From Dehalococcoidia bacterium (GTDB lineage: Bacteria; Chloroflexota; Dehalococcoidia; Bin125): a DNA stretch of 64,000 nt. Under the pieces are notes generated by a model. That model searched no databases. It saw only the letters and a program-made list of their open reading frames with translations, and had not been told where the DNA came from. The translations under genes and the position numbers were made by a program. This document shows positions 1 to 64,000 of this stretch, one piece after another. The stretch lies in NCBI GenBank assembly GCA_963555985.3, contig OY820591.1:2560001-2624000 (forward strand). Reading direction: 5' to 3'. The number at the start of each line of letters is the position of its first letter. Position 1 is the stretch's first letter.

Positions 1-14
1 GCGTCGTGGGTTGG

Positions 15-80
15 GAATTCTCGCCCGAAGTGTTCCGGCTTGTTTCATGTTGTTTCATTTTGTTTCACCTAGTTCGGATC
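15..80 (-). repeat. 10-bp-period TGAAACA array element, copy 1 (3 core units)
   Basis: Reverse complement reads ATCCGAACTAGG-TGAAACAAAA-TGAAACAACA-TGAAACAAGC-CGGAACACTTC...GAATTC; flanks resemble those of the copy at 29989-30083. Confidence 0.75.
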
Positions 81-379
81 AGGTCGAGGTGTGTTTGAGG
101 AGGAGCGGTTGAGTTCGGGGAGGTTCGTACGGGTTTGAGGGGCTGAATGGATATCGCGGGCGTCTGGGAAGGCGCGGGGGACGAGCGGCGAACAATCTCC
201 CGGAGCAGGCCCGAAAAAAAAAACGGCGAGCGGTGTTCAGGTTTGTTCAGGATGATCGGCCTCGCTTGGGGATGAACACGTGAGCGGTACTGGAGTGCTG
301 TTTAGCATAGGTTGTCGGCGCGGTTGAGGTGGTGGTTTGGTGTGGTGTGGGTGACAGCGGGTGGCTAGGGCGGCTCGGT

Positions 380-625
380 CCGCCCTCTCCCCTATTCGCG
401 GCATCTCCCTCCCCGCCTGCGGAGAACTTTGCGAAAGTCGCGATCTCCTCTCCCCCCGCAGTGCGGGGGGAGACGTCGCGCAGCGACAGAGGGGGGTCCC
501 CGATCCCGACCAGAGCTAGTCGTTGTGCGACAGTAATCGTCCCGGACCCCCCTCTGCCTTCGGCATCCCCCCCCCGCACTGCGGGGGAGAGTTTCCCTGC
601 GCGGGGACAGGTTCTCAAGGGGAGA
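380..625. repeat. Cluster of REP-like palindromic elements (family A), convergent pair
   Basis: CTCCCCCCGCAGTGCGGGGGGAGACGTCGCGCAGCGACAGAGGGGGGTCC at ~448-500, and an inverted copy GGACCCCCCTCTGCC...CCCCCGCACTGCGGGGGAG at ~544-590. Confidence 0.8.
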
Positions 626-681
626 TCGATTGTGCTTTACGAGCAGGTCTCCGGTGGGGGAGAGGGTTGTTCGGCGCTTGC

Positions 682-1632
682 TTAGCTTTTGAGCGCGGAG
701 CCGGTGCGGAGGGCGGTGAGAGCTTGGGCGGCGGCTTCGCTTTCGGGGCCGTGTTGATCCACGGCGGTGACGAAGTCTTCGAAGCGGCGGGCGGTGAGCA
801 GCATTCGCACGCGGCGGAAGAGGGCGGCATCGGCCTGGGAGCCTCGTTCTCCGTATTCGGCCATCACTCGCCAGCTGAGGTCGGTTCCGTAGGTTTGAAC
901 GAGGGCGGCGAAATCGAGCGCGGGATCGGCGGCTCGGGCGGTATGCCAGCCTTCGACGGCGGTGAGTTCGCGGACCAGGGGATCCGTGCGCAGACGCTCG
1001 GCGGTGATCCCGCCGTGGACGAGGGCGGGTTCGTAGTTCCAGAGCGTCTGATCCTCGAGGTAGCGGGCCCACCAGCGGCGGGCGCGGCCGAGCTCGGTCA
1101 GACCCAGCAGAGGACGGAGCAGGGAGAGGCTGCGGCGGCTCAAGTCCTCCTGGCGCGAGCGCCAAGCGCGGGCGGGAGCGACGCCCAGTGCGCGGGCGCG
1201 CTCGACCGAGAATCCGTGCAACTCGTGCAGGAAACGGGCGAGCTCGCGCACGAGACGCTCGCGGTTTTCATCGGTGATCCGCTCCGGGTGCAGAGGTGTT
1301 CCTTCCAGCGTGCGTTCGGGGTCGGTCGCGCGCCAGCCCCAGCGCCAGGGACCGATCGGGCCGCCCGAGCGCGACCAGATCGGCACGGCGGGGCTGACGA
1401 AGCCGCGCACGTGCGGCAACAACGCGGCCTCCATCGAAAGCCGCTTGGCCGCGTCCTCGGAGCGGGGGAAGACGGCGGTGCCCGCGTCCCAATCCGCGCG
1501 GACGAACTCGCCCTCGGCGTCCTCGCTCACGCTCAGATCGTCGGCGCGGAGCTCGGGGAATTCGCCGGCGAGCGCAAAGGCGCACTCGGCCTGCAATTCC
1601 TCGGTCATTGTCTGCGCTGCGCCAATTGCCAT
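682..1632 (-). CDS. Aminoglycoside phosphotransferase (APH)/kinase-like protein with degenerate catalytic motifs
   Basis: APH-like layout: VFPR..EAALL, ARFLHELH, LVHGG..., ADPALDFA. Canonical HGD and IDW/DFG read HGG and EGW. Confidence 0.75.
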   Translation of the reverse strand: MAIGAAQTMTEELQAECAFALAGEFPELRADDLSVSEDAEGEFVRADWDAGTAVFPRSEDAAKRLSMEAALLPHVRGFVSPAVPIWSRSGGPIGPWRWGWRATDPERTLEGTPLHPERITDENRERLVRELARFLHELHGFSVERARALGVAPARAWRSRQEDLSRRSLSLLRPLLGLTELGRARRWWARYLEDQTLWNYEPALVHGGITAERLRTDPLVRELTAVEGWHTARAADPALDFAALVQTYGTDLSWRVMAEYGERGSQADAALFRRVRMLLTARRFEDFVTAVDQHGPESEAAAQALTALRTGSALKS

Positions 1633-1641
1633 GGGAGGAGT

Positions 1642-2919
1642 TTATCCCCCGTCCGGCAAATCGCTCTCCGCCTCTACCGCTTCCGTTTCAGTCGAGGCCG
1701 CCAATGCAGCCGGGAGCGGCGGGCGTTCGTCAGCGAGCCACTGCAAGGGATCGACATCCACCCCGCGCACGATCACTTCCCAATGCAAGTGCGGCCCGGT
1801 CGATAAGCCGGTGCTGCCGATGTTGCCGAGCCAATCGCCGGGTTCGACTTCGGTACCCACGCGCACGCCGATCCAGGACATATGCCAATAGCCGCTGTAG
1901 ACGCCCGCGCCGTGATCGAGGATCACGCCCAACCCGTGCAGGGCCAAGTCTCCGGTCCAGACGACCAGACCGCGCGCCGGGGCGAGAATCCAGTCGCCGT
2001 GATTGGCGGCGATGTCGTGACCGTGATGCCATTGGTCGCTCATCACGCCGTTGTACATGCGCGGCGCGCCAAAGAGTCCGCTGTCCACTCCCTCCACCGG
2101 ACGACGCCAAGCGCCGCTCCAAAGCGGCGGCCCGCTCACTGCTATGTGTTCGACGAAGCGGACATCGTGATCGCGCTGAATGGCCTCGGCGTCGGCTTCG
2201 AGCGGAGTGCCGCCGAGCGCGATCCGCTCCAGCGGCGCTTCGTTCTCGCGTACGGTCAGGCCGCCGGTGAGCGTCCGCAGCCGCCGTCCTTCCGCATTGC
2301 GTATGTCCACGGTGACGGCATAGAAGCCGAGCGGAGTATCGCGGCGTACGCCCAAGACGGCCCAGGACTCGTCTCCATAGGTACGCAGTCTGACCGGCGG
2401 CCAGAGTTCGGAAGCGCCGCGCACGGTGGCGAGGATCGTTCCGCCTGCATCCGGGGCGTCGACTGTGAGCACGATCGCCTCGCCCTGGCGCACCGAGGAT
2501 GGCGTCACGGTCAGCGTGACGGGAGTCAGGATCTCCCGCGCCGCGGGAGGTTCGTCGAGACTGTTCGGCGGTTCGGCGCGGCTTGCGGCGTCCGTCCGGC
2601 GATCAGCAGCAGGCGCGGCAGTCGGCGGCGGCGCGATCTCATTGGCCTGCGCGGGTTCGGGCGGTGCGGGAGGAGCGGGCGATTCGACTGGTTCCGGTAC
2701 CGAGGCTTCAGTTCGAGCAACAGCCGGTTCCGCGCGCGGCGCGGCCTGCGCTTCAGCGGTCGCGGTGTCCGCGGCAGCTTGCCGAACCGTCTCCGATTCG
2801 GTCCTGGCCTCGTCCACGACTTGCGCGGGTTGGCTGACGGTCTCCTGAGCGGGGGAGCTGCGCAGCCACAGAGCGCCGCCCGCCCCGATCGCGGCGGCGA
2901 CGACCGCCAATACCATCAC
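1642..2919 (-). CDS. Membrane-anchored M23 family metallopeptidase
   Basis: N-terminal hydrophobic anchor and Ala/Pro linker. C-terminal M23 motifs HHGHD (HxxxD), YWHMS, GSTGLSTGPHLHWEV. Start uncertain. Confidence 0.9.
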   Translation of the reverse strand: MMVLAVVAAAIGAGGALWLRSSPAQETVSQPAQVVDEARTESETVRQAAADTATAEAQAAPRAEPAVARTEASVPEPVESPAPPAPPEPAQANEIAPPPTAAPAADRRTDAASRAEPPNSLDEPPAAREILTPVTLTVTPSSVRQGEAIVLTVDAPDAGGTILATVRGASELWPPVRLRTYGDESWAVLGVRRDTPLGFYAVTVDIRNAEGRRLRTLTGGLTVRENEAPLERIALGGTPLEADAEAIQRDHDVRFVEHIAVSGPPLWSGAWRRPVEGVDSGLFGAPRMYNGVMSDQWHHGHDIAANHGDWILAPARGLVVWTGDLALHGLGVILDHGAGVYSGYWHMSWIGVRVGTEVEPGDWLGNIGSTGLSTGPHLHWEVIVRGVDVDPLQWLADERPPLPAALAASTETEAVEAESDLPDGG

Positions 2920-3027
2920 CAGGAACAGCCAGCGCAGACTCAGGCCGATCCCCCCGTCACACGCGCCTAGAGTTGGATGATGCCGCCCGCGCTCATACGC
3001 TCACTCTAGGACAGACCGGAGCCGTCG

Positions 3028-3462
3028 TTGAGCACACTGTCTTCTCCCAGCGTGACCGCCGCACTTCGTCAGCGCGATGCGTTGCTGCGCGGAGGCGAAC
3101 GCATCCCGAAACCGTGGGGCGCGGAATTGATCCTGGGACGCGGCCCGGAATCGACCGCCAAGCTGTTGCGAATCGACCCCGGCCGCCGGCTCTCGCTGCA
3201 ATATCACCGCGCCAAATCGGAGACGCTGCTCGTGCTCAGCGGCGAAGTTGAGTTGACCATCGGCGAACGGGTTGAACAGCTGCTCACGCGCCGGTTGTAT
3301 CCGGGCGAGCGAATACACATTCCCGCGCGCACGATTCACCGGCTCGCGGCGCACGGCCCAACATCGGCCGAGATTCTCGAAGTCGCCTCGCATCCACCCG
3401 ATCCGGCTCATGCGCCCGACGACGACATCGTTCGTCTGGCCGACGACTTCGGGCGGGTTTGA
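3028..3462 (+). CDS. Cupin domain protein (mannose-6-phosphate isomerase type II C-terminal-like)
   Basis: KPWG, RLSLQYHRAKSET, IPARTIHRL, DDIVRLADDFGR motifs. Confidence 0.85.
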   Translation: MSTLSSPSVTAALRQRDALLRGGERIPKPWGAELILGRGPESTAKLLRIDPGRRLSLQYHRAKSETLLVLSGEVELTIGERVEQLLTRRLYPGERIHIPARTIHRLAAHGPTSAEILEVASHPPDPAHAPDDDIVRLADDFGRV

Positions 3463-4022
3463 GCCGAGCGCACGCACTCGCAAAGAAGACGCCTGTGCCG
3501 CAGGACAGCCTCTACGCGCGGATCGTTCAAGGCGACGAGGACGCGCTGCGCGAGAGCTGGCGTCTGCATGGCCGCCGCGCGCGCGATCTGGCGCGCCGGA
3601 TCGCAGGCCCCGCTCATGCCGCTGTGATCGTCGAAGAAGTGTTGTTGTTGATCTGGGCCAAGCCCGAGCGTTGGGCCGCCGATCCGTTTGATCTGCACCT
3701 GTTGCGGCTAGTGCGCGATCTGGCGCTGATCGTGCGCCGGCGGGGGCTCACGCCGCGGCAGGCGGTGCGCGAACTTCGGCCCGCGCCAATCGAGGCCGAC
3801 GCAGAGTCGGCGCGGCTCGCGGTCATGCTCGATCATCAGCTTGGCCAGAGCATCGTGCTGCAACTGAGCGATCTGGAGCGGACGGCGCTCGAAGCAGCCT
3901 GGTTCGAGGGAATGCCGCCGGCGCAGCTCGGCGAGCTGCTTGGATGCTCTGTAGACGAAGCGTTGCAGGCGCTGGACAGCGCGCTGGATCGCTTTGCCGC
4001 ACTGATGCGAGACCTCCAGTGA
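3459..4022 (+). CDS. ECF sigma-70 factor, SigK-like (divergent)
   Basis: GDEDAL at the N-terminus; EEVLLLIW region 2; region 4 LSDLERTALEAAWFEGM..LGELLGCS; overlaps the downstream anti-sigma gene. Confidence 0.7.
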   Translation: MSRAHALAKKTPVPQDSLYARIVQGDEDALRESWRLHGRRARDLARRIAGPAHAAVIVEEVLLLIWAKPERWAADPFDLHLLRLVRDLALIVRRRGLTPRQAVRELRPAPIEADAESARLAVMLDHQLGQSIVLQLSDLERTALEAAWFEGMPPAQLGELLGCSVDEALQALDSALDRFAALMRDLQ

Positions 4023-4747
4023 GCGAATCTTCCGGCACGGTCGAAGGCGACCACGGGCTTGACCCGGAGCGGTTGCTCTCCGCCTGGGCGTTGGGGTTGC
4101 TGGACTCCGATGCGGCGGCAGCGGTAGAGCGGGCGGTGCGTTCAACTCCCGCGCTGCGGCGGCGGGCGCGGCGGCTCGCGGCTACTGCGGCGGCCGCGAG
4201 TGTGACCACGACGCCGCACGAAGACGAATCGGCGATGCCGCAGATCGAGCTGCGTCTGGTGCAGCGCGCGCGCGACGCGCGCCCGCCTGCGGTTCGGGTG
4301 CGCCCGGCCGCGCGCGCGCTGGTCCGAGTGGTGCCCTGGCTGGCGGCGCTCGGCGTGATTGCGCTGGTGGTGATCTTCGGCTGGCTCGCGTTCCAGCCGC
4401 AGGATCCGATCTCCGGGCGCGCGGTTGCGTTGAGCGAAGACGGCGCGACCGGGGTGCTGCTGCCGCGCTATGAAGCGCGCGGCTTTGCGCTGGTCTTCTG
4501 GGGGCTGCCCGAACTGGAAGCAGACGAAAGCTGGCAGCTCTGGTACGTGCGCGAATCGGGCGCGGTTGAGCCGGGTCCGGCCATCGAGCGCGACGACGAG
4601 GGCCGCGCTGCGATCACGCTCAACCCGAACGAGCTCGAGACTGACGATCCATTGATTGGGTTTGCGGTCTCCCGCGATGTTCCCGCGCGGCGCTCCGGAG
4701 AAACGCCGTCGCGCGACGACATCCTGTACCAATTCCCCAGCCGGTAG
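4019..4747 (+). CDS. Anti-sigma factor, RskA-like
   Basis: GTG start overlapping the sigma stop (GTGA); LLSAWALGLLD N-terminus, single TM helix, WQLWYV and FAVS in the C-terminal domain. Confidence 0.75.
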   Translation: MSESSGTVEGDHGLDPERLLSAWALGLLDSDAAAAVERAVRSTPALRRRARRLAATAAAASVTTTPHEDESAMPQIELRLVQRARDARPPAVRVRPAARALVRVVPWLAALGVIALVVIFGWLAFQPQDPISGRAVALSEDGATGVLLPRYEARGFALVFWGLPELEADESWQLWYVRESGAVEPGPAIERDDEGRAAITLNPNELETDDPLIGFAVSRDVPARRSGETPSRDDILYQFPSR

Positions 4748-4819
4748 CAGAGCGCGGGTACACTGCCAGTCAGGAACAGATACGTCCGCAACCGCATACG
4801 GAAAGCGAGCAATTCTGCG

Positions 4820-5992
4820 ATGGTCGACTTTGAATTCAGCTCCGATCAGGAAGCCTGGCGCAGCGAGATCCGCGGCTGGATCCGCGAAGAGTTCGGCGAC
4901 GACTGGAACGGCCTCGATGTCGCCAACGATGAGGAAGGCTCGAACGAGGCTTGGGAATTCGCCAAGGGCGTGCGCACCAAGCTGGCCGCGAAGGGCTGGA
5001 CCGCACCCGCCTGGCCGGGCGAGCACGGCGGGATGGGACTCTCGTTTGCGGAGCAGGCGATTTTCAACGAGGAACTCGCCTATCACCGCGTGCCCGGACC
5101 CGACCTGATCTCGGTCGGCTATGTCGGGCCGACGCTCTTGGTCTACGGCACCGACCAGCAGAAAGAGTCGTACCTCGACGACATCGTGAATTCGCGCGTG
5201 TCCTGGTGCCAGGGCTACTCCGAGCCGGGCTCAGGCTCCGACCTCGCCTCGCTCCAGACTCGCGCCGTCCGCGACGGCGACGACTACGTGATCAACGGTC
5301 AGAAGATCTGGACCTCCAACGCCCACCGCGCCGACTGGATGTTCGCGCTCGTGCGCACCGATCCGGATGCGCCCAAGCATCGCGGGATCACCTACCTGCT
5401 GGTCGATATGAAGACGCCCGGGATCACCGTGCGCCCGCTGATCAACATGCTCGGCGGGCACGGCTTCAACGAAGTCTTCTTCGAGGATGTGCGCGTCCCG
5501 GTCGAGAATCGAGTGGGCGAGGAGAACCGCGGCTGGTACGTCGGTATGGCCACGATGGACTTCGAGCGTTCGGCGCTTTCGGGTTCGGCCGCGCTGCGAC
5601 GCAACTTCGAGGACTTCATCGGCTACCTCAGCGACAACCCCGCGACCGAGCGGCGGATCAAGGTAGGCGTCGCCGACACCGCGATCAATATCGAGGTCTC
5701 GCGGATGCTCTCCCTGCGCGTGCTCTCGATGCAGCAGGGCGGACTCGCGCCCAACCATGAAGCGTCGGTGGCGAAGATGTTCAGCTCCGAGCTCTCGCAG
5801 CGCTTCGCCCGCTTCGGCGTCAACGTGATGGGACAGTTCGGCGCGATTCGCAAGGGCGATCCCTATTCGCAGATGCAGGGTTGGTTCACCGAGCAATACA
5901 TGTCCTCGGTGCCGGCCACGATCGCGGGCGGTTCGTCGGAGATTCAGCGCGGGATCATCGCCACGCGCGGTCTGGGATTGCCGCGCGCCTAG
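4820..5992 (+). CDS. Acyl-CoA dehydrogenase family protein
   Basis: WCQGYSEPGSGSDLASL, NGQKIWTS, FNEVFFEDVRVP, TIAGGSSEIQR. Confidence 0.95.
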   Translation: MVDFEFSSDQEAWRSEIRGWIREEFGDDWNGLDVANDEEGSNEAWEFAKGVRTKLAAKGWTAPAWPGEHGGMGLSFAEQAIFNEELAYHRVPGPDLISVGYVGPTLLVYGTDQQKESYLDDIVNSRVSWCQGYSEPGSGSDLASLQTRAVRDGDDYVINGQKIWTSNAHRADWMFALVRTDPDAPKHRGITYLLVDMKTPGITVRPLINMLGGHGFNEVFFEDVRVPVENRVGEENRGWYVGMATMDFERSALSGSAALRRNFEDFIGYLSDNPATERRIKVGVADTAINIEVSRMLSLRVLSMQQGGLAPNHEASVAKMFSSELSQRFARFGVNVMGQFGAIRKGDPYSQMQGWFTEQYMSSVPATIAGGSSEIQRGIIATRGLGLPRA

Positions 5993-6027
5993 TGCGGCGG
6001 CGCACCGGCAATCGCTAACCTGACCTC

Positions 6028-6768
6028 ATGAGCGATACACCGGACCAGGAAGTCGGCGAGGAGGCGGCTGCGTACGAGCCGTCGCCGGACGATTACTTCC
6101 AGGCCAAGGAGGCGGGCTTCAGCGATCCGCAGGCGCAGTTTCTGCTGCGCCGCTTCGGACAGCCGGGGCCAGACCCGACAACGATCGCGATCTTGACGCA
6201 AATTCAGGCGCGGCTGGATCAGCAGCAGCAAACCAACCTCGAAATCCTGACGCGCCTGAATCGGTTGGAGGGCCAGCGGGAAGCCGACCGCGAGCAGTAT
6301 TCCCGCGATCGCGAGCAGTACGAGCATGACCGTGCAACCGATCGGGAACTGTACCTCCGCGATCGTGAAACCGATCGGGAACAGTACCTCCGCGATCGCG
6401 AGCAGTACGAGCGTGACCGTGAAGCCGATCGGGAACAATACCTCCGAGAGCGCGAAGTCGATCGGGAACAGTACCTCCGCGACCGCGAAGCCGATCGACT
6501 AGAGCGGCAGCGCGATCGCGAAACCGATCGGCTGGAGCGCCAGCGCGATCGTGAGGAATTCCTGCGGCGGTTCGCCGAACTGCGCGAGGACAACCAAGCC
6601 TTAAGCAAGCGGCTGCTTGCTGTCGAAACCGGACTCGCCGAGCTGCGCTCGGATGTGAATCATCTCAGCGAGCGCACCCTGTTCGAGAATCGCGTCTGGC
6701 GGGCGGTGGTCGGGGTTGCCGTCGCGGCCGGCGCGGTCATCGGCGGCGTGCTCGCCTTCTGGAGATAG
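6028..6768 (+). CDS. Coiled-coil repeat protein with C-terminal membrane anchor (CCDC90/DUF1640-like head)
   Basis: EAGFSDPQAQFL head, DREQYLRDRE repeats, hydrophobic C-terminal helix. Confidence 0.75.
   Translation: MSDTPDQEVGEEAAAYEPSPDDYFQAKEAGFSDPQAQFLLRRFGQPGPDPTTIAILTQIQARLDQQQQTNLEILTRLNRLEGQREADREQYSRDREQYEHDRATDRELYLRDRETDREQYLRDREQYERDREADREQYLREREVDREQYLRDREADRLERQRDRETDRLERQRDREEFLRRFAELREDNQALSKRLLAVETGLAELRSDVNHLSERTLFENRVWRAVVGVAVAAGAVIGGVLAFWR
6280..6560 (+). repeat. Intragenic tandem repeats (~33-nt and 21-nt units)
   Basis: Recurrent GATCGGGAACAGTACCTCCGCGAT/GATCGCGAGCAGTAC units encoding DREQYLRDRE. Confidence 0.85.
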
Positions 6769-6778
6769 TCACCGCCCC

Positions 6779-8176
6779 ATGCCGGACCTCTATCAGGACT
6801 TCCTGGAGTACTTCGAGCAGGCGGCGCGGTACTCCGAACTGGATCCCCGCCTGCTGGAACAGGTCAAGACCTGCAACAACCTCTACCAAATGACCTTCCC
6901 GGTCGAGAACGAATACGGGGAGATCGAGGTGATCGAGGCCTGGCGCGCCCAGCACAGCCACCATCGTCTGCCGACTAAGGGCGGGATTCGCTATTCGACC
7001 ATGGTCGACGGCGACGAGGTCAAGGGCCTCGCCGCGCTGATGACCTTCAAATGCGCAATCGTGGACGTGCCCTTCGGCGGGGCCAAGGGCGGCGTCTGCA
7101 TCGACCCGTATCAGCGCTCGCCCGAGTTCGTCGAACGGGTCACGCGGCGGCTGGTGATCGAGCTGAACCGGCACCACTTCATCGGCCCCTCGGTTGATGT
7201 GCCCGCCCCGGACTACGGCACCGGCGAGCGGGAAATGGCCTGGATCGCCGACACCTACCGCACGCTCAACCCGGACGACATCAACCACTGGGGCAGCGTG
7301 ACCGGCAAGCCGCTCTCGCTGCATGGCATCCCCGGCCGGCGCGAGGCGACCGGACTGGGCGTGTTCCACGGGATCATCAACTGCCTGGCCGATCCGCACG
7401 GCGGCCACGGCCTCTCGCCCGGTCTCGAGAGCAAGCGCGTGATCGTGCAGGGCTTAGGCAACGTCGGCTATCACGCCGCGCGCGAACTCTCCGATCACGG
7501 CGCGCGGATCGTCGGCATCGCCGAAATCGACGCCGGCCTCTACGACCCCAACGGCCTGGACATGGAGGACGTCGCCAGGCATCGGCGGGAACACGGCGGC
7601 ATCGGCGGCTATCCGGCGGGCCAAGTCTTCGCCGATTCCCTGGAGACGATCGAGCAGCCCTGCGACATCCTCGTGCCGGCTGCACTGGAGCACCAGATCA
7701 CGCTCGACAACGCCCGCCGAATTCAGGCCTCGTTGATCGCCGAGGCGGCCAACGCGCCCACCACGCCCGAGGCCGACCGCGTCCTGCGCGAGCGCGGCGT
7801 AATCGTGATCCCCGACCTCTATCTCAACGCCGGCGGCGTCACCGTCTCCTACTTCGAGTGGGTCAAGAACCTCTCCCATATCTCGTTCGATCGCATGCTG
7901 ACCGGTACCGCCGACATGCAAACCCGGCGGATGCTCGACACGATGCAGGCAATCACGGGCAGCGCTGTCCCGCTCAACGAGCGCGCCATGATCGAACGCG
8001 GCCCGACCGAAATCGACATCGTGAACAACTCGCTGGCTAAGACCATGGGCGAGTCCTATCAACGCATCGCGGAACTGCGGCGCGAGCGCAACCTCCCCGA
8101 TCTACGCACCGCCGCCTACCTCTATTCGCTCGAACTGGTCGCGCAGAGCTACTTGGAACTGGGCCTCTTTCCCTAA
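6779..8176 (+). CDS. gdhA: Glutamate dehydrogenase (Glu/Leu/Phe/Val family)
   Basis: KGGIRY, PFGGAKGG, VPAPDYGT, QGLGNVG, NAGGVTVSYFEW; ATG at 6779. Confidence 0.93.
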   Translation: MPDLYQDFLEYFEQAARYSELDPRLLEQVKTCNNLYQMTFPVENEYGEIEVIEAWRAQHSHHRLPTKGGIRYSTMVDGDEVKGLAALMTFKCAIVDVPFGGAKGGVCIDPYQRSPEFVERVTRRLVIELNRHHFIGPSVDVPAPDYGTGEREMAWIADTYRTLNPDDINHWGSVTGKPLSLHGIPGRREATGLGVFHGIINCLADPHGGHGLSPGLESKRVIVQGLGNVGYHAARELSDHGARIVGIAEIDAGLYDPNGLDMEDVARHRREHGGIGGYPAGQVFADSLETIEQPCDILVPAALEHQITLDNARRIQASLIAEAANAPTTPEADRVLRERGVIVIPDLYLNAGGVTVSYFEWVKNLSHISFDRMLTGTADMQTRRMLDTMQAITGSAVPLNERAMIERGPTEIDIVNNSLAKTMGESYQRIAELRRERNLPDLRTAAYLYSLELVAQSYLELGLFP

Positions 8177-8241
8177 ACCGTGTTGCCGCGCCGTCCGCTA
8201 ATGTGGCTCTATCAGCGTCTTCCGACCAGATAGGTACCAGC

Positions 8242-8766
8242 ATGGGCAACCCCGAACACTACCTCGACCTCGTGCCTCGTTTCGATGACGACGGACTCCC
8301 TCAGATCCAATTCACCAGCGACGACGAAGCGAATCAAATGCTCGCCGACGACGCCAATGCCTTCCTGATCGGCGTCGTGCTCGATCAACAAATCCCCGCG
8401 ACCAAAGCCTTCACCGGCCCGGCCGTCCTCCGCCGTCGCCTGGGACACTTCGATCCCGCGAAAATCGCAGCGATGCCCCAGGATGAATTCATCACCGTCT
8501 TCCGTGAAAAACCTGCCGTCCACCGCTTCCCCGCCTCGATGGGCAAGCGCGTCCACGACGCCTGCGCCGCAATCAGCAGCGAATTCGACAACGACGCCGC
8601 CAACATCTGGAAGGACTTCGCCGACGCCAAGACTGTGATGAAACGACTCAGCACAATCCCCGGCATCGGCAAGACCAAGCAGAGTCTCGCGGTGATGCTG
8701 TTGGGTCGCTACTACGGCATCGAACTGGACGGCTGGCGCGAGGCCGCGCCCATCGATCTACCCTGA
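8242..8766 (+). CDS. HhH-GPD family base-excision-repair-like protein
   Basis: LIGVVLDQQIP..KAFTGP, VHRFPASM, HhH motif IPGIGKTK. Confidence 0.85.
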   Translation: MGNPEHYLDLVPRFDDDGLPQIQFTSDDEANQMLADDANAFLIGVVLDQQIPATKAFTGPAVLRRRLGHFDPAKIAAMPQDEFITVFREKPAVHRFPASMGKRVHDACAAISSEFDNDAANIWKDFADAKTVMKRLSTIPGIGKTKQSLAVMLLGRYYGIELDGWREAAPIDLP

Positions 8767-8790
8767 GCGGCGCCTAGCGAAAGGCGCCGC
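8767..8790. terminator. GC hairpin after the HhH-GPD gene
   Basis: GCGGCGCCT-AGCGAA-AGGCGCCGC inverted repeat; no U-tract. Confidence 0.35.
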
Positions 8791-8792
8791 CC

Positions 8793-9137
8793 ATGAGCCA
8801 GCGACCTCCCACATCCGGCCCGCCGCCTCAACGCCAGGGGCAAGCGCCTGTTGAGACGCGCAGACCATCACCACCGCCGCCGCGAGAGCCTCCGACGGCG
8901 ACCGGCGGACCGTCTGTACCCCCACCCGACCGGGGCAAATTGCAGGAGGGCTTGCTGCTCCTGCCCAGGTTCATCTTGTTCCTGTTGCAGGTCGTCGTGT
9001 ACTCGCTTGGCTGGATCCTGTTCCAACTGGGCCGACTCCTGATCAACGTGAGCAAGCTGCGCGAAGAACCCACTCCCTCAATGCCGCTGCCGCCGCGCCA
9101 GAACCTGAACCCGCGCAATCCGCAGCGCCCCAACTGA
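8793..9137 (+). CDS. Hypothetical Pro-rich small membrane protein
   Basis: ORF fills the gap in a co-directional run; one long hydrophobic segment. Confidence 0.6.
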   Translation: MSQRPPTSGPPPQRQGQAPVETRRPSPPPPREPPTATGGPSVPPPDRGKLQEGLLLLPRFILFLLQVVVYSLGWILFQLGRLLINVSKLREEPTPSMPLPPRQNLNPRNPQRPN

Positions 9138-9196
9138 TCCGACCGCTATCCTCCCCTCAATCGACCGTTCAGCCCTTCACGAAAGCCATCGAACCC

Positions 9197-10156
9197 ATGC
9201 CTGTCTCCTTCGGCGTCCACACCGGCCAGCAGAACGTCACCATGGACGACCTGCGCCAACTCTGGCGCTGGATCGACGAGCAGGGCATGGACTGGATCTC
9301 GGTCTGGGATCACTTCTACGAAGCCCCGCCCATCGACGGCATGTCGCCCCACTTCGAGTCGCTCACCTGCATGGCCACGATCGCCGCGTTGACCGAGCGG
9401 GTCCGGATCGGCTGCCTCGTCTTCTGCGTGCCCTATCGCAACCCCGCCTATCTCGCCAAGTCGCTAATGACCCTCGATCACATCTCGCGCGGCCGGATCG
9501 AACCCGGACTCGGCGCGGGCTGGCACCAGATGGAGTTCGAGGGCTTCGGCTACGGCTGGCCTAGCCTCAAGACTCGCTTCGAGATGCTCGAAGAAGGCAC
9601 CCAGATCATCAAGGGGATGCTCTCCCAGACCCGAACCAGCTTCGAGGGCGTCCACTATCAAGCGCTCAACGCGACCAATGAGCCCGGCCCCGTTCAGGAG
9701 CACGTCCCCCTCTGGATCGGCGGCCGCGGCGAGCGCAAGACCTTGCGCATGGCCGCGCAGTACGCCGACGGCTGGAACGTGCCCTACATCGGACCCGAGG
9801 AATTCGAGCGGCTCTCTGGCGTGCTCGACGTTCGCTGCGCCGAGCAGGGCCGCGACCCCGCCACGATCGACCGCACCGTCAATCTCCAGTTCAATCTCAG
9901 CCCCACCCAGAAAGAGGCGGACGAAGCTCGCGCCAAGCTGAGCGAGCAGTGGGGCGACCAGGCCGAGCGCGTCTCCGAGGGCGCGCTGCAAGGCACCCCG
10001 GAAGACGCCTTCGACCGCGTCTCGATGTACTGCGACGCCGGCGCGGCCGGAGTCAACGTCGCCCTGCGCGCCCCCTGGAGCGACGACGCGTTTAACGCCT
10101 ACATCACCGAAGTCGTGCCCGCCCTGCGCGACAAGTACGGCGCAGTCGAGCTCTAG
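9197..10156 (+). CDS. LLM-class (probably F420-dependent) oxidoreductase
   Basis: SVWDHFY, RNPAYLAK, LDHISRGR..GLGAGW, PLWIGGRGE, ADGWN. Confidence 0.9.
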   Translation: MPVSFGVHTGQQNVTMDDLRQLWRWIDEQGMDWISVWDHFYEAPPIDGMSPHFESLTCMATIAALTERVRIGCLVFCVPYRNPAYLAKSLMTLDHISRGRIEPGLGAGWHQMEFEGFGYGWPSLKTRFEMLEEGTQIIKGMLSQTRTSFEGVHYQALNATNEPGPVQEHVPLWIGGRGERKTLRMAAQYADGWNVPYIGPEEFERLSGVLDVRCAEQGRDPATIDRTVNLQFNLSPTQKEADEARAKLSEQWGDQAERVSEGALQGTPEDAFDRVSMYCDAGAAGVNVALRAPWSDDAFNAYITEVVPALRDKYGAVEL

Positions 10157-10177
10157 CGCAAGCGTTAGAGTGACGCT

Positions 10178-11053
10178 ATGAGCGCTCTCGAGATCCAACA
10201 GTTGCCCGACGACCTCCGCGAGCCGGTGCTAATCGTCGCCTTCTTCGGCTGGAACGACGCCGCGGAAGCGGCCACCGACGCCGTGCGCTTCCTGCGCAAC
10301 CTGAGCCAGGAAGCGGCCTTCGCCACGATCGATCCCGACGAGTATTTCGTCTTCACCGAACACCGTCCCCAGGTGAAATGGATCGACGGCGACAACGCCC
10401 GCCGTGAGGTGATCTGGCCCCAGACCGATTTCACCGTCTTGCGTCAGCCCGAGGCCGAGCGCGATCTCATCCTCGGACTCGGCACCGAACCCGACCTGCG
10501 CTGGCGCAACTACTGCCAGCTGATCCTCGAAGTCGCCGAGCGCGCCGGCGCGAACGAGGTCGTCACACTGGGAGCGCTGCTTGCGGATGTGGCCCACACC
10601 CGTCCGATCCGCGTCCAGGGCGGCTCCTCCAACCCTGAACGCCAGCGCCAGCTCGGATTCCCGGCCTCGCGCTACGAAGGCCCGACCGGAATCGTCGGCT
10701 CGCTCGGCGACGCCTGCCGAATCGCCGATGTCTCCCACCTCGGCTTCTGGGCCTCGGTACCGCACTACGTCACCAGCAAGCACAACCCGGGCGCGACCAA
10801 AGCGCTGCTCCAACACGTCGCGCGAACCTACCAGCTCGATCTCGATCTGCGCCATCTCGACGGCGCGCAAGAGCGCTACCGCGCCCAGATCGATACCGCC
10901 CTGCAAGACAAACCCGATGTGCGCGATTACGTCCGCAACCTGGAAGCGCAGGCGGACAAGGAAGCAGCGGCGGCGGGCAGCGACGAACCCTCAGCCCTCG
11001 AAAGCCGCGACGTACTCGAAGAGATCGACCGCCTCCTGCGCGGCGAATCCTGA
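10178..11053 (+). CDS. PAC2 family (proteasome assembly chaperone-like) protein
   Basis: AFFGWNDAAEAA, GTEPDLRW, TLGALLADVAHTRP, YEGPTGIVG, WASVPHY. Confidence 0.9.
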   Translation: MSALEIQQLPDDLREPVLIVAFFGWNDAAEAATDAVRFLRNLSQEAAFATIDPDEYFVFTEHRPQVKWIDGDNARREVIWPQTDFTVLRQPEAERDLILGLGTEPDLRWRNYCQLILEVAERAGANEVVTLGALLADVAHTRPIRVQGGSSNPERQRQLGFPASRYEGPTGIVGSLGDACRIADVSHLGFWASVPHYVTSKHNPGATKALLQHVARTYQLDLDLRHLDGAQERYRAQIDTALQDKPDVRDYVRNLEAQADKEAAAAGSDEPSALESRDVLEEIDRLLRGES

Positions 11054-11085
11054 GCCCTCCGAACGAGCCAACTCCAACACAGGCC

Positions 11086-11820
11086 ATGACCGACAACGAC
11101 CAACCCTTCGTCAACGAAATCGAGGTGCGCGGACTGATCGTCGGCGCCTTCCAGGAGAACTGCTGGGTGATCGGCAACCGCCGCACGCGCGAGGCGATCT
11201 GCATCGACCCGGGCGAACAGGCCGACGACATCCTCCACATGGCCTCCGAGATGGGCGTCGAAATCAAACTGATCGCCAATTCCCACGCCCATCTCGATCA
11301 CGTGCTGGGCGTGCGCGGCGTACAGTCCGGCAACGACGCGCAGTTCCTGCTGCACGAAGCCGATCTGGACATCTTGCAGGGCGCGGCTGAGTCGGCGGCC
11401 CGTCTTGGACTAACCGGTGGGATGCAGGTCGAGCAGCCGCCCGACCCCGATCACTACATCGAAGACGAGCAAAAGGTCGAGGTCGACGGCGTCGAACTGC
11501 ACGTGATCCACACGCCCGGACACACGCGCGGTTCGGTCTGCTTCTACGGACACGGCGTGCTCTTCTCCGGCGACACCCTCTTCAAGCAGAGCATCGGCCG
11601 CACCGACCTCCCCGGCGGCGACTACAACCAGGAAATGTCCTCCATCGTCGACAAGCTGCTCCAGCTCCCCGACGAGACCATCGTCCTCCCCGGCCACATG
11701 GACCAGACCACCCTCGCAGCCGAGCGAACCCAAAACCCATTCATCCTCCAAACCCTCGCCCAACGCGGCCTCCGCCCCGGCGAACGCCAAACCCCCGGTG
11801 GCCTAATCCTGCCGAACTAG
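11086..11820 (+). CDS. MBL-fold metallo-hydrolase (glyoxalase II-like)
   Basis: SHAHLDHV, HTPGHT, FSGDTLF, SIGRTDLPGG, LPGH. Confidence 0.92.
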   Translation: MTDNDQPFVNEIEVRGLIVGAFQENCWVIGNRRTREAICIDPGEQADDILHMASEMGVEIKLIANSHAHLDHVLGVRGVQSGNDAQFLLHEADLDILQGAAESAARLGLTGGMQVEQPPDPDHYIEDEQKVEVDGVELHVIHTPGHTRGSVCFYGHGVLFSGDTLFKQSIGRTDLPGGDYNQEMSSIVDKLLQLPDETIVLPGHMDQTTLAAERTQNPFILQTLAQRGLRPGERQTPGGLILPN

Positions 11821-11879
11821 CAGGGGCCCCTGCCCAAACCCCCATCTCCACCATTCCCGCATAGAGAGAAATCAAAGAC

Positions 11880-12020
11880 CGCCATACCCGCGCTCCGCCG
11901 CGGAGCCTGTCCCGCGAAGGCGGGGATCACTCGCCGTGACCAGCACCAACCCCCAACACCACCTCCCCCAAATCTCCCCCTTGAGGGGGAGATGCCCCGC
12001 AGGGGCAGAGGGGGTGAGAA
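11880..12020. repeat. REP-like palindromes (family B plus family A)
   Basis: GCCATACCCGCGCTCCGCCGCGGAGCCTGTCCCGCGAAGGCGGGGATC and CTCCCCCTTGAGGGGGAGATGCCCCGCAGGGGCAGAGGGGG. Confidence 0.75.
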
Positions 12021-12165
12021 CGCCCCAGTCCTCTCCAATCCCCATCCTCAACCCGATCACCCCACACACCCCTCTGTCAACCAAAACACACCCCAACTCC
12101 AACACATACGAACACACATACGGTAAGCTCGACTATCCACCCACAGAACAAGAGAGCGAGCAAAG

Positions 12166-12942
12166 ATGAGCTTCCCCAACTTCCCCAACCCCGCCCGACG
12201 CGCCAAACTGCTCCAAGCACACCAACTCCGCCAACAAGGCCTCACCCTCCGCCAAATCGCCCAGGAGATGGGCTGCGCACACTCCACCGTCGCCGCCTAC
12301 CTCAAAGACTTCGAACTCTTCCGCGCCGACTTGATCCAGGAACTCGCCGCCGACCAACTCGTCGTCCACCTGCTCCAACTCGCCGACCTCGACGACCCCC
12401 ACCACGACCGCCGCCGCGCCGACATCCGCGAACTGCGCCTGCTGCTCACGGCCGTGCCCAAAATCCGCCGCGACGAATCCGAGCGCACCCAAGAACTCGT
12501 CCAGGGCGGCGTCAGCGTCGACCGCTACGGCCAACGCTACCCCAGGCCCGAACACTTCTTCCCCCCCACCCCCGAAGAAATCCAGCAGATCGAGGCACCT
12601 CCCGCCGAACCGAACGCCGACCTCGACCCCGACCAACCGCTCGCCCTCGCACCCGCACCCAGCCGAACGGAACCGAACGCCTCCGAACACGACGAACGCG
12701 CCCAAGACGCCGACGCACCGGCCCGAACAGAACCGAACAAGCCCGAACACGCAATCGAGCAATCCCCCAACCACAACAGCGAATCGAACCAACCCGGCCA
12801 GAATCCCCCGTCCCAAGCGCCCTACCCCGGCTACATCGACGACCCCCAAGACCCCCTGATCCAGGCCGTCGACGGCCCTGACCCCTGGATCCGCGAGTAC
12901 CTTGAACTCAGCCGCCAGCGCCAGCGACAACTCCCCGCCTAA
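12166..12942 (+). CDS. Helix-turn-helix protein with disordered repeat tail
   Basis: LRQQGLTLRQIAQEMGCAHSTVAAYL HTH; C-terminal Pro/acidic region with RTEPN repeats. Confidence 0.75.
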   Translation: MSFPNFPNPARRAKLLQAHQLRQQGLTLRQIAQEMGCAHSTVAAYLKDFELFRADLIQELAADQLVVHLLQLADLDDPHHDRRRADIRELRLLLTAVPKIRRDESERTQELVQGGVSVDRYGQRYPRPEHFFPPTPEEIQQIEAPPAEPNADLDPDQPLALAPAPSRTEPNASEHDERAQDADAPARTEPNKPEHAIEQSPNHNSESNQPGQNPPSQAPYPGYIDDPQDPLIQAVDGPDPWIREYLELSRQRQRQLPA

Positions 12943-12949
12943 TCCCCAT

Positions 12950-13160
12950 TTCCGTCATTCCCGCGAACGCGGGAATCCATGCGGCGTCTCGAGCGGGATG
13001 CGCATTCCCGCCTACCGAGACCGTTGCCAAAGCCGCAATCTCCTCCCCCCCTTGCGGAGCTCTCCTCTCCCCCCTTGCGGAGCCTGTCCCCGCGTAGGCG
13101 GGGAGGGAGATGTCACGTAGTGCCTGCCCCCGCGCAGGCGGGGGACAGAGGGGGGGCTGC
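12950..13160. repeat. REP-like palindromes (family B pair, family A with nested modules)
   Basis: GTCATTCCCGCGAACGCGGGAATCC; duplicated CTCCCCCCTTGCGGAGC; GAGATGTCAC...GACAGAGGGGGG. Confidence 0.75.
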
Positions 13161-13419
13161 GCCAACCAGATGGGATCACGCGCCAACAGCCCTGTCCGCC
13201 TCCTCCAACCGAACCCGGCCGGGCTGAACGAACCTGAACACCTGAACAGCGATTAGCCCAGCCAACACAGGAGATCCGCAATTCAGCCCGCCGCGAGAAA
13301 TTTCTCCCTGAACACCTCTCATTTTCCCGGCTCGCCCCGCAAAACTGTGCGCCCACCCAACCTGCCCGACGCCCTGCGATAAGATGCACCCAGAGACCCA
13401 TCCCCAAACGGAGCACCTC

Positions 13420-14604
13420 ATGGTCGACTTCCACGACAACAACGACGAAGCCGCGTTCCGCACTCAGGTTCGCTCGTTCATCTCCGACGAATTTCTGCCC
13501 CGCCGCAACAAGATGCGCGAAGAGGCCCGCGCCGCGCAGCCCTTCGACCGCCCGCCCACACAGCGCGAGTGGGAGAAAGAACTGGCCAATCGCGGCTGGA
13601 TCGCACCCGCCTGGCCCAAGCAGTACGGCGGCGCCGGACTCTCCGTCATGCAGCAGTTCATCTTCAACGAGGAGATGGCCGAGGCCCGCGCTCCGCGACC
13701 AGGCGGCATCGCCATCGGCATGGCCGGACCCACCATCATCACGATCGGCACCGAAGAGCAGCAGCAAGAACACCTGCCGCCGATCCTCAGCGGCGACACA
13801 ATCTGGTGCCAGGGCTACTCCGAACCCGGCTCCGGCTCCGACCTCGCCTCGCTCCAAACCCGCGCGGTCAAAGACGGCGACGATTTCGTCGTCAACGGAC
13901 AGAAGATCTGGACCTCCGGCGCGCACAAGTCGGACTGGATGATCCTGCTCGCCCGCACCGACCCCGACGCGCCCAAGCACAAGGGCATCACCTACTTCGT
14001 GCTCGACATGCATTCGCCCGGCGTCTCCACCCGCCCCCTGGTCAACATGGCCGGTACCCACGAGTTCAACGAGGTCTTCTTCGAAGACGTCCGCATTCCC
14101 CAGCGCAACGTGCTCGGCGAGGTCAACCGCGGCTGGTATGGCGCCGTCACCACGCTCGACTTCGAGCGCAGCAGCATCGGCTCCGCCGTCGGGATGCGGC
14201 AGTCGGTCGAGGACATCATCCGCTACGCGAAGGAGAACCGGGGCACCGGCCTCTCCTCGGTCGACCGCCGCGAGACCAAACTCGCCCTCACCGACCGCTA
14301 CATCGAGACCCAGACCGCGCGCATGATCTCCTACCGCATCGTCTCGATGCAAAACCAGGGACTGATCCCCAACCATGAAGCCTCAATGGCCAAACTCTTC
14401 GCCATGGAGCTGAACCAGCGCATCACCGCCACCGCCGTCAAGGTGCTCGGTCTCCACGGTCAGCTCCAGGGCCGCAACGCCCCCCGCCGCGGCCGCCACG
14501 CCTACGGCTTCATCCGCTCCATCGCCAACACCATCGAGGGCGGAACCTCCGAAATCCAGCGCAACATCATCGCCACCCGAGGCCTCGGCCTCCCGCGCGG
14601 TTAG
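13420..14604 (+). CDS. Acyl-CoA dehydrogenase family protein
   Basis: WCQGYSEPGSGSDLASL, NGQKIWTS, FNEVFFEDV, TIEGGTSEIQR; ATG at 13420 after a GGAG. Confidence 0.95.
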   Translation: MVDFHDNNDEAAFRTQVRSFISDEFLPRRNKMREEARAAQPFDRPPTQREWEKELANRGWIAPAWPKQYGGAGLSVMQQFIFNEEMAEARAPRPGGIAIGMAGPTIITIGTEEQQQEHLPPILSGDTIWCQGYSEPGSGSDLASLQTRAVKDGDDFVVNGQKIWTSGAHKSDWMILLARTDPDAPKHKGITYFVLDMHSPGVSTRPLVNMAGTHEFNEVFFEDVRIPQRNVLGEVNRGWYGAVTTLDFERSSIGSAVGMRQSVEDIIRYAKENRGTGLSSVDRRETKLALTDRYIETQTARMISYRIVSMQNQGLIPNHEASMAKLFAMELNQRITATAVKVLGLHGQLQGRNAPRRGRHAYGFIRSIANTIEGGTSEIQRNIIATRGLGLPRG

Positions 14605-14674
14605 CAACCATAGGAAGCGCAGCCAGAAATCCCCTCTCCCCTAGGGAGACCTGCGCGCAAATCAAAAGAAAGAT

Positions 14675-14710
14675 CGTCATACCCGCGCTTGCCGCGGGTA
14701 TCTCGCCGCG
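14675..14710. repeat. REP-like palindrome (family B)
   Basis: GTCATACCCGCGCTTGCCGCGGGTATCTCG between convergent genes. Confidence 0.7.
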
Positions 14711-14755
14711 TCCTGCTCCGTCGTCGCCGACGCCGCTGTGGGCGAACCCCCTACC

Positions 14756-15217
14756 TCAATCCACCACCAAGTCCGCACCCAGATCCGCCCCGCAAACCAC
14801 CCCCCGACCGTTAAACCACGCCGACAACCCCGCCGCCACCACCTCCACATCCCCCACAACAATCCGGCAGCTCGCCTGCTGCCAACGCTGGTTCAGGTAG
14901 ACGCCCCCCCGCCGCTGACCCGGAATCCGCCGCTGAAAGATCAGCCCGTCCGGATCACGAGGATCGTGGATCACCAGCGCTCCATCACCAACCGCATCGG
15001 CCACCGCCGCCGACAACCGCGCCGCAACCTCATCCCCCGCACCCGCCGCAACAATCCAGACCCGCTGATCGCCCGGCACGCCCGCATCATCCAGCCACCG
15101 TGCGATCCTGCGCGCTACGACCGCCGCGCGGCGCAGCGCCAGCGTCGGCGCAAGCGCGATCGCCACATCGTCGGCGCGAGTGATGCTCAACACATCGAGA
15201 TCGTCGCGGAGAGTCAT
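14756..15217 (-). CDS. Hypothetical protein resembling a truncated lactate racemase (LarA) N-terminal domain
   Basis: WIVAAG, VIHDPRD, GVYLNQRWQQASCRIVVG echo LarA_N motifs (IIVATG, NHD, VxINR..ADxxIxxG); translationally coupled to the upstream ORF. Confidence 0.45.
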   Translation of the reverse strand: MTLRDDLDVLSITRADDVAIALAPTLALRRAAVVARRIARWLDDAGVPGDQRVWIVAAGAGDEVAARLSAAVADAVGDGALVIHDPRDPDGLIFQRRIPGQRRGGVYLNQRWQQASCRIVVGDVEVVAAGLSAWFNGRGVVCGADLGADLVVD

Positions 15218-15804
15218 TCACGCTCCAACATCCACCGCACCATAGAACCAGCTGGTTCGGCCGCATCGTCAATCCAGAACACCTCATGCCCACCGCACCT
15301 GTCCAGTCGCGCTCCTGGATCGGAACGCACCACCGCGACGCCCGACCACTCGCCGCCGGGACCGTCCCCTGCGCAGATTGCCGACACCGGCTCGCCCGCG
15401 AACGCGGCAAGGTATACGCCCTCCACAGCGACATACGCGCCCACAAGCTCCACCAAATCCCAGAGTTGATCCGGCCCCACCACCGCCGACGCTGGAATCA
15501 GCCCCAGTCCGTCGCGCTCGACGTAGTCCAGCAGTCCGAGCGCCCTCGTCGCCGACCAAACGTGACGCTCGTCGTCAGGGAGGATTATGACCAGTGTGAC
15601 GGCAGCCGGCGGCTCGCTGGGCACGATCAGCGCCGCCGGCGGCTCCTCCCGCAGCTGCACCACCGTATGCTCGCGAGCAAGTTCCTGCGTCGCCGCTTCA
15701 AACGTCGGCTCTGAAGTCCCGAACAAGTACAGGTAAACCAGCGCTACAACGAACGCAACCAGCGGTACGCCAAGACCAACGATCGCCAGTTTGCGCCGCA
15801 TCAA
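15214..15804 (-). CDS. Hypothetical membrane-anchored protein, possibly a degenerate alpha/beta hydrolase
   Basis: N-terminal TM; LVIIL.., GLGLIP, GVYLAAF loosely parallel the upstream esterase domains; no GxSxG. Confidence 0.55.
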   Translation of the reverse strand: MMRRKLAIVGLGVPLVAFVVALVYLYLFGTSEPTFEAATQELAREHTVVQLREEPPAALIVPSEPPAAVTLVIILPDDERHVWSATRALGLLDYVERDGLGLIPASAVVGPDQLWDLVELVGAYVAVEGVYLAAFAGEPVSAICAGDGPGGEWSGVAVVRSDPGARLDRCGGHEVFWIDDAAEPAGSMVRWMLERE

Positions 15805-15807
15805 TCG

Positions 15808-17775
15808 CTAGTTCGTCCGCGACTCGTTGAACAGCCAGTTCAACAGCCGATCGGGCCAGTCATCCTGGAAGTCCGGACTGTGGCCGCCACCGTCTACGGT
15901 CCAGACTTCGATCGTGATGCCGTCGACACAACCCTCGCGAATGCGCTGCACCGCCGTCTCACTGCCAGCGATCTCGCGATCGAGATCGATCGCCGGGAGC
16001 CGCTCCGCGTCCTCGATGTCCTGGACACTACAATTGGCTCGCGCGGCCCAGCTCGACATCAGCTCGGCCACTCCGGGATAGCGCGCGTCTGGCTTGGGAT
16101 CGCTCATCGTGCCGGCGTAGGGGATGATCCAGTCGGCGCTGCCGTGGATCTGCAGCACCGAGACCGGCGCGGCGTCGGCGCAGTGGCCCAGTTCGCTGGA
16201 CGACAGCCCGCCCAGACTGGCAATCGCCGTCAACCCATGCAGTCCGCCACAGGCAAGGCGGTAGGACATGAACCCGCCGTTGGAGTAGCCGACGACGAAC
16301 ACGCCGGAGATCTCGGCGAACTGCCGCGCCTCCTTGACCAATCCCGAAATCCAGAGGTAGTCATCAGGTCCGTCGGTCTTGGTCGCTGCTTCAGAATGAG
16401 CGGTGTTCCAGAACGTGTTGCCGCGCGCGTCGACGCTGCCTTGAGGCGTAATCAGCGCAAACCCATACTCGAGCAGGCGCGAAGAGAGTCCAAAGTACTC
16501 GTCATGCCAATCCGCCTGACCGCCGTATCCATGCAGCGACACGACCAGCGGGAGCGGCGCGCCGCCGCGCTCAGCTGGCAACATCAGCTGAGCCGTTCGC
16601 TCAACGCCGATCGTGATCTCCTCAACAGCCGGCACGGCCGTGCCGTAGTAGACGCTGCTCAACCAGCCCAGAATGCCCAAGCTGAAGTCGGTCTCCCAGA
16701 CGAGCGGGATGTGGCCGCCGCCCTCGATCGTCCAAAGCTCGATCACGACCTGCTCGGCGCAGTCCTGGATGAACCGGTGGACCAACGTCTCCGCGCCCTC
16801 AACACTGGTGTCAGTGTCGATCCGCGGCAGCGCTTCAGCAGCGTCGACGTTGCAGCCGGCGCGTTCGGCCCAGCGCAGGATCGACTCCTTGGCCCCGGGC
16901 ACGGCCGCACGATCCGGATCGGGATGCGCAGGCAACCGACCACCCTCGTAGAGCACATCCCCATCCTTGGTGCCATGAATCTGTAGCACCGAGAGCGGCG
17001 ACGGCGCGCGACACTCCGACTCGTCGGCGAACGCGCCCCCAGCCAGGCTGACGATCGCGGTCAGACCAGGCACCTCTTCGCAAGCCAACCGATACGCCAT
17101 GAAGCCGCCGTTCGAATGGCCAACGGCGAAGACCTGATCGAAGTTGGCATGTTCGCCCGCCTCCGCGATGATCGATTTGATGTAGCCGACATCATTCGGC
17201 TGCCCCCCGAAGATGTCGCAACACTCAGGCGTAGCGTTCCAGAACTGATCTCCGTTGGCATTGGCCGTCCCATCCGGAATCAGCAAACCAAACTCGCCCT
17301 CGTCTACGAATTCTCCGAAACCGAAGTACAGGTCCGCCTCCAACGAGTTACTGCCGTAGCCATGCAGCAAGATCACCAGAGGCAGCGGTTCCGACAGCTC
17401 GATCCCGTCCGGCAGGAACAACATCGCCGGGCGCTGGCCGCCGACCATCAGCGAACCCCAGCGGTCGGGATCGACCATCCGCCCGACACGTACTCGCGGC
17501 TGCGTCTGCTCGTCCGGCTGCGCCTCGGTCTCTGTGGATTCGTCAGGCGCGGCCTGTGCTTCGGGTTGAGCTTCGGACTCGGAGACGGTCTCCGCCTCGG
17601 ATTGAACCGGCTCCGGCTGAGCCGCCTGCTGCGCCTGCCGCTCCGGTTGCTCGGCTGTCTGCTGCGCCGCGAGAGATGGCTCAGACTGCCCCGGCGAAGT
17701 CGAGTCATCCTCGCCGCAGGCGGCGATGAAGCCGCTCAACACCGCAGCCAACAACAGGATGATCAACAAACGCAT
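15808..17775 (-). CDS. Lipoprotein with two tandem PHB-depolymerase/LpqC-type esterase domains
   Basis: Lipobox IAAC, Gln/Glu linker; two domains each with LHGYG, G(H/Y)SNGG, QIHG, GGGH. Confidence 0.88.
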   Translation of the reverse strand: MRLLIILLLAAVLSGFIAACGEDDSTSPGQSEPSLAAQQTAEQPERQAQQAAQPEPVQSEAETVSESEAQPEAQAAPDESTETEAQPDEQTQPRVRVGRMVDPDRWGSLMVGGQRPAMLFLPDGIELSEPLPLVILLHGYGSNSLEADLYFGFGEFVDEGEFGLLIPDGTANANGDQFWNATPECCDIFGGQPNDVGYIKSIIAEAGEHANFDQVFAVGHSNGGFMAYRLACEEVPGLTAIVSLAGGAFADESECRAPSPLSVLQIHGTKDGDVLYEGGRLPAHPDPDRAAVPGAKESILRWAERAGCNVDAAEALPRIDTDTSVEGAETLVHRFIQDCAEQVVIELWTIEGGGHIPLVWETDFSLGILGWLSSVYYGTAVPAVEEITIGVERTAQLMLPAERGGAPLPLVVSLHGYGGQADWHDEYFGLSSRLLEYGFALITPQGSVDARGNTFWNTAHSEAATKTDGPDDYLWISGLVKEARQFAEISGVFVVGYSNGGFMSYRLACGGLHGLTAIASLGGLSSSELGHCADAAPVSVLQIHGSADWIIPYAGTMSDPKPDARYPGVAELMSSWAARANCSVQDIEDAERLPAIDLDREIAGSETAVQRIREGCVDGITIEVWTVDGGGHSPDFQDDWPDRLLNWLFNESRTN

Positions 17776-17898
17776 AGCAACAGCGTAAGACCACTCGGCA
17801 GCTCAATCTCGGCGCAAGGGACAGTCCCGGCTGCTAGCCTTGCCCCGCCTGCAAGCAGCCGAGCGGCGGGCAACCTGAGTTTGAGGACGGAGCCAATC

Positions 17899-18939
17899 AT
17901 GCGACGCGCGGCCTGGAATGCAGATCGAACGCTCAGTGTGCACGACGACCCACAACGCGCTCCCGCAGAGGGCGAGGTGCGCGTCCAGGTCGTCAATGCC
18001 GGCATCTGCGGCTCCGATCTGCACTGGTACCGAGGCGATTTCCAGCCCGAGGCGCTGCGCACCCCCGGCCACGAAATCGGCGGCATCGTCGCGGCCGTCG
18101 GCCCGGGCGTCGATCACGTCAAAGAGGGCGACGTCGTCGGCGTCGAACCCCTGCTCCGCTGCGGCGCCTGCGGGCACTGCCGCTCGGGTCACTACAACCA
18201 GTGCCAAGTCGCCGGTGGACTCATCGGCATCGCGGTCGACGGCGGCATGGCCCAGGATGTCTTCGCTCCCGGCGTCGCCGTCTTCAAGGCCCCGCCCAAC
18301 ATCGACGGCGAAGTCGCCGCCATCGCCGAGCCGCTCGCCTGCGGGGTGCACGGCTACAACATGGCCACCCTCGGCCAGGGAGAAACCGTCCTGGTCATCG
18401 GCGCCGGCACGATCGGACTCACCGCCCAGCTCGCCGCCCAAGCCGCCGGCGCCAACGTCATCGTCCTGGCCCGCCACCCGCATCAGCAGGAAGCCGCCCG
18501 CAATCTCGGCGCGGCAGAGGTGATCGGCGAGGACGAAGCCGGTCAGCAGCGGCTCAAAGAACTGACCGACGACGACGCCATCGATGTCGTCGCCGAGTGC
18601 GTCGGCGGCCACGCCGACACCATCCGCCAGTCAGTCGACGCCGTCCGCCGACTGGGACGAGTGATCGTCCTCGGCGTTTTCGCGATCGACGATGTCGGCT
18701 TCAACCCACTCACGCTGCTCGGCAAAGAAATCACGATGGTCGGCGCAGTCACCTACGGCGCACTCGGCGGACGCACGCCCGACTACCAACAGGCGCTCGA
18801 TGTCCTCTCCGGCTGCACCGAGGAAGCCCGCTCCCTGATCACCCACCGCTTCACCCTCGACGACGTAAACACCGCCTTCGCCACCGCCCTCGACAAGAGC
18901 TCAAAGTCAATCAAGGTCCACCTCACCCCGAACGCCTAG
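17899..18939 (+). CDS. Zn-dependent alcohol dehydrogenase (MDR family)
   Basis: GICGSD, GHE, CGACGHCRSGHYNQC, GAGTIG; ATG at 17899. Confidence 0.93.
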   Translation: MRRAAWNADRTLSVHDDPQRAPAEGEVRVQVVNAGICGSDLHWYRGDFQPEALRTPGHEIGGIVAAVGPGVDHVKEGDVVGVEPLLRCGACGHCRSGHYNQCQVAGGLIGIAVDGGMAQDVFAPGVAVFKAPPNIDGEVAAIAEPLACGVHGYNMATLGQGETVLVIGAGTIGLTAQLAAQAAGANVIVLARHPHQQEAARNLGAAEVIGEDEAGQQRLKELTDDDAIDVVAECVGGHADTIRQSVDAVRRLGRVIVLGVFAIDDVGFNPLTLLGKEITMVGAVTYGALGGRTPDYQQALDVLSGCTEEARSLITHRFTLDDVNTAFATALDKSSKSIKVHLTPNA

Positions 18940-18960
18940 CCAGCGAGGACGGAGCCGATC

Positions 18961-20001
18961 ATGCGGCGCGCGGCCTGGAACGCTGACGCCACCCTGAGTC
19001 TGATCGACGAACCCAATCTCGAACCGGGCGAGGGCGAAGTCGTAGTCCGCGTCATCAACGAGGGCATCTGCGGTACCGATCTCCACTCATACCGAGGGCA
19101 TATGCCCCCAGAAGCGGGCCGAACCCCGGGTCACGAGATCGGCGGGATCGTCAGCGCGATCGGAGCCGGCGTCGACCATGTGCGCGAAGGCGACATCGTT
19201 GGTATCGAACCGTTGCTGCGCTGCGGCGCCTGCAACTTCTGCACGAGGGGCCACTACAACCAGTGCCAGATCGCGGGCGGATTGATCGGCCTCCACGTCA
19301 ACGGCGGTATGGCGCAGGAGGTGCTTGCGCCCGCGCCTGCTGTCTTCGCAGCGCCGGCGGGCGTTGACGCGGAGCTCGCCGCCATCGCCGAACCGCTGGC
19401 CTGCGCCGTACACGGCTTCAATCAGATCAACCTGGGCCAAGGCGAGACGGTCCTGGTGATCGGTGCAGGCACGATCGGCCTCACCGCACAGCTCGCGGCG
19501 CAGGCCGCCGGTGCAAACGTGATCGTCCTCGCCCGCCACCCGCACCAGCAGGAGGCCGCCCGCCGCCTGGGAGCAGCCGAAGTCCTCAGCGAAGACGAAG
19601 CCAGCCAGCGGCGGCTGGCGGAGCTGACCGACGACGACGCCCTCGATGTCGTGGCCGAATGCGTCGGCGGCCACGCCGACACGATTCGCCAAGCGGTCGA
19701 TGTCGTCGCCCGCCTTGGCCGCGTGCTCGTCCTCGGCCTCTTCGCGATCGACAGCGCCGCCTTCAACCCGTTCACACTCATGCTCCGAGAGATCACGATG
19801 ACCGGCTCAGTCACCTATGGAGCACCCGGAGGCCGAATCCCCGATTACCAGCAATCCCTCGACATCCTTGCCAGCTACCCCGAACAGGCCCGCTCCTTGA
19901 TCACCCATCGCTTCACCCTCGACGAGGTCAACGACGCCTTCGACACCGCCCAGGACAAAAGCTCCCACTCAATCAAAGTCCACTTGACTCCAAACACCTA
20001 A
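18961..20001 (+). CDS. Zn-dependent alcohol dehydrogenase (tandem paralogue)
   Basis: GICGTD, GHE, CGACNFCTRGHYNQC, GAGTIG; highly similar to the previous gene. Confidence 0.93.
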   Translation: MRRAAWNADATLSLIDEPNLEPGEGEVVVRVINEGICGTDLHSYRGHMPPEAGRTPGHEIGGIVSAIGAGVDHVREGDIVGIEPLLRCGACNFCTRGHYNQCQIAGGLIGLHVNGGMAQEVLAPAPAVFAAPAGVDAELAAIAEPLACAVHGFNQINLGQGETVLVIGAGTIGLTAQLAAQAAGANVIVLARHPHQQEAARRLGAAEVLSEDEASQRRLAELTDDDALDVVAECVGGHADTIRQAVDVVARLGRVLVLGLFAIDSAAFNPFTLMLREITMTGSVTYGAPGGRIPDYQQSLDILASYPEQARSLITHRFTLDEVNDAFDTAQDKSSHSIKVHLTPNT

Positions 20002-20012
20002 CAGCGGTCGAA

Positions 20013-20090
20013 ACTCTCCCCCGCACCGCGGGGGGAGATGTCACGAAGCCTGCCCCAGCGCAGGCAGGGGTGACAGAGGGGGGTCCGCCA
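20013..20090. repeat. REP-like palindrome (family A, nested module)
   Basis: CTCTCCCCCGCACCGCGGGGGGAGATGTCACGAAGCCTGCCCCAGCGCAGGCAGGGGTGACAGAGGGGGGTCC. Confidence 0.8.
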
Positions 20091-20120
20091 CTACTGTCAG
20101 GCAGCGACGTCGCAACCAAC

Positions 20121-21071
20121 TCAGAACACCGCCAGCGGATTCGCCGGACTCCCCGTCCCGCCAATGATCCGCAGCGGACTCAACACAAACTGAAACTCAT
20201 GCCGCCCAAACCGGTTCGCGGCCTCAGCCACGTCCTCGAGCTGCATGTTGTCGATCAGCCACAGACCCATATGCACGATCCCAACCGCATGAATCGGGAT
20301 CTGCAGCCCCGCATAGCCCGATGGATTCACATCAGTCGCCGTATCGGCCCCGATCACAGCTGCTCCACGCTCATGCAGCCAGGGCAGACACGCGACATGC
20401 CAGCCCGGGAATCCCGTCTCGAGCAGCGGCTCGCGCCCGATCTCGCGCTTGCGCTTCCCGTAGCCCGTTCGCAGGAGTACGGCATCGCCCTCGCGTACCC
20501 GGACACCCTGCTGCTCCTCAGCCGCTTCCAGGTCCTCCGGGAAGACACCCTCGCCGGGCTCTAACCAGTCAACCCCTTTGGCCGCCGCAACATCGAGCAG
20601 CACCCCGCGCGTGACAATCCCGTCGCGCAACTCCGTAATCGGCAGATGGGTCGCCCCGCCCAGCGAGTTGACCAGGTGCGCCGGCTGACCGTTGTACATC
20701 TTCCCGTCCCAGAAGATGTGGCACAGCCCGTCCAGGTGCGTGATCGCATACCCGTGATACACGAGCCCAAAGAACTCCAGCGCCCCAGCCATCCGCTGAC
20801 CACCGGCCTCAGCCGCCGCGGCCGCCGATTCACCGGTCATCACCATGAAACGCTGCGGCGTCCCCATCGCATGGTCGGGCTGATGCGTGTTCTCAATGTC
20901 CCAGGCGCACGACACCGGCACACCCTCAGTCACCAGCGCCGCCGCCGCCCGCCGAACCTCTGGCGTCACATAGTTCAGCGTCCCCAACTGGTCATCATCC
21001 CCCCAACGCCCCCAGTTCGAGAGCGAGTCCATCATCGCAATCACTTCAGCTTCAGTCGGAATGCTCGGCAT
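20121..21071 (-). CDS. Cyclase family (kynurenine formamidase-like) metal-dependent hydrolase
   Basis: NWGRWGDDDQLGTLN, THLDGLCH, RGVLLD, GTGSPANPLA. Confidence 0.9.
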   Translation of the reverse strand: MPSIPTEAEVIAMMDSLSNWGRWGDDDQLGTLNYVTPEVRRAAAALVTEGVPVSCAWDIENTHQPDHAMGTPQRFMVMTGESAAAAAEAGGQRMAGALEFFGLVYHGYAITHLDGLCHIFWDGKMYNGQPAHLVNSLGGATHLPITELRDGIVTRGVLLDVAAAKGVDWLEPGEGVFPEDLEAAEEQQGVRVREGDAVLLRTGYGKRKREIGREPLLETGFPGWHVACLPWLHERGAAVIGADTATDVNPSGYAGLQIPIHAVGIVHMGLWLIDNMQLEDVAEAANRFGRHEFQFVLSPLRIIGGTGSPANPLAVF

Positions 21072-21170
21072 CGTCGGTTCCTTTCCAGGTCGGTTTGACG
21101 CCGACAGATTAGCCGTTTGGACGACCTGTTAGCGTTGCCCCCGAGCGACCTGAAAAAGAGGAATTCAGCC

Positions 21171-22331
21171 ATGACCGACACCCCCATCCACGGACGCACC
21201 GACCCCAAATTCGACGCCGTCCGCGACGCGTTCGCCACCAACTTCGCCGAGCATGGCGAGGTCGGCGCAGCCGTCGCCGTCTACCTCAACGGCGAGCCCG
21301 TCGTCGACCTCTGGGGCGGTTGGTACTCCGACGCCCAGGAGCGCGAGTGGGACCGCAACACCCTCGTCAACGTCTTCTCCACGACCAAGGGACTCGCCGC
21401 CTTCTGCGCCCACCGCCTCGCCGAGGAGGGCCGGCTCGACTTCGATGCACCGGTGACCGAATACTGGCCTGAGTTCGGCGCAGCCGGCAAGCAGGACATG
21501 CCCGTCCGCTGGCTGATGTCCCACCGCGCCGGCATGGCCGCTGTCCGCCGGCCGCTCGTCATGGAGGACATGTTCAACTGGGACACGATGTGCGAAGCCC
21601 TGGCCGAGCAGGAGCCCTGGTGGACCCCCGGCGAGCAACACGGCTACCACGCACTCACCTACGGCTGGTTGGTCGGCGAAGTCGTCCGCCGGATCGACGG
21701 CCGCTCAATCGGTACCTACTGGCGCGAGGAATTCGCCGCTCCGCTCGGCCTCGATGCCCATATCGGCACCGGACCCGAGTTCGACGGCCGCATCTCTATG
21801 TTGATGGACGCCCCAGTCGATCCCGACGCACCGAACCTGGTCGAAATGCTGGGCGAAGACAGCGTCGGCGCCGCAGCCTTCTCCAACCCGCCGATTGCCG
21901 GTCCTGACGAGCAGAACATCACCGCCAGTCGCGGCTGGCGCGGCGCGGAAATCCCCGCTGCCAACGGTCATGCCACGGCTCGCGCGCTGGCCCGCCTTTA
22001 CGGCGGCGCCGCCAACGATGGCGAGATCGACGGCATCCACGTCATCAAGCCGGAAACCCTGGAAACCGCCATCGCCGAGCAGTCCAACGGCCCCGACACC
22101 TGCCTGATGATCCCCACCCGCTTCGGACTTGGTTTCATGCTGACGGGAGAGTTCATGCCGCTCGGACCGAACCCGCGCGCCTTCGGACACCCCGGCGCCG
22201 GAGGCTCGCTCGGCTACGGAGACATCGACGCCAACATCGGCTTCGGCTACACGATGAACCAGATGCAAAACAACCTCAGCGGAGACCCCCGAGTCATCGG
22301 CCTGATCGACGCCGTGTACGCCGCCCTCTAA
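21171..22331 (+). CDS. Serine hydrolase, beta-lactamase-like (family VIII esterase) 1
   Basis: VDLWGG, SxxK (STTK), LMSHRAG, HGYHA, IPAANG, FGHPGAGGS. Confidence 0.92.
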   Translation: MTDTPIHGRTDPKFDAVRDAFATNFAEHGEVGAAVAVYLNGEPVVDLWGGWYSDAQEREWDRNTLVNVFSTTKGLAAFCAHRLAEEGRLDFDAPVTEYWPEFGAAGKQDMPVRWLMSHRAGMAAVRRPLVMEDMFNWDTMCEALAEQEPWWTPGEQHGYHALTYGWLVGEVVRRIDGRSIGTYWREEFAAPLGLDAHIGTGPEFDGRISMLMDAPVDPDAPNLVEMLGEDSVGAAAFSNPPIAGPDEQNITASRGWRGAEIPAANGHATARALARLYGGAANDGEIDGIHVIKPETLETAIAEQSNGPDTCLMIPTRFGLGFMLTGEFMPLGPNPRAFGHPGAGGSLGYGDIDANIGFGYTMNQMQNNLSGDPRVIGLIDAVYAAL

Positions 22332-22332
22332 T

Positions 22333-22388
22333 CTCTCCCCCCGCGGTGCGGGGGGAGATGTCGCGCAGCGACAGAGGAGGTCCGCCCA
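22333..22388. repeat. REP-like palindrome (family A) between esterase paralogues
   Basis: CTCTCCCCCCGCGGTGCGGGGGGAGATGTCGCGCAGCGACAGAGGAGGTCC. Confidence 0.85.
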
Positions 22389-22405
22389 GCTACGGAGACC
22401 AAACC

Positions 22406-23596
22406 ATGACCACCCCCATCCACGGCTGGAACGACCCCAAGTTCAACCGCGTCCGCGACGCCTTCGCCGACAACTTCGAATCCCACGGCGACATCGGCGC
22501 AGCCGTCGCCGTCTACCTCCACGGCGAGCCAGTCGTCGACCTCTGGGGCGGCTGGTACGCCCCCGACCGCGACCGCGAGTGGGACCGCAACACCCTCGTC
22601 AACGTCTTCTCCACGACCAAGGGCCTGACCGCCTTCTGCGCCCATCGCCTGGTCGAAGAAGGTCGGCTCGACATCGACGCCCCCGTCGCCGAGTACTGGC
22701 CCGAATTCGCCGCCGCCGGCAAGCAGGACATCCCCGTCCGCTACCTCCTCAACCACGCCGCCGGCCTCTCCACGGTGCGCGAGCCGATCGTCGAGCAGGA
22801 CTGGTACGACTGGGACAAGATCACCGCCCTGCTCGCCGCCCAAGAGCCGTTCTGGGAACCCGGCGAAATCCACGGCTACCACGCCATCACCTTCGGCTGG
22901 CTCGTCGGAGAAGTCGTCCGCCGGATCGACGGCCGCAGCCTCGGAACCTACTTCCGCGAAGAGTTCGCCGCCCCGCTCGGACTCGATGCCCACATCGGAC
23001 TCCCGCCCGAGTACGACACCCGCACTGCCCCGGTCCTCGAAGCCCCACCCGGCGAAGGCATCGAAGACGCGCTCGCCGGAGCCCCCGACCTCTCGCAACT
23101 CGATGAAGGCAGCTTCCTCTGGGCCACGATGGCCAACCCCCCGATCCTCGATCGCATGATCGAGGTCAACAACTCCCGCGCCTGGCGAGCCGCCGAACTC
23201 CCCGCCGCCAACGGACACGCCACCGCCCGCTCACTCGCCCGCATCTACGCAGCCCTCGCCAACGGCGGTCAGATCGACGGCATCCACGTGCTCAAGCCCG
23301 AGACCGTCGAAGCCGCCACCGTCGAGCAGTACGCCGGCCCTGAGTACGTCTCCCTCCAGATGGGCCTCGAATTCCCCATGCGCTTCGCCCTCGGCTGGGT
23401 CCTCAACGAGCCCCAAACTATGCCCCTCGGACCCAACCCCAACGCCTTCGGCCACGCCGGAGCCGGAGGCTCCATCGGCTGCGCCGACCCCCAAAACGGC
23501 CTCAGCTTCGCCTACACCATGAACCAGATGAAAAACGAATTCGACCAGGACTACCGCTACTGGCGCCTACTCAAGACCGTCTACGAGTCTCTCTAA
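22406..23596 (+). CDS. Serine hydrolase, beta-lactamase-like (family VIII esterase) 2
   Basis: STTK, LLNHAAG, HGYHA, FGHAGAGGS; ATG at 22406 after GGAG. Confidence 0.92.
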   Translation: MTTPIHGWNDPKFNRVRDAFADNFESHGDIGAAVAVYLHGEPVVDLWGGWYAPDRDREWDRNTLVNVFSTTKGLTAFCAHRLVEEGRLDIDAPVAEYWPEFAAAGKQDIPVRYLLNHAAGLSTVREPIVEQDWYDWDKITALLAAQEPFWEPGEIHGYHAITFGWLVGEVVRRIDGRSLGTYFREEFAAPLGLDAHIGLPPEYDTRTAPVLEAPPGEGIEDALAGAPDLSQLDEGSFLWATMANPPILDRMIEVNNSRAWRAAELPAANGHATARSLARIYAALANGGQIDGIHVLKPETVEAATVEQYAGPEYVSLQMGLEFPMRFALGWVLNEPQTMPLGPNPNAFGHAGAGGSIGCADPQNGLSFAYTMNQMKNEFDQDYRYWRLLKTVYESL

Positions 23597-23606
23597 CCTC
23601 TCTCAT

Positions 23607-23660
23607 TTCTCCCCCCGCAGTGCGGGGGGAGATGTCACAAAGTGACAGAGGGGGTCCGGC
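23607..23660. repeat. REP-like palindrome (family A) between esterase paralogues
   Basis: CTCCCCCCGCAGTGCGGGGGGAGATGTCACAAAGTGACAGAGGGGGTCC. Confidence 0.85.
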
Positions 23661-23678
23661 CAGATCAGGAAACCAACC

Positions 23679-24842
23679 ATGACCGACGCCCCAATCCACG
23701 GACACCACAACCCCCGCTTCCACGCCGTCCGCGACGCCTTCGAGCGCAACTTCGCCGAACGCGACGAGGTCGGAGCCGCCGTCAGCATCTACCTCCACGG
23801 CGAACCCGTCGTCGATCTCTGGGGCGGCTGGTACGCCCCCGACCGCGAACGCGAATGGGACCGCAACACCCTCGTCAACGTCTATTCCTCCACCAAAGGA
23901 CTGACCGCCTTCTGCGCCCACCGCCTCGTTGAAGAAGGCAAGCTCGACCTCGACGCCCCCGTCGCCCAATACTGGCCCGAATTCGCCGCCGCCGGCAAAG
24001 AGGACATCCCCGTCCGCTGGCTGCTCTGTCACAAGGCCGGCATGGCCGCGGTCAAACGCGAGCTCGTCACCGAGGACATGTTCAACTGGGAGACCATGAC
24101 CTCCGCCCTGGCCGAACAGGAACCCTGGTGGACACCCGGCGAAAAGCACGGCTACCACGCCATGACCTTCGGCTGGCTCGTCGGCGAAGTCGTCCGCCGG
24201 ATCGACGGCCGCTCGCTCGGAACCTACTTCCGCGAGGAATTCGCCGCACCCCTGGGCCTCGACGCCCACATCGGCACCGGCCCCGAGTTCGACCCCCGCA
24301 TCTCCACCGTCATCGAACCCCAGGTCGCCGCCGAGTTCCCGCCCACCAGCGACCTCTTCGGCGACCCCGACAGCGTCGGCATCGTCGCCGTCATCAACCC
24401 GCCCGTCTTCAACCCCGGCGGACCCGCAATGGCCTCACGCCGCGACTGGCGAGCCGCAGAAATCCCCGCCGCCAACGGGCACGCCACCGCCAGAGCCCTG
24501 GCCCGCATCTACGGCGCAGCCGCCAACGGCGGCCAGCTCGACGGCATCCACCTCCTCAAGCCCGACACCATCGAGCAAGGCATCGAAGAACAGACCAACG
24601 GCCCCGACACCTGCATCGGCATCAACACCCGCTTCGCTCTCGGCTGGGCCCTCACCGGAGAGTCCACCCCCTATGGCCCCAACCCCAGAGCCTTCGGACA
24701 CCCCGGCGCCGGAGGCTCCCTCGGCTACGCCGACCTCGACGCCGGCATCGGCTTCGGCTACACCATGAACCAAATGGGAACCGAAGTCGCCCACGATCCC
24801 CGCTGCGCTGCCCTGATCGAAGCCCTCTACGAGTCGCTCTAG
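23679..24842 (+). CDS. Serine hydrolase, beta-lactamase-like (family VIII esterase) 3
   Basis: SSTK, LLCHKAG, HGYHA, FGHPGAGGS. Confidence 0.92.
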   Translation: MTDAPIHGHHNPRFHAVRDAFERNFAERDEVGAAVSIYLHGEPVVDLWGGWYAPDREREWDRNTLVNVYSSTKGLTAFCAHRLVEEGKLDLDAPVAQYWPEFAAAGKEDIPVRWLLCHKAGMAAVKRELVTEDMFNWETMTSALAEQEPWWTPGEKHGYHAMTFGWLVGEVVRRIDGRSLGTYFREEFAAPLGLDAHIGTGPEFDPRISTVIEPQVAAEFPPTSDLFGDPDSVGIVAVINPPVFNPGGPAMASRRDWRAAEIPAANGHATARALARIYGAAANGGQLDGIHLLKPDTIEQGIEEQTNGPDTCIGINTRFALGWALTGESTPYGPNPRAFGHPGAGGSLGYADLDAGIGFGYTMNQMGTEVAHDPRCAALIEALYESL

Positions 24843-24854
24843 CCACATCACCCA

Positions 24855-27800
24855 ATGCCCACCCACGAACACACCATCAACATCGCCCTCGGCGAAGTCC
24901 TCCAACAACTCCGCCCCCACAGCTGGCGCATCGTCTCCGAGCAGCTCGGACAACTCCGCGGCGGCGGACGACCCGACATCCTGATCGAAGAAGCCTCCCA
25001 GTGGCCCGTCGTGATCGAGGCCGAGCGCGCCAACCACGACAGCGCCGAGAGCGACGCCAAAAACCGCCTCGGCCGCATCGTCAACGAAACCCGCAAGCCG
25101 ATCGAGAGCGCCATCGCCCTCGTCTATCCGCCCGGCCTGCTGGAACTCGACGGCGAAGCATTGCGCCAGGCGCTCCGCGACACCGACCAGCTCGAATACG
25201 CCCTGCTCACCCGCACCCCGGGCGGCGGCCTCGAACGCTTGCCCGAAAGCGGCTGGCTCAACGGCTCCGCCCGCGACCTCGCCATGCTCGCCCACCGCGC
25301 CTCCACGCCCGCCCCCCGCGTCGAGCGCATGGGCGTCATCCTCGAACAGAGCATCGAGAACGCCGCCGCCGAATTCACCGCCCGACACCCCTCCCACGCA
25401 CCCGGCTCACTCGGCGCCGACATCGCCGCACTCCTCGGACAATCCGACGACCAAGCCGGACAAACCCGCCGCATGGCCATGACCGTCATCATCAACGCCC
25501 TCATCTTCCACGAAGCCCTCGCCCAAGCCGAGTTCTACATCACAAATCCCCAGTCCCCGCCCTCGGGTCCCCCGTCCGGCTCCCAGTCCCCGCTTCATGC
25601 GGGGACCAGCTCCACTCCCCCCTCTGCGACGGGAGCTGCCCGCTCCCCCTCCCCCTCTCCCCCCGCACCGCGAGCGGAGTCGTCACCAAGCGACAGAGGG
25701 GGGTCCCCCCGCCGACTCCAACACCTCCGCCAACTCCTACCCCCAGGCGACTTCGACCTCGACGCCCTCACCCTCGAATGGCAGGCCGTCCTCAAAATCA
25801 ACTACTGGCCCATCTTCGCCACCGCCGCAGAAATCATCCGCAAACTGCCCGAAGAGACCGCCGCCGAAGTCTTAACTCCACTGCGCAAGGGCGCCCTCCG
25901 ACTCGTCCAACGCGGACTCGCCAAATCACACGACCTCACCGGCGTCATCTTCCAGCGCCTCATCGCCGACCGCAAATTCCTCGCCACCTTCTACACCAGA
26001 CCAGCCGCCGCCGCACTCCTCGCCGGACTCGCCATCCCCGCCGACCGCGCCCCCGGCGGCGCCCAATGGGGCGACGAAGACACCATCGCCGCACTCCAAA
26101 TCGGAGACTTCGCCTGCGGCACCGGCACCCTCCTCTCCGCCGCCTACCAGCGCATCGGACTCCTCCACGAACTCCACGGCGGCGACCCCAAAACCCTCCA
26201 CGCACCCATGATGAAGCACGGACTCGTCGGCCTCGACGTCCTCAACATCGCCGTCCACCTCACCGCCGCGCAGCTAGCTGGTACGCACCCCGATGTACCG
26301 TTCGATGGCGAATGCTTGCTGACTATGCCGTACAACGAACCAGAGACAGCAGTGGGATCGCTTGAACTGCTGGTGCCACACGCGTCGCCAGACATGATCG
26401 ACGCTGCTGCTGCCGTAACCGCCGGAGGGCGAAGTCCGGAGAATATCCAGGACCTAGTGACGAAGGTAGGCCACGGCAGATTTGATCTCGTGATTATGAA
26501 CCCCCCGTTTAGTCGCGCGACATCGCACGAAGGCGGAAACATCGGACAAGGAAGCCCCGCCTTTGCCGCATTTGATACTCCACGCGAAGTGCAGCAGGCA
26601 AAACTCAAACACCTCAATCGCGTCGCCGGCAAGGGAAAGTTTGGCAACATGCGGGCTGGGTTGGGCACCCACTTCGTCGACCTCGGTTTGCGCAAGCTGA
26701 GCAATGGCGGAACGTTAGCACTCGTCTTGCCAACTACGTCGCTGAGTGGCGCTCTTTGGCAGCAACTCCGCGACGCACTCAGAGCAAACTTCGAGAACAT
26801 TACCGTCGTTAGCGTGTCCGAAGCCGGATCATTCGACCGGTCGTTCTCAGCCGACACCGGAATTGCGGAATGCCTAATCGTTGCTTCAGATAAGGGGGAA
26901 TCATGCCAATACGCGCGCTTCGTGATGCTGAATCGGCAGCCCGCCAGTACGGCGAGAGTCGACTCCATTGCTGCTGGCATTCAACACTTGACGGAGCGCG
27001 CGGATTCCGACCACCAGACCGAACCCGAAATGGATAGTCGTCAACTCTATGCCGGAAATGAATACGTAGGGCAGATCATCAGCGCACCATTGCCGATAGA
27101 CGGCCCTTGGCCGATTGCGGGCATCGACGACTTCGAACTCGTCTCCGCCGCTGCGGAACTCTGCAATGGGAGACTCGTTGAAGTTGGTAACCCTACCACA
27201 AAGCCTATTCCGATTCCGATCGTGCCTGTTCGAACAATCGCGGGTGTCGGCTTCTCCGACATGGAGATTGCGGGAGACAAACCTGACGGCGATCCTCAAG
27301 GTCCGTTCGAACTCGTTCGACCCGCTGAGTCAAATGTACCGAACTATCCAATGCTCTGGAACCATAAGGCAGCGCTTGAGAGGCACTTGACGGTCGGATA
27401 CGACTCCGAAGGACGAATAAAGCAGATCCAACGCTTGCAGACTGGGATTGACCGTGACGCTGCAACAGTGTGGGCTACAGCGACCCGTGCCCACTACAAT
27501 CGAGACCTCCGTTTCAACTCCCAATCGCTGACTGTAGCGATGACGGAACGCAAGTGCATCGGAGGCCGAGCATGGCCCTCCGTGATCTTGCACGACCCGA
27601 ACCACGAGTACGCGTTCTCATTGTGGTGCAACTCCACGCTCGGGCTCTTGACTCACTGGTGGGTCACTAACAAGTCGCAAGACGGCCGCGGCACAACAAC
27701 CGTCACCGGCATCCCTAACATCCCAACCCTCGACACCCGAGCCCTCACCAAAGCCCAACACGCCGAAGCCAAGAAACAATTCCAAGCCCTCGCCAACACC

Positions 27801-28031
27801 CGCTTCCTCCCCTTCGACCAAATCGACGAAGACCCCGCCCGAGCCAAACTCGACCGAGCCATCCTCGTCAACGTCCTCAATCTCCCCAACTCCCTAGTCG
27901 CCCCCAACGGCCCCATCGACCTCATCCGCCGCAAACTAGCCCAAGAACCCCAAATCCACGGAGGCAAAAAGTCCCGAGTCCTCTTCACCCCCAACGGCGA
28001 GCGCTCCGTCAAGCGGGACGACCGCGCCTGA
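24855..28031 (+). CDS. Type IIG/IIL-like restriction-modification fusion protein (nuclease-like N-terminus, gamma-class N6-adenine methyltransferase, target recognition region)
   Basis: RPDILI..VIEAE N-terminus, FYTRP (motif X), DFACGTG (motif I), VIMNPPF (motif IV), LALVLP. Confidence 0.85.
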   Translation: MPTHEHTINIALGEVLQQLRPHSWRIVSEQLGQLRGGGRPDILIEEASQWPVVIEAERANHDSAESDAKNRLGRIVNETRKPIESAIALVYPPGLLELDGEALRQALRDTDQLEYALLTRTPGGGLERLPESGWLNGSARDLAMLAHRASTPAPRVERMGVILEQSIENAAAEFTARHPSHAPGSLGADIAALLGQSDDQAGQTRRMAMTVIINALIFHEALAQAEFYITNPQSPPSGPPSGSQSPLHAGTSSTPPSATGAARSPSPSPPAPRAESSPSDRGGSPRRLQHLRQLLPPGDFDLDALTLEWQAVLKINYWPIFATAAEIIRKLPEETAAEVLTPLRKGALRLVQRGLAKSHDLTGVIFQRLIADRKFLATFYTRPAAAALLAGLAIPADRAPGGAQWGDEDTIAALQIGDFACGTGTLLSAAYQRIGLLHELHGGDPKTLHAPMMKHGLVGLDVLNIAVHLTAAQLAGTHPDVPFDGECLLTMPYNEPETAVGSLELLVPHASPDMIDAAAAVTAGGRSPENIQDLVTKVGHGRFDLVIMNPPFSRATSHEGGNIGQGSPAFAAFDTPREVQQAKLKHLNRVAGKGKFGNMRAGLGTHFVDLGLRKLSNGGTLALVLPTTSLSGALWQQLRDALRANFENITVVSVSEAGSFDRSFSADTGIAECLIVASDKGESCQYARFVMLNRQPASTARVDSIAAGIQHLTERADSDHQTEPEMDSRQLYAGNEYVGQIISAPLPIDGPWPIAGIDDFELVSAAAELCNGRLVEVGNPTTKPIPIPIVPVRTIAGVGFSDMEIAGDKPDGDPQGPFELVRPAESNVPNYPMLWNHKAALERHLTVGYDSEGRIKQIQRLQTGIDRDAATVWATATRAHYNRDLRFNSQSLTVAMTERKCIGGRAWPSVILHDPNHEYAFSLWCNSTLGLLTHWWVTNKSQDGRGTTTVTGIPNIPTLDTRALTKAQHAEAKKQFQALANTRFLPFDQIDEDPARAKLDRAILVNVLNLPNSLVAPNGPIDLIRRKLAQEPQIHGGKKSRVLFTPNGERSVKRDDRA

Positions 28032-28049
28032 GCCTCTCCACTCCGTTCC

Positions 28050-28272
28050 CCGCTTTCCCCCTTGCGGAGACGTGCGCACAATCCCAAATTCCGTCATTCC
28101 AGGCTTGACCTGGAATCTCGTCCGGAATTGCGGGCTATCTGGTTGGAGCGAGATTCCAGCGTTCGCTGGAATGACGAGAGCAACGGGAATCTGATGTACG
28201 CGCAACTCCCCTTGCGGGGGAAGCTGCCGAAAGCCTGCCCCGCACTTGATGCGGGGGCTGAAGGGGGTCCCG
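28050..28272. repeat. REP-like palindromes (family B pair plus family A)
   Basis: GTCATTCCAGGCTTGACCTGGAATC...GATTCCAGCGTTCGCTGGAATGAC; CTCCCCTTGCGGGGGAAGCTGCCGAAAGCCTGCCCCGCACTTGATGCGGGGGCTGAAGGGGG. Confidence 0.75.
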
Positions 28273-28376
28273 CTCCTCGACGATCGCACTGGGATCGTTC
28301 GCGGGTATCCTTGACAACCCGGTCCGAGATCGCTATCCGACAACGAAAGCGCAAGCGCTGACACGAGGGAACAAGA

Positions 28377-28847
28377 ATGCCGTACGCGCCCACCACAGTC
28401 TCGAATCGCTTTCTGCAGCTCGCGACCGGCGCCGGACGACCACTGAGCCCGATGCAGGCGCAAAAGCTCGTCTATTTCGCGCACGGCATGCACTTGGCGC
28501 GAGACCTGGGCCCGCTCTGTGACGAGGAACCGCAAGCCTGGCTCTATGGGCCGGTATTCCCAAGCCTCTATCACGCGCTGAAGATTTGGGGAGGTGCGCC
28601 GATCCTCAAGCCGGCAAGAACGCCACGAGAAGTGGTTGACGCTCGTTCCCAGGAGATCATCGAACTCGCTTGGAATGTATACGGACACATGAGGGCCATG
28701 CAGCTGTCGAACAGGTCGCACGATCCCGATGGACCTTGGTTCAAGGTTCGTGAACGCACCGGCGGAGACCACTTTGCGGTGATCCCCAACACGGAAATCC
28801 GTGCCTACTTCAAGGCTCTCAACCATGCCCATTCCCCCGCCGGATGA
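28377..28847 (+). CDS. Panacea-domain antitoxin (SocA/GepA/DUF4065-like)
   Basis: LSPMQAQKLVYFAHG, PQAWLYGPVFPSLY, QLSNRSH...GPW, IPNTEIRAYF. Confidence 0.9.
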   Translation: MPYAPTTVSNRFLQLATGAGRPLSPMQAQKLVYFAHGMHLARDLGPLCDEEPQAWLYGPVFPSLYHALKIWGGAPILKPARTPREVVDARSQEIIELAWNVYGHMRAMQLSNRSHDPDGPWFKVRERTGGDHFAVIPNTEIRAYFKALNHAHSPAG

Positions 28848-29169
28848 ATCAAGCGCACTGCCCGAAAATCCCCCTGATGACTCTGATGTCGGTCTGTGGC
28901 AGATGGAGTACGTCGGAACTGCGGCAGAGTTGTCCCGTTTGGAGAGCGAGCGACAGCTGCGCACCTTGAAGTTTGCCTACGGCCTCTTCCTTCCAATCCT
29001 CTACTTCATTTGGTTCAGCGCAAGTTTGGCGGTCGTGTTTCTCAGTGGCTTCGGCGCGTTCTCATTTGACGTGCCGGCAGCCGTCGAAATCAGCGCGTTC
29101 ACGTCGCTGGGTAGCGGAGTCGCGATCCCACTCGGCCTGGTCGCCAGAAGCCTGTTCACCAACCAATAG
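28825..29169 (+). CDS. Two-TM membrane protein, candidate toxin partner of the Panacea antitoxin
   Basis: Overlaps the antitoxin 3' end; acidic N-terminus and two hydrophobic helices. Confidence 0.65.
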   Translation: MPIPPPDESSALPENPPDDSDVGLWQMEYVGTAAELSRLESERQLRTLKFAYGLFLPILYFIWFSASLAVVFLSGFGAFSFDVPAAVEISAFTSLGSGVAIPLGLVARSLFTNQ

Positions 29170-29212
29170 ATCACGACCAGTCCAGATTAGACAGAGGCAC
29201 TCGAAAGCACTC

Positions 29213-29316
29213 TCCGCCGAAAACTCGCCCAAGAACCCCAAATCCACGGAGGCAAAAAGTCCCGCGTCCTCTTCACCCCCACCGGCGAACGCGCCGTCAA
29301 GCGGGAAGACCGTTGA
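29213..29316 (+). pseudogene. Isolated copy of the RM gene 3' end
   Basis: Closely matches 27925-28031 (encodes RKLAQEPQIHGGKKSRVLFTPTGERAVKREDR*). Confidence 0.85.
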
Positions 29317-29343
29317 TACCCTGTCCCCAGCTGGAGGTGATGC

Positions 29344-29640
29344 ATGGCGACAATGAACCCGGTCCTCCGTCTGCGCCGAGCCTTCCGCTCGATCAGCGAA
29401 CCCCAGCCCATGTCCGGCGAGGCCGCTGACGAAGTCGCCGAAGAAGCGGCCGATGCGGTCAGCGACTACAGCTACAGCCGCCAAGAGTCGGACCTCCGTT
29501 TCGAGCGCATGATGGCCGAAATGCGCCAGCAGACCGCCGAGATGCGTGAGCACATAGCTGACCAGACCAATCGCATCCTGCTCGGCGTGCTGGTGATCGT
29601 CAGCATTGCGGTAGGCATCATCCTCGCATTTGTCGCCTAA
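29344..29640 (+). CDS. Small coiled-coil protein with C-terminal TM (DUF1640/CCDC90-like)
   Basis: GGAGG RBS; MATMNPVLRLRRAF head, short coiled coil, C-terminal hydrophobic helix. Confidence 0.75.
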   Translation: MATMNPVLRLRRAFRSISEPQPMSGEAADEVAEEAADAVSDYSYSRQESDLRFERMMAEMRQQTAEMREHIADQTNRILLGVLVIVSIAVGIILAFVA

Positions 29641-29988
29641 CCCCCTCACGGCCAGGGCTCCTTCCAGGTCCTCCAGTGGGCGCCGCGGCTTTGCAGCGCC
29701 CGGACGGCGCACTCATGCTGCGCACCCACTACAGCCTCAGCGAGCCACACGTCCGCACGAGCCCAAACGCCGCGAGGACGCCACAACCGTCACCGCCATC
29801 CCCCAACATCCCCAGCCCCACTCAACTGTCGCCCCCGCAACACTCCCCCCGACCCGCGACCGCCACAGCACACCAGTCCGTATATGATGGCCTACGCCCA
29901 ACCCCGCCCCAGCCATCCAGCCAAGCCCGCCATGACCAACCGCCCCCGCCCAAACACTCCCAACCAAACTCGAACCCCACACGCCAAA

Positions 29989-30083
29989 ATCCGAACCACG
30001 TGAAACAAAATGAAACAGAGTGAAACAAAATGAAACAGAGTGAAACAAAATGAAACAGAACCGAACACCTCAACCCGCAATTC
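29989..30083 (+). repeat. 10-bp-period TGAAACA array element, copy 2 (6 core units)
   Basis: (TGAAACAAAA TGAAACAGAG)x2 TGAAACAAAA TGAAACAGAA flanked by ATCCGAAC and CCGAACACCTC..AATTC. Confidence 0.9.
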
Positions 30084-30149
30084 GCCGCCCCAGGCGGCAA
30101 ATTCACGTCATCCACCCAAAAATTCGCCCGCCTGCCGAACATCCCCCGC

Positions 30150-30232
30150 GAACCTCAAATCCACGGAGGCAAAAGCTCCGATCCCTCTTCACCGACGAAG
30201 GCGAGAAGAGCGTCAAGCACCGCGACCGCTGA
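30150..30232 (+). pseudogene. Second, more degraded copy of the RM gene 3' end
   Basis: GAACCTCAAATCCACGGAGGCAAAAG...CTCTTCACC...GGCGAG...GTCAAGCACCGCGACCGCTGA. Confidence 0.75.
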
Positions 30233-30258
30233 TACTCTGTCCGCAGGTGGAGGCTCCA

Positions 30259-30543
30259 ATGGCCACGATGAATCCCGTGCTCCGCCTGCGCCGAGCCTTC
30301 CGCTCGGTCGCGGGGCCCGAGCCAGTCTCCGAACAGCAGGCTGAGGAAGCCGCCGAAGAGGCTGCCGACGCGATCACCAGCTACAGCTACAGCCAACGCG
30401 AATCCGACCTGCGCCACGCGCAGATGCTGGCGGATTTCGGCCGGCAAATGGCGGAGACGCGCAACCAGATCCTGCTCGCCATCTTCCTCGCCGCCGGCCT
30501 GATCATTGCCGCGCTCGGCCTCATCATCGCCCTCGTCGACTGA
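30259..30543 (+). CDS. Small coiled-coil protein with C-terminal TM, paralogue of 29344-29640
   Basis: GGAGG RBS; same MATMNPVLRLRRAFRS start and YSYS motif. Confidence 0.75.
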   Translation: MATMNPVLRLRRAFRSVAGPEPVSEQQAEEAAEEAADAITSYSYSQRESDLRHAQMLADFGRQMAETRNQILLAIFLAAGLIIAALGLIIALVD

Positions 30544-30550
30544 CCTACAC

Positions 30551-33199
30551 CTACACCCGCGCCAACCCCTCCGCAATCACTCCATCCTCTGCCAAGCGAC
30601 CGATCTCCACCGAACTCATCCCCAGCAACTCCCCCAGCACGTAGTGATTGTCCTCCCCGTACAAGGGCGCGCCCCGATCAATCGCCCCGCCCATGAACGG
30701 CGGCGTCTCGCTCCACTTCACCGGAACCTCCTTCGTCGGCCACGCCCCCATCTCCGAGTGCTCCACCTCCGTCAGCCAGTTCAGATGCGCCAACTGCGGA
30801 TCGACCTCCAACCGATCCTGCGCGTCCTGGCAAACTCCCGCCGCCACGCCCGCCTCTTGCAACCGCTCCATCACCTCCCAGCGGTCCTGCTGCCGCGTCC
30901 ACTCCGAGACCCGCTCGTCCAGCTCGTCCTGGTGCGCCAGACGATCCGCCAGCGTCGCAAAACGCTCCGACGCCGACCACTCCGGATCGCCCATCACCCG
31001 CCGCAGCGACTCCCAGTCCGACTCCTCGAAGCAAGCAATCGCCACCCAGCGGTCGCTCGACTCCACATCGTCGCGGCAGGGATACGCTCCGTGCGGAGCC
31101 GCAGGCTTGTACGGCGAACGGTTGCCGAAACGCTGCCAGACCGTCCCGTTCGCCGACCACTCCAACACCGACGTGCCGTTCAGGTAGATGCCCGCATCCA
31201 CCTGCGACGAGTCGATCCACTGCCCCTTACCCGTCATCTCCCGGTAGTACAGCGCCGCCATCATCGCGTTCGCCAGGTTGTACGCTCCGAACCAGTCCAG
31301 GTAGCTGTAACCCCAACCCGCCGGCGCATAAGGCTCCGGCAGCCCCGACAGCTCCGAGATACCCCCGAACGACGCCGCAATCGGCCCCACCGTCCGGTAG
31401 CGCCCGTACACCCCCACCTGCCCCATCCCCGACTGCGAGAGGTAGATGATATCCGGCTTGATCTCCTTCATCACCTCATAGCCCAAACCCCAACGCTCCA
31501 TCACCCCAGGCGAAAACCCCTCCGCCACAATGTCGGAAATCGACACCAGTCGCTTCGCAATCTCCAGCCCCCGAGGATCGCGCAAATTCAGCGACAGCCC
31601 CCGGTGTCCCGCATGAAAGTCGTTGAACTGTCCCGACCGGTTGATCGTCGAGTTATCCGGCGGCAACGGCCCTTCGTTCATCCCAAGCGCCGCACGAGCC
31701 GCCTGACCGCCCTGCGGAAACTGCGCCATCCCCACGCGCAAGTCCATGTTCTGGTGCCACTCCACCTTGATGTCCTCCGCCCCCAGAGCCGAAAGGAACC
31801 GAGGCGCGCCACCGGAAGCAAGCCACCAGGTGAAGTCCAGAATCCGAACCCCGTCCAACGGAAACGGCGTCCCCCACCGCGAACGCGCGCCGACTGCACC
31901 GTTTGCGGACGGAGATGTCCGAACCGCCTCTCTCTGTTCTCCCCCCGCATCGCGGGGGGAGCTGCCGTAGGCGGAGGGGGGTCCGCCGGACTCCAACTCC
32001 CCCAGAATCTCCTCCGTATGCTCCCCCAGCAGCGGAGCCCGAGGCCCTACCTTCCACGACGTCTCCGACGACACCCACTTGCTCGAGGTATAGACGAACT
32101 CGGCCTCGTGCTCCGGATGCGCCACCTTCGCAAAACTCCCCCGCTCCCACCAGTGCGGATCGAGCGCGTTCTCATGCGGCTTGCGCAGCGGCGCCCAGAG
32201 GTGCCCCAAATCCTGCGCCTCCCGCCAAGGCACATCCTCAAACCGGAACTTGCGAATCAATCGCTGCGACACCTCCTGCAAATGCGCCGCCGTCTCCCCC
32301 CGCGAGCGCGTGCTGGCGCCCCCGCCTTCAGCCGGCTCATCCTTCAGATCAGCAGCCATCCCATAGCTGTCCAGAAAGTCAATCAGCGACTGCGAGCGTC
32401 CGCGCGGCAGCGCCATCACCCAGCGCCCGTCCTTGGTCGGCCCAATCATCGGCAGCGGCGAGACCTGCTCCATCGCGTGCCGGCAGGTCTGGCGGAAAAA
32501 ACGCGCCCGCCGGTAGACCCAACTCATCAGGTCCAGCTCGGTGTTCTTCGAGACCGCATCATGCACGGCGCAATGCAGCCTCTGCACCCGCCCCGACCGG
32601 CGCCGGTCGATCAACGCCCCAATCGTGTTGAGGCAGACCATCTCGCCCGCGATCTGGTATGCCTGCCACATCTGCGGCGCAATCGGCGGCGTGTCATACG
32701 TCCCGTCCGGCTGTGGGTCGTAACCGCAGTTCATCATCGGCCCGCCCAACGCTAGATGCACCAGATCAGACCCCCGATAGTCCGCCCAGGGCCCGTCATC
32801 CCCAAACGGCGTCATCCGCGAGACAATCAGGTTCGGCGCGCGCCCGCGCAGCGTGTCGTCATCCAGACCCAGCCGCGCCCGCTCTCCGCGAGCCGTCGCA
32901 TCCAGCAACACATCCGCCGTTCCCAACAGCCCAATCAGCCGCTCCCGATCCACCGCCGTCTCCAGATCAAGCACGACCGACCGCTTCCCCAACGAGTAAT
33001 GCCACCAAAACAGCGACCGCTCCAACCCCGCCGCATCCTCAAAGAACGGCCCAATCCCCCGAGTCGAACACCCCTCAGGAGGCTCAACCTTAATCACTTC
33101 CGCCCCCAGCCCCGCAAACAGCCGCCCCGCATAAGCGGAAACCTCATCCCCAATCTCAACAACGCGAAGTCCCTGAAGGAGGTGGTCTTGGTTGGTCAT
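30551..33199 (-). CDS. Fused double-domain family III (CaiB/BaiF) CoA-transferase
   Basis: Two CaiB units: LGAEVIKVEPPEG..GKRSVVLDL..PFGDDGP and LGAEDIKVE..LSLNLRDPRG..EGFSPGVMERWGLGYE..YLDW. Confidence 0.9.
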   Translation of the reverse strand: MTNQDHLLQGLRVVEIGDEVSAYAGRLFAGLGAEVIKVEPPEGCSTRGIGPFFEDAAGLERSLFWWHYSLGKRSVVLDLETAVDRERLIGLLGTADVLLDATARGERARLGLDDDTLRGRAPNLIVSRMTPFGDDGPWADYRGSDLVHLALGGPMMNCGYDPQPDGTYDTPPIAPQMWQAYQIAGEMVCLNTIGALIDRRRSGRVQRLHCAVHDAVSKNTELDLMSWVYRRARFFRQTCRHAMEQVSPLPMIGPTKDGRWVMALPRGRSQSLIDFLDSYGMAADLKDEPAEGGGASTRSRGETAAHLQEVSQRLIRKFRFEDVPWREAQDLGHLWAPLRKPHENALDPHWWERGSFAKVAHPEHEAEFVYTSSKWVSSETSWKVGPRAPLLGEHTEEILGELESGGPPSAYGSSPRDAGGEQREAVRTSPSANGAVGARSRWGTPFPLDGVRILDFTWWLASGGAPRFLSALGAEDIKVEWHQNMDLRVGMAQFPQGGQAARAALGMNEGPLPPDNSTINRSGQFNDFHAGHRGLSLNLRDPRGLEIAKRLVSISDIVAEGFSPGVMERWGLGYEVMKEIKPDIIYLSQSGMGQVGVYGRYRTVGPIAASFGGISELSGLPEPYAPAGWGYSYLDWFGAYNLANAMMAALYYREMTGKGQWIDSSQVDAGIYLNGTSVLEWSANGTVWQRFGNRSPYKPAAPHGAYPCRDDVESSDRWVAIACFEESDWESLRRVMGDPEWSASERFATLADRLAHQDELDERVSEWTRQQDRWEVMERLQEAGVAAGVCQDAQDRLEVDPQLAHLNWLTEVEHSEMGAWPTKEVPVKWSETPPFMGGAIDRGAPLYGEDNHYVLGELLGMSSVEIGRLAEDGVIAEGLARV

Positions 33200-33255
33200 G
33201 TGGGCGTCCTGCTCTCTCATATCCCAGAGGATGATATGTGCAGAGGCGGATTTCG

Positions 33256-34344
33256 CTAACGAACGGACTCCAGCATTGTGCGGATCTTGGGGGCGAGCCG
33301 ATAGCGGGTGGCCTTGCCGCGTCCGATTCGCTGGACCAGGCCCGCCTCGGTCAGAGAGCTGAGGTCTGAGAATGCTGTGGGCTGGGCGCAGTCGGCGAGT
33401 TCGGCGTATTGGGAACTGGAGATTTGGCTCAGTTGAAGCAGGGAGTTGAGACCTACCAGCCGGCGATCGTTGATGAGTTCGCTGAAGTTGGCGAGCAACG
33501 CCAGACGTCGATGCTGAAACGCCGCGGCCTCTGCTTCGAGCTGGCGAATGGCGTCGGCGATCACGCGCGTGTGAAAGCGGAGGAAGTCGGTTACATCGAC
33601 TCGCTCGGAGAAAGTGGGGCCTTGCGACGCTTGCAGCGCTTCGTAATACTCGCTGCGACGGCTTCGGATGACGCTGCTGAGCGAGATCATGCCGTCGGCG
33701 TCGCGATCTTGCAATGCGAGGATCAGATCGGCCAAGAGCCGCGCGGTGCGTCCGTTGCCATCGGCGAAAGGATGGATGCTGACGAATGCGAAGTGCGCTT
33801 TAGCGGCAGCGATTTCAGGCGGGTCGTCTCGGAGCCACTGACCGATCTGTTCGATCAGGCCGTCCATCAACGCGGGCAGCCAAGCAGCGGGCGGTCCGGT
33901 GTAGACGAACTGTCGTGTGGCGGTGTTAATGATCATGGAACCGCCGCTGCGGTAGCGGCCGGCCTGTTCAGCGCCGCGCCCAGGTAATCCATCAAGGAGG
34001 ATGGCGTTGAGAAGGCGCAGGAGGCCGATGTCGACTTGCACTGATTGATCGCGGGCCAATTCCTGAACGAGGCGATGGGCGCGGTCGGCGTTGCGGGCTT
34101 CTCGTCGTCGGTGATCGGGAGGGGAGCTGTCGAGCGCGGCCAGTTGCACCGATTCCAAGTCCAGCGGATTGCCCTCGATGGAGACGGAGGCGTGGGCGCT
34201 GCGGACGAGGGCGTGTCGGCGGAAGTAGTTCTCAAAGCCCTCAGGCACGGCGCTGCGAGCGAGTTCCCGGTGTTGCTCGATGAATGCGAGATGCTGGTTT
34301 GTGAGATCGTCGTCTCGGTGGGCGAGGGTGAGGTACATGGCCAT
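33256..34344 (-). CDS. Fic family protein with C-terminal winged HTH
   Basis: Canonical HPFADGNGRTAR; ASVSIEGN; C-terminal RIGRGKATRY; AAGGAG RBS supports the ATG at 34344. Confidence 0.92.
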   Translation of the reverse strand: MAMYLTLAHRDDDLTNQHLAFIEQHRELARSAVPEGFENYFRRHALVRSAHASVSIEGNPLDLESVQLAALDSSPPDHRRREARNADRAHRLVQELARDQSVQVDIGLLRLLNAILLDGLPGRGAEQAGRYRSGGSMIINTATRQFVYTGPPAAWLPALMDGLIEQIGQWLRDDPPEIAAAKAHFAFVSIHPFADGNGRTARLLADLILALQDRDADGMISLSSVIRSRRSEYYEALQASQGPTFSERVDVTDFLRFHTRVIADAIRQLEAEAAAFQHRRLALLANFSELINDRRLVGLNSLLQLSQISSSQYAELADCAQPTAFSDLSSLTEAGLVQRIGRGKATRYRLAPKIRTMLESVR

Positions 34345-34382
34345 TTGCAGATGCTCCTTGGGCATTTTCGATTTTACACATA

Positions 34383-34406
34383 GGCCATCGGCAAATGCCG
34401 ATGGCC
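34383..34406. promoter_or_regulatory. Perfect inverted repeat upstream of the Fic gene (operator or terminator candidate)
   Basis: GGCCATCGGCA-AA-TGCCGATGGCC. Confidence 0.45.
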
Positions 34407-34408
34407 AA

Positions 34409-35296
34409 TCACTGAGAGATGGTCGCAGTCTGGCAGGATCCACGAATCAATCTGTCAATCAGGTCGCATGTGTCTTCCTGCTCCAGATTTCGAGGGTGCA
34501 CACGGATGTGGTATGAGCGGGTTCTCTCGTCGTAGGGATCATCGCTTTGGCTCGCCATTTCAAGCGAGGACTCCCGAACTTCGACTGACAGGTCGCTATC
34601 CTCGTCCTGCTTAAATTCTGTAGAGACCCAACCTTTTCTTTTCGGTCGAAGTACGGCTATCCAAGGCAAGGAGGGAGCGCGGAGCCTGATGTAACCCTTG
34701 AGGAACCGGACTTCAACACCAGGTTGATATCGCCTTACACCTTCTACTAGCTGATCAAACACTCGCATTGCCTCAGCTGATGATTGCTGCTGCCACCAAT
34801 CGCGATCGACAAGAGAGCCAGACTCTTCCTCAAGCTCGGCTGGAGGCAGGTAGTCATGAACTCTTGTCGCGATAAGAGTAAGCGCATCGCCGATCTGCAC
34901 AGCTCGAAGTTGAATCGCGATCAAGGGAATAGAATGATGAAGCAATCCAATAACGTTTAGGAAACGACTGGTGATGTCCTCGGCGACGATTACTGCGATG
35001 TGTTCGTACTGAGGGTAGCGCCGCCGCTCAATGTCCCAGTACTCAATGGTCCGAACGATGTGCGACTCGTCGAGACGTCCGAGCTGGAGCTCGACTGTGT
35101 AACGCCTGTCGCTGTTTGGATCGGCAAGTAACAGATCGAGTCGGCCGCCCGTTGGCTGCGATTTCTCGCTGCCGATCACGTAGGCGTCGCCCAATCCAAG
35201 CCATGAAGCGTCGTCTACCAACAGATCCTGCAGCCAGCGTTCGTCGTACTCCGTGTGGTTCTTGAGGCTTATGTAAGTCGGCTTGACAGGTTTCAT
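34409..35296 (-). CDS. NucS-like PD-(D/E)xK-superfamily endonuclease domain protein
   Basis: ERWLQD, GRLDLLL..YTVELQLG, DESHIVRTIEY, AVIVAED; visibly lower GC than neighbours. Confidence 0.7.
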   Translation of the reverse strand: MKPVKPTYISLKNHTEYDERWLQDLLVDDASWLGLGDAYVIGSEKSQPTGGRLDLLLADPNSDRRYTVELQLGRLDESHIVRTIEYWDIERRRYPQYEHIAVIVAEDITSRFLNVIGLLHHSIPLIAIQLRAVQIGDALTLIATRVHDYLPPAELEEESGSLVDRDWWQQQSSAEAMRVFDQLVEGVRRYQPGVEVRFLKGYIRLRAPSLPWIAVLRPKRKGWVSTEFKQDEDSDLSVEVRESSLEMASQSDDPYDERTRSYHIRVHPRNLEQEDTCDLIDRLIRGSCQTATISQ

Positions 35297-35297
35297 A

Positions 35298-36506
35298 TTA
35301 GGTCCTCGGCAAACCCAGACCCCGCGTCGCGATCACGTTCCGCTGTACCTCGCTTGTACCGCCCCGAATCGTCGCCGGCACCATCCCCACGTAGTTCCTC
35401 GTAAACGTGCTCGCCGGCGCCGCCCCGCTCCAATGCTGCGCGTGCAGACCGAACACCTTCGTCGCCGTCAGCGCCAGCCGCTGACTCAACTCGCTCGCAA
35501 ACAGCTTCGCCGTGCTCGCCTCATAGTTCGGCACCAAGCCCGACGACTGCATCGAGATGATCCGGAAGCTGAACTGGTAGAGCGTCTCCGTCTCAATCCA
35601 GCGCTCCGCCAACTCATGCCGCAGTTCCGGCGTGATCCGCCCCGATGCGCCCTGGTCGTTCGCATGAATATGGCTAATCACCTGCCGCAGTTGCCGACGC
35701 GAGGCCACCGCCCCGCCGATGTTCGAGCGCTCGAAATCGAGCAGTGTCATGCCCACATACCAGCCGCGATTCAGCTCACCCACCAGATTGCTCGCCGGAA
35801 TCCGCACATCCTCGAAAAACACCTCGTTGAAGTAATGATCGCCGTTGATATTGATCAGCGGCCGCACCGTGATCCCGGGCGTCTTGATGTCGTCGATCAT
35901 CACAAACGAGATCCCGCGATGCTTGGGCGCGTCGGGATCAGTCCGCACGAGCGCGAACATCGCATCGGCGGTGTGCGCCGCCGACGTCCAGATCTTCTGG
36001 CCATTGATGATGAAATCGTCGCCGTCGCGCACCGCTCGCGTCGTCAGCGATGCCAGGTCCGATCCCGAACCCGGCTCGCTGTAGCCCTGCGCCCAGGTCA
36101 CCTCGCCGTCGAGGATCGGCGGCAGGTACTTCTCCTTCTGCTCGTCCGAGCCATGCACGATCAGCGTCGGCCCCAGCATATGCACGCCAGAGCCGCCCAC
36201 CGCCGGCGCGCCCGCCTCCGCGATCTCCTGGTTGAAGATGAACTGCTCCATCGGCGTCAGACCGCCGCCGCCGTACTCCGATGGCCAATGCGGCGCCACC
36301 CAGTGACGCTCCGCGAGCGCCGCGTGCCAATCAACCGCAGCCGCCAGCTCTTCGGCTTTGTCCGACTTGCGATCGTTCTCCCAGGCCCGCTCCGGCATCG
36401 CGCCTCGGCTGGCGAGATCGCGGTAGCGCTGCGGCAAACGATCAGTGATCAGCGTGCTCACCTCCGCACGGAAGGCGGCCTGCTCAGGAGTGTCGCGCCA
36501 GTCCAT
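35298..36506 (-). CDS. Acyl-CoA dehydrogenase family protein
   Basis: WAQGYSEPGSGSDLASL, NGQKIWTS, FNEVFFEDV, TIRGGTSEVQR. Confidence 0.95.
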   Translation of the reverse strand: MDWRDTPEQAAFRAEVSTLITDRLPQRYRDLASRGAMPERAWENDRKSDKAEELAAAVDWHAALAERHWVAPHWPSEYGGGGLTPMEQFIFNQEIAEAGAPAVGGSGVHMLGPTLIVHGSDEQKEKYLPPILDGEVTWAQGYSEPGSGSDLASLTTRAVRDGDDFIINGQKIWTSAAHTADAMFALVRTDPDAPKHRGISFVMIDDIKTPGITVRPLININGDHYFNEVFFEDVRIPASNLVGELNRGWYVGMTLLDFERSNIGGAVASRRQLRQVISHIHANDQGASGRITPELRHELAERWIETETLYQFSFRIISMQSSGLVPNYEASTAKLFASELSQRLALTATKVFGLHAQHWSGAAPASTFTRNYVGMVPATIRGGTSEVQRNVIATRGLGLPRT

Positions 36507-36553
36507 CTCAGCTCCCCTGCTCCATGAAACGAGCGCCGATGCGAACGAAAGAA

Positions 36554-37204
36554 TCAGAGCGGCGGCACAGCCAGCGCGACCGCTGCCTGAATCTCGTCCA
36601 GCGCCCGGTTCACACTCAAACCGATCAAGTCCATCTTCGCCAACTGCTCGATCCGAGGCTCGATCCCCTCTAGATCGCGGCGCGGCAACAACAACTCCAA
36701 CAACCGGCTCGCACGCGCCAGACCGATCAACGCCACCTCTTCCGGCTCCGGAATCTCATCGCTCAACAGCACATCGATCAAGCGCCGGTGAATGTTGCGC
36801 GTCACCATCGGATCCACCGGCGGGTAACGTTCCGACTTGAACACCATCAAGCGGCGGCCCTGCTCCTTGCGCAGAATCCCGCGCGCAACCAGATCGTCCA
36901 GCTGCTGCTGGCGCAGCACCGGCGCATAGCGCGCAATCTCCGACACCCAGTACGAAGTCGGCTGATTCGGCATCCCGCTGTTGATATTGTTCAGCACCGC
37001 ATCGAACAGCGGGTTCCCGGTCGGAGATGCATCGACGATGAACAACCGCGAAAGATCCGTATCAACCCGCCCCATGAAGGACAGATCGATCAGCGCAGCG
37101 CCGGACACCGCGTAGTCGAGCCGCCCGTCGTAGGGACGATCCAACACCCCGTCTTCGCCGAGTCCAAGCAGAAGAATCTGGTCGCTGATAGTCAGGTCAG
37201 GCAC
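36554..37204 (-). CDS. GPP34/GOLPH3/Vps74 family protein
   Basis: LTISDQILLLGL, GAALIDLSFMGRV, PTGNPLFDAVL, LVARGILR..ERYP. Confidence 0.8.
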   Translation of the reverse strand: MPDLTISDQILLLGLGEDGVLDRPYDGRLDYAVSGAALIDLSFMGRVDTDLSRLFIVDASPTGNPLFDAVLNNINSGMPNQPTSYWVSEIARYAPVLRQQQLDDLVARGILRKEQGRRLMVFKSERYPPVDPMVTRNIHRRLIDVLLSDEIPEPEEVALIGLARASRLLELLLPRRDLEGIEPRIEQLAKMDLIGLSVNRALDEIQAAVALAVPPL

Positions 37205-37306
37205 GGGCGCTCCTGTTCAATCAGGCCGCGTCCCCGTCGGACTCGCAGCCGTACCGCGAGTGTAACCGCCCATCCCGAACCGCCCGCCAACACTCCTCAA
37301 TCGATC

Positions 37307-38419
37307 TCAGTCACCCAACCAAGGCTCAATCGTCACATTGACCGCCGCTTCCGACGTCTCACCCGCGAGCGTCGCGATCGCCTCAGCCGCGTTCTCCAAC
37401 CGGAACGCATGGGAATGCAACCGCTCCAACGGAAAACGCCCCGAAAGAATCACGTCAATCGCCCGCCGGAACGACTGGTGATCCACACCCAGCACACCCC
37501 GCACCGTCAATTGCCGCGTCACAATGTCGTCCGAGTTGAACTCCGGTACCCGGTGCGAACCCTTCAGCCCCGCCAATACGACCGTCCCGCCCCGCTTCGC
37601 CATCCGCATCGCGTCCGACACCGGCTGCGTCGCGTAGGGCGTGACATCCACCACCACATCCACTCCGCGCCCGTCCGTAGCCTCAAGCACTCGCTCGACC
37701 ACAGGCTCCGTCTCCGCGTTCAGAGTCAGATCCGCCCCAAATTCACGCGCAAGCGCCAGCTTGTGCTCGTCCCGCGAGAGGCCCGTCGCCACAATCGTGC
37801 CCGCTCCCGCAGCGCGAGCCGCAATGATCGAGCACAATCCCCGCTGACCCGACCCCAGCACCGCCACCGACTGTCCAACTTGTAATTGCGCCGCCGCCAC
37901 CGCCCAGGCAAACCCTGCCCCCAGCGGGTTGTAGAGCGCCGCCAGGCGCGGCGGCAGATCGTTCGGCATCGGATGCATCACCGTCGCCGGATGCAGATAC
38001 ATGTACTCCGCGTATCCGCCCCACAGACCGGGCGCGCGATCGGTCAGCGTGTAACCGTAGCCCGCTCCGTCCGCACACCGTCGCCCTTCCCCCTCGCGGC
38101 AATTCCGGCACTGCCCGCAGCGAACCCCCGGCTCCACCGACACCAAGTCGCCCACATCGACACCCCAACGCTCCGCCGCCCGTTCCCCCAGCGCCGCGAT
38201 CCGTCCAACCGGTTCATGCCCTGGAATCGTCGGAAAATTCGACGCAAACTCCCCGTTGAACTGCTCGTAGTCCGACCCGCAGATGCCGCATACTTCCATC
38301 CGCAGCAGTCCGTCGTCAGGCCCGATCTCCGGCAGCGAAAACGTCTGCAACTCCAACTCACGCACCGCGGTCAGCACCATCGCGCGGGCGCGATCGGGAA
38401 GCTCGGGCATGGAGGGCAT
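37307..38419 (-). CDS. Zn-dependent alcohol dehydrogenase
   Basis: CGICGSD, PGHEPVG, CGQCRNC..RRC, GSGQRG. Confidence 0.9.
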   Translation of the reverse strand: MPSMPELPDRARAMVLTAVRELELQTFSLPEIGPDDGLLRMEVCGICGSDYEQFNGEFASNFPTIPGHEPVGRIAALGERAAERWGVDVGDLVSVEPGVRCGQCRNCREGEGRRCADGAGYGYTLTDRAPGLWGGYAEYMYLHPATVMHPMPNDLPPRLAALYNPLGAGFAWAVAAAQLQVGQSVAVLGSGQRGLCSIIAARAAGAGTIVATGLSRDEHKLALAREFGADLTLNAETEPVVERVLEATDGRGVDVVVDVTPYATQPVSDAMRMAKRGGTVVLAGLKGSHRVPEFNSDDIVTRQLTVRGVLGVDHQSFRRAIDVILSGRFPLERLHSHAFRLENAAEAIATLAGETSEAAVNVTIEPWLGD

Positions 38420-38430
38420 CACAAATCTCC

Positions 38431-39306
38431 TCAGCGCTGGTCGATCAACGGTTGCAGACGCGCGTTGCGCTCCATCGAAGCAGCCATGTGACGCACGCGC
38501 TCCTGCCCGATCTCCGTCTCCGGATCCTCATCCCAGCCGCGACCGCCCGCATCACGAATCCCGCCGTCCATCACCAGATACGAACCCGTCATGAAGTCGG
38601 CGTCGGGACCAACCAGGAACGCAATCAATCCGGCGATATCCGACGGCGCGCCCGACCGTCCGACCGGCGTCGCCGCCTCGAGCATCGTCCGAATCGGACC
38701 GCCCTCGTCGCCGGCGAGCGCGTGCGCCAGGGGCGTGTCAATCACGCCCGGACCGATCGCATTGATGTTGATCCCATGCGGCCCCAAGTCCTGCGCCCAG
38801 CCCCGCACCATCATCGCCACGCCCGCCTTGGTCGCCGAATAGCTCCACATCATTCCGCTCGTATTCAGCGCCGCCAACGAGGAAATGCAGACGATCCGTC
38901 CGCCGTTCCCCTGCGCGACCATCCGCTGAGCCGCCGCTTGTACGGTCAGAAACACCCCCGTCAGGTTGATATCCACCTGATCCTGCCAGTCCTTCAGCTC
39001 CAACTCCAACACCGAGCCGCCCCGCCCGATCCCCGCATTGGCGACCGCGATGTCAAGCGAACCCAACTCCGCCACGCACTCGTCCGCAGCCGCTTGTACC
39101 TGCTCCTTCGAGGCCACATTGCACTGCACCACATGCGCCCGCCGCCCGAACTCCCGCACCATCGAAGCAGTCTCCGCAGCCGCCTCAAGGTCAATCTCCG
39201 CAACACAGACATCCGCCCCATCCCGAGCAAGCCGCAGCGCCGTCCCTTGCCCAATCCCGCTGCCCGATCCCGTAATGAACGCAACCCGCCCACTCAGATC
39301 AGCCAT
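38431..39306 (-). CDS. Short-chain dehydrogenase/reductase
   Basis: TGSGSGIG, NAGIG, YSATK, NAIGPGVIDT. Confidence 0.92.
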   Translation of the reverse strand: MADLSGRVAFITGSGSGIGQGTALRLARDGADVCVAEIDLEAAAETASMVREFGRRAHVVQCNVASKEQVQAAADECVAELGSLDIAVANAGIGRGGSVLELELKDWQDQVDINLTGVFLTVQAAAQRMVAQGNGGRIVCISSLAALNTSGMMWSYSATKAGVAMMVRGWAQDLGPHGININAIGPGVIDTPLAHALAGDEGGPIRTMLEAATPVGRSGAPSDIAGLIAFLVGPDADFMTGSYLVMDGGIRDAGGRGWDEDPETEIGQERVRHMAASMERNARLQPLIDQR

Positions 39307-39379
39307 CACAACCCTCCCAAATTCCTGTGCGTCAAAAGCTACCGCAAACAGCACCCACTCCGTCGCTCTCGCCCTCACA

Positions 39380-39515
39380 TCGTCATACCCACGCCCACAG
39401 CACCGTCATACCCGCGCTTGCCGCGGAGCCTATCCCCGCGAAGGCGGGGATCACTCGCCGTGATCTGCATCGTCGTCGCTCACACAACGAGATTCCCGTG
39501 CGCGCAGAAATGACA
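39380..39515. repeat. REP-like palindromes (family B, nested module)
   Basis: GTCATACCCGCGCTTGCCGCGGAGCCTATCCCCGCGAAGGCGGGGATCACTCGCCGTGA; near-copy of 11881-11940. Confidence 0.8.
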
Positions 39516-39532
39516 GAAGAGCTCCAACCCCC

Positions 39533-40546
39533 TCAAACCAACCCATACCCCCGATCCACTCCCTCCCCCTCACGCGACAACACACCCTCCTCCACCAACG
39601 CCTCCAGATGCGCCACCGTCTCCGACATCGCCATCGTCAACTGACCCCGATCATGCGCTCGCTTCGGAAACACCGCAATCGCAATCTCCTTGATCGTGCT
39701 CTTGCCCCCTGCCACCGCATCAACGATCTCGCCCCGCCGCACCTGGTGGTGCTCCAGAATCTCCCCCGCCCGTTCCGCCGGACGCTCAATGATCCGCTCA
39801 TGCGCCGGCAGCGCCACGCTCGGATTCAACTCCGCTACCAGCCCCAGCGACTGCTCGAACGCCGCCAACGGCGAGCGCTCGTCATCGGGCCACATCCCGA
39901 TGTGCGGCGTAATCCGCGCCAGCAGATGATCACCCGTGAACAGAATCTCCTCATCGCGGTCGAGCACGCACAGATGCCCGTCCGTATGTCCGGGCGTCCA
40001 CACCATCTCAAACTCACGCCCGCCGATCTCCAACACCTCGCCGCCCCGGATCAACGTCGGCTCCGGCGCAGGCAGATCGATCCCCTCCATCGCCTCCCGC
40101 ATCCGGCTGAACATCGAATCTTGCGGCTCGGCGCCGTTCGCAAACTCATGATCGTCGAGCGCCGCCGCCCAGCCCCCGGAGAACCGGCGCCGCGCCAACT
40201 CCGGGTTCATCGCCCGCATCATCTGCATCCGCCCCCAATCCGCCTCATGCACAAACACCTCAGTCCCGAACCGATGCTGCAACCAGCCCGCGAACGCCGT
40301 GTGATCCGGGTGATAGTGCGAAATGAACGCCGCCTCCAACCGCCGACCGTCCGTCAGCAGCGGCGCAATCTCCCGCTCAAGTATCTGCACCCCCTCAGGC
40401 GAGGGAAAACCCGTATCAAACATCGCCCAGCCACCGCCGGTCGCGATCAACCAGACATGCACATGCGCCAACGGCGGCGGCATCGGCAGCGTGAAGCGGC
40501 GCACGTTCGGCGGAAGCGGACTCTGGTCGTGAAAGGGAATCGTCAT
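39533..40546 (-). CDS. MBL-fold metallo-hydrolase with C-terminal winged helix
   Basis: DTG, SHYHPDH, TPGHTDGH, TGDHLL, LPAH. Confidence 0.9.
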   Translation of the reverse strand: MTIPFHDQSPLPPNVRRFTLPMPPPLAHVHVWLIATGGGWAMFDTGFPSPEGVQILEREIAPLLTDGRRLEAAFISHYHPDHTAFAGWLQHRFGTEVFVHEADWGRMQMMRAMNPELARRRFSGGWAAALDDHEFANGAEPQDSMFSRMREAMEGIDLPAPEPTLIRGGEVLEIGGREFEMVWTPGHTDGHLCVLDRDEEILFTGDHLLARITPHIGMWPDDERSPLAAFEQSLGLVAELNPSVALPAHERIIERPAERAGEILEHHQVRRGEIVDAVAGGKSTIKEIAIAVFPKRAHDRGQLTMAMSETVAHLEALVEEGVLSREGEGVDRGYGLV

Positions 40547-41691
40547 ACGTCCTCATCATCAACTGGAACCGGTGCGGCCTCAGCTTGGGCGGCAGTCTCA
40601 GCCAGGTTCGCCAGACCCTGACCCAGAGCGTATATGCCGAACAGCACTAAGGTCAGCGCGATCCCGGCGCTGAGCGTCATCCAGGGTGCCTCGATGATGT
40701 ACTGCCGACCGACCGCGATCATCCCTCCCCAGCTCGGGCCGGAACCGGTGGAACCGAGGAATTCCATCAGCGTGATCCCAATCACAGCCGCAATCGCAAC
40801 ATTGCGCAAGGTCAGGATCAGCCGGACGCGGTGGCGCAGGATCGGATCCAACACAGCGCTGCGCAGACTCAGCGAAGCGGGGGCCGAAGGTTCCAAGCTG
40901 CGGTAGAGCGGTGCCAGCGCAACCATCGCCAGACCCAGAACCATCCACAGATCGCCCCAGCCGCCCGCGAAAACGATCAGCGAGAGCAGCGCCAGCGGCG
41001 GCAGCGCTTGTGCGCCATCAAGCACGCTCCCAAGCGCCCGTTCCGCGATCTTCCCGCCCCGAATCCGCGCAATCAGACCAGCGCTCACCGCCGCCAGCAC
41101 CGCCGCCGCACCGCCAATCAGCAGCGTTAGCAGACCGAAATAGAGCGGTCGCCAGGCCCCGTCCACCACCAGCGCGTAGATATCCCGGCCCGCCCGATCC
41201 GTCCCGAACCAGTGAGACCCCGAGGGCTCGGCAAACGAAGCAATGACAAGCGGCCGATATGCGTTGCGGGAGAGTCCCACCTCCAGATCATGCAACACTC
41301 CGTCGCGCACTTCCACATGAGGCTCGCGCCCCGAAGTCAGCGTTTCAAGCAGCGCATCATGATCGATCAACTCATGCACGAACTCCTGAATCTCGCCCTG
41401 AACCCCGGCAGCGTCCGCAAACTCCCCATAGATGCTCGGATCGGAAAGACGCTCGCGCAGTTCAGCCGCACTGAGCTCCGCCGGCGACCCGTCCAGCGCA
41501 GCCGCGACCCGCTCATACACAAACTCGGGATTGAGCTGCTCGAAGATCGTGTTCGAGTCATAGCGCCCAATCCCCATCCAGCCGCCGCCTTCGCCGATCG
41601 CGCCCACCGCAAACACGCTGCACGCAAACAGGATCACGAATCCCAACGCGCCCAGCGGTTCACGTCGAATCAGCGAACGAATCCGGCTCAT
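40543..41691 (-). CDS. Divergent DppC/OppC-like ABC permease lacking the EAA motif
   Basis: HWFGTDRAGRDI, SWGGMI..GRQYI..PW; paralogue of 43403-44647 without EAARTIGA. Confidence 0.8.
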   Translation of the reverse strand: MSRIRSLIRREPLGALGFVILFACSVFAVGAIGEGGGWMGIGRYDSNTIFEQLNPEFVYERVAAALDGSPAELSAAELRERLSDPSIYGEFADAAGVQGEIQEFVHELIDHDALLETLTSGREPHVEVRDGVLHDLEVGLSRNAYRPLVIASFAEPSGSHWFGTDRAGRDIYALVVDGAWRPLYFGLLTLLIGGAAAVLAAVSAGLIARIRGGKIAERALGSVLDGAQALPPLALLSLIVFAGGWGDLWMVLGLAMVALAPLYRSLEPSAPASLSLRSAVLDPILRHRVRLILTLRNVAIAAVIGITLMEFLGSTGSGPSWGGMIAVGRQYIIEAPWMTLSAGIALTLVLFGIYALGQGLANLAETAAQAEAAPVPVDDEDV

Positions 41692-43184
41692 GGTGTCGCT
41701 CCCTCCCCGACAAGGCGGGCGCGGATCAGATCAATCGCAATGAAGCCGAATACGACAAAGAGCGCCGTGATACAGACAATCGCCTCAATCACCGGAACAT
41801 CGGCCTGATTCAGCCGCTGGATCAGCAGCAGCCCCAGACCGGGAATGTTGAACAGCAGCTCCAGCGTCATGTTCACCGCCAGGAACAGCGGCAGCCAGAA
41901 ACGCAGCGAGCCCAGCACACTCACAAGCAGGCGGCGCAGACAGGCGGACACGGCTTCGGCATCAAGCGAACGACTGATCGCGGCGGCAAACGCTCCAGCC
42001 AGGATCAGACCTCCGCTGAACGCTGGAATGACGTAGAGCTCGAGGAAGCCAACAGGCGATTTGGTGATATCTCTCGCGTCGGGATCCGTGAACGGAAGGT
42101 CCCAGAGGCCTCCCTCAAACACACCCCTCGGCACGACCAGCACAATCAGCAACAGCGCCAGCCAGACAGCCGGCACGACCACGGCGACGCTGGTCAAACC
42201 GCGACCGGCTGCTGCAAACACCCCCTCCCGCTGGCGCGAAGCGATCAGCCCCAACGGAACGCCGATCACGACCGCGAAGAGCAGCGAAAACAGGTTGAGT
42301 TGAACCGTGCGCGGCAGCGCACGAGCCGCGACTGACAGCGAGTCCTCCTGCGTCTGAAACGAAGGACGGTAATCAAAACGCACGACATCCCAGAGAAAGT
42401 CCTCGTATCGCGCAATCAGCGAGCGGTCAGCGCCGAGACGGTACCGGATCGCAGCCTCAGTGATCTTGGCCATCGGCAACATGATCACGTCGCCGTGGCG
42501 CAGGATCGTATCGGCCGCGAGCGCGCCCTCAGGATTGCCCGGCGTACCGGGCGGGTTCGCCTCGATGATGTCTGCCGCCTCAATCCGGTTGACGTAGGCG
42601 AGCTCAGCCACACTCAGCCCCTCATGCAACCTCAGCACCGTCCCGCTCGGCGCATAGGCGCGCCCATCCAACACTGCAAAGTCAATCCCGGGATTGCGCT
42701 CTCGCAGCAATGCCGCTCCCTCCTCCGCATCCTCCTCGCGCACGATCCGCCACTCCACCGCAAGCTCCGAGAGCCACCGGCCCGCAAGTACAGCAATCCG
42801 CGTGCCATGAGCGAGCGGCTCTTGAGCGCTGTGATCGGGGTTGAGCGTCAGCAGCTCAGACAGGGACAAGTTGTACTCGACCGCTATCTCGGCGAGCGTC
42901 TCTCCGACGGCGACCCGCACGCTCGTAACCCCCGCCTCGACCTCCCCGACGATCTCACTCAGCCGAGCCCCCGCCCCCTGATTCTCAAGATTGGCCAGCC
43001 TCTGCGTCAGGAAGTCCCCGGGTAGCGCATGAACCAGCACAAACACCAGCGAAACCGCCGCCCAAAGCGACAACAGCGCCAGCGCCAACCGGCCGGCGAT
43101 GCGTCCCCATCCCAAACCGGACTGTATCCGCCGCAACATCCGCTCAACCCCGGATCCGACATAGAACTCCCGTCCGTATATCAT
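41688..43184 (-). CDS. Divergent DppB/OppB-like ABC permease with LysM-like insert, lacking the EAA-like motif
   Basis: LPGDF, LysM-like VRVAVGETLAEIAVEYNLSLSELLTLNP, PSFQTQE, LPRT, ELLFNIPGLG; no DYVRTA.KGL segment. Confidence 0.8.
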   Translation of the reverse strand: MIYGREFYVGSGVERMLRRIQSGLGWGRIAGRLALALLSLWAAVSLVFVLVHALPGDFLTQRLANLENQGAGARLSEIVGEVEAGVTSVRVAVGETLAEIAVEYNLSLSELLTLNPDHSAQEPLAHGTRIAVLAGRWLSELAVEWRIVREEDAEEGAALLRERNPGIDFAVLDGRAYAPSGTVLRLHEGLSVAELAYVNRIEAADIIEANPPGTPGNPEGALAADTILRHGDVIMLPMAKITEAAIRYRLGADRSLIARYEDFLWDVVRFDYRPSFQTQEDSLSVAARALPRTVQLNLFSLLFAVVIGVPLGLIASRQREGVFAAAGRGLTSVAVVVPAVWLALLLIVLVVPRGVFEGGLWDLPFTDPDARDITKSPVGFLELYVIPAFSGGLILAGAFAAAISRSLDAEAVSACLRRLLVSVLGSLRFWLPLFLAVNMTLELLFNIPGLGLLLIQRLNQADVPVIEAIVCITALFVVFGFIAIDLIRARLVGEGATP

Positions 43185-43300
43185 GGCCTCCGTTCGCCCT
43201 CCCCTCCACACCCCGCGAAACCCGCCATGACCACCCGAACCCACCTGGACAGAGCGAGACTAGTCCAGACGAACACCTCCAGTACCGCCCCAAACACCCC

Positions 43301-43352
43301 CGCAATCCAGCCAGATCCAGACAAATCTGGACTAATCCGGACTACCTCCGGC
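43301..43352 (+). repeat. 10-bp-period TC(C/T)(A/G)GAC array
   Basis: TCCAGACAAA TCTGGACTAA TCCGGACTAC CTCCGGC. Confidence 0.55.
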
Positions 43353-43402
43353 CCAATTCTCCGTCCACAGCCCCAAATTCACGCCCTCGCCAAGAAAAAC
43401 CC

Positions 43403-44647
43403 TCACTGGCTCCCGCGCAGGCGCGGATCAAAGACATCCCGCAGCGCATCGCCGAGCACATTGAAGCCAAACACCAGCGAAGTCAGCGCCAGACCCGCGA
43501 ACAGCGATGTCCACGGCGACTGCACGATGAACTGCCGTCCGTCCGCGATCATCTTGCCCCAGGACACATCCAGCGTCCCCAGACCCAAGAAGCTCAACGC
43601 CGCCTCAGCGAGGATGAACGCTCCGATCGTGATCGAGAAGATCACGATCAGCGGCGCGACGATGTTGGGCAGGATGTGCATCATCATGATGCGCAGATTG
43701 GTGGCGCCGATCGTCCGCGCTGCCTCGACGAATGGCATCTCGCGCAGCGCGATCACCGCGCCACGCACAATTCGCTGCACGGGCGCCACCGCTAATGCCG
43801 AGAGCGCCAGCGTCACCCAGAGCGCCGACGGCTCCGTCACAGCCCGCAGCAACAGCAGGAACACGATCGGCGGGAACGACTGAATCGCGTCCATGACTCG
43901 GTTGATCGCGAGGTCGATGTTGCCCCCGAATCCGCCCGAGATCAGCCCAATCAGCGTGCCCGCGACTACCCCCACCAGCGTCGCGAAGAAGCCGATGTAG
44001 AGCGACAGCCGTGCTCCCTCGGTCACCCGCGCGAACAGGTCGTGCCCGGCCCGGTCGGTGCCAAACCAGTGCTTGCCCGACGGCCCTTGCAGCGACGCGG
44101 TCGTGAGCGGCGTGTTCGTGCCTGTCGCGAGTAGATCATCAAAGTCGTGGATCGTGCCGTCGCGGATCTCGATCTGTACCGGATCCAGGTCTTCGCCGAG
44201 GTGAGTCAGGACCCTTCCTTCGACGATCAACCCCTCGACGTACGCCAGCATGTCGTCGATCACGCCCGACTCGGCCGCCAGATCGCCGTAGACATCGGGA
44301 TCAAGCAGCAACTCCCGCAGCCGGGCGTCGGAGATATCGGCCGGCTCGCCGTCCAGCGCGTTCGCCATCTTGTCGTCCGCGAAGTTCTGATTGGCGATCT
44401 TGAACACTTCCTGCGAGTCGTACCGCCCCAGCCCCAGCCAGCCGCCGCCGGAACCAACCGTGCCGATCGCGATCACGCTCCAGACCACGACCAGGATCAG
44501 GCCGGCCGCGCCGAGCGGCTTGCCGGTCATGAAGCTGCGCAGCGCGCCGCCCACCATCGCCAGACGCGAGCGCTCCTCCACCCGCAGACCTTGCGCAGCG
44601 GCAAACTCTTCCAGATTGGCGGCGGTCTCAGGCGCTTGATCGCTCAT
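43403..44647 (-). CDS. DppC/OppC-like ABC permease with extracytoplasmic insertion
   Basis: HWFGTDRAGHDLF, FVEAARTIGA, HILPN, EAALSFLGLG, FNVLGDALRDVFDPR. Confidence 0.93.
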   Translation of the reverse strand: MSDQAPETAANLEEFAAAQGLRVEERSRLAMVGGALRSFMTGKPLGAAGLILVVVWSVIAIGTVGSGGGWLGLGRYDSQEVFKIANQNFADDKMANALDGEPADISDARLRELLLDPDVYGDLAAESGVIDDMLAYVEGLIVEGRVLTHLGEDLDPVQIEIRDGTIHDFDDLLATGTNTPLTTASLQGPSGKHWFGTDRAGHDLFARVTEGARLSLYIGFFATLVGVVAGTLIGLISGGFGGNIDLAINRVMDAIQSFPPIVFLLLLRAVTEPSALWVTLALSALAVAPVQRIVRGAVIALREMPFVEAARTIGATNLRIMMMHILPNIVAPLIVIFSITIGAFILAEAALSFLGLGTLDVSWGKMIADGRQFIVQSPWTSLFAGLALTSLVFGFNVLGDALRDVFDPRLRGSQ

Positions 44648-44698
44648 CGGGCGTGTCCTTCGCAGATCGAGCGGACGCTTCGGCCGATCTTCATCGGC

Positions 44699-46324
44699 CT
44701 AGGTGTAGCGAATCCGGGGGTCAATCAGCGCGTAGCTGATGTCGATGATGATGTTGATGATGATCACGAACAGCGCCAGGAAGAACACCATCGTCTGCAC
44801 CACCGGAATATCCGCCTGGTTGATCCGCTGAATCAGCAGCAGGCCGATGCCGGGGATGTTGAACAGCAGCTCGAGGATAATGTTCCCGCCTACCAGCGCC
44901 GCGATCTGCAAGCCGAGAATGCTGAGCACGTTCACCATCGCGTTGCGCATCGCGTGCCGCCGGATCACCGTGCGCTCGCGCAGACCCTTCGACCAGGCCG
45001 TACGCACGTAGTCCTGGCGCAGCACCTCAAGCAGCTCCGAGCGCGTAATCCGCATCAGACCCGCGCCCGCGGCGATCCCGCCCGCAACGGCGGGAATGGA
45101 ATAGAGCGCGAAGAATCCGGGCACGGAAGTGAAGATGCTGCGCGCATCCTCCGAGGTCAGCGGAATCGACCACAGCCCCCCTTCCGAAATCCCGCCTGGC
45201 GTCACCACGAAGATCAACATCGTCGCAATCCAGAACGAGGGCGCGGCCAGCGCCAGGATCGCAAACCCGCGCAGCCCGTAGTCGAGCGGGCGGTCCTGCC
45301 GCATCGCCGAGAGAATGCCGACCGGGAACGCGACCAGAATCGCCACGATCAGCGCGTAGATATTGAGGTGCAGCGTGCGCGGCAACGCCCGCACGAAGAT
45401 GTCGAGCGAGTCCTCCTGCGTCTGGAACGAGGGGCGGAATTTCAGCCGCACCGTCTCCCAGAGGAACTCCCCGTACTGCACGCCCAACGGTTTGTCGATC
45501 CCCAGCCGATTGCGAATGTTCGCCTCGGTGATCTTCGTCGTCGGCATAATGATCGCGTGCGCCGGAATCTCAACAACCGTTCCGGCCTCGAGCGGCTCAG
45601 CCGGATCGATCTGCGGATTGACCTTCTCCGTCCGATCCAACGGACGATTCGTGGCAACCGCGATGCTCTCTAGGGTGTCCCCCGCGTTGGCAGTGAAAGT
45701 CGTCGCCGGTTCGAGCGGCGTCGTCGCCGTGAGCGCCCCGTCAGGATTCGTCGGCACCCCCGTTGGATTCGCGGCGAGGATGTCCGACGCCTCAATCCGG
45801 TTGACGTGCGCCAACTCTTCCAGGTTGATGCTCGTGCGTAAGGTCAGCGTCGTCCCCGTCGGCGCATAGGGTTTGCCCTGATAGGTGGGGAAATCGACCT
45901 CCGGGTTGCGATCCAACAGGATCTGCACCCCCTCCTTCGCATCTTCAGGCAGCGTGATCCGTTGCGACACCGCGAGCTGTTCCAGCAGCTGGCCGGGAAT
46001 CAGGATGATCCGCGTGCCGGGCCGCAGGTCGCCGCCCGCTTCGAGGTCGGGGTTGGCCCGGAGCAGTTCCGAGACGCTGACACCGTTGGCCAGCGCGATG
46101 CTGTCAATCGTGTCGCCCGTGATCACCCGGTGAGTGGTGTCCTCAATCTCAATCTGGCCGATGATCTCCGACTCTCGCGTCTCCGCCCCCTGGTTCTCAA
46201 GGTTGGAGAGTTTGCGCGTGACGAAATCCCCCGGCAGCGCGCGCAGGGCGAGAAAGAGGAGTGAGACGACCAGCCAGATCGTGGGAATCACGAGGATGAT
46301 GCGTCGGATCAGGTACTGCTGCAT
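44699..46324 (-). CDS. DppB/OppB-like ABC permease with inserted LysM domains
   Basis: YLIRRI, LPGD, LysM-like HRVITGDTIDSIA..NP..LRPGTRIIL and FTANAGDTLESIA..NP..LEAGTVVEIP, EVLRQDYVRTAWSKGL, YALIDPRIRY. Confidence 0.93.
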   Translation of the reverse strand: MQQYLIRRIILVIPTIWLVVSLLFLALRALPGDFVTRKLSNLENQGAETRESEIIGQIEIEDTTHRVITGDTIDSIALANGVSVSELLRANPDLEAGGDLRPGTRIILIPGQLLEQLAVSQRITLPEDAKEGVQILLDRNPEVDFPTYQGKPYAPTGTTLTLRTSINLEELAHVNRIEASDILAANPTGVPTNPDGALTATTPLEPATTFTANAGDTLESIAVATNRPLDRTEKVNPQIDPAEPLEAGTVVEIPAHAIIMPTTKITEANIRNRLGIDKPLGVQYGEFLWETVRLKFRPSFQTQEDSLDIFVRALPRTLHLNIYALIVAILVAFPVGILSAMRQDRPLDYGLRGFAILALAAPSFWIATMLIFVVTPGGISEGGLWSIPLTSEDARSIFTSVPGFFALYSIPAVAGGIAAGAGLMRITRSELLEVLRQDYVRTAWSKGLRERTVIRRHAMRNAMVNVLSILGLQIAALVGGNIILELLFNIPGIGLLLIQRINQADIPVVQTMVFFLALFVIIINIIIDISYALIDPRIRYT

Positions 46325-46371
46325 CTTGCCTCCGCGTCAGACTCGTCGCGCGGGCCGGTTGTTGCCGCTCG

Positions 46372-48402
46372 CTAGGCGGGGTACTCAGGGTGGCTGGTGT
46401 CGAGCCAGAGTTCGTCGACCAGCTTGTGCCCGCTGTGAGCGAACTGATAGCTGTCTGCGCTCGCCTGGTACCAAGGCCAGGAAGCCTCGTTGGAGACCGG
46501 GTTCATCACGCCCGGACCGGGCGAGATGCCTTCCCAGCCCCAGTCGGGGTGAGTACCGAGCTGGATCTGGATCACTTCGTCGGCGAGCACCTTCTTGGCT
46601 TCGAGGTCGAGCGTGATCTTCATCTCTTCGGCGAGTTCGGTCACGCGCGGGTTCTCGTAGCTGTAGAAGTTCAGCGAACCGCCCGGAATCAGCCCGGCCA
46701 GCCAACGGGTTGTGGGGTCGAGATCATCGGGCGGGTTGGTCCAGCACGGAATCTGGCCCTGGAAGGTACCCTCAACCAGACGCTGGAGGAGCACGGTGTA
46801 GGGGTCGACGCCGATATCGAACTCGATCCCCATCGCCGATTCGTACATGTTCTTGCTGGTCTCGACGATGCCGGGGTAGCGCTGCTCCCAGACATCAGGC
46901 GCGAAGAGGCCGATGCTGCGTCCGGTGTCGCGGAAGCCGGTGGCGTCGACCAACTCGTTGACCATTTGCAGCTCGGCGTCGCGGTCGGGCCGGAAGCCGG
47001 GGATTTCCGAGATTGATTCCTGGTCGGGCGTCCAGAAGGTGGAGAACCAAGGAACCTCCGGCAAGACGCTGGGCTTGGCTGAGCCGAGGTAAACAGCGTC
47101 GATCATCAGGTAGCGGTCGGTGGCGATGTGGTACGCGGCCCAGAGCCGGCGGTCGACCCAGGGATTGCCGAGTCCGTCTTCGCCCTGCCAATCCGGGTTG
47201 AAGTTGCCGCGGATCATGATCGTGAAGCCGCCGCCGACCGTGTTGCGCTGCATTTGCGGGAAGTCTTCAAGCAGGCGCTCGATGATGCTGATGTCGAGCC
47301 AGGCGCCGTCGAGCTCCTTGTTGCGCACCGCCGTTTCGACCGCGGTCTGCTCAAAGAGGTTGAACAGTTCCCAACTGTCCGCGTAGGGCAACTGCTGGCC
47401 CCAGGCGTCTTGCTTCCAGTAATCCGGGTTGCGGTCGGCGACGAAGACCTCGGTCGGTTCGTAGCGCTGGGCGATGTAGGGCCCAGAGCCGGCGATGCGG
47501 AGGGTGGAAGGGTCGTCGCGCCAGACATCGGAGTCGAGACCCCATTCCTGGATGCCCTCGGGTGCGGCCATCCAGCCGAACGGACGCAGGAAGGTGGCCG
47601 AGAGATAGGTGGAGTCGATGCCGTCGGATTGGGTGAAGAGGGTCTGATCGTCGGTCGCTTCCGAGACCGCAATCTTGCGCCAACTGGAGAGGCCGAGGAA
47701 GGACCCGTCCTCGGCGCCGGTCGAGTCCGTCCCAGCGGTGAGCCGATCGACGTTGAACTTGATGTCCTGGGCCGTGATGTTGCGTCCGCCCTCGGTGGGA
47801 TAGGAGTCATGCCAGCGGGCGGCCGGGTCGATGGTAAAGATGTAGGTGGTGTCGTCGGGGATTTCGGGCAAGGCCGCGATATCCGCCTCCATCTCCGACT
47901 TTTCCTTGTTCTTCCAGCGGATCAGGTTGTTGTAGAGCATCGAGTGCATGAACTGGGTGGGGCCGAAGACGCCGCGGTGCGGATCCCAGTAGTCATGCGT
48001 CTCGATCGTGGTCGCGCGGCGTGCGACGCCGCCGTACTGCGGGACAGGGCCTTCGGCGACGGCCGCTTGCTGTTGTTGCTGCGCCTGCTGTTCGGCGGCG
48101 GCCTGCTCTTGCTGCTCAGCCTGCTGCGCCTGCTGCTCGGCGGCGGCCTGCTCTTGCTGCTGCTGGGCTTGCTGCTGAGCGGCCTGCTGCTGTTGCTGCT
48201 GCATCGCCTGCTGCTGAGCGGCCTGCTGCCGTTGCTGTTGCTGCTGGGCGACCTGGGCGACGCTGTCGTCGTCATCGTCGTCGCCGCAGCCGACCAGGGC
48301 CAGACCGGCCGCGCCGACGCCGGCGCGGCCCGAGGCGCGCAAGAGCGCCCGCCGGCTCATTCGGTTCCGCCGCATTCGCTGCCAGTAGTTGCGCTCGCTC
48401 AT
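46372..48402 (-). CDS. Family 5 ABC solute-binding Tat-lipoprotein 1
   Basis: SRRALL Tat motif, LVGC lipobox, Gln-rich linker, YGG, DPH, GSGPY, RNPDYW. Confidence 0.9.
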   Translation of the reverse strand: MSERNYWQRMRRNRMSRRALLRASGRAGVGAAGLALVGCGDDDDDDSVAQVAQQQQQRQQAAQQQAMQQQQQQAAQQQAQQQQEQAAAEQQAQQAEQQEQAAAEQQAQQQQQAAVAEGPVPQYGGVARRATTIETHDYWDPHRGVFGPTQFMHSMLYNNLIRWKNKEKSEMEADIAALPEIPDDTTYIFTIDPAARWHDSYPTEGGRNITAQDIKFNVDRLTAGTDSTGAEDGSFLGLSSWRKIAVSEATDDQTLFTQSDGIDSTYLSATFLRPFGWMAAPEGIQEWGLDSDVWRDDPSTLRIAGSGPYIAQRYEPTEVFVADRNPDYWKQDAWGQQLPYADSWELFNLFEQTAVETAVRNKELDGAWLDISIIERLLEDFPQMQRNTVGGGFTIMIRGNFNPDWQGEDGLGNPWVDRRLWAAYHIATDRYLMIDAVYLGSAKPSVLPEVPWFSTFWTPDQESISEIPGFRPDRDAELQMVNELVDATGFRDTGRSIGLFAPDVWEQRYPGIVETSKNMYESAMGIEFDIGVDPYTVLLQRLVEGTFQGQIPCWTNPPDDLDPTTRWLAGLIPGGSLNFYSYENPRVTELAEEMKITLDLEAKKVLADEVIQIQLGTHPDWGWEGISPGPGVMNPVSNEASWPWYQASADSYQFAHSGHKLVDELWLDTSHPEYPA

Positions 48403-48440
48403 CGCAATCTCCTTCTCGCGTTTTCCTCGGCGTGCGCGAA

Positions 48441-48472
48441 AGTGTAACCGATACGACAGGTTTGGTGACAAT
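48441..48472 (-). promoter_or_regulatory. Conserved upstream motif/putative sigma70 promoter of SBP1
   Basis: Minus strand TTGTCA-N19-TACACT; homologous to 50656-50687. Confidence 0.5.
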
Positions 48473-48592
48473 TGGCCTTCAGCTACTGCGCCGGCTTGAC
48501 CTGGATTGGAGCGCCACGACGACAGCGCAGGTTATGACGCGCCGCCGTCCGCGCGCGTTCGCGCTGCGGGGCCGGCGGCGGTTTAGGCGGCG

Positions 48593-50617
48593 TCAGGCCG
48601 GGTATTCGGGGTGGTCGGTGTCCAGCCAGGTGCTGAAGTGGTTGTGACCGGCGTGGGCGAACTGGAATGCGTCCTCGTTCGGGTGGTAGTAGGGCCAGCC
48701 CACGTTGTTGTTGATTGGATTCATCACGCCGATCGAGGGCGAAATGCCGTCCCAGCCATGATCAGGGTGGACGCCCATCATGAGCTGCACCACCTCGTCG
48801 GCCATCACCTTCTTCTCTTCGAGATCGAGCGTGACCTTCATCGTCTCGGCGATTTCGGTCACCCGCGGGTGCTCGTACTGATAGAGGTTGGATGAGCCGC
48901 CGGGGACGCGGCCGTTGAGCCAGGAACTGGTCGGGTCGAGGTCCGACGGTGGGTTGGTCCAACTCGGACCGTCACCGGGATAGGTACCTTCAACCAAGCG
49001 CTGGAGGATGACTGTGTAGGGCTGGAGGTCGATGTTGACCGTCAGACCCAGAGCGGACTCGTACATTCCCTTAATCGTCTCCACGATCCCTGGATAGCGC
49101 TGCTCCCAGACATCCGGCTCGATGATGTAGATCTCGCGCCCGCTGTCGCGGAAGCCGCTGGCGTCAACCAGATCGTTGGCGAGCTTGATGTCCGCATCTC
49201 GGTCGGGACGGTAGCCAGGCCAGGTGATGAGGTCATCCTCCTTCGGTGCCCAGAACGCTGAGAACCACGGAGTCTCGGGCAGTGAGGAAACCTTCGCCGA
49301 GCCAAGATAGACCGTGTCGATCATCAGATACCGGTCCGTGGCGGCATGGAATGCCGCCCACATGCGGCGATCGACCCAGGGGTTGCCTTCCCCATCCTCA
49401 CCCGGATAGTCGGGGTTGAAGTTTGAGCGGATCTGGATCGTGAATCCACCTGCGGTGGTTCGCTTGACCAGTTGCGGAAAGTCGTTGGTCAGCGCATCGG
49501 TCAGGGCGACATCGAGACCGACAGCGTCAATCTCTTTCGTCCGCATTGCTGTGTCCTGCGCCGTCGGCTCCCAGAGCTCGATGTAGTGGAACTCATCCAA
49601 GTAGGGCAGCTGTTGGCCCCAGTCGTCGTACTTCCAGAAGTCCGGGTTGCGCCGCACGATCAAGCGGTCGGTCGGCTCGAAGTACTCGGCGATGTATGGG
49701 CCCGAGCCAGCGACGCGGAGTACAGTCTGTTCGTCGCGCCAGAGGTCGGTTTTGTAGCCCCACTCGTCAATCCCCTCCGGTGCCGCAATCCAGCCGAACG
49801 GATTGAGCACGGAGGCGGAGAGGAAGGTCGAATCGACGCCGCCGGACTTGAGTGTGAGCGTGCGATCGTCGATCACCTCCGTCTCGGCGATCTTGCGCCA
49901 ACTCGAGGCGGAGAGGAACGTCGAGTCTTCAGTGCCGGTGGAGTCGAACGCATTAACCTGACGCTCAATGTTGTAGTCGATATCCGTCGCCGTGACTTCG
50001 CGCCCGCCCTCAGTCGGGAACTGGTCATGCCAGCGCGCGCCGTCAACGACGGTGAAGATGTAGGTCTCCCCATCAGGGATTTCCGGTAACTCGGCCAGGT
50101 CAGAGGCCATGATGGCCTGCTCTTTGTTGGCCCAACGGATGATGTAGTTGTAGACCCAGCCGTGCATGAACTGCGTCGGGCCGAACACGCCGCGATGCGG
50201 GTCCCAGTAGTCGTGCGTGCTTACGGGGCCGCCGAAGCGGAGCGTGCCGCCGTACTTGGGCCGCTCGCCCGCGGCCATAGCCTGCTGCTGCTGTTCTTCC
50301 TGCTGTTCGGCGACAGTCTGCTCTTGCTGCTCAGCCTGCTGCGCCTGCTGCTCAGCGGCGGCCTGCTGCTGTTGCTGCTGAGCTTGCTGCTGCGCCGCCT
50401 GCTGCTGTTGCTGCTGCTGGGCTTGCTGCTGAGCGGCCTGCTGCCGTTGCTGTTGCTGCTGGGCGACCTGGGCGACGCTGTCGTCGTCATCGTCGTCGCC
50501 GCAGCCGACCAGGGCCAGACCGGCCGCGCCGACGCCGGCGCGGCCCGAGGCGCGCAAGAGCGCCCGCCGGCTCATCCGATTCCACCGCATTCGTTGCCAG
50601 TAGTTGCGCTCGCTCAT
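48593..50617 (-). CDS. Family 5 ABC solute-binding Tat-lipoprotein 2
   Basis: Same Tat/lipobox/polyQ N-terminus; PKYGGTL, GSGPY, RNPDFW. Confidence 0.9.
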   Translation of the reverse strand: MSERNYWQRMRWNRMSRRALLRASGRAGVGAAGLALVGCGDDDDDDSVAQVAQQQQQRQQAAQQQAQQQQQQQAAQQQAQQQQQQAAAEQQAQQAEQQEQTVAEQQEEQQQQAMAAGERPKYGGTLRFGGPVSTHDYWDPHRGVFGPTQFMHGWVYNYIIRWANKEQAIMASDLAELPEIPDGETYIFTVVDGARWHDQFPTEGGREVTATDIDYNIERQVNAFDSTGTEDSTFLSASSWRKIAETEVIDDRTLTLKSGGVDSTFLSASVLNPFGWIAAPEGIDEWGYKTDLWRDEQTVLRVAGSGPYIAEYFEPTDRLIVRRNPDFWKYDDWGQQLPYLDEFHYIELWEPTAQDTAMRTKEIDAVGLDVALTDALTNDFPQLVKRTTAGGFTIQIRSNFNPDYPGEDGEGNPWVDRRMWAAFHAATDRYLMIDTVYLGSAKVSSLPETPWFSAFWAPKEDDLITWPGYRPDRDADIKLANDLVDASGFRDSGREIYIIEPDVWEQRYPGIVETIKGMYESALGLTVNIDLQPYTVILQRLVEGTYPGDGPSWTNPPSDLDPTSSWLNGRVPGGSSNLYQYEHPRVTEIAETMKVTLDLEEKKVMADEVVQLMMGVHPDHGWDGISPSIGVMNPINNNVGWPYYHPNEDAFQFAHAGHNHFSTWLDTDHPEYPA

Positions 50618-50655
50618 TGCAACTCTCCTCCTGCGTTCGCCATGACGTGCGCCGA

Positions 50656-50687
50656 ATTGTAACCCATACCACAGGTGTAGAGACAAC
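50656..50687 (-). promoter_or_regulatory. Conserved upstream motif/putative sigma70 promoter of SBP2
   Basis: Minus strand TTGTCT-N19-TACAAT; homologous to 48441-48472. Confidence 0.5.
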
Positions 50688-50793
50688 AGCGCGTCACCGC
50701 GAGTCCCACAACAGTTGAAATTCCGCTCTCTCGCTGCGTTGCAGGGGAGAGAGGAGCGGAGATTCCAACGTGCGCCGGAATGACGGACGGAGG

Positions 50794-52806
50794 TTAGGCC
50801 GGATAGTCCTCGTGGGTGGTGTCGAGCCAGGCCTCGTCGAAGAGGTGTGAGGCGTGGGCGAACTGGATCGTGTCATCGGGCCGGTGCATGTACGGCCACC
50901 AGACGCTGCGCTGGACGGCATTCATGACGCCAAAGGATGCGAAGATGCCGTCCAGACCGTGATCCGAATCGACTCCCATGCCAATCTGCTGGATTTTCCG
51001 CGCCATCGTCTTGCGCTCCTCGGTGTCGAGCGTGACCTGCATCTCCTGGACAATCTCGGAGACGGGCTCGTACTCGTAGTGCCAGAGGTTGGTGGACCCG
51101 CCAGGCAGGAGTTGACGCACCCAGTCGCCGGTGGGATCGAGGTCCGAGGGCGGGTTGGTCCACTGCGGCCCGCTTCCGGGATACGTACCGTCCTGCAGCC
51201 GCTGGAGAATGACCGTATACGGCTGAACGTCCCAGTGGATCGGAATCCCGAGCGCCTCCTCATACATCGTCTTCTCTGTTTCGAGGATGCCGGCGGAGGT
51301 CGATTCCCAGAGATCTGGGGCGATGATCGTCAGGGTTCGGTCCTTGTCGTAGCCGGTGGCGTCAATCAGTTCGCGCGCCAAAGCCACGTCGAGGTCTCGG
51401 TCTGGCCGATAACCGGGGAAGGTGATGAGCTCGTCCTGCGGGATGCCCCAAGCCGTGTTGAACCAGGGGCACATTTCGTTCGCGCTGATCTTGGCCGAGC
51501 CGAGATAGACAGCATCGATCATCAGGTAGCGATCGAGGGCCACATGGAAGGCGTAGGCGAATCGGCGATCGAGCCAGGGATTGCCCAGACCGTCTTCCCC
51601 CGGCCAATCGGGATTGAAGTTGGCCCAGTTGGTGATGATCGTGTAGCCGAAGGCGACCTCTGCCGTTGGATGTTCGGGGAAGTCCTTCGAGATTTCATCG
51701 ACCTGGAGAGCCGTGAGCGGCCAGTCGCCGTACATCAGCTCGTTGCTGCGGTAGGCGGTTTCGACCGCGGTCGGATCGGTGATCCGGTCCATGCGGAAGC
51801 CGTCAGGATAGGGAAGCATGCCGCCGTCGGCGCCCGGCTTCCAATAGTTAGAGTTGGCCACCATGTTGATCGCGATGTCGGGGTCATAGTCGACCGGGAT
51901 GTACGCGCCGGTGCCAGAGGAGAGTTCGACATTCTGCGCTTCATCGCGCCAGCGGTCGCCGAACTCGGCCATTGCCTCGGGTGATGTGATCCAGGAGAAC
52001 GGCCGCAGGATCGCGCCGAGATAGGTTGCGTCAGCGCCGTCCGTCTTGGCGATGAAGGTGGTTTCGTCGGGCGTGTCCATCGAGACGGTCTTGCGGAAGG
52101 CGTCGGCGCCGAGGAACGTGCCGTCCTCCGCGCCGGTGGCGTCGACCGCATCGATCTGGCGCTGGAAGTTGGCGACGATGTCTTGCGAGGTCACCAGCCG
52201 TCCGCCCTCAGTGGGATAACGATCCCAGAAGCTGGCACCCTGATCGAGCAGGAAGATGTATGTCTCGTTGTCGGGGATCTCGGGCAGGGCGGCGACATCG
52301 GCCTCCATGATCCCCTTCTCCTTGTTCCGCCAACGGATGAGGTAGTTCATGTACAACCCCATCCAGTACTGGACCGGACCGAAGACGCCGCGGTGCGGGT
52401 CGAAGTAGTCCATGTCCATCGGCCCGGAAAAGCGCAGCGTGCCGCCGCGGATGATGTTCGAGGCGACCGCTGCCTGCTGCTGGTCAGCCGCTTGATCGTC
52501 CGCCGTCGCTTCTTGCTGGTCGGCTTGCTCTGCCTGCTCGGCCGCCGCCTGTTGCTGCTGCTCCTGCGCCTGTTGCTCTGCCGCCTGCTGCTGTTGCCGA
52601 CCCTGAGTCTGTCGTTCGGCCGCTTGCTGTTGTTGCCGCTCTTGTTGGGCAACCTGCGAGACCGCGCCGCCGTCGTCATCGTCGTCGCCGCAGCCAACGA
52701 GTGCGAGGCCGGCAGCGCCAACCCCAGCTCGCCCCGAGGCGCGCAGGAGCGCCCGCCTGCTCATTCGGCTCCGCCGCATTCGCTGCCAGTAGTTGCGTTC
52801 CTGCAT
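50794..52806 (-). CDS. Family 5 ABC solute-binding Tat-lipoprotein 3
   Basis: SRRALL, LVGC, RGGTL, FDPH, SSGTGAY. Confidence 0.9.
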   Translation of the reverse strand: MQERNYWQRMRRSRMSRRALLRASGRAGVGAAGLALVGCGDDDDDGGAVSQVAQQERQQQQAAERQTQGRQQQQAAEQQAQEQQQQAAAEQAEQADQQEATADDQAADQQQAAVASNIIRGGTLRFSGPMDMDYFDPHRGVFGPVQYWMGLYMNYLIRWRNKEKGIMEADVAALPEIPDNETYIFLLDQGASFWDRYPTEGGRLVTSQDIVANFQRQIDAVDATGAEDGTFLGADAFRKTVSMDTPDETTFIAKTDGADATYLGAILRPFSWITSPEAMAEFGDRWRDEAQNVELSSGTGAYIPVDYDPDIAINMVANSNYWKPGADGGMLPYPDGFRMDRITDPTAVETAYRSNELMYGDWPLTALQVDEISKDFPEHPTAEVAFGYTIITNWANFNPDWPGEDGLGNPWLDRRFAYAFHVALDRYLMIDAVYLGSAKISANEMCPWFNTAWGIPQDELITFPGYRPDRDLDVALARELIDATGYDKDRTLTIIAPDLWESTSAGILETEKTMYEEALGIPIHWDVQPYTVILQRLQDGTYPGSGPQWTNPPSDLDPTGDWVRQLLPGGSTNLWHYEYEPVSEIVQEMQVTLDTEERKTMARKIQQIGMGVDSDHGLDGIFASFGVMNAVQRSVWWPYMHRPDDTIQFAHASHLFDEAWLDTTHEDYPA

Positions 52807-52978
52807 TGAATCCGCTCCATTCCTGAGACCGCGTATGCCGCAGCTTCAGCCGGTAATGGGCGAGATCATATATCAGACGCCGAGCCTTTGCACAAGGTCC
52901 CCTTCGGTCGCTGATGCCGTGGCGCTCGGCGGAGCTGTGTTTGCACGCCCCCCGCGCCGCAGGGGGCCGTGGCGGCAC

Positions 52979-54991
52979 TTAGGCGGGGTAGTCCGGGTGG
53001 TTGACGTCAATCCAGGATTCGTCGTAGCGGTGGCTGGCGTGGGCGAACTGGAGGATGTCGTCGCTGTGGTGGACGAACGGCCACCAGAGCACCGGTGAGA
53101 TGCCGTTCATCACGCCGGGGATTGTGGTGATGCCGTCCAAGCCGTGGTCGGGATGCGTGCCGAGCAGGATCCGCTGCGCGGTGTGGGACATATCCCGCCG
53201 CTTCTCGCGATCGAGCGTGACGCGCATCTCGCGGGCCAGGTCCGCCATCGGCTCATAGCCGTAGAAGAGCGTGTTGACCGAGCCCTCGGGCGTGAAGAAG
53301 TCGTTATAGGGCGCGGTCGGGTCGAGCTCGGCGGGCGGATTGCCCCACTGCGGACCGCTGCCCGGGTAAGTCCCGTCGACGAAGCGCTGGAGAATCACCG
53401 TGTAGGGTTGCACGTCGAACTCGACCTCGAGGTCAAGCGCATTGCGGTACATCCCCACTTCGGTCTCCAGCACGCCGGGATAGGTGGACTCCCAGAGGTC
53501 GGGCGCGATCATGCGCAGACCGCGGCTGCGGTCGTAGCCGGAGGCGTCGAGCAGCGCCCGCGCTTCGGCGATGTCGGTCTCGCGGTCGGGCCGGAAGCCC
53601 GGCGTCTGCAAGAGTTCCTCATCGGGAATCGCCCAATAGGTGCTGTACCAGGGCGTGTCGTGCAGGCCTGAGGGCTTGCCTGAGCCGAGATAGACCGTAT
53701 CGATCATCAGGTACGGGTCGACGGCGATACCCAGGGACTTGGCGAAGCGTCGGTCGAGCCAGGGGTTGCCCAAACCGTCCTCACCAGGCCAGTCTGGGTT
53801 GTAGTTGACCAGCGTGATGATCGTGAACCCGAACGCGATCTGGCCGTGGTTGTGGTCCGGGAAGTCTTCAACAATGCCCTCGGCCTGGAGCGTCGTGAGT
53901 GGGAAGCGCCCGTTGAGGATCTCTTTGCCGCGGTAGGCGGCGTCGATCGTGGTCGAGTCCTCCATGTTCGCCAGGGTGACGGAGTCGTAATAGGGCAGCG
54001 GTTGGCCGTCGAGCCCCATCTTCCAGTAGTCGGGGTTGCGGATCATGCTCAGGCCGATATCGGGGTCGTAGCTCTGGGGAATAAACATCCCGGTGCCGGA
54101 GGAGAGCTCGATGTTGCCCGCCTCATCGCGCCAGCGGTCGCCGAACTCACGGATCGCCTCGGGGCTGGTGATCCAGCTGAAGGGTCGCAGCGGGACGCCG
54201 ATCCAAGTCGCATCGGGGCCGTCCGTCCTAGCGACCCAGGTGGTGTCGTCGGGCACGTCCATCGAAGCGGTGCGGCGGAACGCGCCCGAGCTGAGGAAGG
54301 TGCCGTCATCGGCGCCGGTCGCATCCACCGCGTCGATCTGGCGCTGGTAGTTGACGCGGATGTCCTCGGATGTCACCAGCCGCCCGCCCTCGGTCGGATA
54401 CTGATCCCAGAAGCGCGCGCCCTGGTCAATGCTGAAGATGTAGGTCTCGTCGTCAGGAATCTCCGGCAGCGAGGCGATGTCTGGCTCGGCGAGGTCCTGT
54501 TCCTTGTTGCGATAGCGGATGAGGTAGTTCATGTAGAACCCCATCCAGAACTGGGTCGTGCCGAACACGCCGCGGCCCGGGTCGAAGTAGTCGTGCGTCG
54601 CCGCCGGCGTGGAGAAGGTCAGATCGCCGCCGCGGACGATCTCCGACACCATCGCCTGCTGTTGTTCTTCAGCATCGGCGACCGTCTGTTCCTGCTGGTC
54701 GGCCTGCTCTGCCTGCTGCTCGGCGGCCGCCTCCTGTTGCTCTTGCCGAGCTTGCTGCTGCGCGGCCTGCTGCTGTTGTCGCTGCTGGGCCTGCTGTTGC
54801 ATCGCCTGCTGTTGCTGCTGACGCTGCGCGGCGGATTGGGAAACCGACTGCTGACTGTCGTCGTCATCGTCGCCGCAGCCGACCAGCGCCAATCCGGCCG
54901 CGCCGACGCCGGCGCGACCCGAGGCGCGCAAGAGCGCACGCCTGCTCATTTGCTTCCACCGCATTCGCTGCCAGTAGTTTCGCTCACTCAT
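52979..54991 (-). CDS. Family 5 ABC solute-binding Tat-lipoprotein 4
   Basis: True start MSERNYW at 54991 (GGAGAGG upstream); SRRALL, LVGC, RNPDYW. Confidence 0.9.
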   Translation of the reverse strand: MSERNYWQRMRWKQMSRRALLRASGRAGVGAAGLALVGCGDDDDDSQQSVSQSAAQRQQQQQAMQQQAQQRQQQQAAQQQARQEQQEAAAEQQAEQADQQEQTVADAEEQQQAMVSEIVRGGDLTFSTPAATHDYFDPGRGVFGTTQFWMGFYMNYLIRYRNKEQDLAEPDIASLPEIPDDETYIFSIDQGARFWDQYPTEGGRLVTSEDIRVNYQRQIDAVDATGADDGTFLSSGAFRRTASMDVPDDTTWVARTDGPDATWIGVPLRPFSWITSPEAIREFGDRWRDEAGNIELSSGTGMFIPQSYDPDIGLSMIRNPDYWKMGLDGQPLPYYDSVTLANMEDSTTIDAAYRGKEILNGRFPLTTLQAEGIVEDFPDHNHGQIAFGFTIITLVNYNPDWPGEDGLGNPWLDRRFAKSLGIAVDPYLMIDTVYLGSGKPSGLHDTPWYSTYWAIPDEELLQTPGFRPDRETDIAEARALLDASGYDRSRGLRMIAPDLWESTYPGVLETEVGMYRNALDLEVEFDVQPYTVILQRFVDGTYPGSGPQWGNPPAELDPTAPYNDFFTPEGSVNTLFYGYEPMADLAREMRVTLDREKRRDMSHTAQRILLGTHPDHGLDGITTIPGVMNGISPVLWWPFVHHSDDILQFAHASHRYDESWIDVNHPDYPA

Positions 54992-55067
54992 GGAACCTCT
55001 CCTCGGAGCTGCATTGGTCGAACCTCGATTGCGGAAGGCTAGTGATTTTGAATCGGCCTCTCCGCCG

Positions 55068-55105
55068 CAAACAAGAGAGGGGGCGGCAACTGCCGCCCCC
55101 TCTTC
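55068..55105 (-). terminator. Rho-independent terminator after SBP5
   Basis: Minus strand AGAGGGGGCGGCA-GT-TGCCGCCCCCTCT followed by CTTGTTT. Confidence 0.7.
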
Positions 55106-55125
55106 ATACCGGCACCCAGCGGTAG

Positions 55126-57144
55126 CTAGGCCGGGTAGTCGGGGTGGGTGGTGTCGAGCCAGGCTTCGTCGTAGCGGTGTGAGGCGTGGGCGAACTGGAG
55201 CGTGTCGGCGGGGCGTTCCACGTACGGCCACCAGATCGCGGGCGAGATCCCGTTCATCACCGCCGGTGCGAAGCCGAGCCCGTCGACGCCGTGGTCGGGG
55301 TGAGTGGCGAGCAGGATGCGCTGGGCTTCGTAAGCCATGTCCCGCCGTGCTTCCCGATCGAGCGTGACCCGCATCTCCTCGGCGAGCTCGGTGAAGGGCT
55401 GGTACTCGTAGGAGAGGTTGTTGGTCGCGCCGCCGGGCGTGAGGTTCTGGAGGTAGGAGGTGGTGGGATCAAGGTCGTCGGGCGGGTTGGTCCACTGCGG
55501 GCCGCCGCCCGGGTAGGTCTTGGACACCCAGCGCTGGAGCAACACGGTGTAGGGCTGGATGTTGAAGTTGACTTCGATCCCCAGCGCCTCCTCGTACATG
55601 TTCTTCTCGGTTTCGAGGATGCCCTGGTAGGTCTGCTCCCAGATGTCGGGGGCGTAGAGGATCAGGGGACGATCCTTGTCGTATCCGGAAGCGTCGAGGT
55701 AGGCGCGGGCATCGGCGATGTCGGCGTTGCGGTCGGGCCGATAACCGGGCGTGGCGAGCAGTTCTTCCTCGGGAATCGCCCAGTACTGGTTGAACCAAGG
55801 CGTGTGTTCCTGGCCGGAGGGCTTGCCGGAGCCGAGATAGACGGCGTCGATCATGAGGTAGCGGTCAACCGCGAGGTGGAGGGCGTAGCAGAAGCGGCGG
55901 TCGAGGTAGGGATTGCCCAGACCGTCCTCGCCGGGCCAGTCGGGGTTGTAGTTGAAGATGCCGGTGATGATCGTGAAGCCGAAAGCGACCGTGCCTTGCG
56001 GGTGGTCGGGGAAGTCGGCGCCGATCGTTTCCGCCTGGAGGCTCGAGAGCGGGAAGCCGCCGACGTCGATTTCGTTGCTGCGGTAGGCGGCCTCGACGGC
56101 AGTGGGATCGGTCAGGTTCTTCATCCCGATCCCGTCCATGTAGGGCAGCGGTTGGCCGTCGGCGCCCATCTTCCAGTAGTTGTCGTTGCGCATCATGTCG
56201 AGCCCGAGATCGGGGTCGTAGTTAGTCGGGATGTAGGGGCCGGTGCCGGAGGAGAGTTCGACATTGCCGGCTTCGTCGCGCCAGCGGTCGCCGAATTCCT
56301 GGATCGCCTCGGGCGAAGTGATCCAGGAGAAGGGACGCAGGACCGGACTGCCGAGGTAGGTGGCGTCGATGCCGTCGCTCTTGGCGATGAAGATGGTCTC
56401 GTCGGGCGTCTCCATCGAGGCGGTCTTCTGGAAGGCGGACGCGCCGAGATAGGTGCCGTCAGGAGCGCCGGTGGCGTCGGTGGCGTCGATCTGGCGCTGG
56501 AAGTTCGCGCGGATGTCCTCGGAGGTGACAAGCCGGCCGCCTTCGGTGGGATATTGATCCCAGAAGCGAGCGCCGCGGTCGATGGAGAAGATGTAGGTGA
56601 CTTCGTCGGGCTGTTCGGGCAGCGAGGCAATGTCGCTCTCGAGGATGCCCTTCTCCTTGTTCTGGTAACGGATGAGGTAGTTCATGTAGAACCCCATCCA
56701 GAACTGGGTCGGGCCGAAGACCGCGCGGTGCGGGTCGAAGTAGTCGTGCGTGGCCGCCGGCGTGGAGAAGCGCAATGTGCCGCCGCGGGTGATATCGGAA
56801 GCGGCCACTTGCTGCTGCTGTTGTTCGGCGGCCTCGGCAACCGTCTGCTCTTGCTGCTCAGCTTGCTGGGCGGCCTGCTCGGCGGCTTGCTGCTGCTGCG
56901 CCTGTTGCTGCATGGCCGGCTGCTGTTGCTGCTGCTCGGCCTGCTGCTGCGCGGCGGCTTGCCGTTGCTGCTGTTGCTGCTGCGCCTGCGCCGCAGTCTG
57001 CTGACCGTCATCGTCATCGTCGCCGCAGCCGACCAGGGCCAGACCCGCCGCGCCGATGCCGGCGCGTCCCGATGCGCGCAAGAGCGCCCGCCGGCTCATC
57101 CGATTGCGCCGCATCCGTTGCCAGTAGTTGCGTTCGCTTGACAT
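55126..57144 (-). CDS. Family 5 ABC solute-binding Tat-lipoprotein 5
   Basis: SRRALL, LVGC, RGGTL, FDPH, SGTGPY. Confidence 0.9.
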   Translation of the reverse strand: MSSERNYWQRMRRNRMSRRALLRASGRAGIGAAGLALVGCGDDDDDGQQTAAQAQQQQQQRQAAAQQQAEQQQQQPAMQQQAQQQQAAEQAAQQAEQQEQTVAEAAEQQQQQVAASDITRGGTLRFSTPAATHDYFDPHRAVFGPTQFWMGFYMNYLIRYQNKEKGILESDIASLPEQPDEVTYIFSIDRGARFWDQYPTEGGRLVTSEDIRANFQRQIDATDATGAPDGTYLGASAFQKTASMETPDETIFIAKSDGIDATYLGSPVLRPFSWITSPEAIQEFGDRWRDEAGNVELSSGTGPYIPTNYDPDLGLDMMRNDNYWKMGADGQPLPYMDGIGMKNLTDPTAVEAAYRSNEIDVGGFPLSSLQAETIGADFPDHPQGTVAFGFTIITGIFNYNPDWPGEDGLGNPYLDRRFCYALHLAVDRYLMIDAVYLGSGKPSGQEHTPWFNQYWAIPEEELLATPGYRPDRNADIADARAYLDASGYDKDRPLILYAPDIWEQTYQGILETEKNMYEEALGIEVNFNIQPYTVLLQRWVSKTYPGGGPQWTNPPDDLDPTTSYLQNLTPGGATNNLSYEYQPFTELAEEMRVTLDREARRDMAYEAQRILLATHPDHGVDGLGFAPAVMNGISPAIWWPYVERPADTLQFAHASHRYDEAWLDTTHPDYPA

Positions 57145-57272
57145 GTCGCTTGCTCCCATCGCTAGGTTTCGCAGATTGTAGTAGGACGCAACTGAACGTG
57201 CACGTCAAAATCGGTCCACCGCCGGAAGCCGCAGCGAACTGCGGGAAGACGAACGAAACGGATAGCGATCGC

Positions 57273-58517
57273 CTATCGCGCCCCGCGCAGACGCGGATCG
57301 AGCACGTCGCGGAGCGCGTCACCCAAGACATTGAACCCGAACACCAGCGAGGTCAGGGCGAGACCGGCAAAAAGCGACGTCCAGGGCGAATAGACGATGA
57401 ACTGCCGCCCATCGGCGATCATCTTGCCCCAGGAGACATCGAGCGTGCCCAGACCGAGGAAACTGAGCGCGGCTTCGGCGAGGATGAAGGCGCCGATGGT
57501 GATGGAGAAGATCACGATCAGCGGCGCGAAGAGGTTGGGCAGAATGTGCAGGCCCATGATCCGAACGGAGGAAGCGCCGATCGTGCGCGCCGCTTCGATG
57601 TAGGGCAGCTCGCGAATCTGGAGCACGCTGCCGCGCACGATCCGGTTCGTCGGCGCAATCGCAAGCACCGCCAGCGCGAGCGTGACCCAGAGCGCCGAGG
57701 GGTCGGTCAGCGAGGCGATCAGGAGCAGGAAGACGATCGGCGGATAGGACTGAATGGCGTCCATGATGCGGTTGACGGAGAGGTCGACCGTGCCGCCCAG
57801 CGAGCCGGCGACCAGGCCGATCACAGTACCGGCGCCGACGCCGATCAGCGTGGCGAAGAAACCAATGTAGAGCGATAGCCGCGCGCCCTCGAAGACGCGG
57901 GCGAAAAGATCATGACCGGCGCGGTCGGTGCCGAACCAGTGCGCGCCTGAGGGGTCCTGCAACGAGGCGGCGGTCAGCGGGTTGTCCGTACCTGTCGCAA
58001 GCAGTGCGTCAACATCGACTATCTTGCCGCCGTCGATTTCAATCTGTTCGGCGTCGACGAGCGTATCGAGCAGCGTGCCTTCCTCAACGTGTTCGAGGGC
58101 GTACGCGACCATTTCGGCGGCGACGCCCTGATCGGTAGCGGCGTCTCCGTAGATTGCCGGGTCGGAGACGATTGCGCGCAGTTCGGCGTCAGAGAGCTCC
58201 GCGTCGAGGCCGTCAAGGGCATTCGCGATCTTGTCGTCGGCGTAGGTGGCCGAGGCGACTTCAAAGACAGTGCGCGAGTCGTAGCGGCCAACGCCCAACC
58301 AGCCGCCGCCGTCGCCAACAGTACCGATAGCGATCACGCTCCAGAAGACGACGAGCAGGAGTCCGGCTGCGCCGAGCCGCTTGGTGCGCGTGAAATCGAC
58401 CAGCCAGCGCAGGGCGCGGCGCAGCCCGCCCGCGTCGTCTACACGCAGACCCTGAGAGACGGCGAATTCTTCGAGCGACTCGTCGATCGCTGTGCTGCCG
58501 GCAGGTGACTCGCTCAT
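57273..58517 (-). CDS. DppC/OppC-like ABC permease with extracytoplasmic insertion
   Basis: HWFGTDRAGHDLF, YIEAARTIGA, HILPN, GDALRDVLDPR. Confidence 0.93.
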   Translation of the reverse strand: MSESPAGSTAIDESLEEFAVSQGLRVDDAGGLRRALRWLVDFTRTKRLGAAGLLLVVFWSVIAIGTVGDGGGWLGVGRYDSRTVFEVASATYADDKIANALDGLDAELSDAELRAIVSDPAIYGDAATDQGVAAEMVAYALEHVEEGTLLDTLVDAEQIEIDGGKIVDVDALLATGTDNPLTAASLQDPSGAHWFGTDRAGHDLFARVFEGARLSLYIGFFATLIGVGAGTVIGLVAGSLGGTVDLSVNRIMDAIQSYPPIVFLLLIASLTDPSALWVTLALAVLAIAPTNRIVRGSVLQIRELPYIEAARTIGASSVRIMGLHILPNLFAPLIVIFSITIGAFILAEAALSFLGLGTLDVSWGKMIADGRQFIVYSPWTSLFAGLALTSLVFGFNVLGDALRDVLDPRLRGAR

Positions 58518-58544
58518 GTAGAGACCTCGTGCCTCGATGCCAGG

Positions 58545-60026
58545 CTAGGCGTAACGGATGCGCGGGTCGATCAGCGCGTAGCTGATGTCGACCAGGATGT
58601 TGATGACGATCACAAAGAGGGCGAGGAAAAAGACGATCGTGGCGATCACGGGCGTGTCGGCTTGGTAGATGCGCTGCAAGAGGGCGAGACCGACGCCGGG
58701 AATGTTGAACAACACCTCCAGAATGATGTTCCCGCCGACCAGCGCCGCCGCCTGGAGTCCGAACACGCTGAGCACGGGCACCATCGCATTGCGCAGCGCG
58801 TGGCGGCGGATCACGGAGCGCTCGCGCAGACCTTTCGACCAGGCTGTGCGGACGTAATCCTGACGCAAGACTTCAAGCAGCTCGGAGCGGGTGATGCGCA
58901 TCAACCCAGCTCCGGCGGCGATGCCGCCGGCGACGGCAGGGATGGTATAGAGCGCAAAGAACCCGGGTACCGAGGTGAAGATGCTGCGCGCCTCCTCTTC
59001 CGCGAGCGGAATCGACCAGAGACCGCCGTCGAAGAGCGAACCGGGCGAGACCACGAAGATCAACATCGTCGCGGTCCAGAAGGGCGGCGCGGCGAGCGCG
59101 AAGATCGCGAAGCCGCGCAGCAGGTAATCGGGCGCGCGGTCCTGCCGCATGGCGGAGTAGACGCCCACCGGGAGCGCGACGATCACGGCCACGATCAGGG
59201 CGTAGATGTTGAGATGGAGCGTACGCGGAAGCGTGCGCAGGAAGATGTCCATCGACGGTTCATTGGTCTGGAACGACGGCCGGAACTTGAGCCGGATCGT
59301 GTCCCAGATGAACTCGATGTACTGGATGCCGAGCGGCTTGTCGAGTCCCAGTCGGTGCTTCACCGAACTCTCGGTGATCTCGCGCGTAGGAGCGATGATC
59401 GTCGCACCGGGCAGCAGCGGTGTCTCGGCGGTCAGTGAACCGTCTTCGTTAGACGGTGTGCCGACGAGATTGACGTTCAGATAATCCTCAGCGGTGACAC
59501 GGTTGACCTTCGCAAGTTCATTAATGGTCGTGGACTCGCGCAGGGTCAGGATGCTGCCGCCGGGCGCGTAGGGTTCGCCAGCGAACGTGGGGAAGTCAAT
59601 CTGGGGGTTGCGCTCGATCAGCAACGCCACGCCCTGATCGGTCTCCTCAGGCAGCGCGAGCCGCTGCTGCTTGGAGATCACCGAGAGCAGTTGGCCGTCG
59701 ATGATGATGAGGTTGCTGCCGGGCCGCAGCTCGGAGTCGACGTCATAGCGCGGATTGAGTCCGAGGATGTGGTCGGCGCCGATCCCGTACTGGAGCGCGA
59801 GCGACTCGATCGTGTCTCCGGCCACGACGCGGTGGAGGGTGCGATCAGCCTCGATTTCGCCGACGATCTCGGCCGGCTGCGTGGTCGCGCCGGAAGCTTC
59901 GAGGTTGGAAAGTTTGATCGTGACGTAGTCGCCGGGCAGGAGGTTGACGCCCAAGAAGAGCAGGGAGATCACCAGCCAAAGGGTGGGGATCACGAGCAGA
60001 ATGCGGCGAATCAGGTACTTCTGCAT
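58545..60026 (-). CDS. DppB/OppB-like ABC permease with inserted LysM domain(s)
   Basis: YLIRRIL, LPGD, HRVVAGDTIESLALQYGI...NP..LRPGSNLII, DYVRTAWSKGL, DPRIRY. Confidence 0.93.
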   Translation of the reverse strand: MQKYLIRRILLVIPTLWLVISLLFLGVNLLPGDYVTIKLSNLEASGATTQPAEIVGEIEADRTLHRVVAGDTIESLALQYGIGADHILGLNPRYDVDSELRPGSNLIIIDGQLLSVISKQQRLALPEETDQGVALLIERNPQIDFPTFAGEPYAPGGSILTLRESTTINELAKVNRVTAEDYLNVNLVGTPSNEDGSLTAETPLLPGATIIAPTREITESSVKHRLGLDKPLGIQYIEFIWDTIRLKFRPSFQTNEPSMDIFLRTLPRTLHLNIYALIVAVIVALPVGVYSAMRQDRAPDYLLRGFAIFALAAPPFWTATMLIFVVSPGSLFDGGLWSIPLAEEEARSIFTSVPGFFALYTIPAVAGGIAAGAGLMRITRSELLEVLRQDYVRTAWSKGLRERSVIRRHALRNAMVPVLSVFGLQAAALVGGNIILEVLFNIPGVGLALLQRIYQADTPVIATIVFFLALFVIVINILVDISYALIDPRIRYA

Positions 60027-60065
60027 CTCGCGCTTCGGCCCCTCCTAAGGTGAGTCTTGCAACCC

Positions 60066-60207
60066 TGCTCTCCCCCGCGCTGCGGGGCGAGCGGTCGCGG
60101 AGCGACGGAGGGGGGTTGCCGCAATCAGGCTCGCAGACGCCTCAGCGGCCGCACCGGACCCCTCTCAGTCCCTTCGGGACAGCTCCCCCCGCAGTGCGGG
60201 GGGAGCG
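60066..60207. repeat. Convergent pair of family A REP-like palindromes
   Basis: CTCTCCCCCGCGCTGCGGGGCGAGCGGTCGCGGAGCGACGGAGGGGGG and GGACCCCTCTCAGTCCCTTCGGGACAGCTCCCCCCGCAGTGCGGGGGGAG. Confidence 0.8.
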
Positions 60208-60233
60208 CTTGATTTGTCGTCGGCGCGGCCTTC

Positions 60234-62282
60234 CTAGGCCTGGAACTGCGGATGGGTCGTGTCCATCCAGGTCTGGTCGTGGTTGTGCGAGTCGTGCGCG
60301 AACTGCCAGGTGTCCTCGTCGCGGTTGACGTACGGCCACCAGATCGTCGGCACCACGCCGTTCATCACGCCGAACCAACTGAAGATGCCGTCGAGACCAT
60401 GTTCGCTGTTGGGGTAGCCGCCGCCTTCGTCGACGCCGAGGCCGATCCGCTGCACTTCGCGAGCCATGTCGCGCCGCTGCTCGGTGTCGAGCGTAACCGT
60501 CATCTTGTCGATGATGTCCTCAACCGGCTGGTAGTTGTACTGCGTCACGTTGGAAGCGCCGCCACGCTTCAGCGCGAGCCCGAACTGCGCAGTCGGATCG
60601 AGGTCGGCGGGCGGGTTCGTCCAGGTCGGCGCGCGGCCGGGGAAGGTCTTGTTGTCGAACCGGTCCTGCATCACCGTGTACGGCTGGAGATCGAGCTCGA
60701 CGTTGAAGCCGACCGCCTCGCTGTACATGTTCCGAGTCGTCTCGGAGATGCCCGGGTAGGTCTGCTCCCAGATGTCCGGGATGTAGATCGTGACCGAGCG
60801 GCTGGTGTCGAAGCCGGACGCGGCGATCAGCTCGCGGCAGAGCTGGATATCTGCCTCGCGGTCGATCCGGTAGCCGGGGAAGGTCCGCAGTTCGTCCGCC
60901 GGGATCGTCCAGTAGGTGCTGAACCAGGGGCAGTAGTGGGTGCCGGACGGCTTCGCCGCGCCGAGGTACACGGCGTCGATCAGCAGGTCGCGGTCGACCG
61001 CGACGTGCATCGCATAGGCGAAGCGGCGGTCGAGGTACGGGTTGCCGAGCCCGTCGGAGCCTTCCCAGCCCGGCTCATAGGTGCCGGTCACGGTCACGAT
61101 CGTGTAGCCGAACGCGCCTTCCGCGACCGGATGGTCGGGGAAGTCGCCGGTCAGCTCCTCCACCTGCACCGATGAGAGCGGGAAGCCGCCGATGTCGATC
61201 TGCTGGCCGCGATAGGCGGCGTCCACCGCCGTCGGGTCGGTCAGGTTGACGAAGTCGATCGCGTCCGGATACGGCAACTGTTGGCCGTCCGCCCCGATTT
61301 TCCAGTAGTCCGGGTTGCGCTCGAGGTAGATCCCGATGTCCGGGTCGTAGCTGAGCGGGATGTAGGGGCCGGAACCGGACGAGAGCTCCACGTTCGCGGT
61401 CTCGTCGCGCCAGCGGTCGCCGAACTCCTGGATGCCCTCAGGCGAAGTGAACCACGAGAATGGGCGCAGAATGGTGCCGCCGAGGTAGGTGGCGTCCGCG
61501 CCGTCGGTGCGGGCGATGAAAGTCTGGTCGTCAGGGACTTCCTTCGTGGCCGTCTTGCGGAAAGCGTCCTGACCGCGGAAACGCGCGTCGGGGTTGCCTT
61601 CGTTGTCGAGCGCCGCGATCTGGCGGTCGAAGTTGATGTCGATGTCCTGCGCGGTGACAGCGCGGCCGCCCTCGGTCGGGTAGCGGTCCCACCAATGCGC
61701 GCCCTGGTCGATGCTGAAGATGTAGGTCTCTTCGTCGGGCAACTCCGGCAGCGAAGCGAGGTCCGACTCCATGATCCCCTTCTCTTTGTTCGCCCAGCGG
61801 ATGAGGTAGTTCATGTAGAACCCCATCCAGTAGACGGTGGGACCAAAGACGCCGCGGTGCGGGTCGAAGAAGTCGTGCGTGGCCGCGGGCGTCGAGAACT
61901 TCAGCGTGCCCCCGTAGGTGCGGGCCGCAACCATCTGCTGCTCTTGCGCCTGCTGCTGCGCCTGTTGTTGGGCGGCCTGTTGCTGCGTCTGCTCTTGCTG
62001 CTCAGCTTGGGCGGCCTGCTGTTCGGCCTGTTGCTGCGCCTGCTGTTGGGCGGCCTGTTGCTGAGCCTGCTCTTGCGCCTGCTGCTGCATCGCCTGTTGC
62101 TGGGCTTGCTGCTGAGCCTGCTGCTGCGCGACCGCGGCCGGCTGACTGTCGTCGTCATCGTCGCCGCAGCCGACCAGCGCCAGACCAGCCGCGCCCACGC
62201 CGGCGCGTCCCGACGCCCGCAAGAGCGCACGCCTGCTCACCCGCGATCGTCGCATGCGCTGCCAATAGTTTCGCTCGCTCAT
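60234..62282 (-). CDS. Family 5 ABC solute-binding Tat-lipoprotein 6
   Basis: GGAGG RBS, MSERNYW, SRRALL, LVGC, YGGTL, SGSGPY, RNPDYW. Confidence 0.9.
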   Translation of the reverse strand: MSERNYWQRMRRSRVSRRALLRASGRAGVGAAGLALVGCGDDDDDSQPAAVAQQQAQQQAQQQAMQQQAQEQAQQQAAQQQAQQQAEQQAAQAEQQEQTQQQAAQQQAQQQAQEQQMVAARTYGGTLKFSTPAATHDFFDPHRGVFGPTVYWMGFYMNYLIRWANKEKGIMESDLASLPELPDEETYIFSIDQGAHWWDRYPTEGGRAVTAQDIDINFDRQIAALDNEGNPDARFRGQDAFRKTATKEVPDDQTFIARTDGADATYLGGTILRPFSWFTSPEGIQEFGDRWRDETANVELSSGSGPYIPLSYDPDIGIYLERNPDYWKIGADGQQLPYPDAIDFVNLTDPTAVDAAYRGQQIDIGGFPLSSVQVEELTGDFPDHPVAEGAFGYTIVTVTGTYEPGWEGSDGLGNPYLDRRFAYAMHVAVDRDLLIDAVYLGAAKPSGTHYCPWFSTYWTIPADELRTFPGYRIDREADIQLCRELIAASGFDTSRSVTIYIPDIWEQTYPGISETTRNMYSEAVGFNVELDLQPYTVMQDRFDNKTFPGRAPTWTNPPADLDPTAQFGLALKRGGASNVTQYNYQPVEDIIDKMTVTLDTEQRRDMAREVQRIGLGVDEGGGYPNSEHGLDGIFSWFGVMNGVVPTIWWPYVNRDEDTWQFAHDSHNHDQTWMDTTHPQFQA

Positions 62283-62405
62283 GGGAACCTCCTGGTCACC
62301 GCTCATTCGCGCGGTGTGCAACCGCTAACGCTAATCGTCGCTGCGATTGTATGTCAAACTATTGTCGGAACGTTCGACTCCGCAGCCTCGCCGGAAAGCT
62401 CGCCC

Positions 62406-63242
62406 ATGCCTCAGCCGCCGCCCCTCGATCCGAACCAGCCGCCCGCCCAATACCTCGCCGAAATGCAGCGCCAGATCTACGAGGGCTGGGAGCGCGCCGC
62501 CGACTTCTTCGACCAACGCTGGGGCGACCAGGGCGACGAGTTCCACCACGACGTCTTCGCCCCCGCCGCCGAGCGAATGCTGGGCCTGGAGCAGGGCGCA
62601 TCGGTCGTCGAATTCGCCTGCGGGAACGGAGCCTTCGCCCGGCGGCTGGGCCGCGCCGGGATGCGAGTGCTGGCGACTGACCTCTCACCCAGCTTGATCG
62701 AACACGCCAAGCGGCGCACAGAGACGATCTCGGATCAGCGCGTGGATGCGCGTTATGAAGCGTTGGACGCGACCGACGAACGCGCCATCGTCTCATTGGA
62801 GGGGCAACCGTTCGACGCCGCCGTCTGCATCATGGGCGTGATGTCGATGCCCGCCCTGCGCCCAATGTTCGGCGGCGCAGCCCGCATCCTCAAACCGCGC
62901 GGCGCGTTCGTGATCGTCACCCTCCACCCCGCCTACGCCACCGCCGGAAACCGCTTCCTCCGCGCCGAAGAAGCGGGCAAAGCCCACGCCTTGGGCGTCG
63001 ACCGCTACCTCTCCCGCTTCGTCACCCACGGCGTCACCAACATCCAGCAAAAAGAGCGCCAGGTCTACTTCCACCGACCCTTGGGCGAACTCCTCAACGA
63101 CGCCTTCGCCGTCGGCCTCACCCTCGACGGCATTGAAGAACTAGCCGCCCCCGAGCAACCAATCGAAGAATCCCGCCTGATGTGGAACGTGCTCCCCGAA
63201 ATCCCAATGGCCATCGCCCTCCGCCTGCGCCGATCCGGCTAG
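62406..63242 (+). CDS. Class I SAM-dependent methyltransferase
   Basis: VVEFACGNG, ATDLS, FDAAVC, LKPRG, YFHRPL; ATG at 62406. Confidence 0.88.
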   Translation: MPQPPPLDPNQPPAQYLAEMQRQIYEGWERAADFFDQRWGDQGDEFHHDVFAPAAERMLGLEQGASVVEFACGNGAFARRLGRAGMRVLATDLSPSLIEHAKRRTETISDQRVDARYEALDATDERAIVSLEGQPFDAAVCIMGVMSMPALRPMFGGAARILKPRGAFVIVTLHPAYATAGNRFLRAEEAGKAHALGVDRYLSRFVTHGVTNIQQKERQVYFHRPLGELLNDAFAVGLTLDGIEELAAPEQPIEESRLMWNVLPEIPMAIALRLRRSG

Positions 63243-63299
63243 AGCCTATTCACACTTGCGATCGTCAAATCAGCCCGTCGTGCCATGCGCTCCGAATTC

Positions 63300-63395
63300 C
63301 GTCATTGCCGCGCTCGCCGCGGCAATCTCGATCTGTTGACCACGACGGTGCTGCTTACGGCGAGATACCCGCGGCAAGCGCGGGCATGACGGAGT
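63300..63395. repeat. Family B REP-like inverted pair
   Basis: GTCATTGCCGCGCTCGCCGCGGCAATCTCG ... CGAGATACCCGCGGCAAGCGCGGGCATGAC. Confidence 0.8.
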
Positions 63396-63452
63396 CGGAG
63401 CTGGGATGACGGAGTCAGACGGTGGTACGTGGATAGGCCTTAGGATGATCCA

Positions 63453-64000
63453 ATGACCTTCTCCTGGGAACTCTGGCGATTCACTCAGGGCGTGCGCTGG
63501 CGCATCGCCCTTGCCGTCTCAGTCGGACTCTGCGCCGTCGCCGCTGGTGTCGCCAGACTCGCCCTCCTCGGCTGGATCGGCGCGCGCATCTTCGAAGGCG
63601 ACAGCTTCAGCGACCTGATCCCACTGATCATCGCCACCGCCGCCTCAATCGCCGCCCGCTCAATTTTCCTCTATGCCAAGGAAGAAATCGCCAACGGCAC
63701 CGCCCTCCAAGTCCAGTTCTCCCTCCGCCAGCGACTCTTCGATCAGGTCGCCCGCCTCGGACCCTCACACTTCGACCGCCGGCGCACCGGAGACGTCACC
63801 GTCGGCGTGATCGAAGGCGTTGAACAACTCGAAACCTTCTTCGGTCAATACCTCCCCCAACTGATCGTCGCCGCGCTCGCCCCGATCGGCATCTTCATCT
63901 TCATGGGCTGGCTCGACCTCCCCGTCGCCGCGATCTACTTCGGCTTCGCCCTCGTCACCCTCGTGCTCCCCCAGTTCCTCAAGCGCCAGAACGCCGAAGC
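63453..64000 (+). CDS. ABC exporter membrane domain (CydD-like), truncated by the window end
   Basis: Translated by hand from ATG 63453: MTFSWELWRF...LRQRLFDQVARLGP...TGD...EGVEQLETFFGQYLPQL; open to the end of the window. Confidence 0.85.
   Translation, partial: MTFSWELWRFTQGVRWRIALAVSVGLCAVAAGVARLALLGWIGARIFEGDSFSDLIPLIIATAASIAARSIFLYAKEEIANGTALQVQFSLRQRLFDQVARLGPSHFDRRRTGDVTVGVIEGVEQLETFFGQYLPQLIVAALAPIGIFIFMGWLDLPVAAIYFGFALVTLVLPQFLKRQNAE

Follow-up and report, generated by a model that had tools for sequence, protein, structure and literature searches.

What are LysM modules doing in the membrane subunits of an Opp/Dpp-type ABC importer? The question arises from a locus in a window of 64,000 nucleotides (the whole stretch of DNA analysed) from a Dehalococcoidia bacterium. 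The scoop is the sole part of the Opp/Dpp translocator that enters the binding protein, and its replacement by a carbohydrate-binding-type array with a matched partner domain constitutes a natural experiment on docking and substrate hand-over. Our preferred answer is tentative, with a probability of roughly 0.42: the locus would encode a lineage-specific Opp/Dpp type I importer whose LysM crown serves both wall binding and receptor docking.

Three permease pairs and six receptors

The transporter genes span positions 40543..62282, and a check of the open reading frames returned the coordinates originally given. They encode six binding proteins of family 5, paralogous to one another, and three permease pairs resembling DppB/DppC, all on the minus strand (Table 1). 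The initial annotation had described the six binding proteins as co-oriented with the permeases, which is what we find. The three Pfam families that it had named were recovered as well: BPD_transp_1 in the permeases, SBP_bac_5 in all six receptors (80.4-122.8 bits) and LysM in DppB1 and DppB2. The gene of the MBL-fold hydrolase overlaps the DppC3 stop by 4 nt, and the same trio of trailing genes is found behind the transporter in related loci.

Table 1. Features of the importer locus. Scores are Pfam bit scores; the cut-offs used were 26.4 (BPD_transp_1), 20.9 (LysM, PF01476, CBM50) and 32.4 (SBP_bac_5, PF00496).
Feature	Position	Strand	Description
SBP1	60234..62282	-	SBP_bac_5 103.9; SRRALL at residue 16, LVGC lipobox, 82 aa Q-rich tether
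DppB1	58545..60026	-	493 aa; BPD_transp_1 128.1, LysM 31.7; three-module LysM-type insert
DppB1 insert	59367..59912	-	Residues 39-220, in place of the scoop loop (phmmer alignment to 8z1v_A)
DppB1 Pfam LysM stretch	59703-59834	-	Residues 65-108
DppC1	57273..58517	-	414 aa; BPD_transp_1 94.5; helical ectodomain
DppC1 insert	57948..58322	-	About residues 66-190; mostly helical; no Pfam family
SBP2	55126..57159	-	SBP_bac_5 107.3; Tat motif, lipobox, linker
SBP3	52979..54991	-	SBP_bac_5 80.4; Tat motif, lipobox, linker
SBP4	50794..52806	-	SBP_bac_5 91.4; Tat motif, lipobox, linker
SBP5	48593..50617	-	SBP_bac_5 122.8; Tat motif, lipobox, linker
SBP6	46372..48402	-	SBP_bac_5 86.8; Tat motif, lipobox, linker
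DppB2	44699..46324	-	541 aa; BPD_transp_1 130.4; LysM 54.2 in two stretches; four-module insert
DppB2 insert	45521..46210	-	About residues 39-268; four beta-alpha-alpha-beta modules
DppC2	43403..44647	-	414 aa; BPD_transp_1 88.5; same helical insert as DppC1, about 44078-44452
DppB3	41688..43139 (ORF from 43244)	-	Divergent paralogue; BPD_transp_1 28.3 (partial match), LysM 19.4; insert about 42453-42998
DppC3	40543..41691	-	Divergent paralogue; BPD_transp_1 18.3; helical insert kept; EAA loop degenerate
Trailing genes	37307..40546	-	MBL-fold hydrolase 39533-40546, SDR 38431-39378, Zn-ADH 37307-38422 (Pfam)

By pattern matching, every binding protein has the motif SRRALL, the lipobox LVGC, five or six consecutive aspartates and a Q/A/E-rich stretch of 77-82 aa, and their mature domains are 47-69% identical. 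These motifs suggest that the proteins are exported by the Tat pathway and lipidated; no Tat-signal HMM match was listed for any of the six. They could not be placed in a characterised family, the best PDB match being OppA (E 1.6e-7) and no NCBIfam cut-off being passed.

The BPD_transp_1 cut-off was passed by both subunits of pairs 1 and 2 and, in a partial match, by DppB3; DppC3 falls below it. The predicted six-helix fold of DppB2 (AlphaFold, pLDDT 88.9) matches the structures of DppB and OppB from E. coli and of OppB from M. tuberculosis at a Foldseek E of 5e-12, with VIA Z scores of 27.5 (8j5q_B), 27.0 (8z21_A) and 26.7 (8z1v_A), and the DppC1 model (pLDDT 86.2) matches OppC/DppC at an E of about 1e-12 (2.7e-12 for 8j5s_C). 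None of the named equivalogs (DppB, OppB, NikB, GsiC and others) was assigned: the best NCBIfam match, Opp2B, scored 234.1 bits, well short of its cut-off of 350. The EAA coupling helix is kept in pairs 1 and 2 (QDYVRTAWSKGLRER..; ..EAARTIGA..), and both heterodimers appear transport-competent.

The third pair differs in this respect. A 20-aa deletion in DppB3, whose start codon at 43139 was picked by alignment with its orthologues, takes out the EAA coupling helix (QDYVRTAW...RRHA), and DppC3 has lost two stretches, of 9 and 4 aa, within its EAA region. These loops are missing from all four DppB3 and all three DppC3 sequences aligned, and also from P0052-54. We read the third pair as a probable non-transporting derivative.

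The locus genes contain no ATPase according to Pfam. The lack of an ATPase in the locus and of EAA loops in the third pair tells against a single complete system. There are 51 BPD_transp_1 matches in the genome and only three oligo_HPY ATPases, none of them near the locus; two form a stand-alone DppD/F pair located 1.1 Mb away between the genes of ThrRS and LepA. These gene counts suggest that DppB1C1 and DppB2C2 might borrow the ATPases of this pair in trans.

A LysM-type array at the scoop position

Each DppB of the locus contains an insert of 180-230 aa that is predicted to form three or four beta-alpha-alpha-beta modules; in an alignment with two canonical DppBs, the three copies share about 175 aa of it. 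In DppB2, DSSP places the modules of the model at residues 63-109, 111-155, 159-211 and 208-253, with a block pLDDT of 84-95. Profile comparison relates module 1 to module 4 (probability 97.8%) and to module 3 (95.9%), and module 2 is only weakly similar (80.2% over 28 columns). The LysM-like repeats first reported for all three DppBs are thus detectable in modules 1, 3 and 4 and doubtful in module 2. Two of the three DppBs pass the Pfam cut-off for LysM, and DppB3 scores slightly below it. The insert of DppB2 is longer than those of the other copies by 48 aa that align as LysM, which together with its two Pfam stretches bears out the extra repeat ascribed to this copy. Structure searches with the whole DppB2 model also retrieved Ecp6 (E 1.7e-3, 219 columns), the Thermus LysM pair 4uz2 and CERK1.

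The position of the insert is precise. Residues 2-38 and 221-492 of DppB1 align to residues 2-38 and 51-337 of E. coli DppB (phmmer, 8z1v_A), so that the insert takes the place of E. coli residues 39-50. These lie inside the scoop motif (residues 32-62, including E41/R42), which binds the cleft of DppA according to PMC12136057. The opening residues of this loop, N41, L42 and E43, do not vary across 49 sequences. In the same sequences, the G-D-T motif of module 1 is variable, with N, E, S or K standing in for its D. The initial annotation had held that its proposal would fall if the insert were cytoplasmic or did not fold as LysM. The insert occupies the loop between TM1 and TM2, which lies on the periplasmic side in the solved structure of E. 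coli DppB, and the confident model, Pfam and Foldseek all point to LysM-type modules.

The partner subunits carry an addition of their own in the corresponding loop. About 107 additional alignment columns separate TM1 from the HWFGTD motif in all three DppCs when compared to canonical DppC, in agreement with the insertion of some 100 aa noted previously. In the DppC1 model, this region comprises helices at residues 90-155 and a hairpin at 159-168 (block pLDDT 68-96). A search for the DppC insert recovered it exclusively in DppC-like proteins about 410 aa long. Across 25 related loci, the ORF of every insert-bearing DppB is directly followed by a DppC-type ORF (45 of 45), of 410-417 aa where complete.

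Within one Dehalococcoidia family, 50 of 65 genomes encode the architecture, with three insert-bearing paralogues kept per genome, and the LysM-DppB combination was not found outside this family in the data searched. This spread through the family speaks for selection, with the caveat that related genomes do not count as independent evidence. A full-text literature search returned no paper describing LysM within the permease of an ABC importer, in line with the initial choice of this locus as the best candidate for an undescribed system. Where the insert is present, a genome possesses 4-10 closely related receptors of this subfamily. The 15 insert-less genomes have one or two distant copies (31-41% identity), which are orphans without Q-rich linkers in the five insert-less genomes examined.

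A proposed crown and its possible roles

LysM is a module that binds GlcNAc-containing glycans. The genome encodes its own peptidoglycan synthesis (four transpeptidase loci and six Mur-ligase matches), and its host would be a peptidoglycan-making, presumably monoderm bacterium. We propose that the LysM array of DppB and the helical domain of DppC (about 110 aa) together make up a crown that surrounds the pore opening on the extracytoplasmic side. With its LysM modules, the crown would bind glycan strands in the wall of the same cell, and its surface would be the docking place for the tethered binding proteins. DppB1C1 and DppB2C2 would then be served by at least six lipid-anchored receptors on long Q-rich tethers. 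The third pair lacks the loops that couple to an ATPase yet keeps the crown, which suggests a separate function for the crown. In keeping with this, the insert of DppB3 is as similar to that of DppB1 (41% identity, E 2.4e-54) as its membrane part is (39%), whereas DppB2 is 51% identical to DppB1 in the insert and 79% in the membrane part. A domain packed on a membrane subunit may nonetheless fail to reach the wall, and the position at the scoop may reflect no more than the tolerance of this loop for insertions.

Because the insert replaces the part of DppB that contacts the receptor, receptor docking is no less likely a role than polymer tethering. Docking might even be the whole function: the array would be an enlarged scoop whose LysM fold was co-opted for protein-protein contact and binds no glycan, and together with the DppC domain it would recognise, orient or gate the expanded set of tethered receptors, in a way resembling the contact of MalF P2 with MalE. 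The exact placement of the insert in the loop that contacts the receptor cleft, the invariant N41, L42 and E43, the multiplication of close receptor copies in genomes with the insert and the partial degeneracy of the canonical LysM motif all favour this possibility. However, modules 1 and 4 remain above the Pfam cut-off for LysM, and pure docking leaves unexplained why a pair without EAA loops, unable to transport, keeps its ectodomains. We consider docking alone unlikely, while regarding it as a serious competitor.

A bolder version of the crown proposal is rather doubtful. It holds that the crown is organelle-like, anchoring an Opp-type translocator to peptidoglycan and offering a landing pad to long-tethered receptors, and that it has become useful enough by itself for the third pair to shed its ATPase-coupling loops and survive as a membrane-anchored, wall-binding pseudo-transporter, which would act as receptor dock, sensor or tie between wall and membrane.

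It is also improbable that the array captures substrate, binding a GlcNAc-containing nutrient (muropeptides or chitin oligomers) and concentrating it at the pore or taking it over after its release from the binding protein. The glycan specificity of LysM is compatible with such a role. In addition, some family-5 binding proteins bind sugars, and the alpha-galactoside binder 6epy is among the PDB matches of the receptors. The trailing SDR reaches the cut-off of the glucose 1-dehydrogenase subfamily (217.7 vs 215) and is accompanied by an MBL-fold hydrolase, and the genome contains one GH3 (NagZ-like) gene. Against this, NagA, GH18 and GH20 were not found in the genome, which is 96.4% complete, the conserved locus holds no glycoside hydrolase or amino-sugar gene, and no characterised family accommodates the binding proteins. 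Of the original suggestion that the transporter tethers itself to a polymer or captures its fragments, the LysM-type insert in a periplasmic loop is retained; capture of chitin is disfavoured by the missing enzymes.

Finally, the inserts could be neutral or decaying passengers, left for example by a domain-shuffling accident, since the E. coli scoop, which is flexible and cannot be seen in the structure unless DppA is present, may tolerate insertions; this is hardly credible given the intact open frames, the median identity of 62% to the DppB1 insert across 48 homologues, the three paralogues kept per genome, the confident models and the conservation of the insert even where the membrane part degenerates.

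If the array of the proposed wall-binding crown does bind peptidoglycan, it would exemplify an ABC importer whose position is set by the cell wall. The pair without EAA loops would be a rare permease pair kept for its ectodomain. The system is conserved through a family of Dehalococcoidia that are uncultured and have much enlarged receptor sets, and it probably matters for their uptake.

Relation to known systems

The closest relatives are E. coli DppABCDF and M. tuberculosis OppABCD/DppABCD (cryo-EM structures 8z1v-8z1z, 8j5q and 8wd9). They share the six-helix fold predicted here (Z 26-27.5), the DppB/DppC heterodimer layout, the family-5 binding proteins and the RTA-type coupling helix, which is also found in pairs 1 and 2. 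In contrast to these systems, a stretch of 12 residues in the scoop loop is replaced here by 182-230 aa of LysM-type modules, and DppC has gained a helical domain. The locus moreover lacks ATPase genes, presents six putative lipoprotein receptors for two apparently working pairs and includes a third pair without EAA loops.

In the E. coli maltose transporter MalFGK2, chains of which (2r6g and 4ki0) are among our structure-search matches, the P2 domain of MalF contacts MalE. This is likewise a large folded extracytoplasmic domain in a loop of a type I importer permease that offers a docking face to the receptor. Unlike the DppB insert, it has no LysM fold, is placed between different helices, is confined to one subunit and has no proposed role in wall binding. 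MsiK is the shared "orphan" ATPase of actinobacterial sugar importers, and the many permease pairs and few ATPase genes observed here (51 BPD_transp_1 matches vs 3 oligo_HPY ATPases) recall this arrangement, as does the stand-alone ATPase pair. Here, however, the shared ATPase would be a DppD/F-type heterodimer, and its sharing is suggested rather than established.

Among LysM proteins, Ecp6 (4b8v) and CERK1 (4eby) also have three packed modules, and Foldseek aligns them over 219-230 columns at E values of 1.7e-3 and 1.1e-2. These are a secreted effector and a receptor-kinase ectodomain, respectively; the rmsd is high (18 A), and a shared fold does not by itself carry over their chitin binding. 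A likeness within the Chloroflexota is offered by PilO-LysM in Litorilinea and TsaP, for which PMC13319060 reports LysM in envelope machines with proposed wall binding. As in DppB, LysM is fused there to a membrane-embedded machine; these are, however, accessory or alignment proteins with a terminal LysM, whereas the array described here is built into the membrane subunit of the transporter itself.

The DppB and DppC inserts

The initial annotation described LysM-like repeats in three DppB-type permeases (DppB1 to DppB3) of this genome. Our analysis confirms this observation and shows the feature to be real: the Pfam LysM family was matched at 31.7 bits in DppB1 and at 54.2 bits in DppB2 (two stretches), against a cut-off of 20.9, and DppB3 fell slightly under it at 19.4 bits. 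Relative to two canonical DppBs, each permease has about 175 extra residues after the first transmembrane helix, as had been claimed, and DppB2, to which an extra repeat had been ascribed, has 48 residues more than the other two. In an AlphaFold model of DppB2 (66-row alignment; mean pLDDT 88.9, pTM 0.74), the insert is predicted to form four beta-alpha-alpha-beta modules, M1 to M4, at residues 63-109, 111-155, 159-211 and 208-253 (block pLDDT 84-95). Profile comparison of the modules gave 97.8% for M1-M4 and 95.9% for M1-M3; M1-M2 gave 80.2% over just 28 columns, and module 2 would therefore be a very degenerate LysM at best. The membrane part of the model superposes on solved OppB/DppB chains with Z of 26-27.5 (VIA), and the best 50 matches listed by VIA for the whole model were all to the membrane domain. 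Foldseek also matched the multi-LysM protein Ecp6, a Thermus LysM pair and CERK1 (E 1.7e-3 to 1.1e-2), and the ESM Atlas returned ordinary DppB-type clusters only. The strongest LysM matches of the genome were found in a frame of 939 aa with eight matches and in an adjoining frame of 405 aa with two (see table).

Aligned with phmmer, residues 2-38 of DppB1 correspond to residues 2-38 of E. coli DppB and residues 221-492 to residues 51-337, so that DppB1 has 182 residues in place of E. coli residues 39-50. Passages of one report (PMC12136057) describe E. coli DppB residues 32-62 as a periplasmic "scoop motif", a helix-loop-helix that is disordered without DppA and that fills the cleft between the DppA lobes in the docked complex. 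According to the same passages, E41 and R42 of the scoop form salt bridges in this complex with residues that otherwise hold the dipeptide (PMC12136057). The alignment and this location together indicate that the LysM array lies within the scoop loop itself, and homology with E. coli DppB predicts the array to be extracytoplasmic. At the start of the loop, N41, L42 and E43 are invariant among 49 aligned sequences.

A matching insertion of about 100 aa had also been reported in the DppC partners, and about 107 extra columns indeed precede the HWFGTD motif in all three. In the DppC1 model (pLDDT 86.2), this insert is a confident, mainly helical domain with a hairpin. It matched no Pfam family, and a Foldseek search with the whole of DppC1 returned no match covering the helical insert. 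We found the insert in 95 clusters, every one of them DppC-like. In one related genome (locus L002), the DppC1 orthologue is divided into two frames, one of 176 aa and one of 171 aa, which could be due to a frameshift or an assembly error.

Receptors, gene order and ATPases

The genes of the locus are transcribed in the order SBP1-DppB1-DppC1-SBP2-SBP3-SBP4-SBP5-SBP6-DppB2-DppC2-DppB3-DppC3. Behind them come three enzyme genes, encoding an MBL-fold hydrolase (its frame overlaps the stop of DppC3 by 4 nt), an SDR and a Zn-dependent dehydrogenase. A divergently oriented methyltransferase gene lies upstream. The six binding proteins (SBP1 to SBP6), all encoded on the minus strand, fit the co-oriented, paralogous Tat-lipoprotein receptors that had been proposed: all score above the SBP_bac_5 cut-off and all carry SRRALL and an LVGC lipobox. 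Directly after the lipobox cysteine, each has five or six D and then a tether of 77-82 aa, mostly Q/A/E and about half glutamine (28-42 Q; N-terminal 120 residues, window 46372-62282). Their mature parts are 47-69% identical in pairwise comparisons. The best PDB match of the receptors was OppA (E 1.6e-7), and none of them passed an NCBIfam cut-off. Sugar binders exist among family-5 receptors. The mature domain of SBP1 has ten matches in the genome, six of them inside the window, and at least one closely similar copy, with 58% identity, is remote from any insert-bearing permease.

There is no ATPase gene in the transporter locus. Only three matches to oligo_HPY ATPases occur in the genome, each of them remote from the locus; two of these are a stand-alone pair between the genes for a class II (Thr/Ala-type) tRNA synthetase and LepA. 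Since 51 BPD_transp_1 matches stand against these three ATPases, it is likely that a few ATPases are shared among many permease pairs, for which MsiK is a comparison case. Pair 3 (DppB3/DppC3) has lost both EAA coupling loops and kept its ectodomains: a 20-residue deletion in DppB3 takes in the RTA coupling helix, and 9 + 4 residues are deleted in the EAA loop of DppC3. Deletions of varying length in the coupling region are also present in the orthologues that we aligned, three of DppB3 and two of DppC3 (orthologous loci L003, L013 and L015), and the region is missing from three representative proteins (P0052-54). DppB3 is 41% identical to DppB1 in the insert and 39% in the membrane part; DppB2 is 51% and 79% identical to it, respectively.

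Elsewhere in the window, a 296 aa frame without family lies between two PF00144 genes, and they are followed by a 1058 aa frame that weakly matches Eco57I methylase. The source assembly is 3.33 Mb long, with 96.4% completeness and 7.5% contamination, and the window corresponds to G000:C1:2560001-2624000. BPD_transp_1 matches with equal scores on contigs 1 and 11 may represent a duplicated or redundant contig, consistent with this contamination estimate.

Coordinates of features in the window, the source genome (G000; contigs C1 and C11) and other loci (L-numbers)
Feature	Coordinates	Strand	Remarks
Transporter locus	window 40543-62282	-	all long frames with a family match
DppC3	window 40543-41691	-	
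DppB3	window 41688-43139	-	
DppB2	window 44699-46324	-	
PF00144 beta-lactamase-family genes	window 21117-22331, 23679-24842	+	247 bits each
Gene run	window 30551-37204	-	889 aa protein with two CoA-transferase III stretches, Fic-domain protein, acyl-CoA dehydrogenase, GPP34-family protein
Multi-LysM frames, 939 aa and 405 aa	G000:C1:2719735-2723339	opposite strands	~96 kb past window end
DppD/DppF-type pair (ABC_tran + oligo_HPY)	G000:C1:1482310-1484623 (= L084:8310-10623)		no permease or SBP neighbour
Third oligo_HPY ATPase	L085:7213-8214		neighbour: luciferase-like monooxygenase gene
Equal-score BPD_transp_1 matches	G000:C1:459993-460568, G000:C11:10154-10729		
One of the SBP1 matches	G000:C1:600512-602146		
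Split DppC1 orthologue	L002:11513-12744		

Distribution of the inserts

Searching with the DppB1 insert (E <= 1e-10), we found matches in 50 of the 65 genomes of the order, which holds a single family, mostly in two or three copies. By genus, the insert was detected in 37/37, 9/9, 2/2 and 1/3 genomes, and in none of five other genera. Across a phylum sample of 401 genomes, strong matches were confined to the source genome and one family member. The sample yielded 17 further weak matches (E 5.7e-6 to 9.1e-4), all outside the family; six were examined and rejected as insert-bearing permeases, since they align with LysM columns alone and their frames have 0-2 hydrophobic segments. A search of 1.84 billion representatives gave 491 matches at E <= 1e-3 and seven at E <= 1e-30. 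Among the 150 matches listed, ten were DppB-type (P0014, P0051-57, P0065 and P0081). The further matches that were inspected hit LysM columns only, and three of these that we scanned with Pfam were generic multi-LysM proteins. The combined architecture was borne out in 46 of 50 matches to 90% clusters, where PF01476 and PF00528 occur together under the names "ABC transporter permease subunit" or "peptide/nickel transport system permease protein" only. A full-text literature search, whose coverage leaves out most subscription journals, found no LysM inside an ABC importer permease. Long tblastn matches in Proteobacteria, which at first resembled bigger inserts, were discarded: L070 is a canonical DppB of 318 aa taken together with the DppC that follows it, and L048, L052, L058 and L062 contain DppB ORFs of canonical length (318-348 aa).

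In 25 related loci, a DppC-type frame comes next after all 45 insert-bearing DppB frames, the MBL-SDR-ADH trio often trails the transporter, and pair 3 is present in three. Of the 50 genomes with the insert, at least 12 have a third copy of it at 39-44% identity. Insert-bearing genomes have 4-10 close copies of the SBP subfamily, whereas insert-less genomes have one or two distant copies, which are orphans without Q-rich linkers in the five examined. In sister genera, the linkers of distant relatives are shorter, acidic and rich in proline. Because the genomes are kin, the correlation of the insert with receptor expansion is suggestive only.

Possible roles of the extracytoplasmic domains

We propose, with a probability of roughly 0.4, that the DppB and DppC inserts form a crown at the pore mouth that would both bind the cell's own wall glycan and serve as a docking face for the tethered receptors. 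The main argument for a role apart from transport is that pair 3, unable to couple to ATPases, keeps its ectodomains. In the main alternative, the inserts would act in docking or gating and bind no glycan, a reading that the insert position in the scoop loop and the expansion of the receptors would both favor; we consider it somewhat unlikely. Substrate capture appears more doubtful still: we found no NagA, GH18 or GH20 and a single GH3 in the genome (96.4% complete), and the lack of the first three speaks against chitin or GlcNAc oligomers as a nutrient. The enzymes encoded by the trailing genes are of generic types. The SDR barely reaches the cut-off of the glucose 1-dehydrogenase subfamily and the MBL hydrolase has only uncharacterised structure matches (2zo4, E 5.7e-42), which give no substrate. 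It is very improbable that the insert is a neutral passenger.

The crown, as we propose it, can be compared with the MalF P2 domain. As to the wall glycan, transpeptidases at four loci and six matches to Mur ligases, with a cluster at 1.768-1.776 Mb among them, indicate that this genome makes peptidoglycan. Chloroflexota are regarded as monoderm in PMC13319060, where a PilO-LysM fusion is proposed as a wall anchor. In sponge SAR202 genomes, peptidoglycan genes are lacking and LysM (CBM50) is confined to other Chloroflexi classes, according to passages of PMC6306507; the source genome differs from the genomes described there in having both peptidoglycan genes and LysM.
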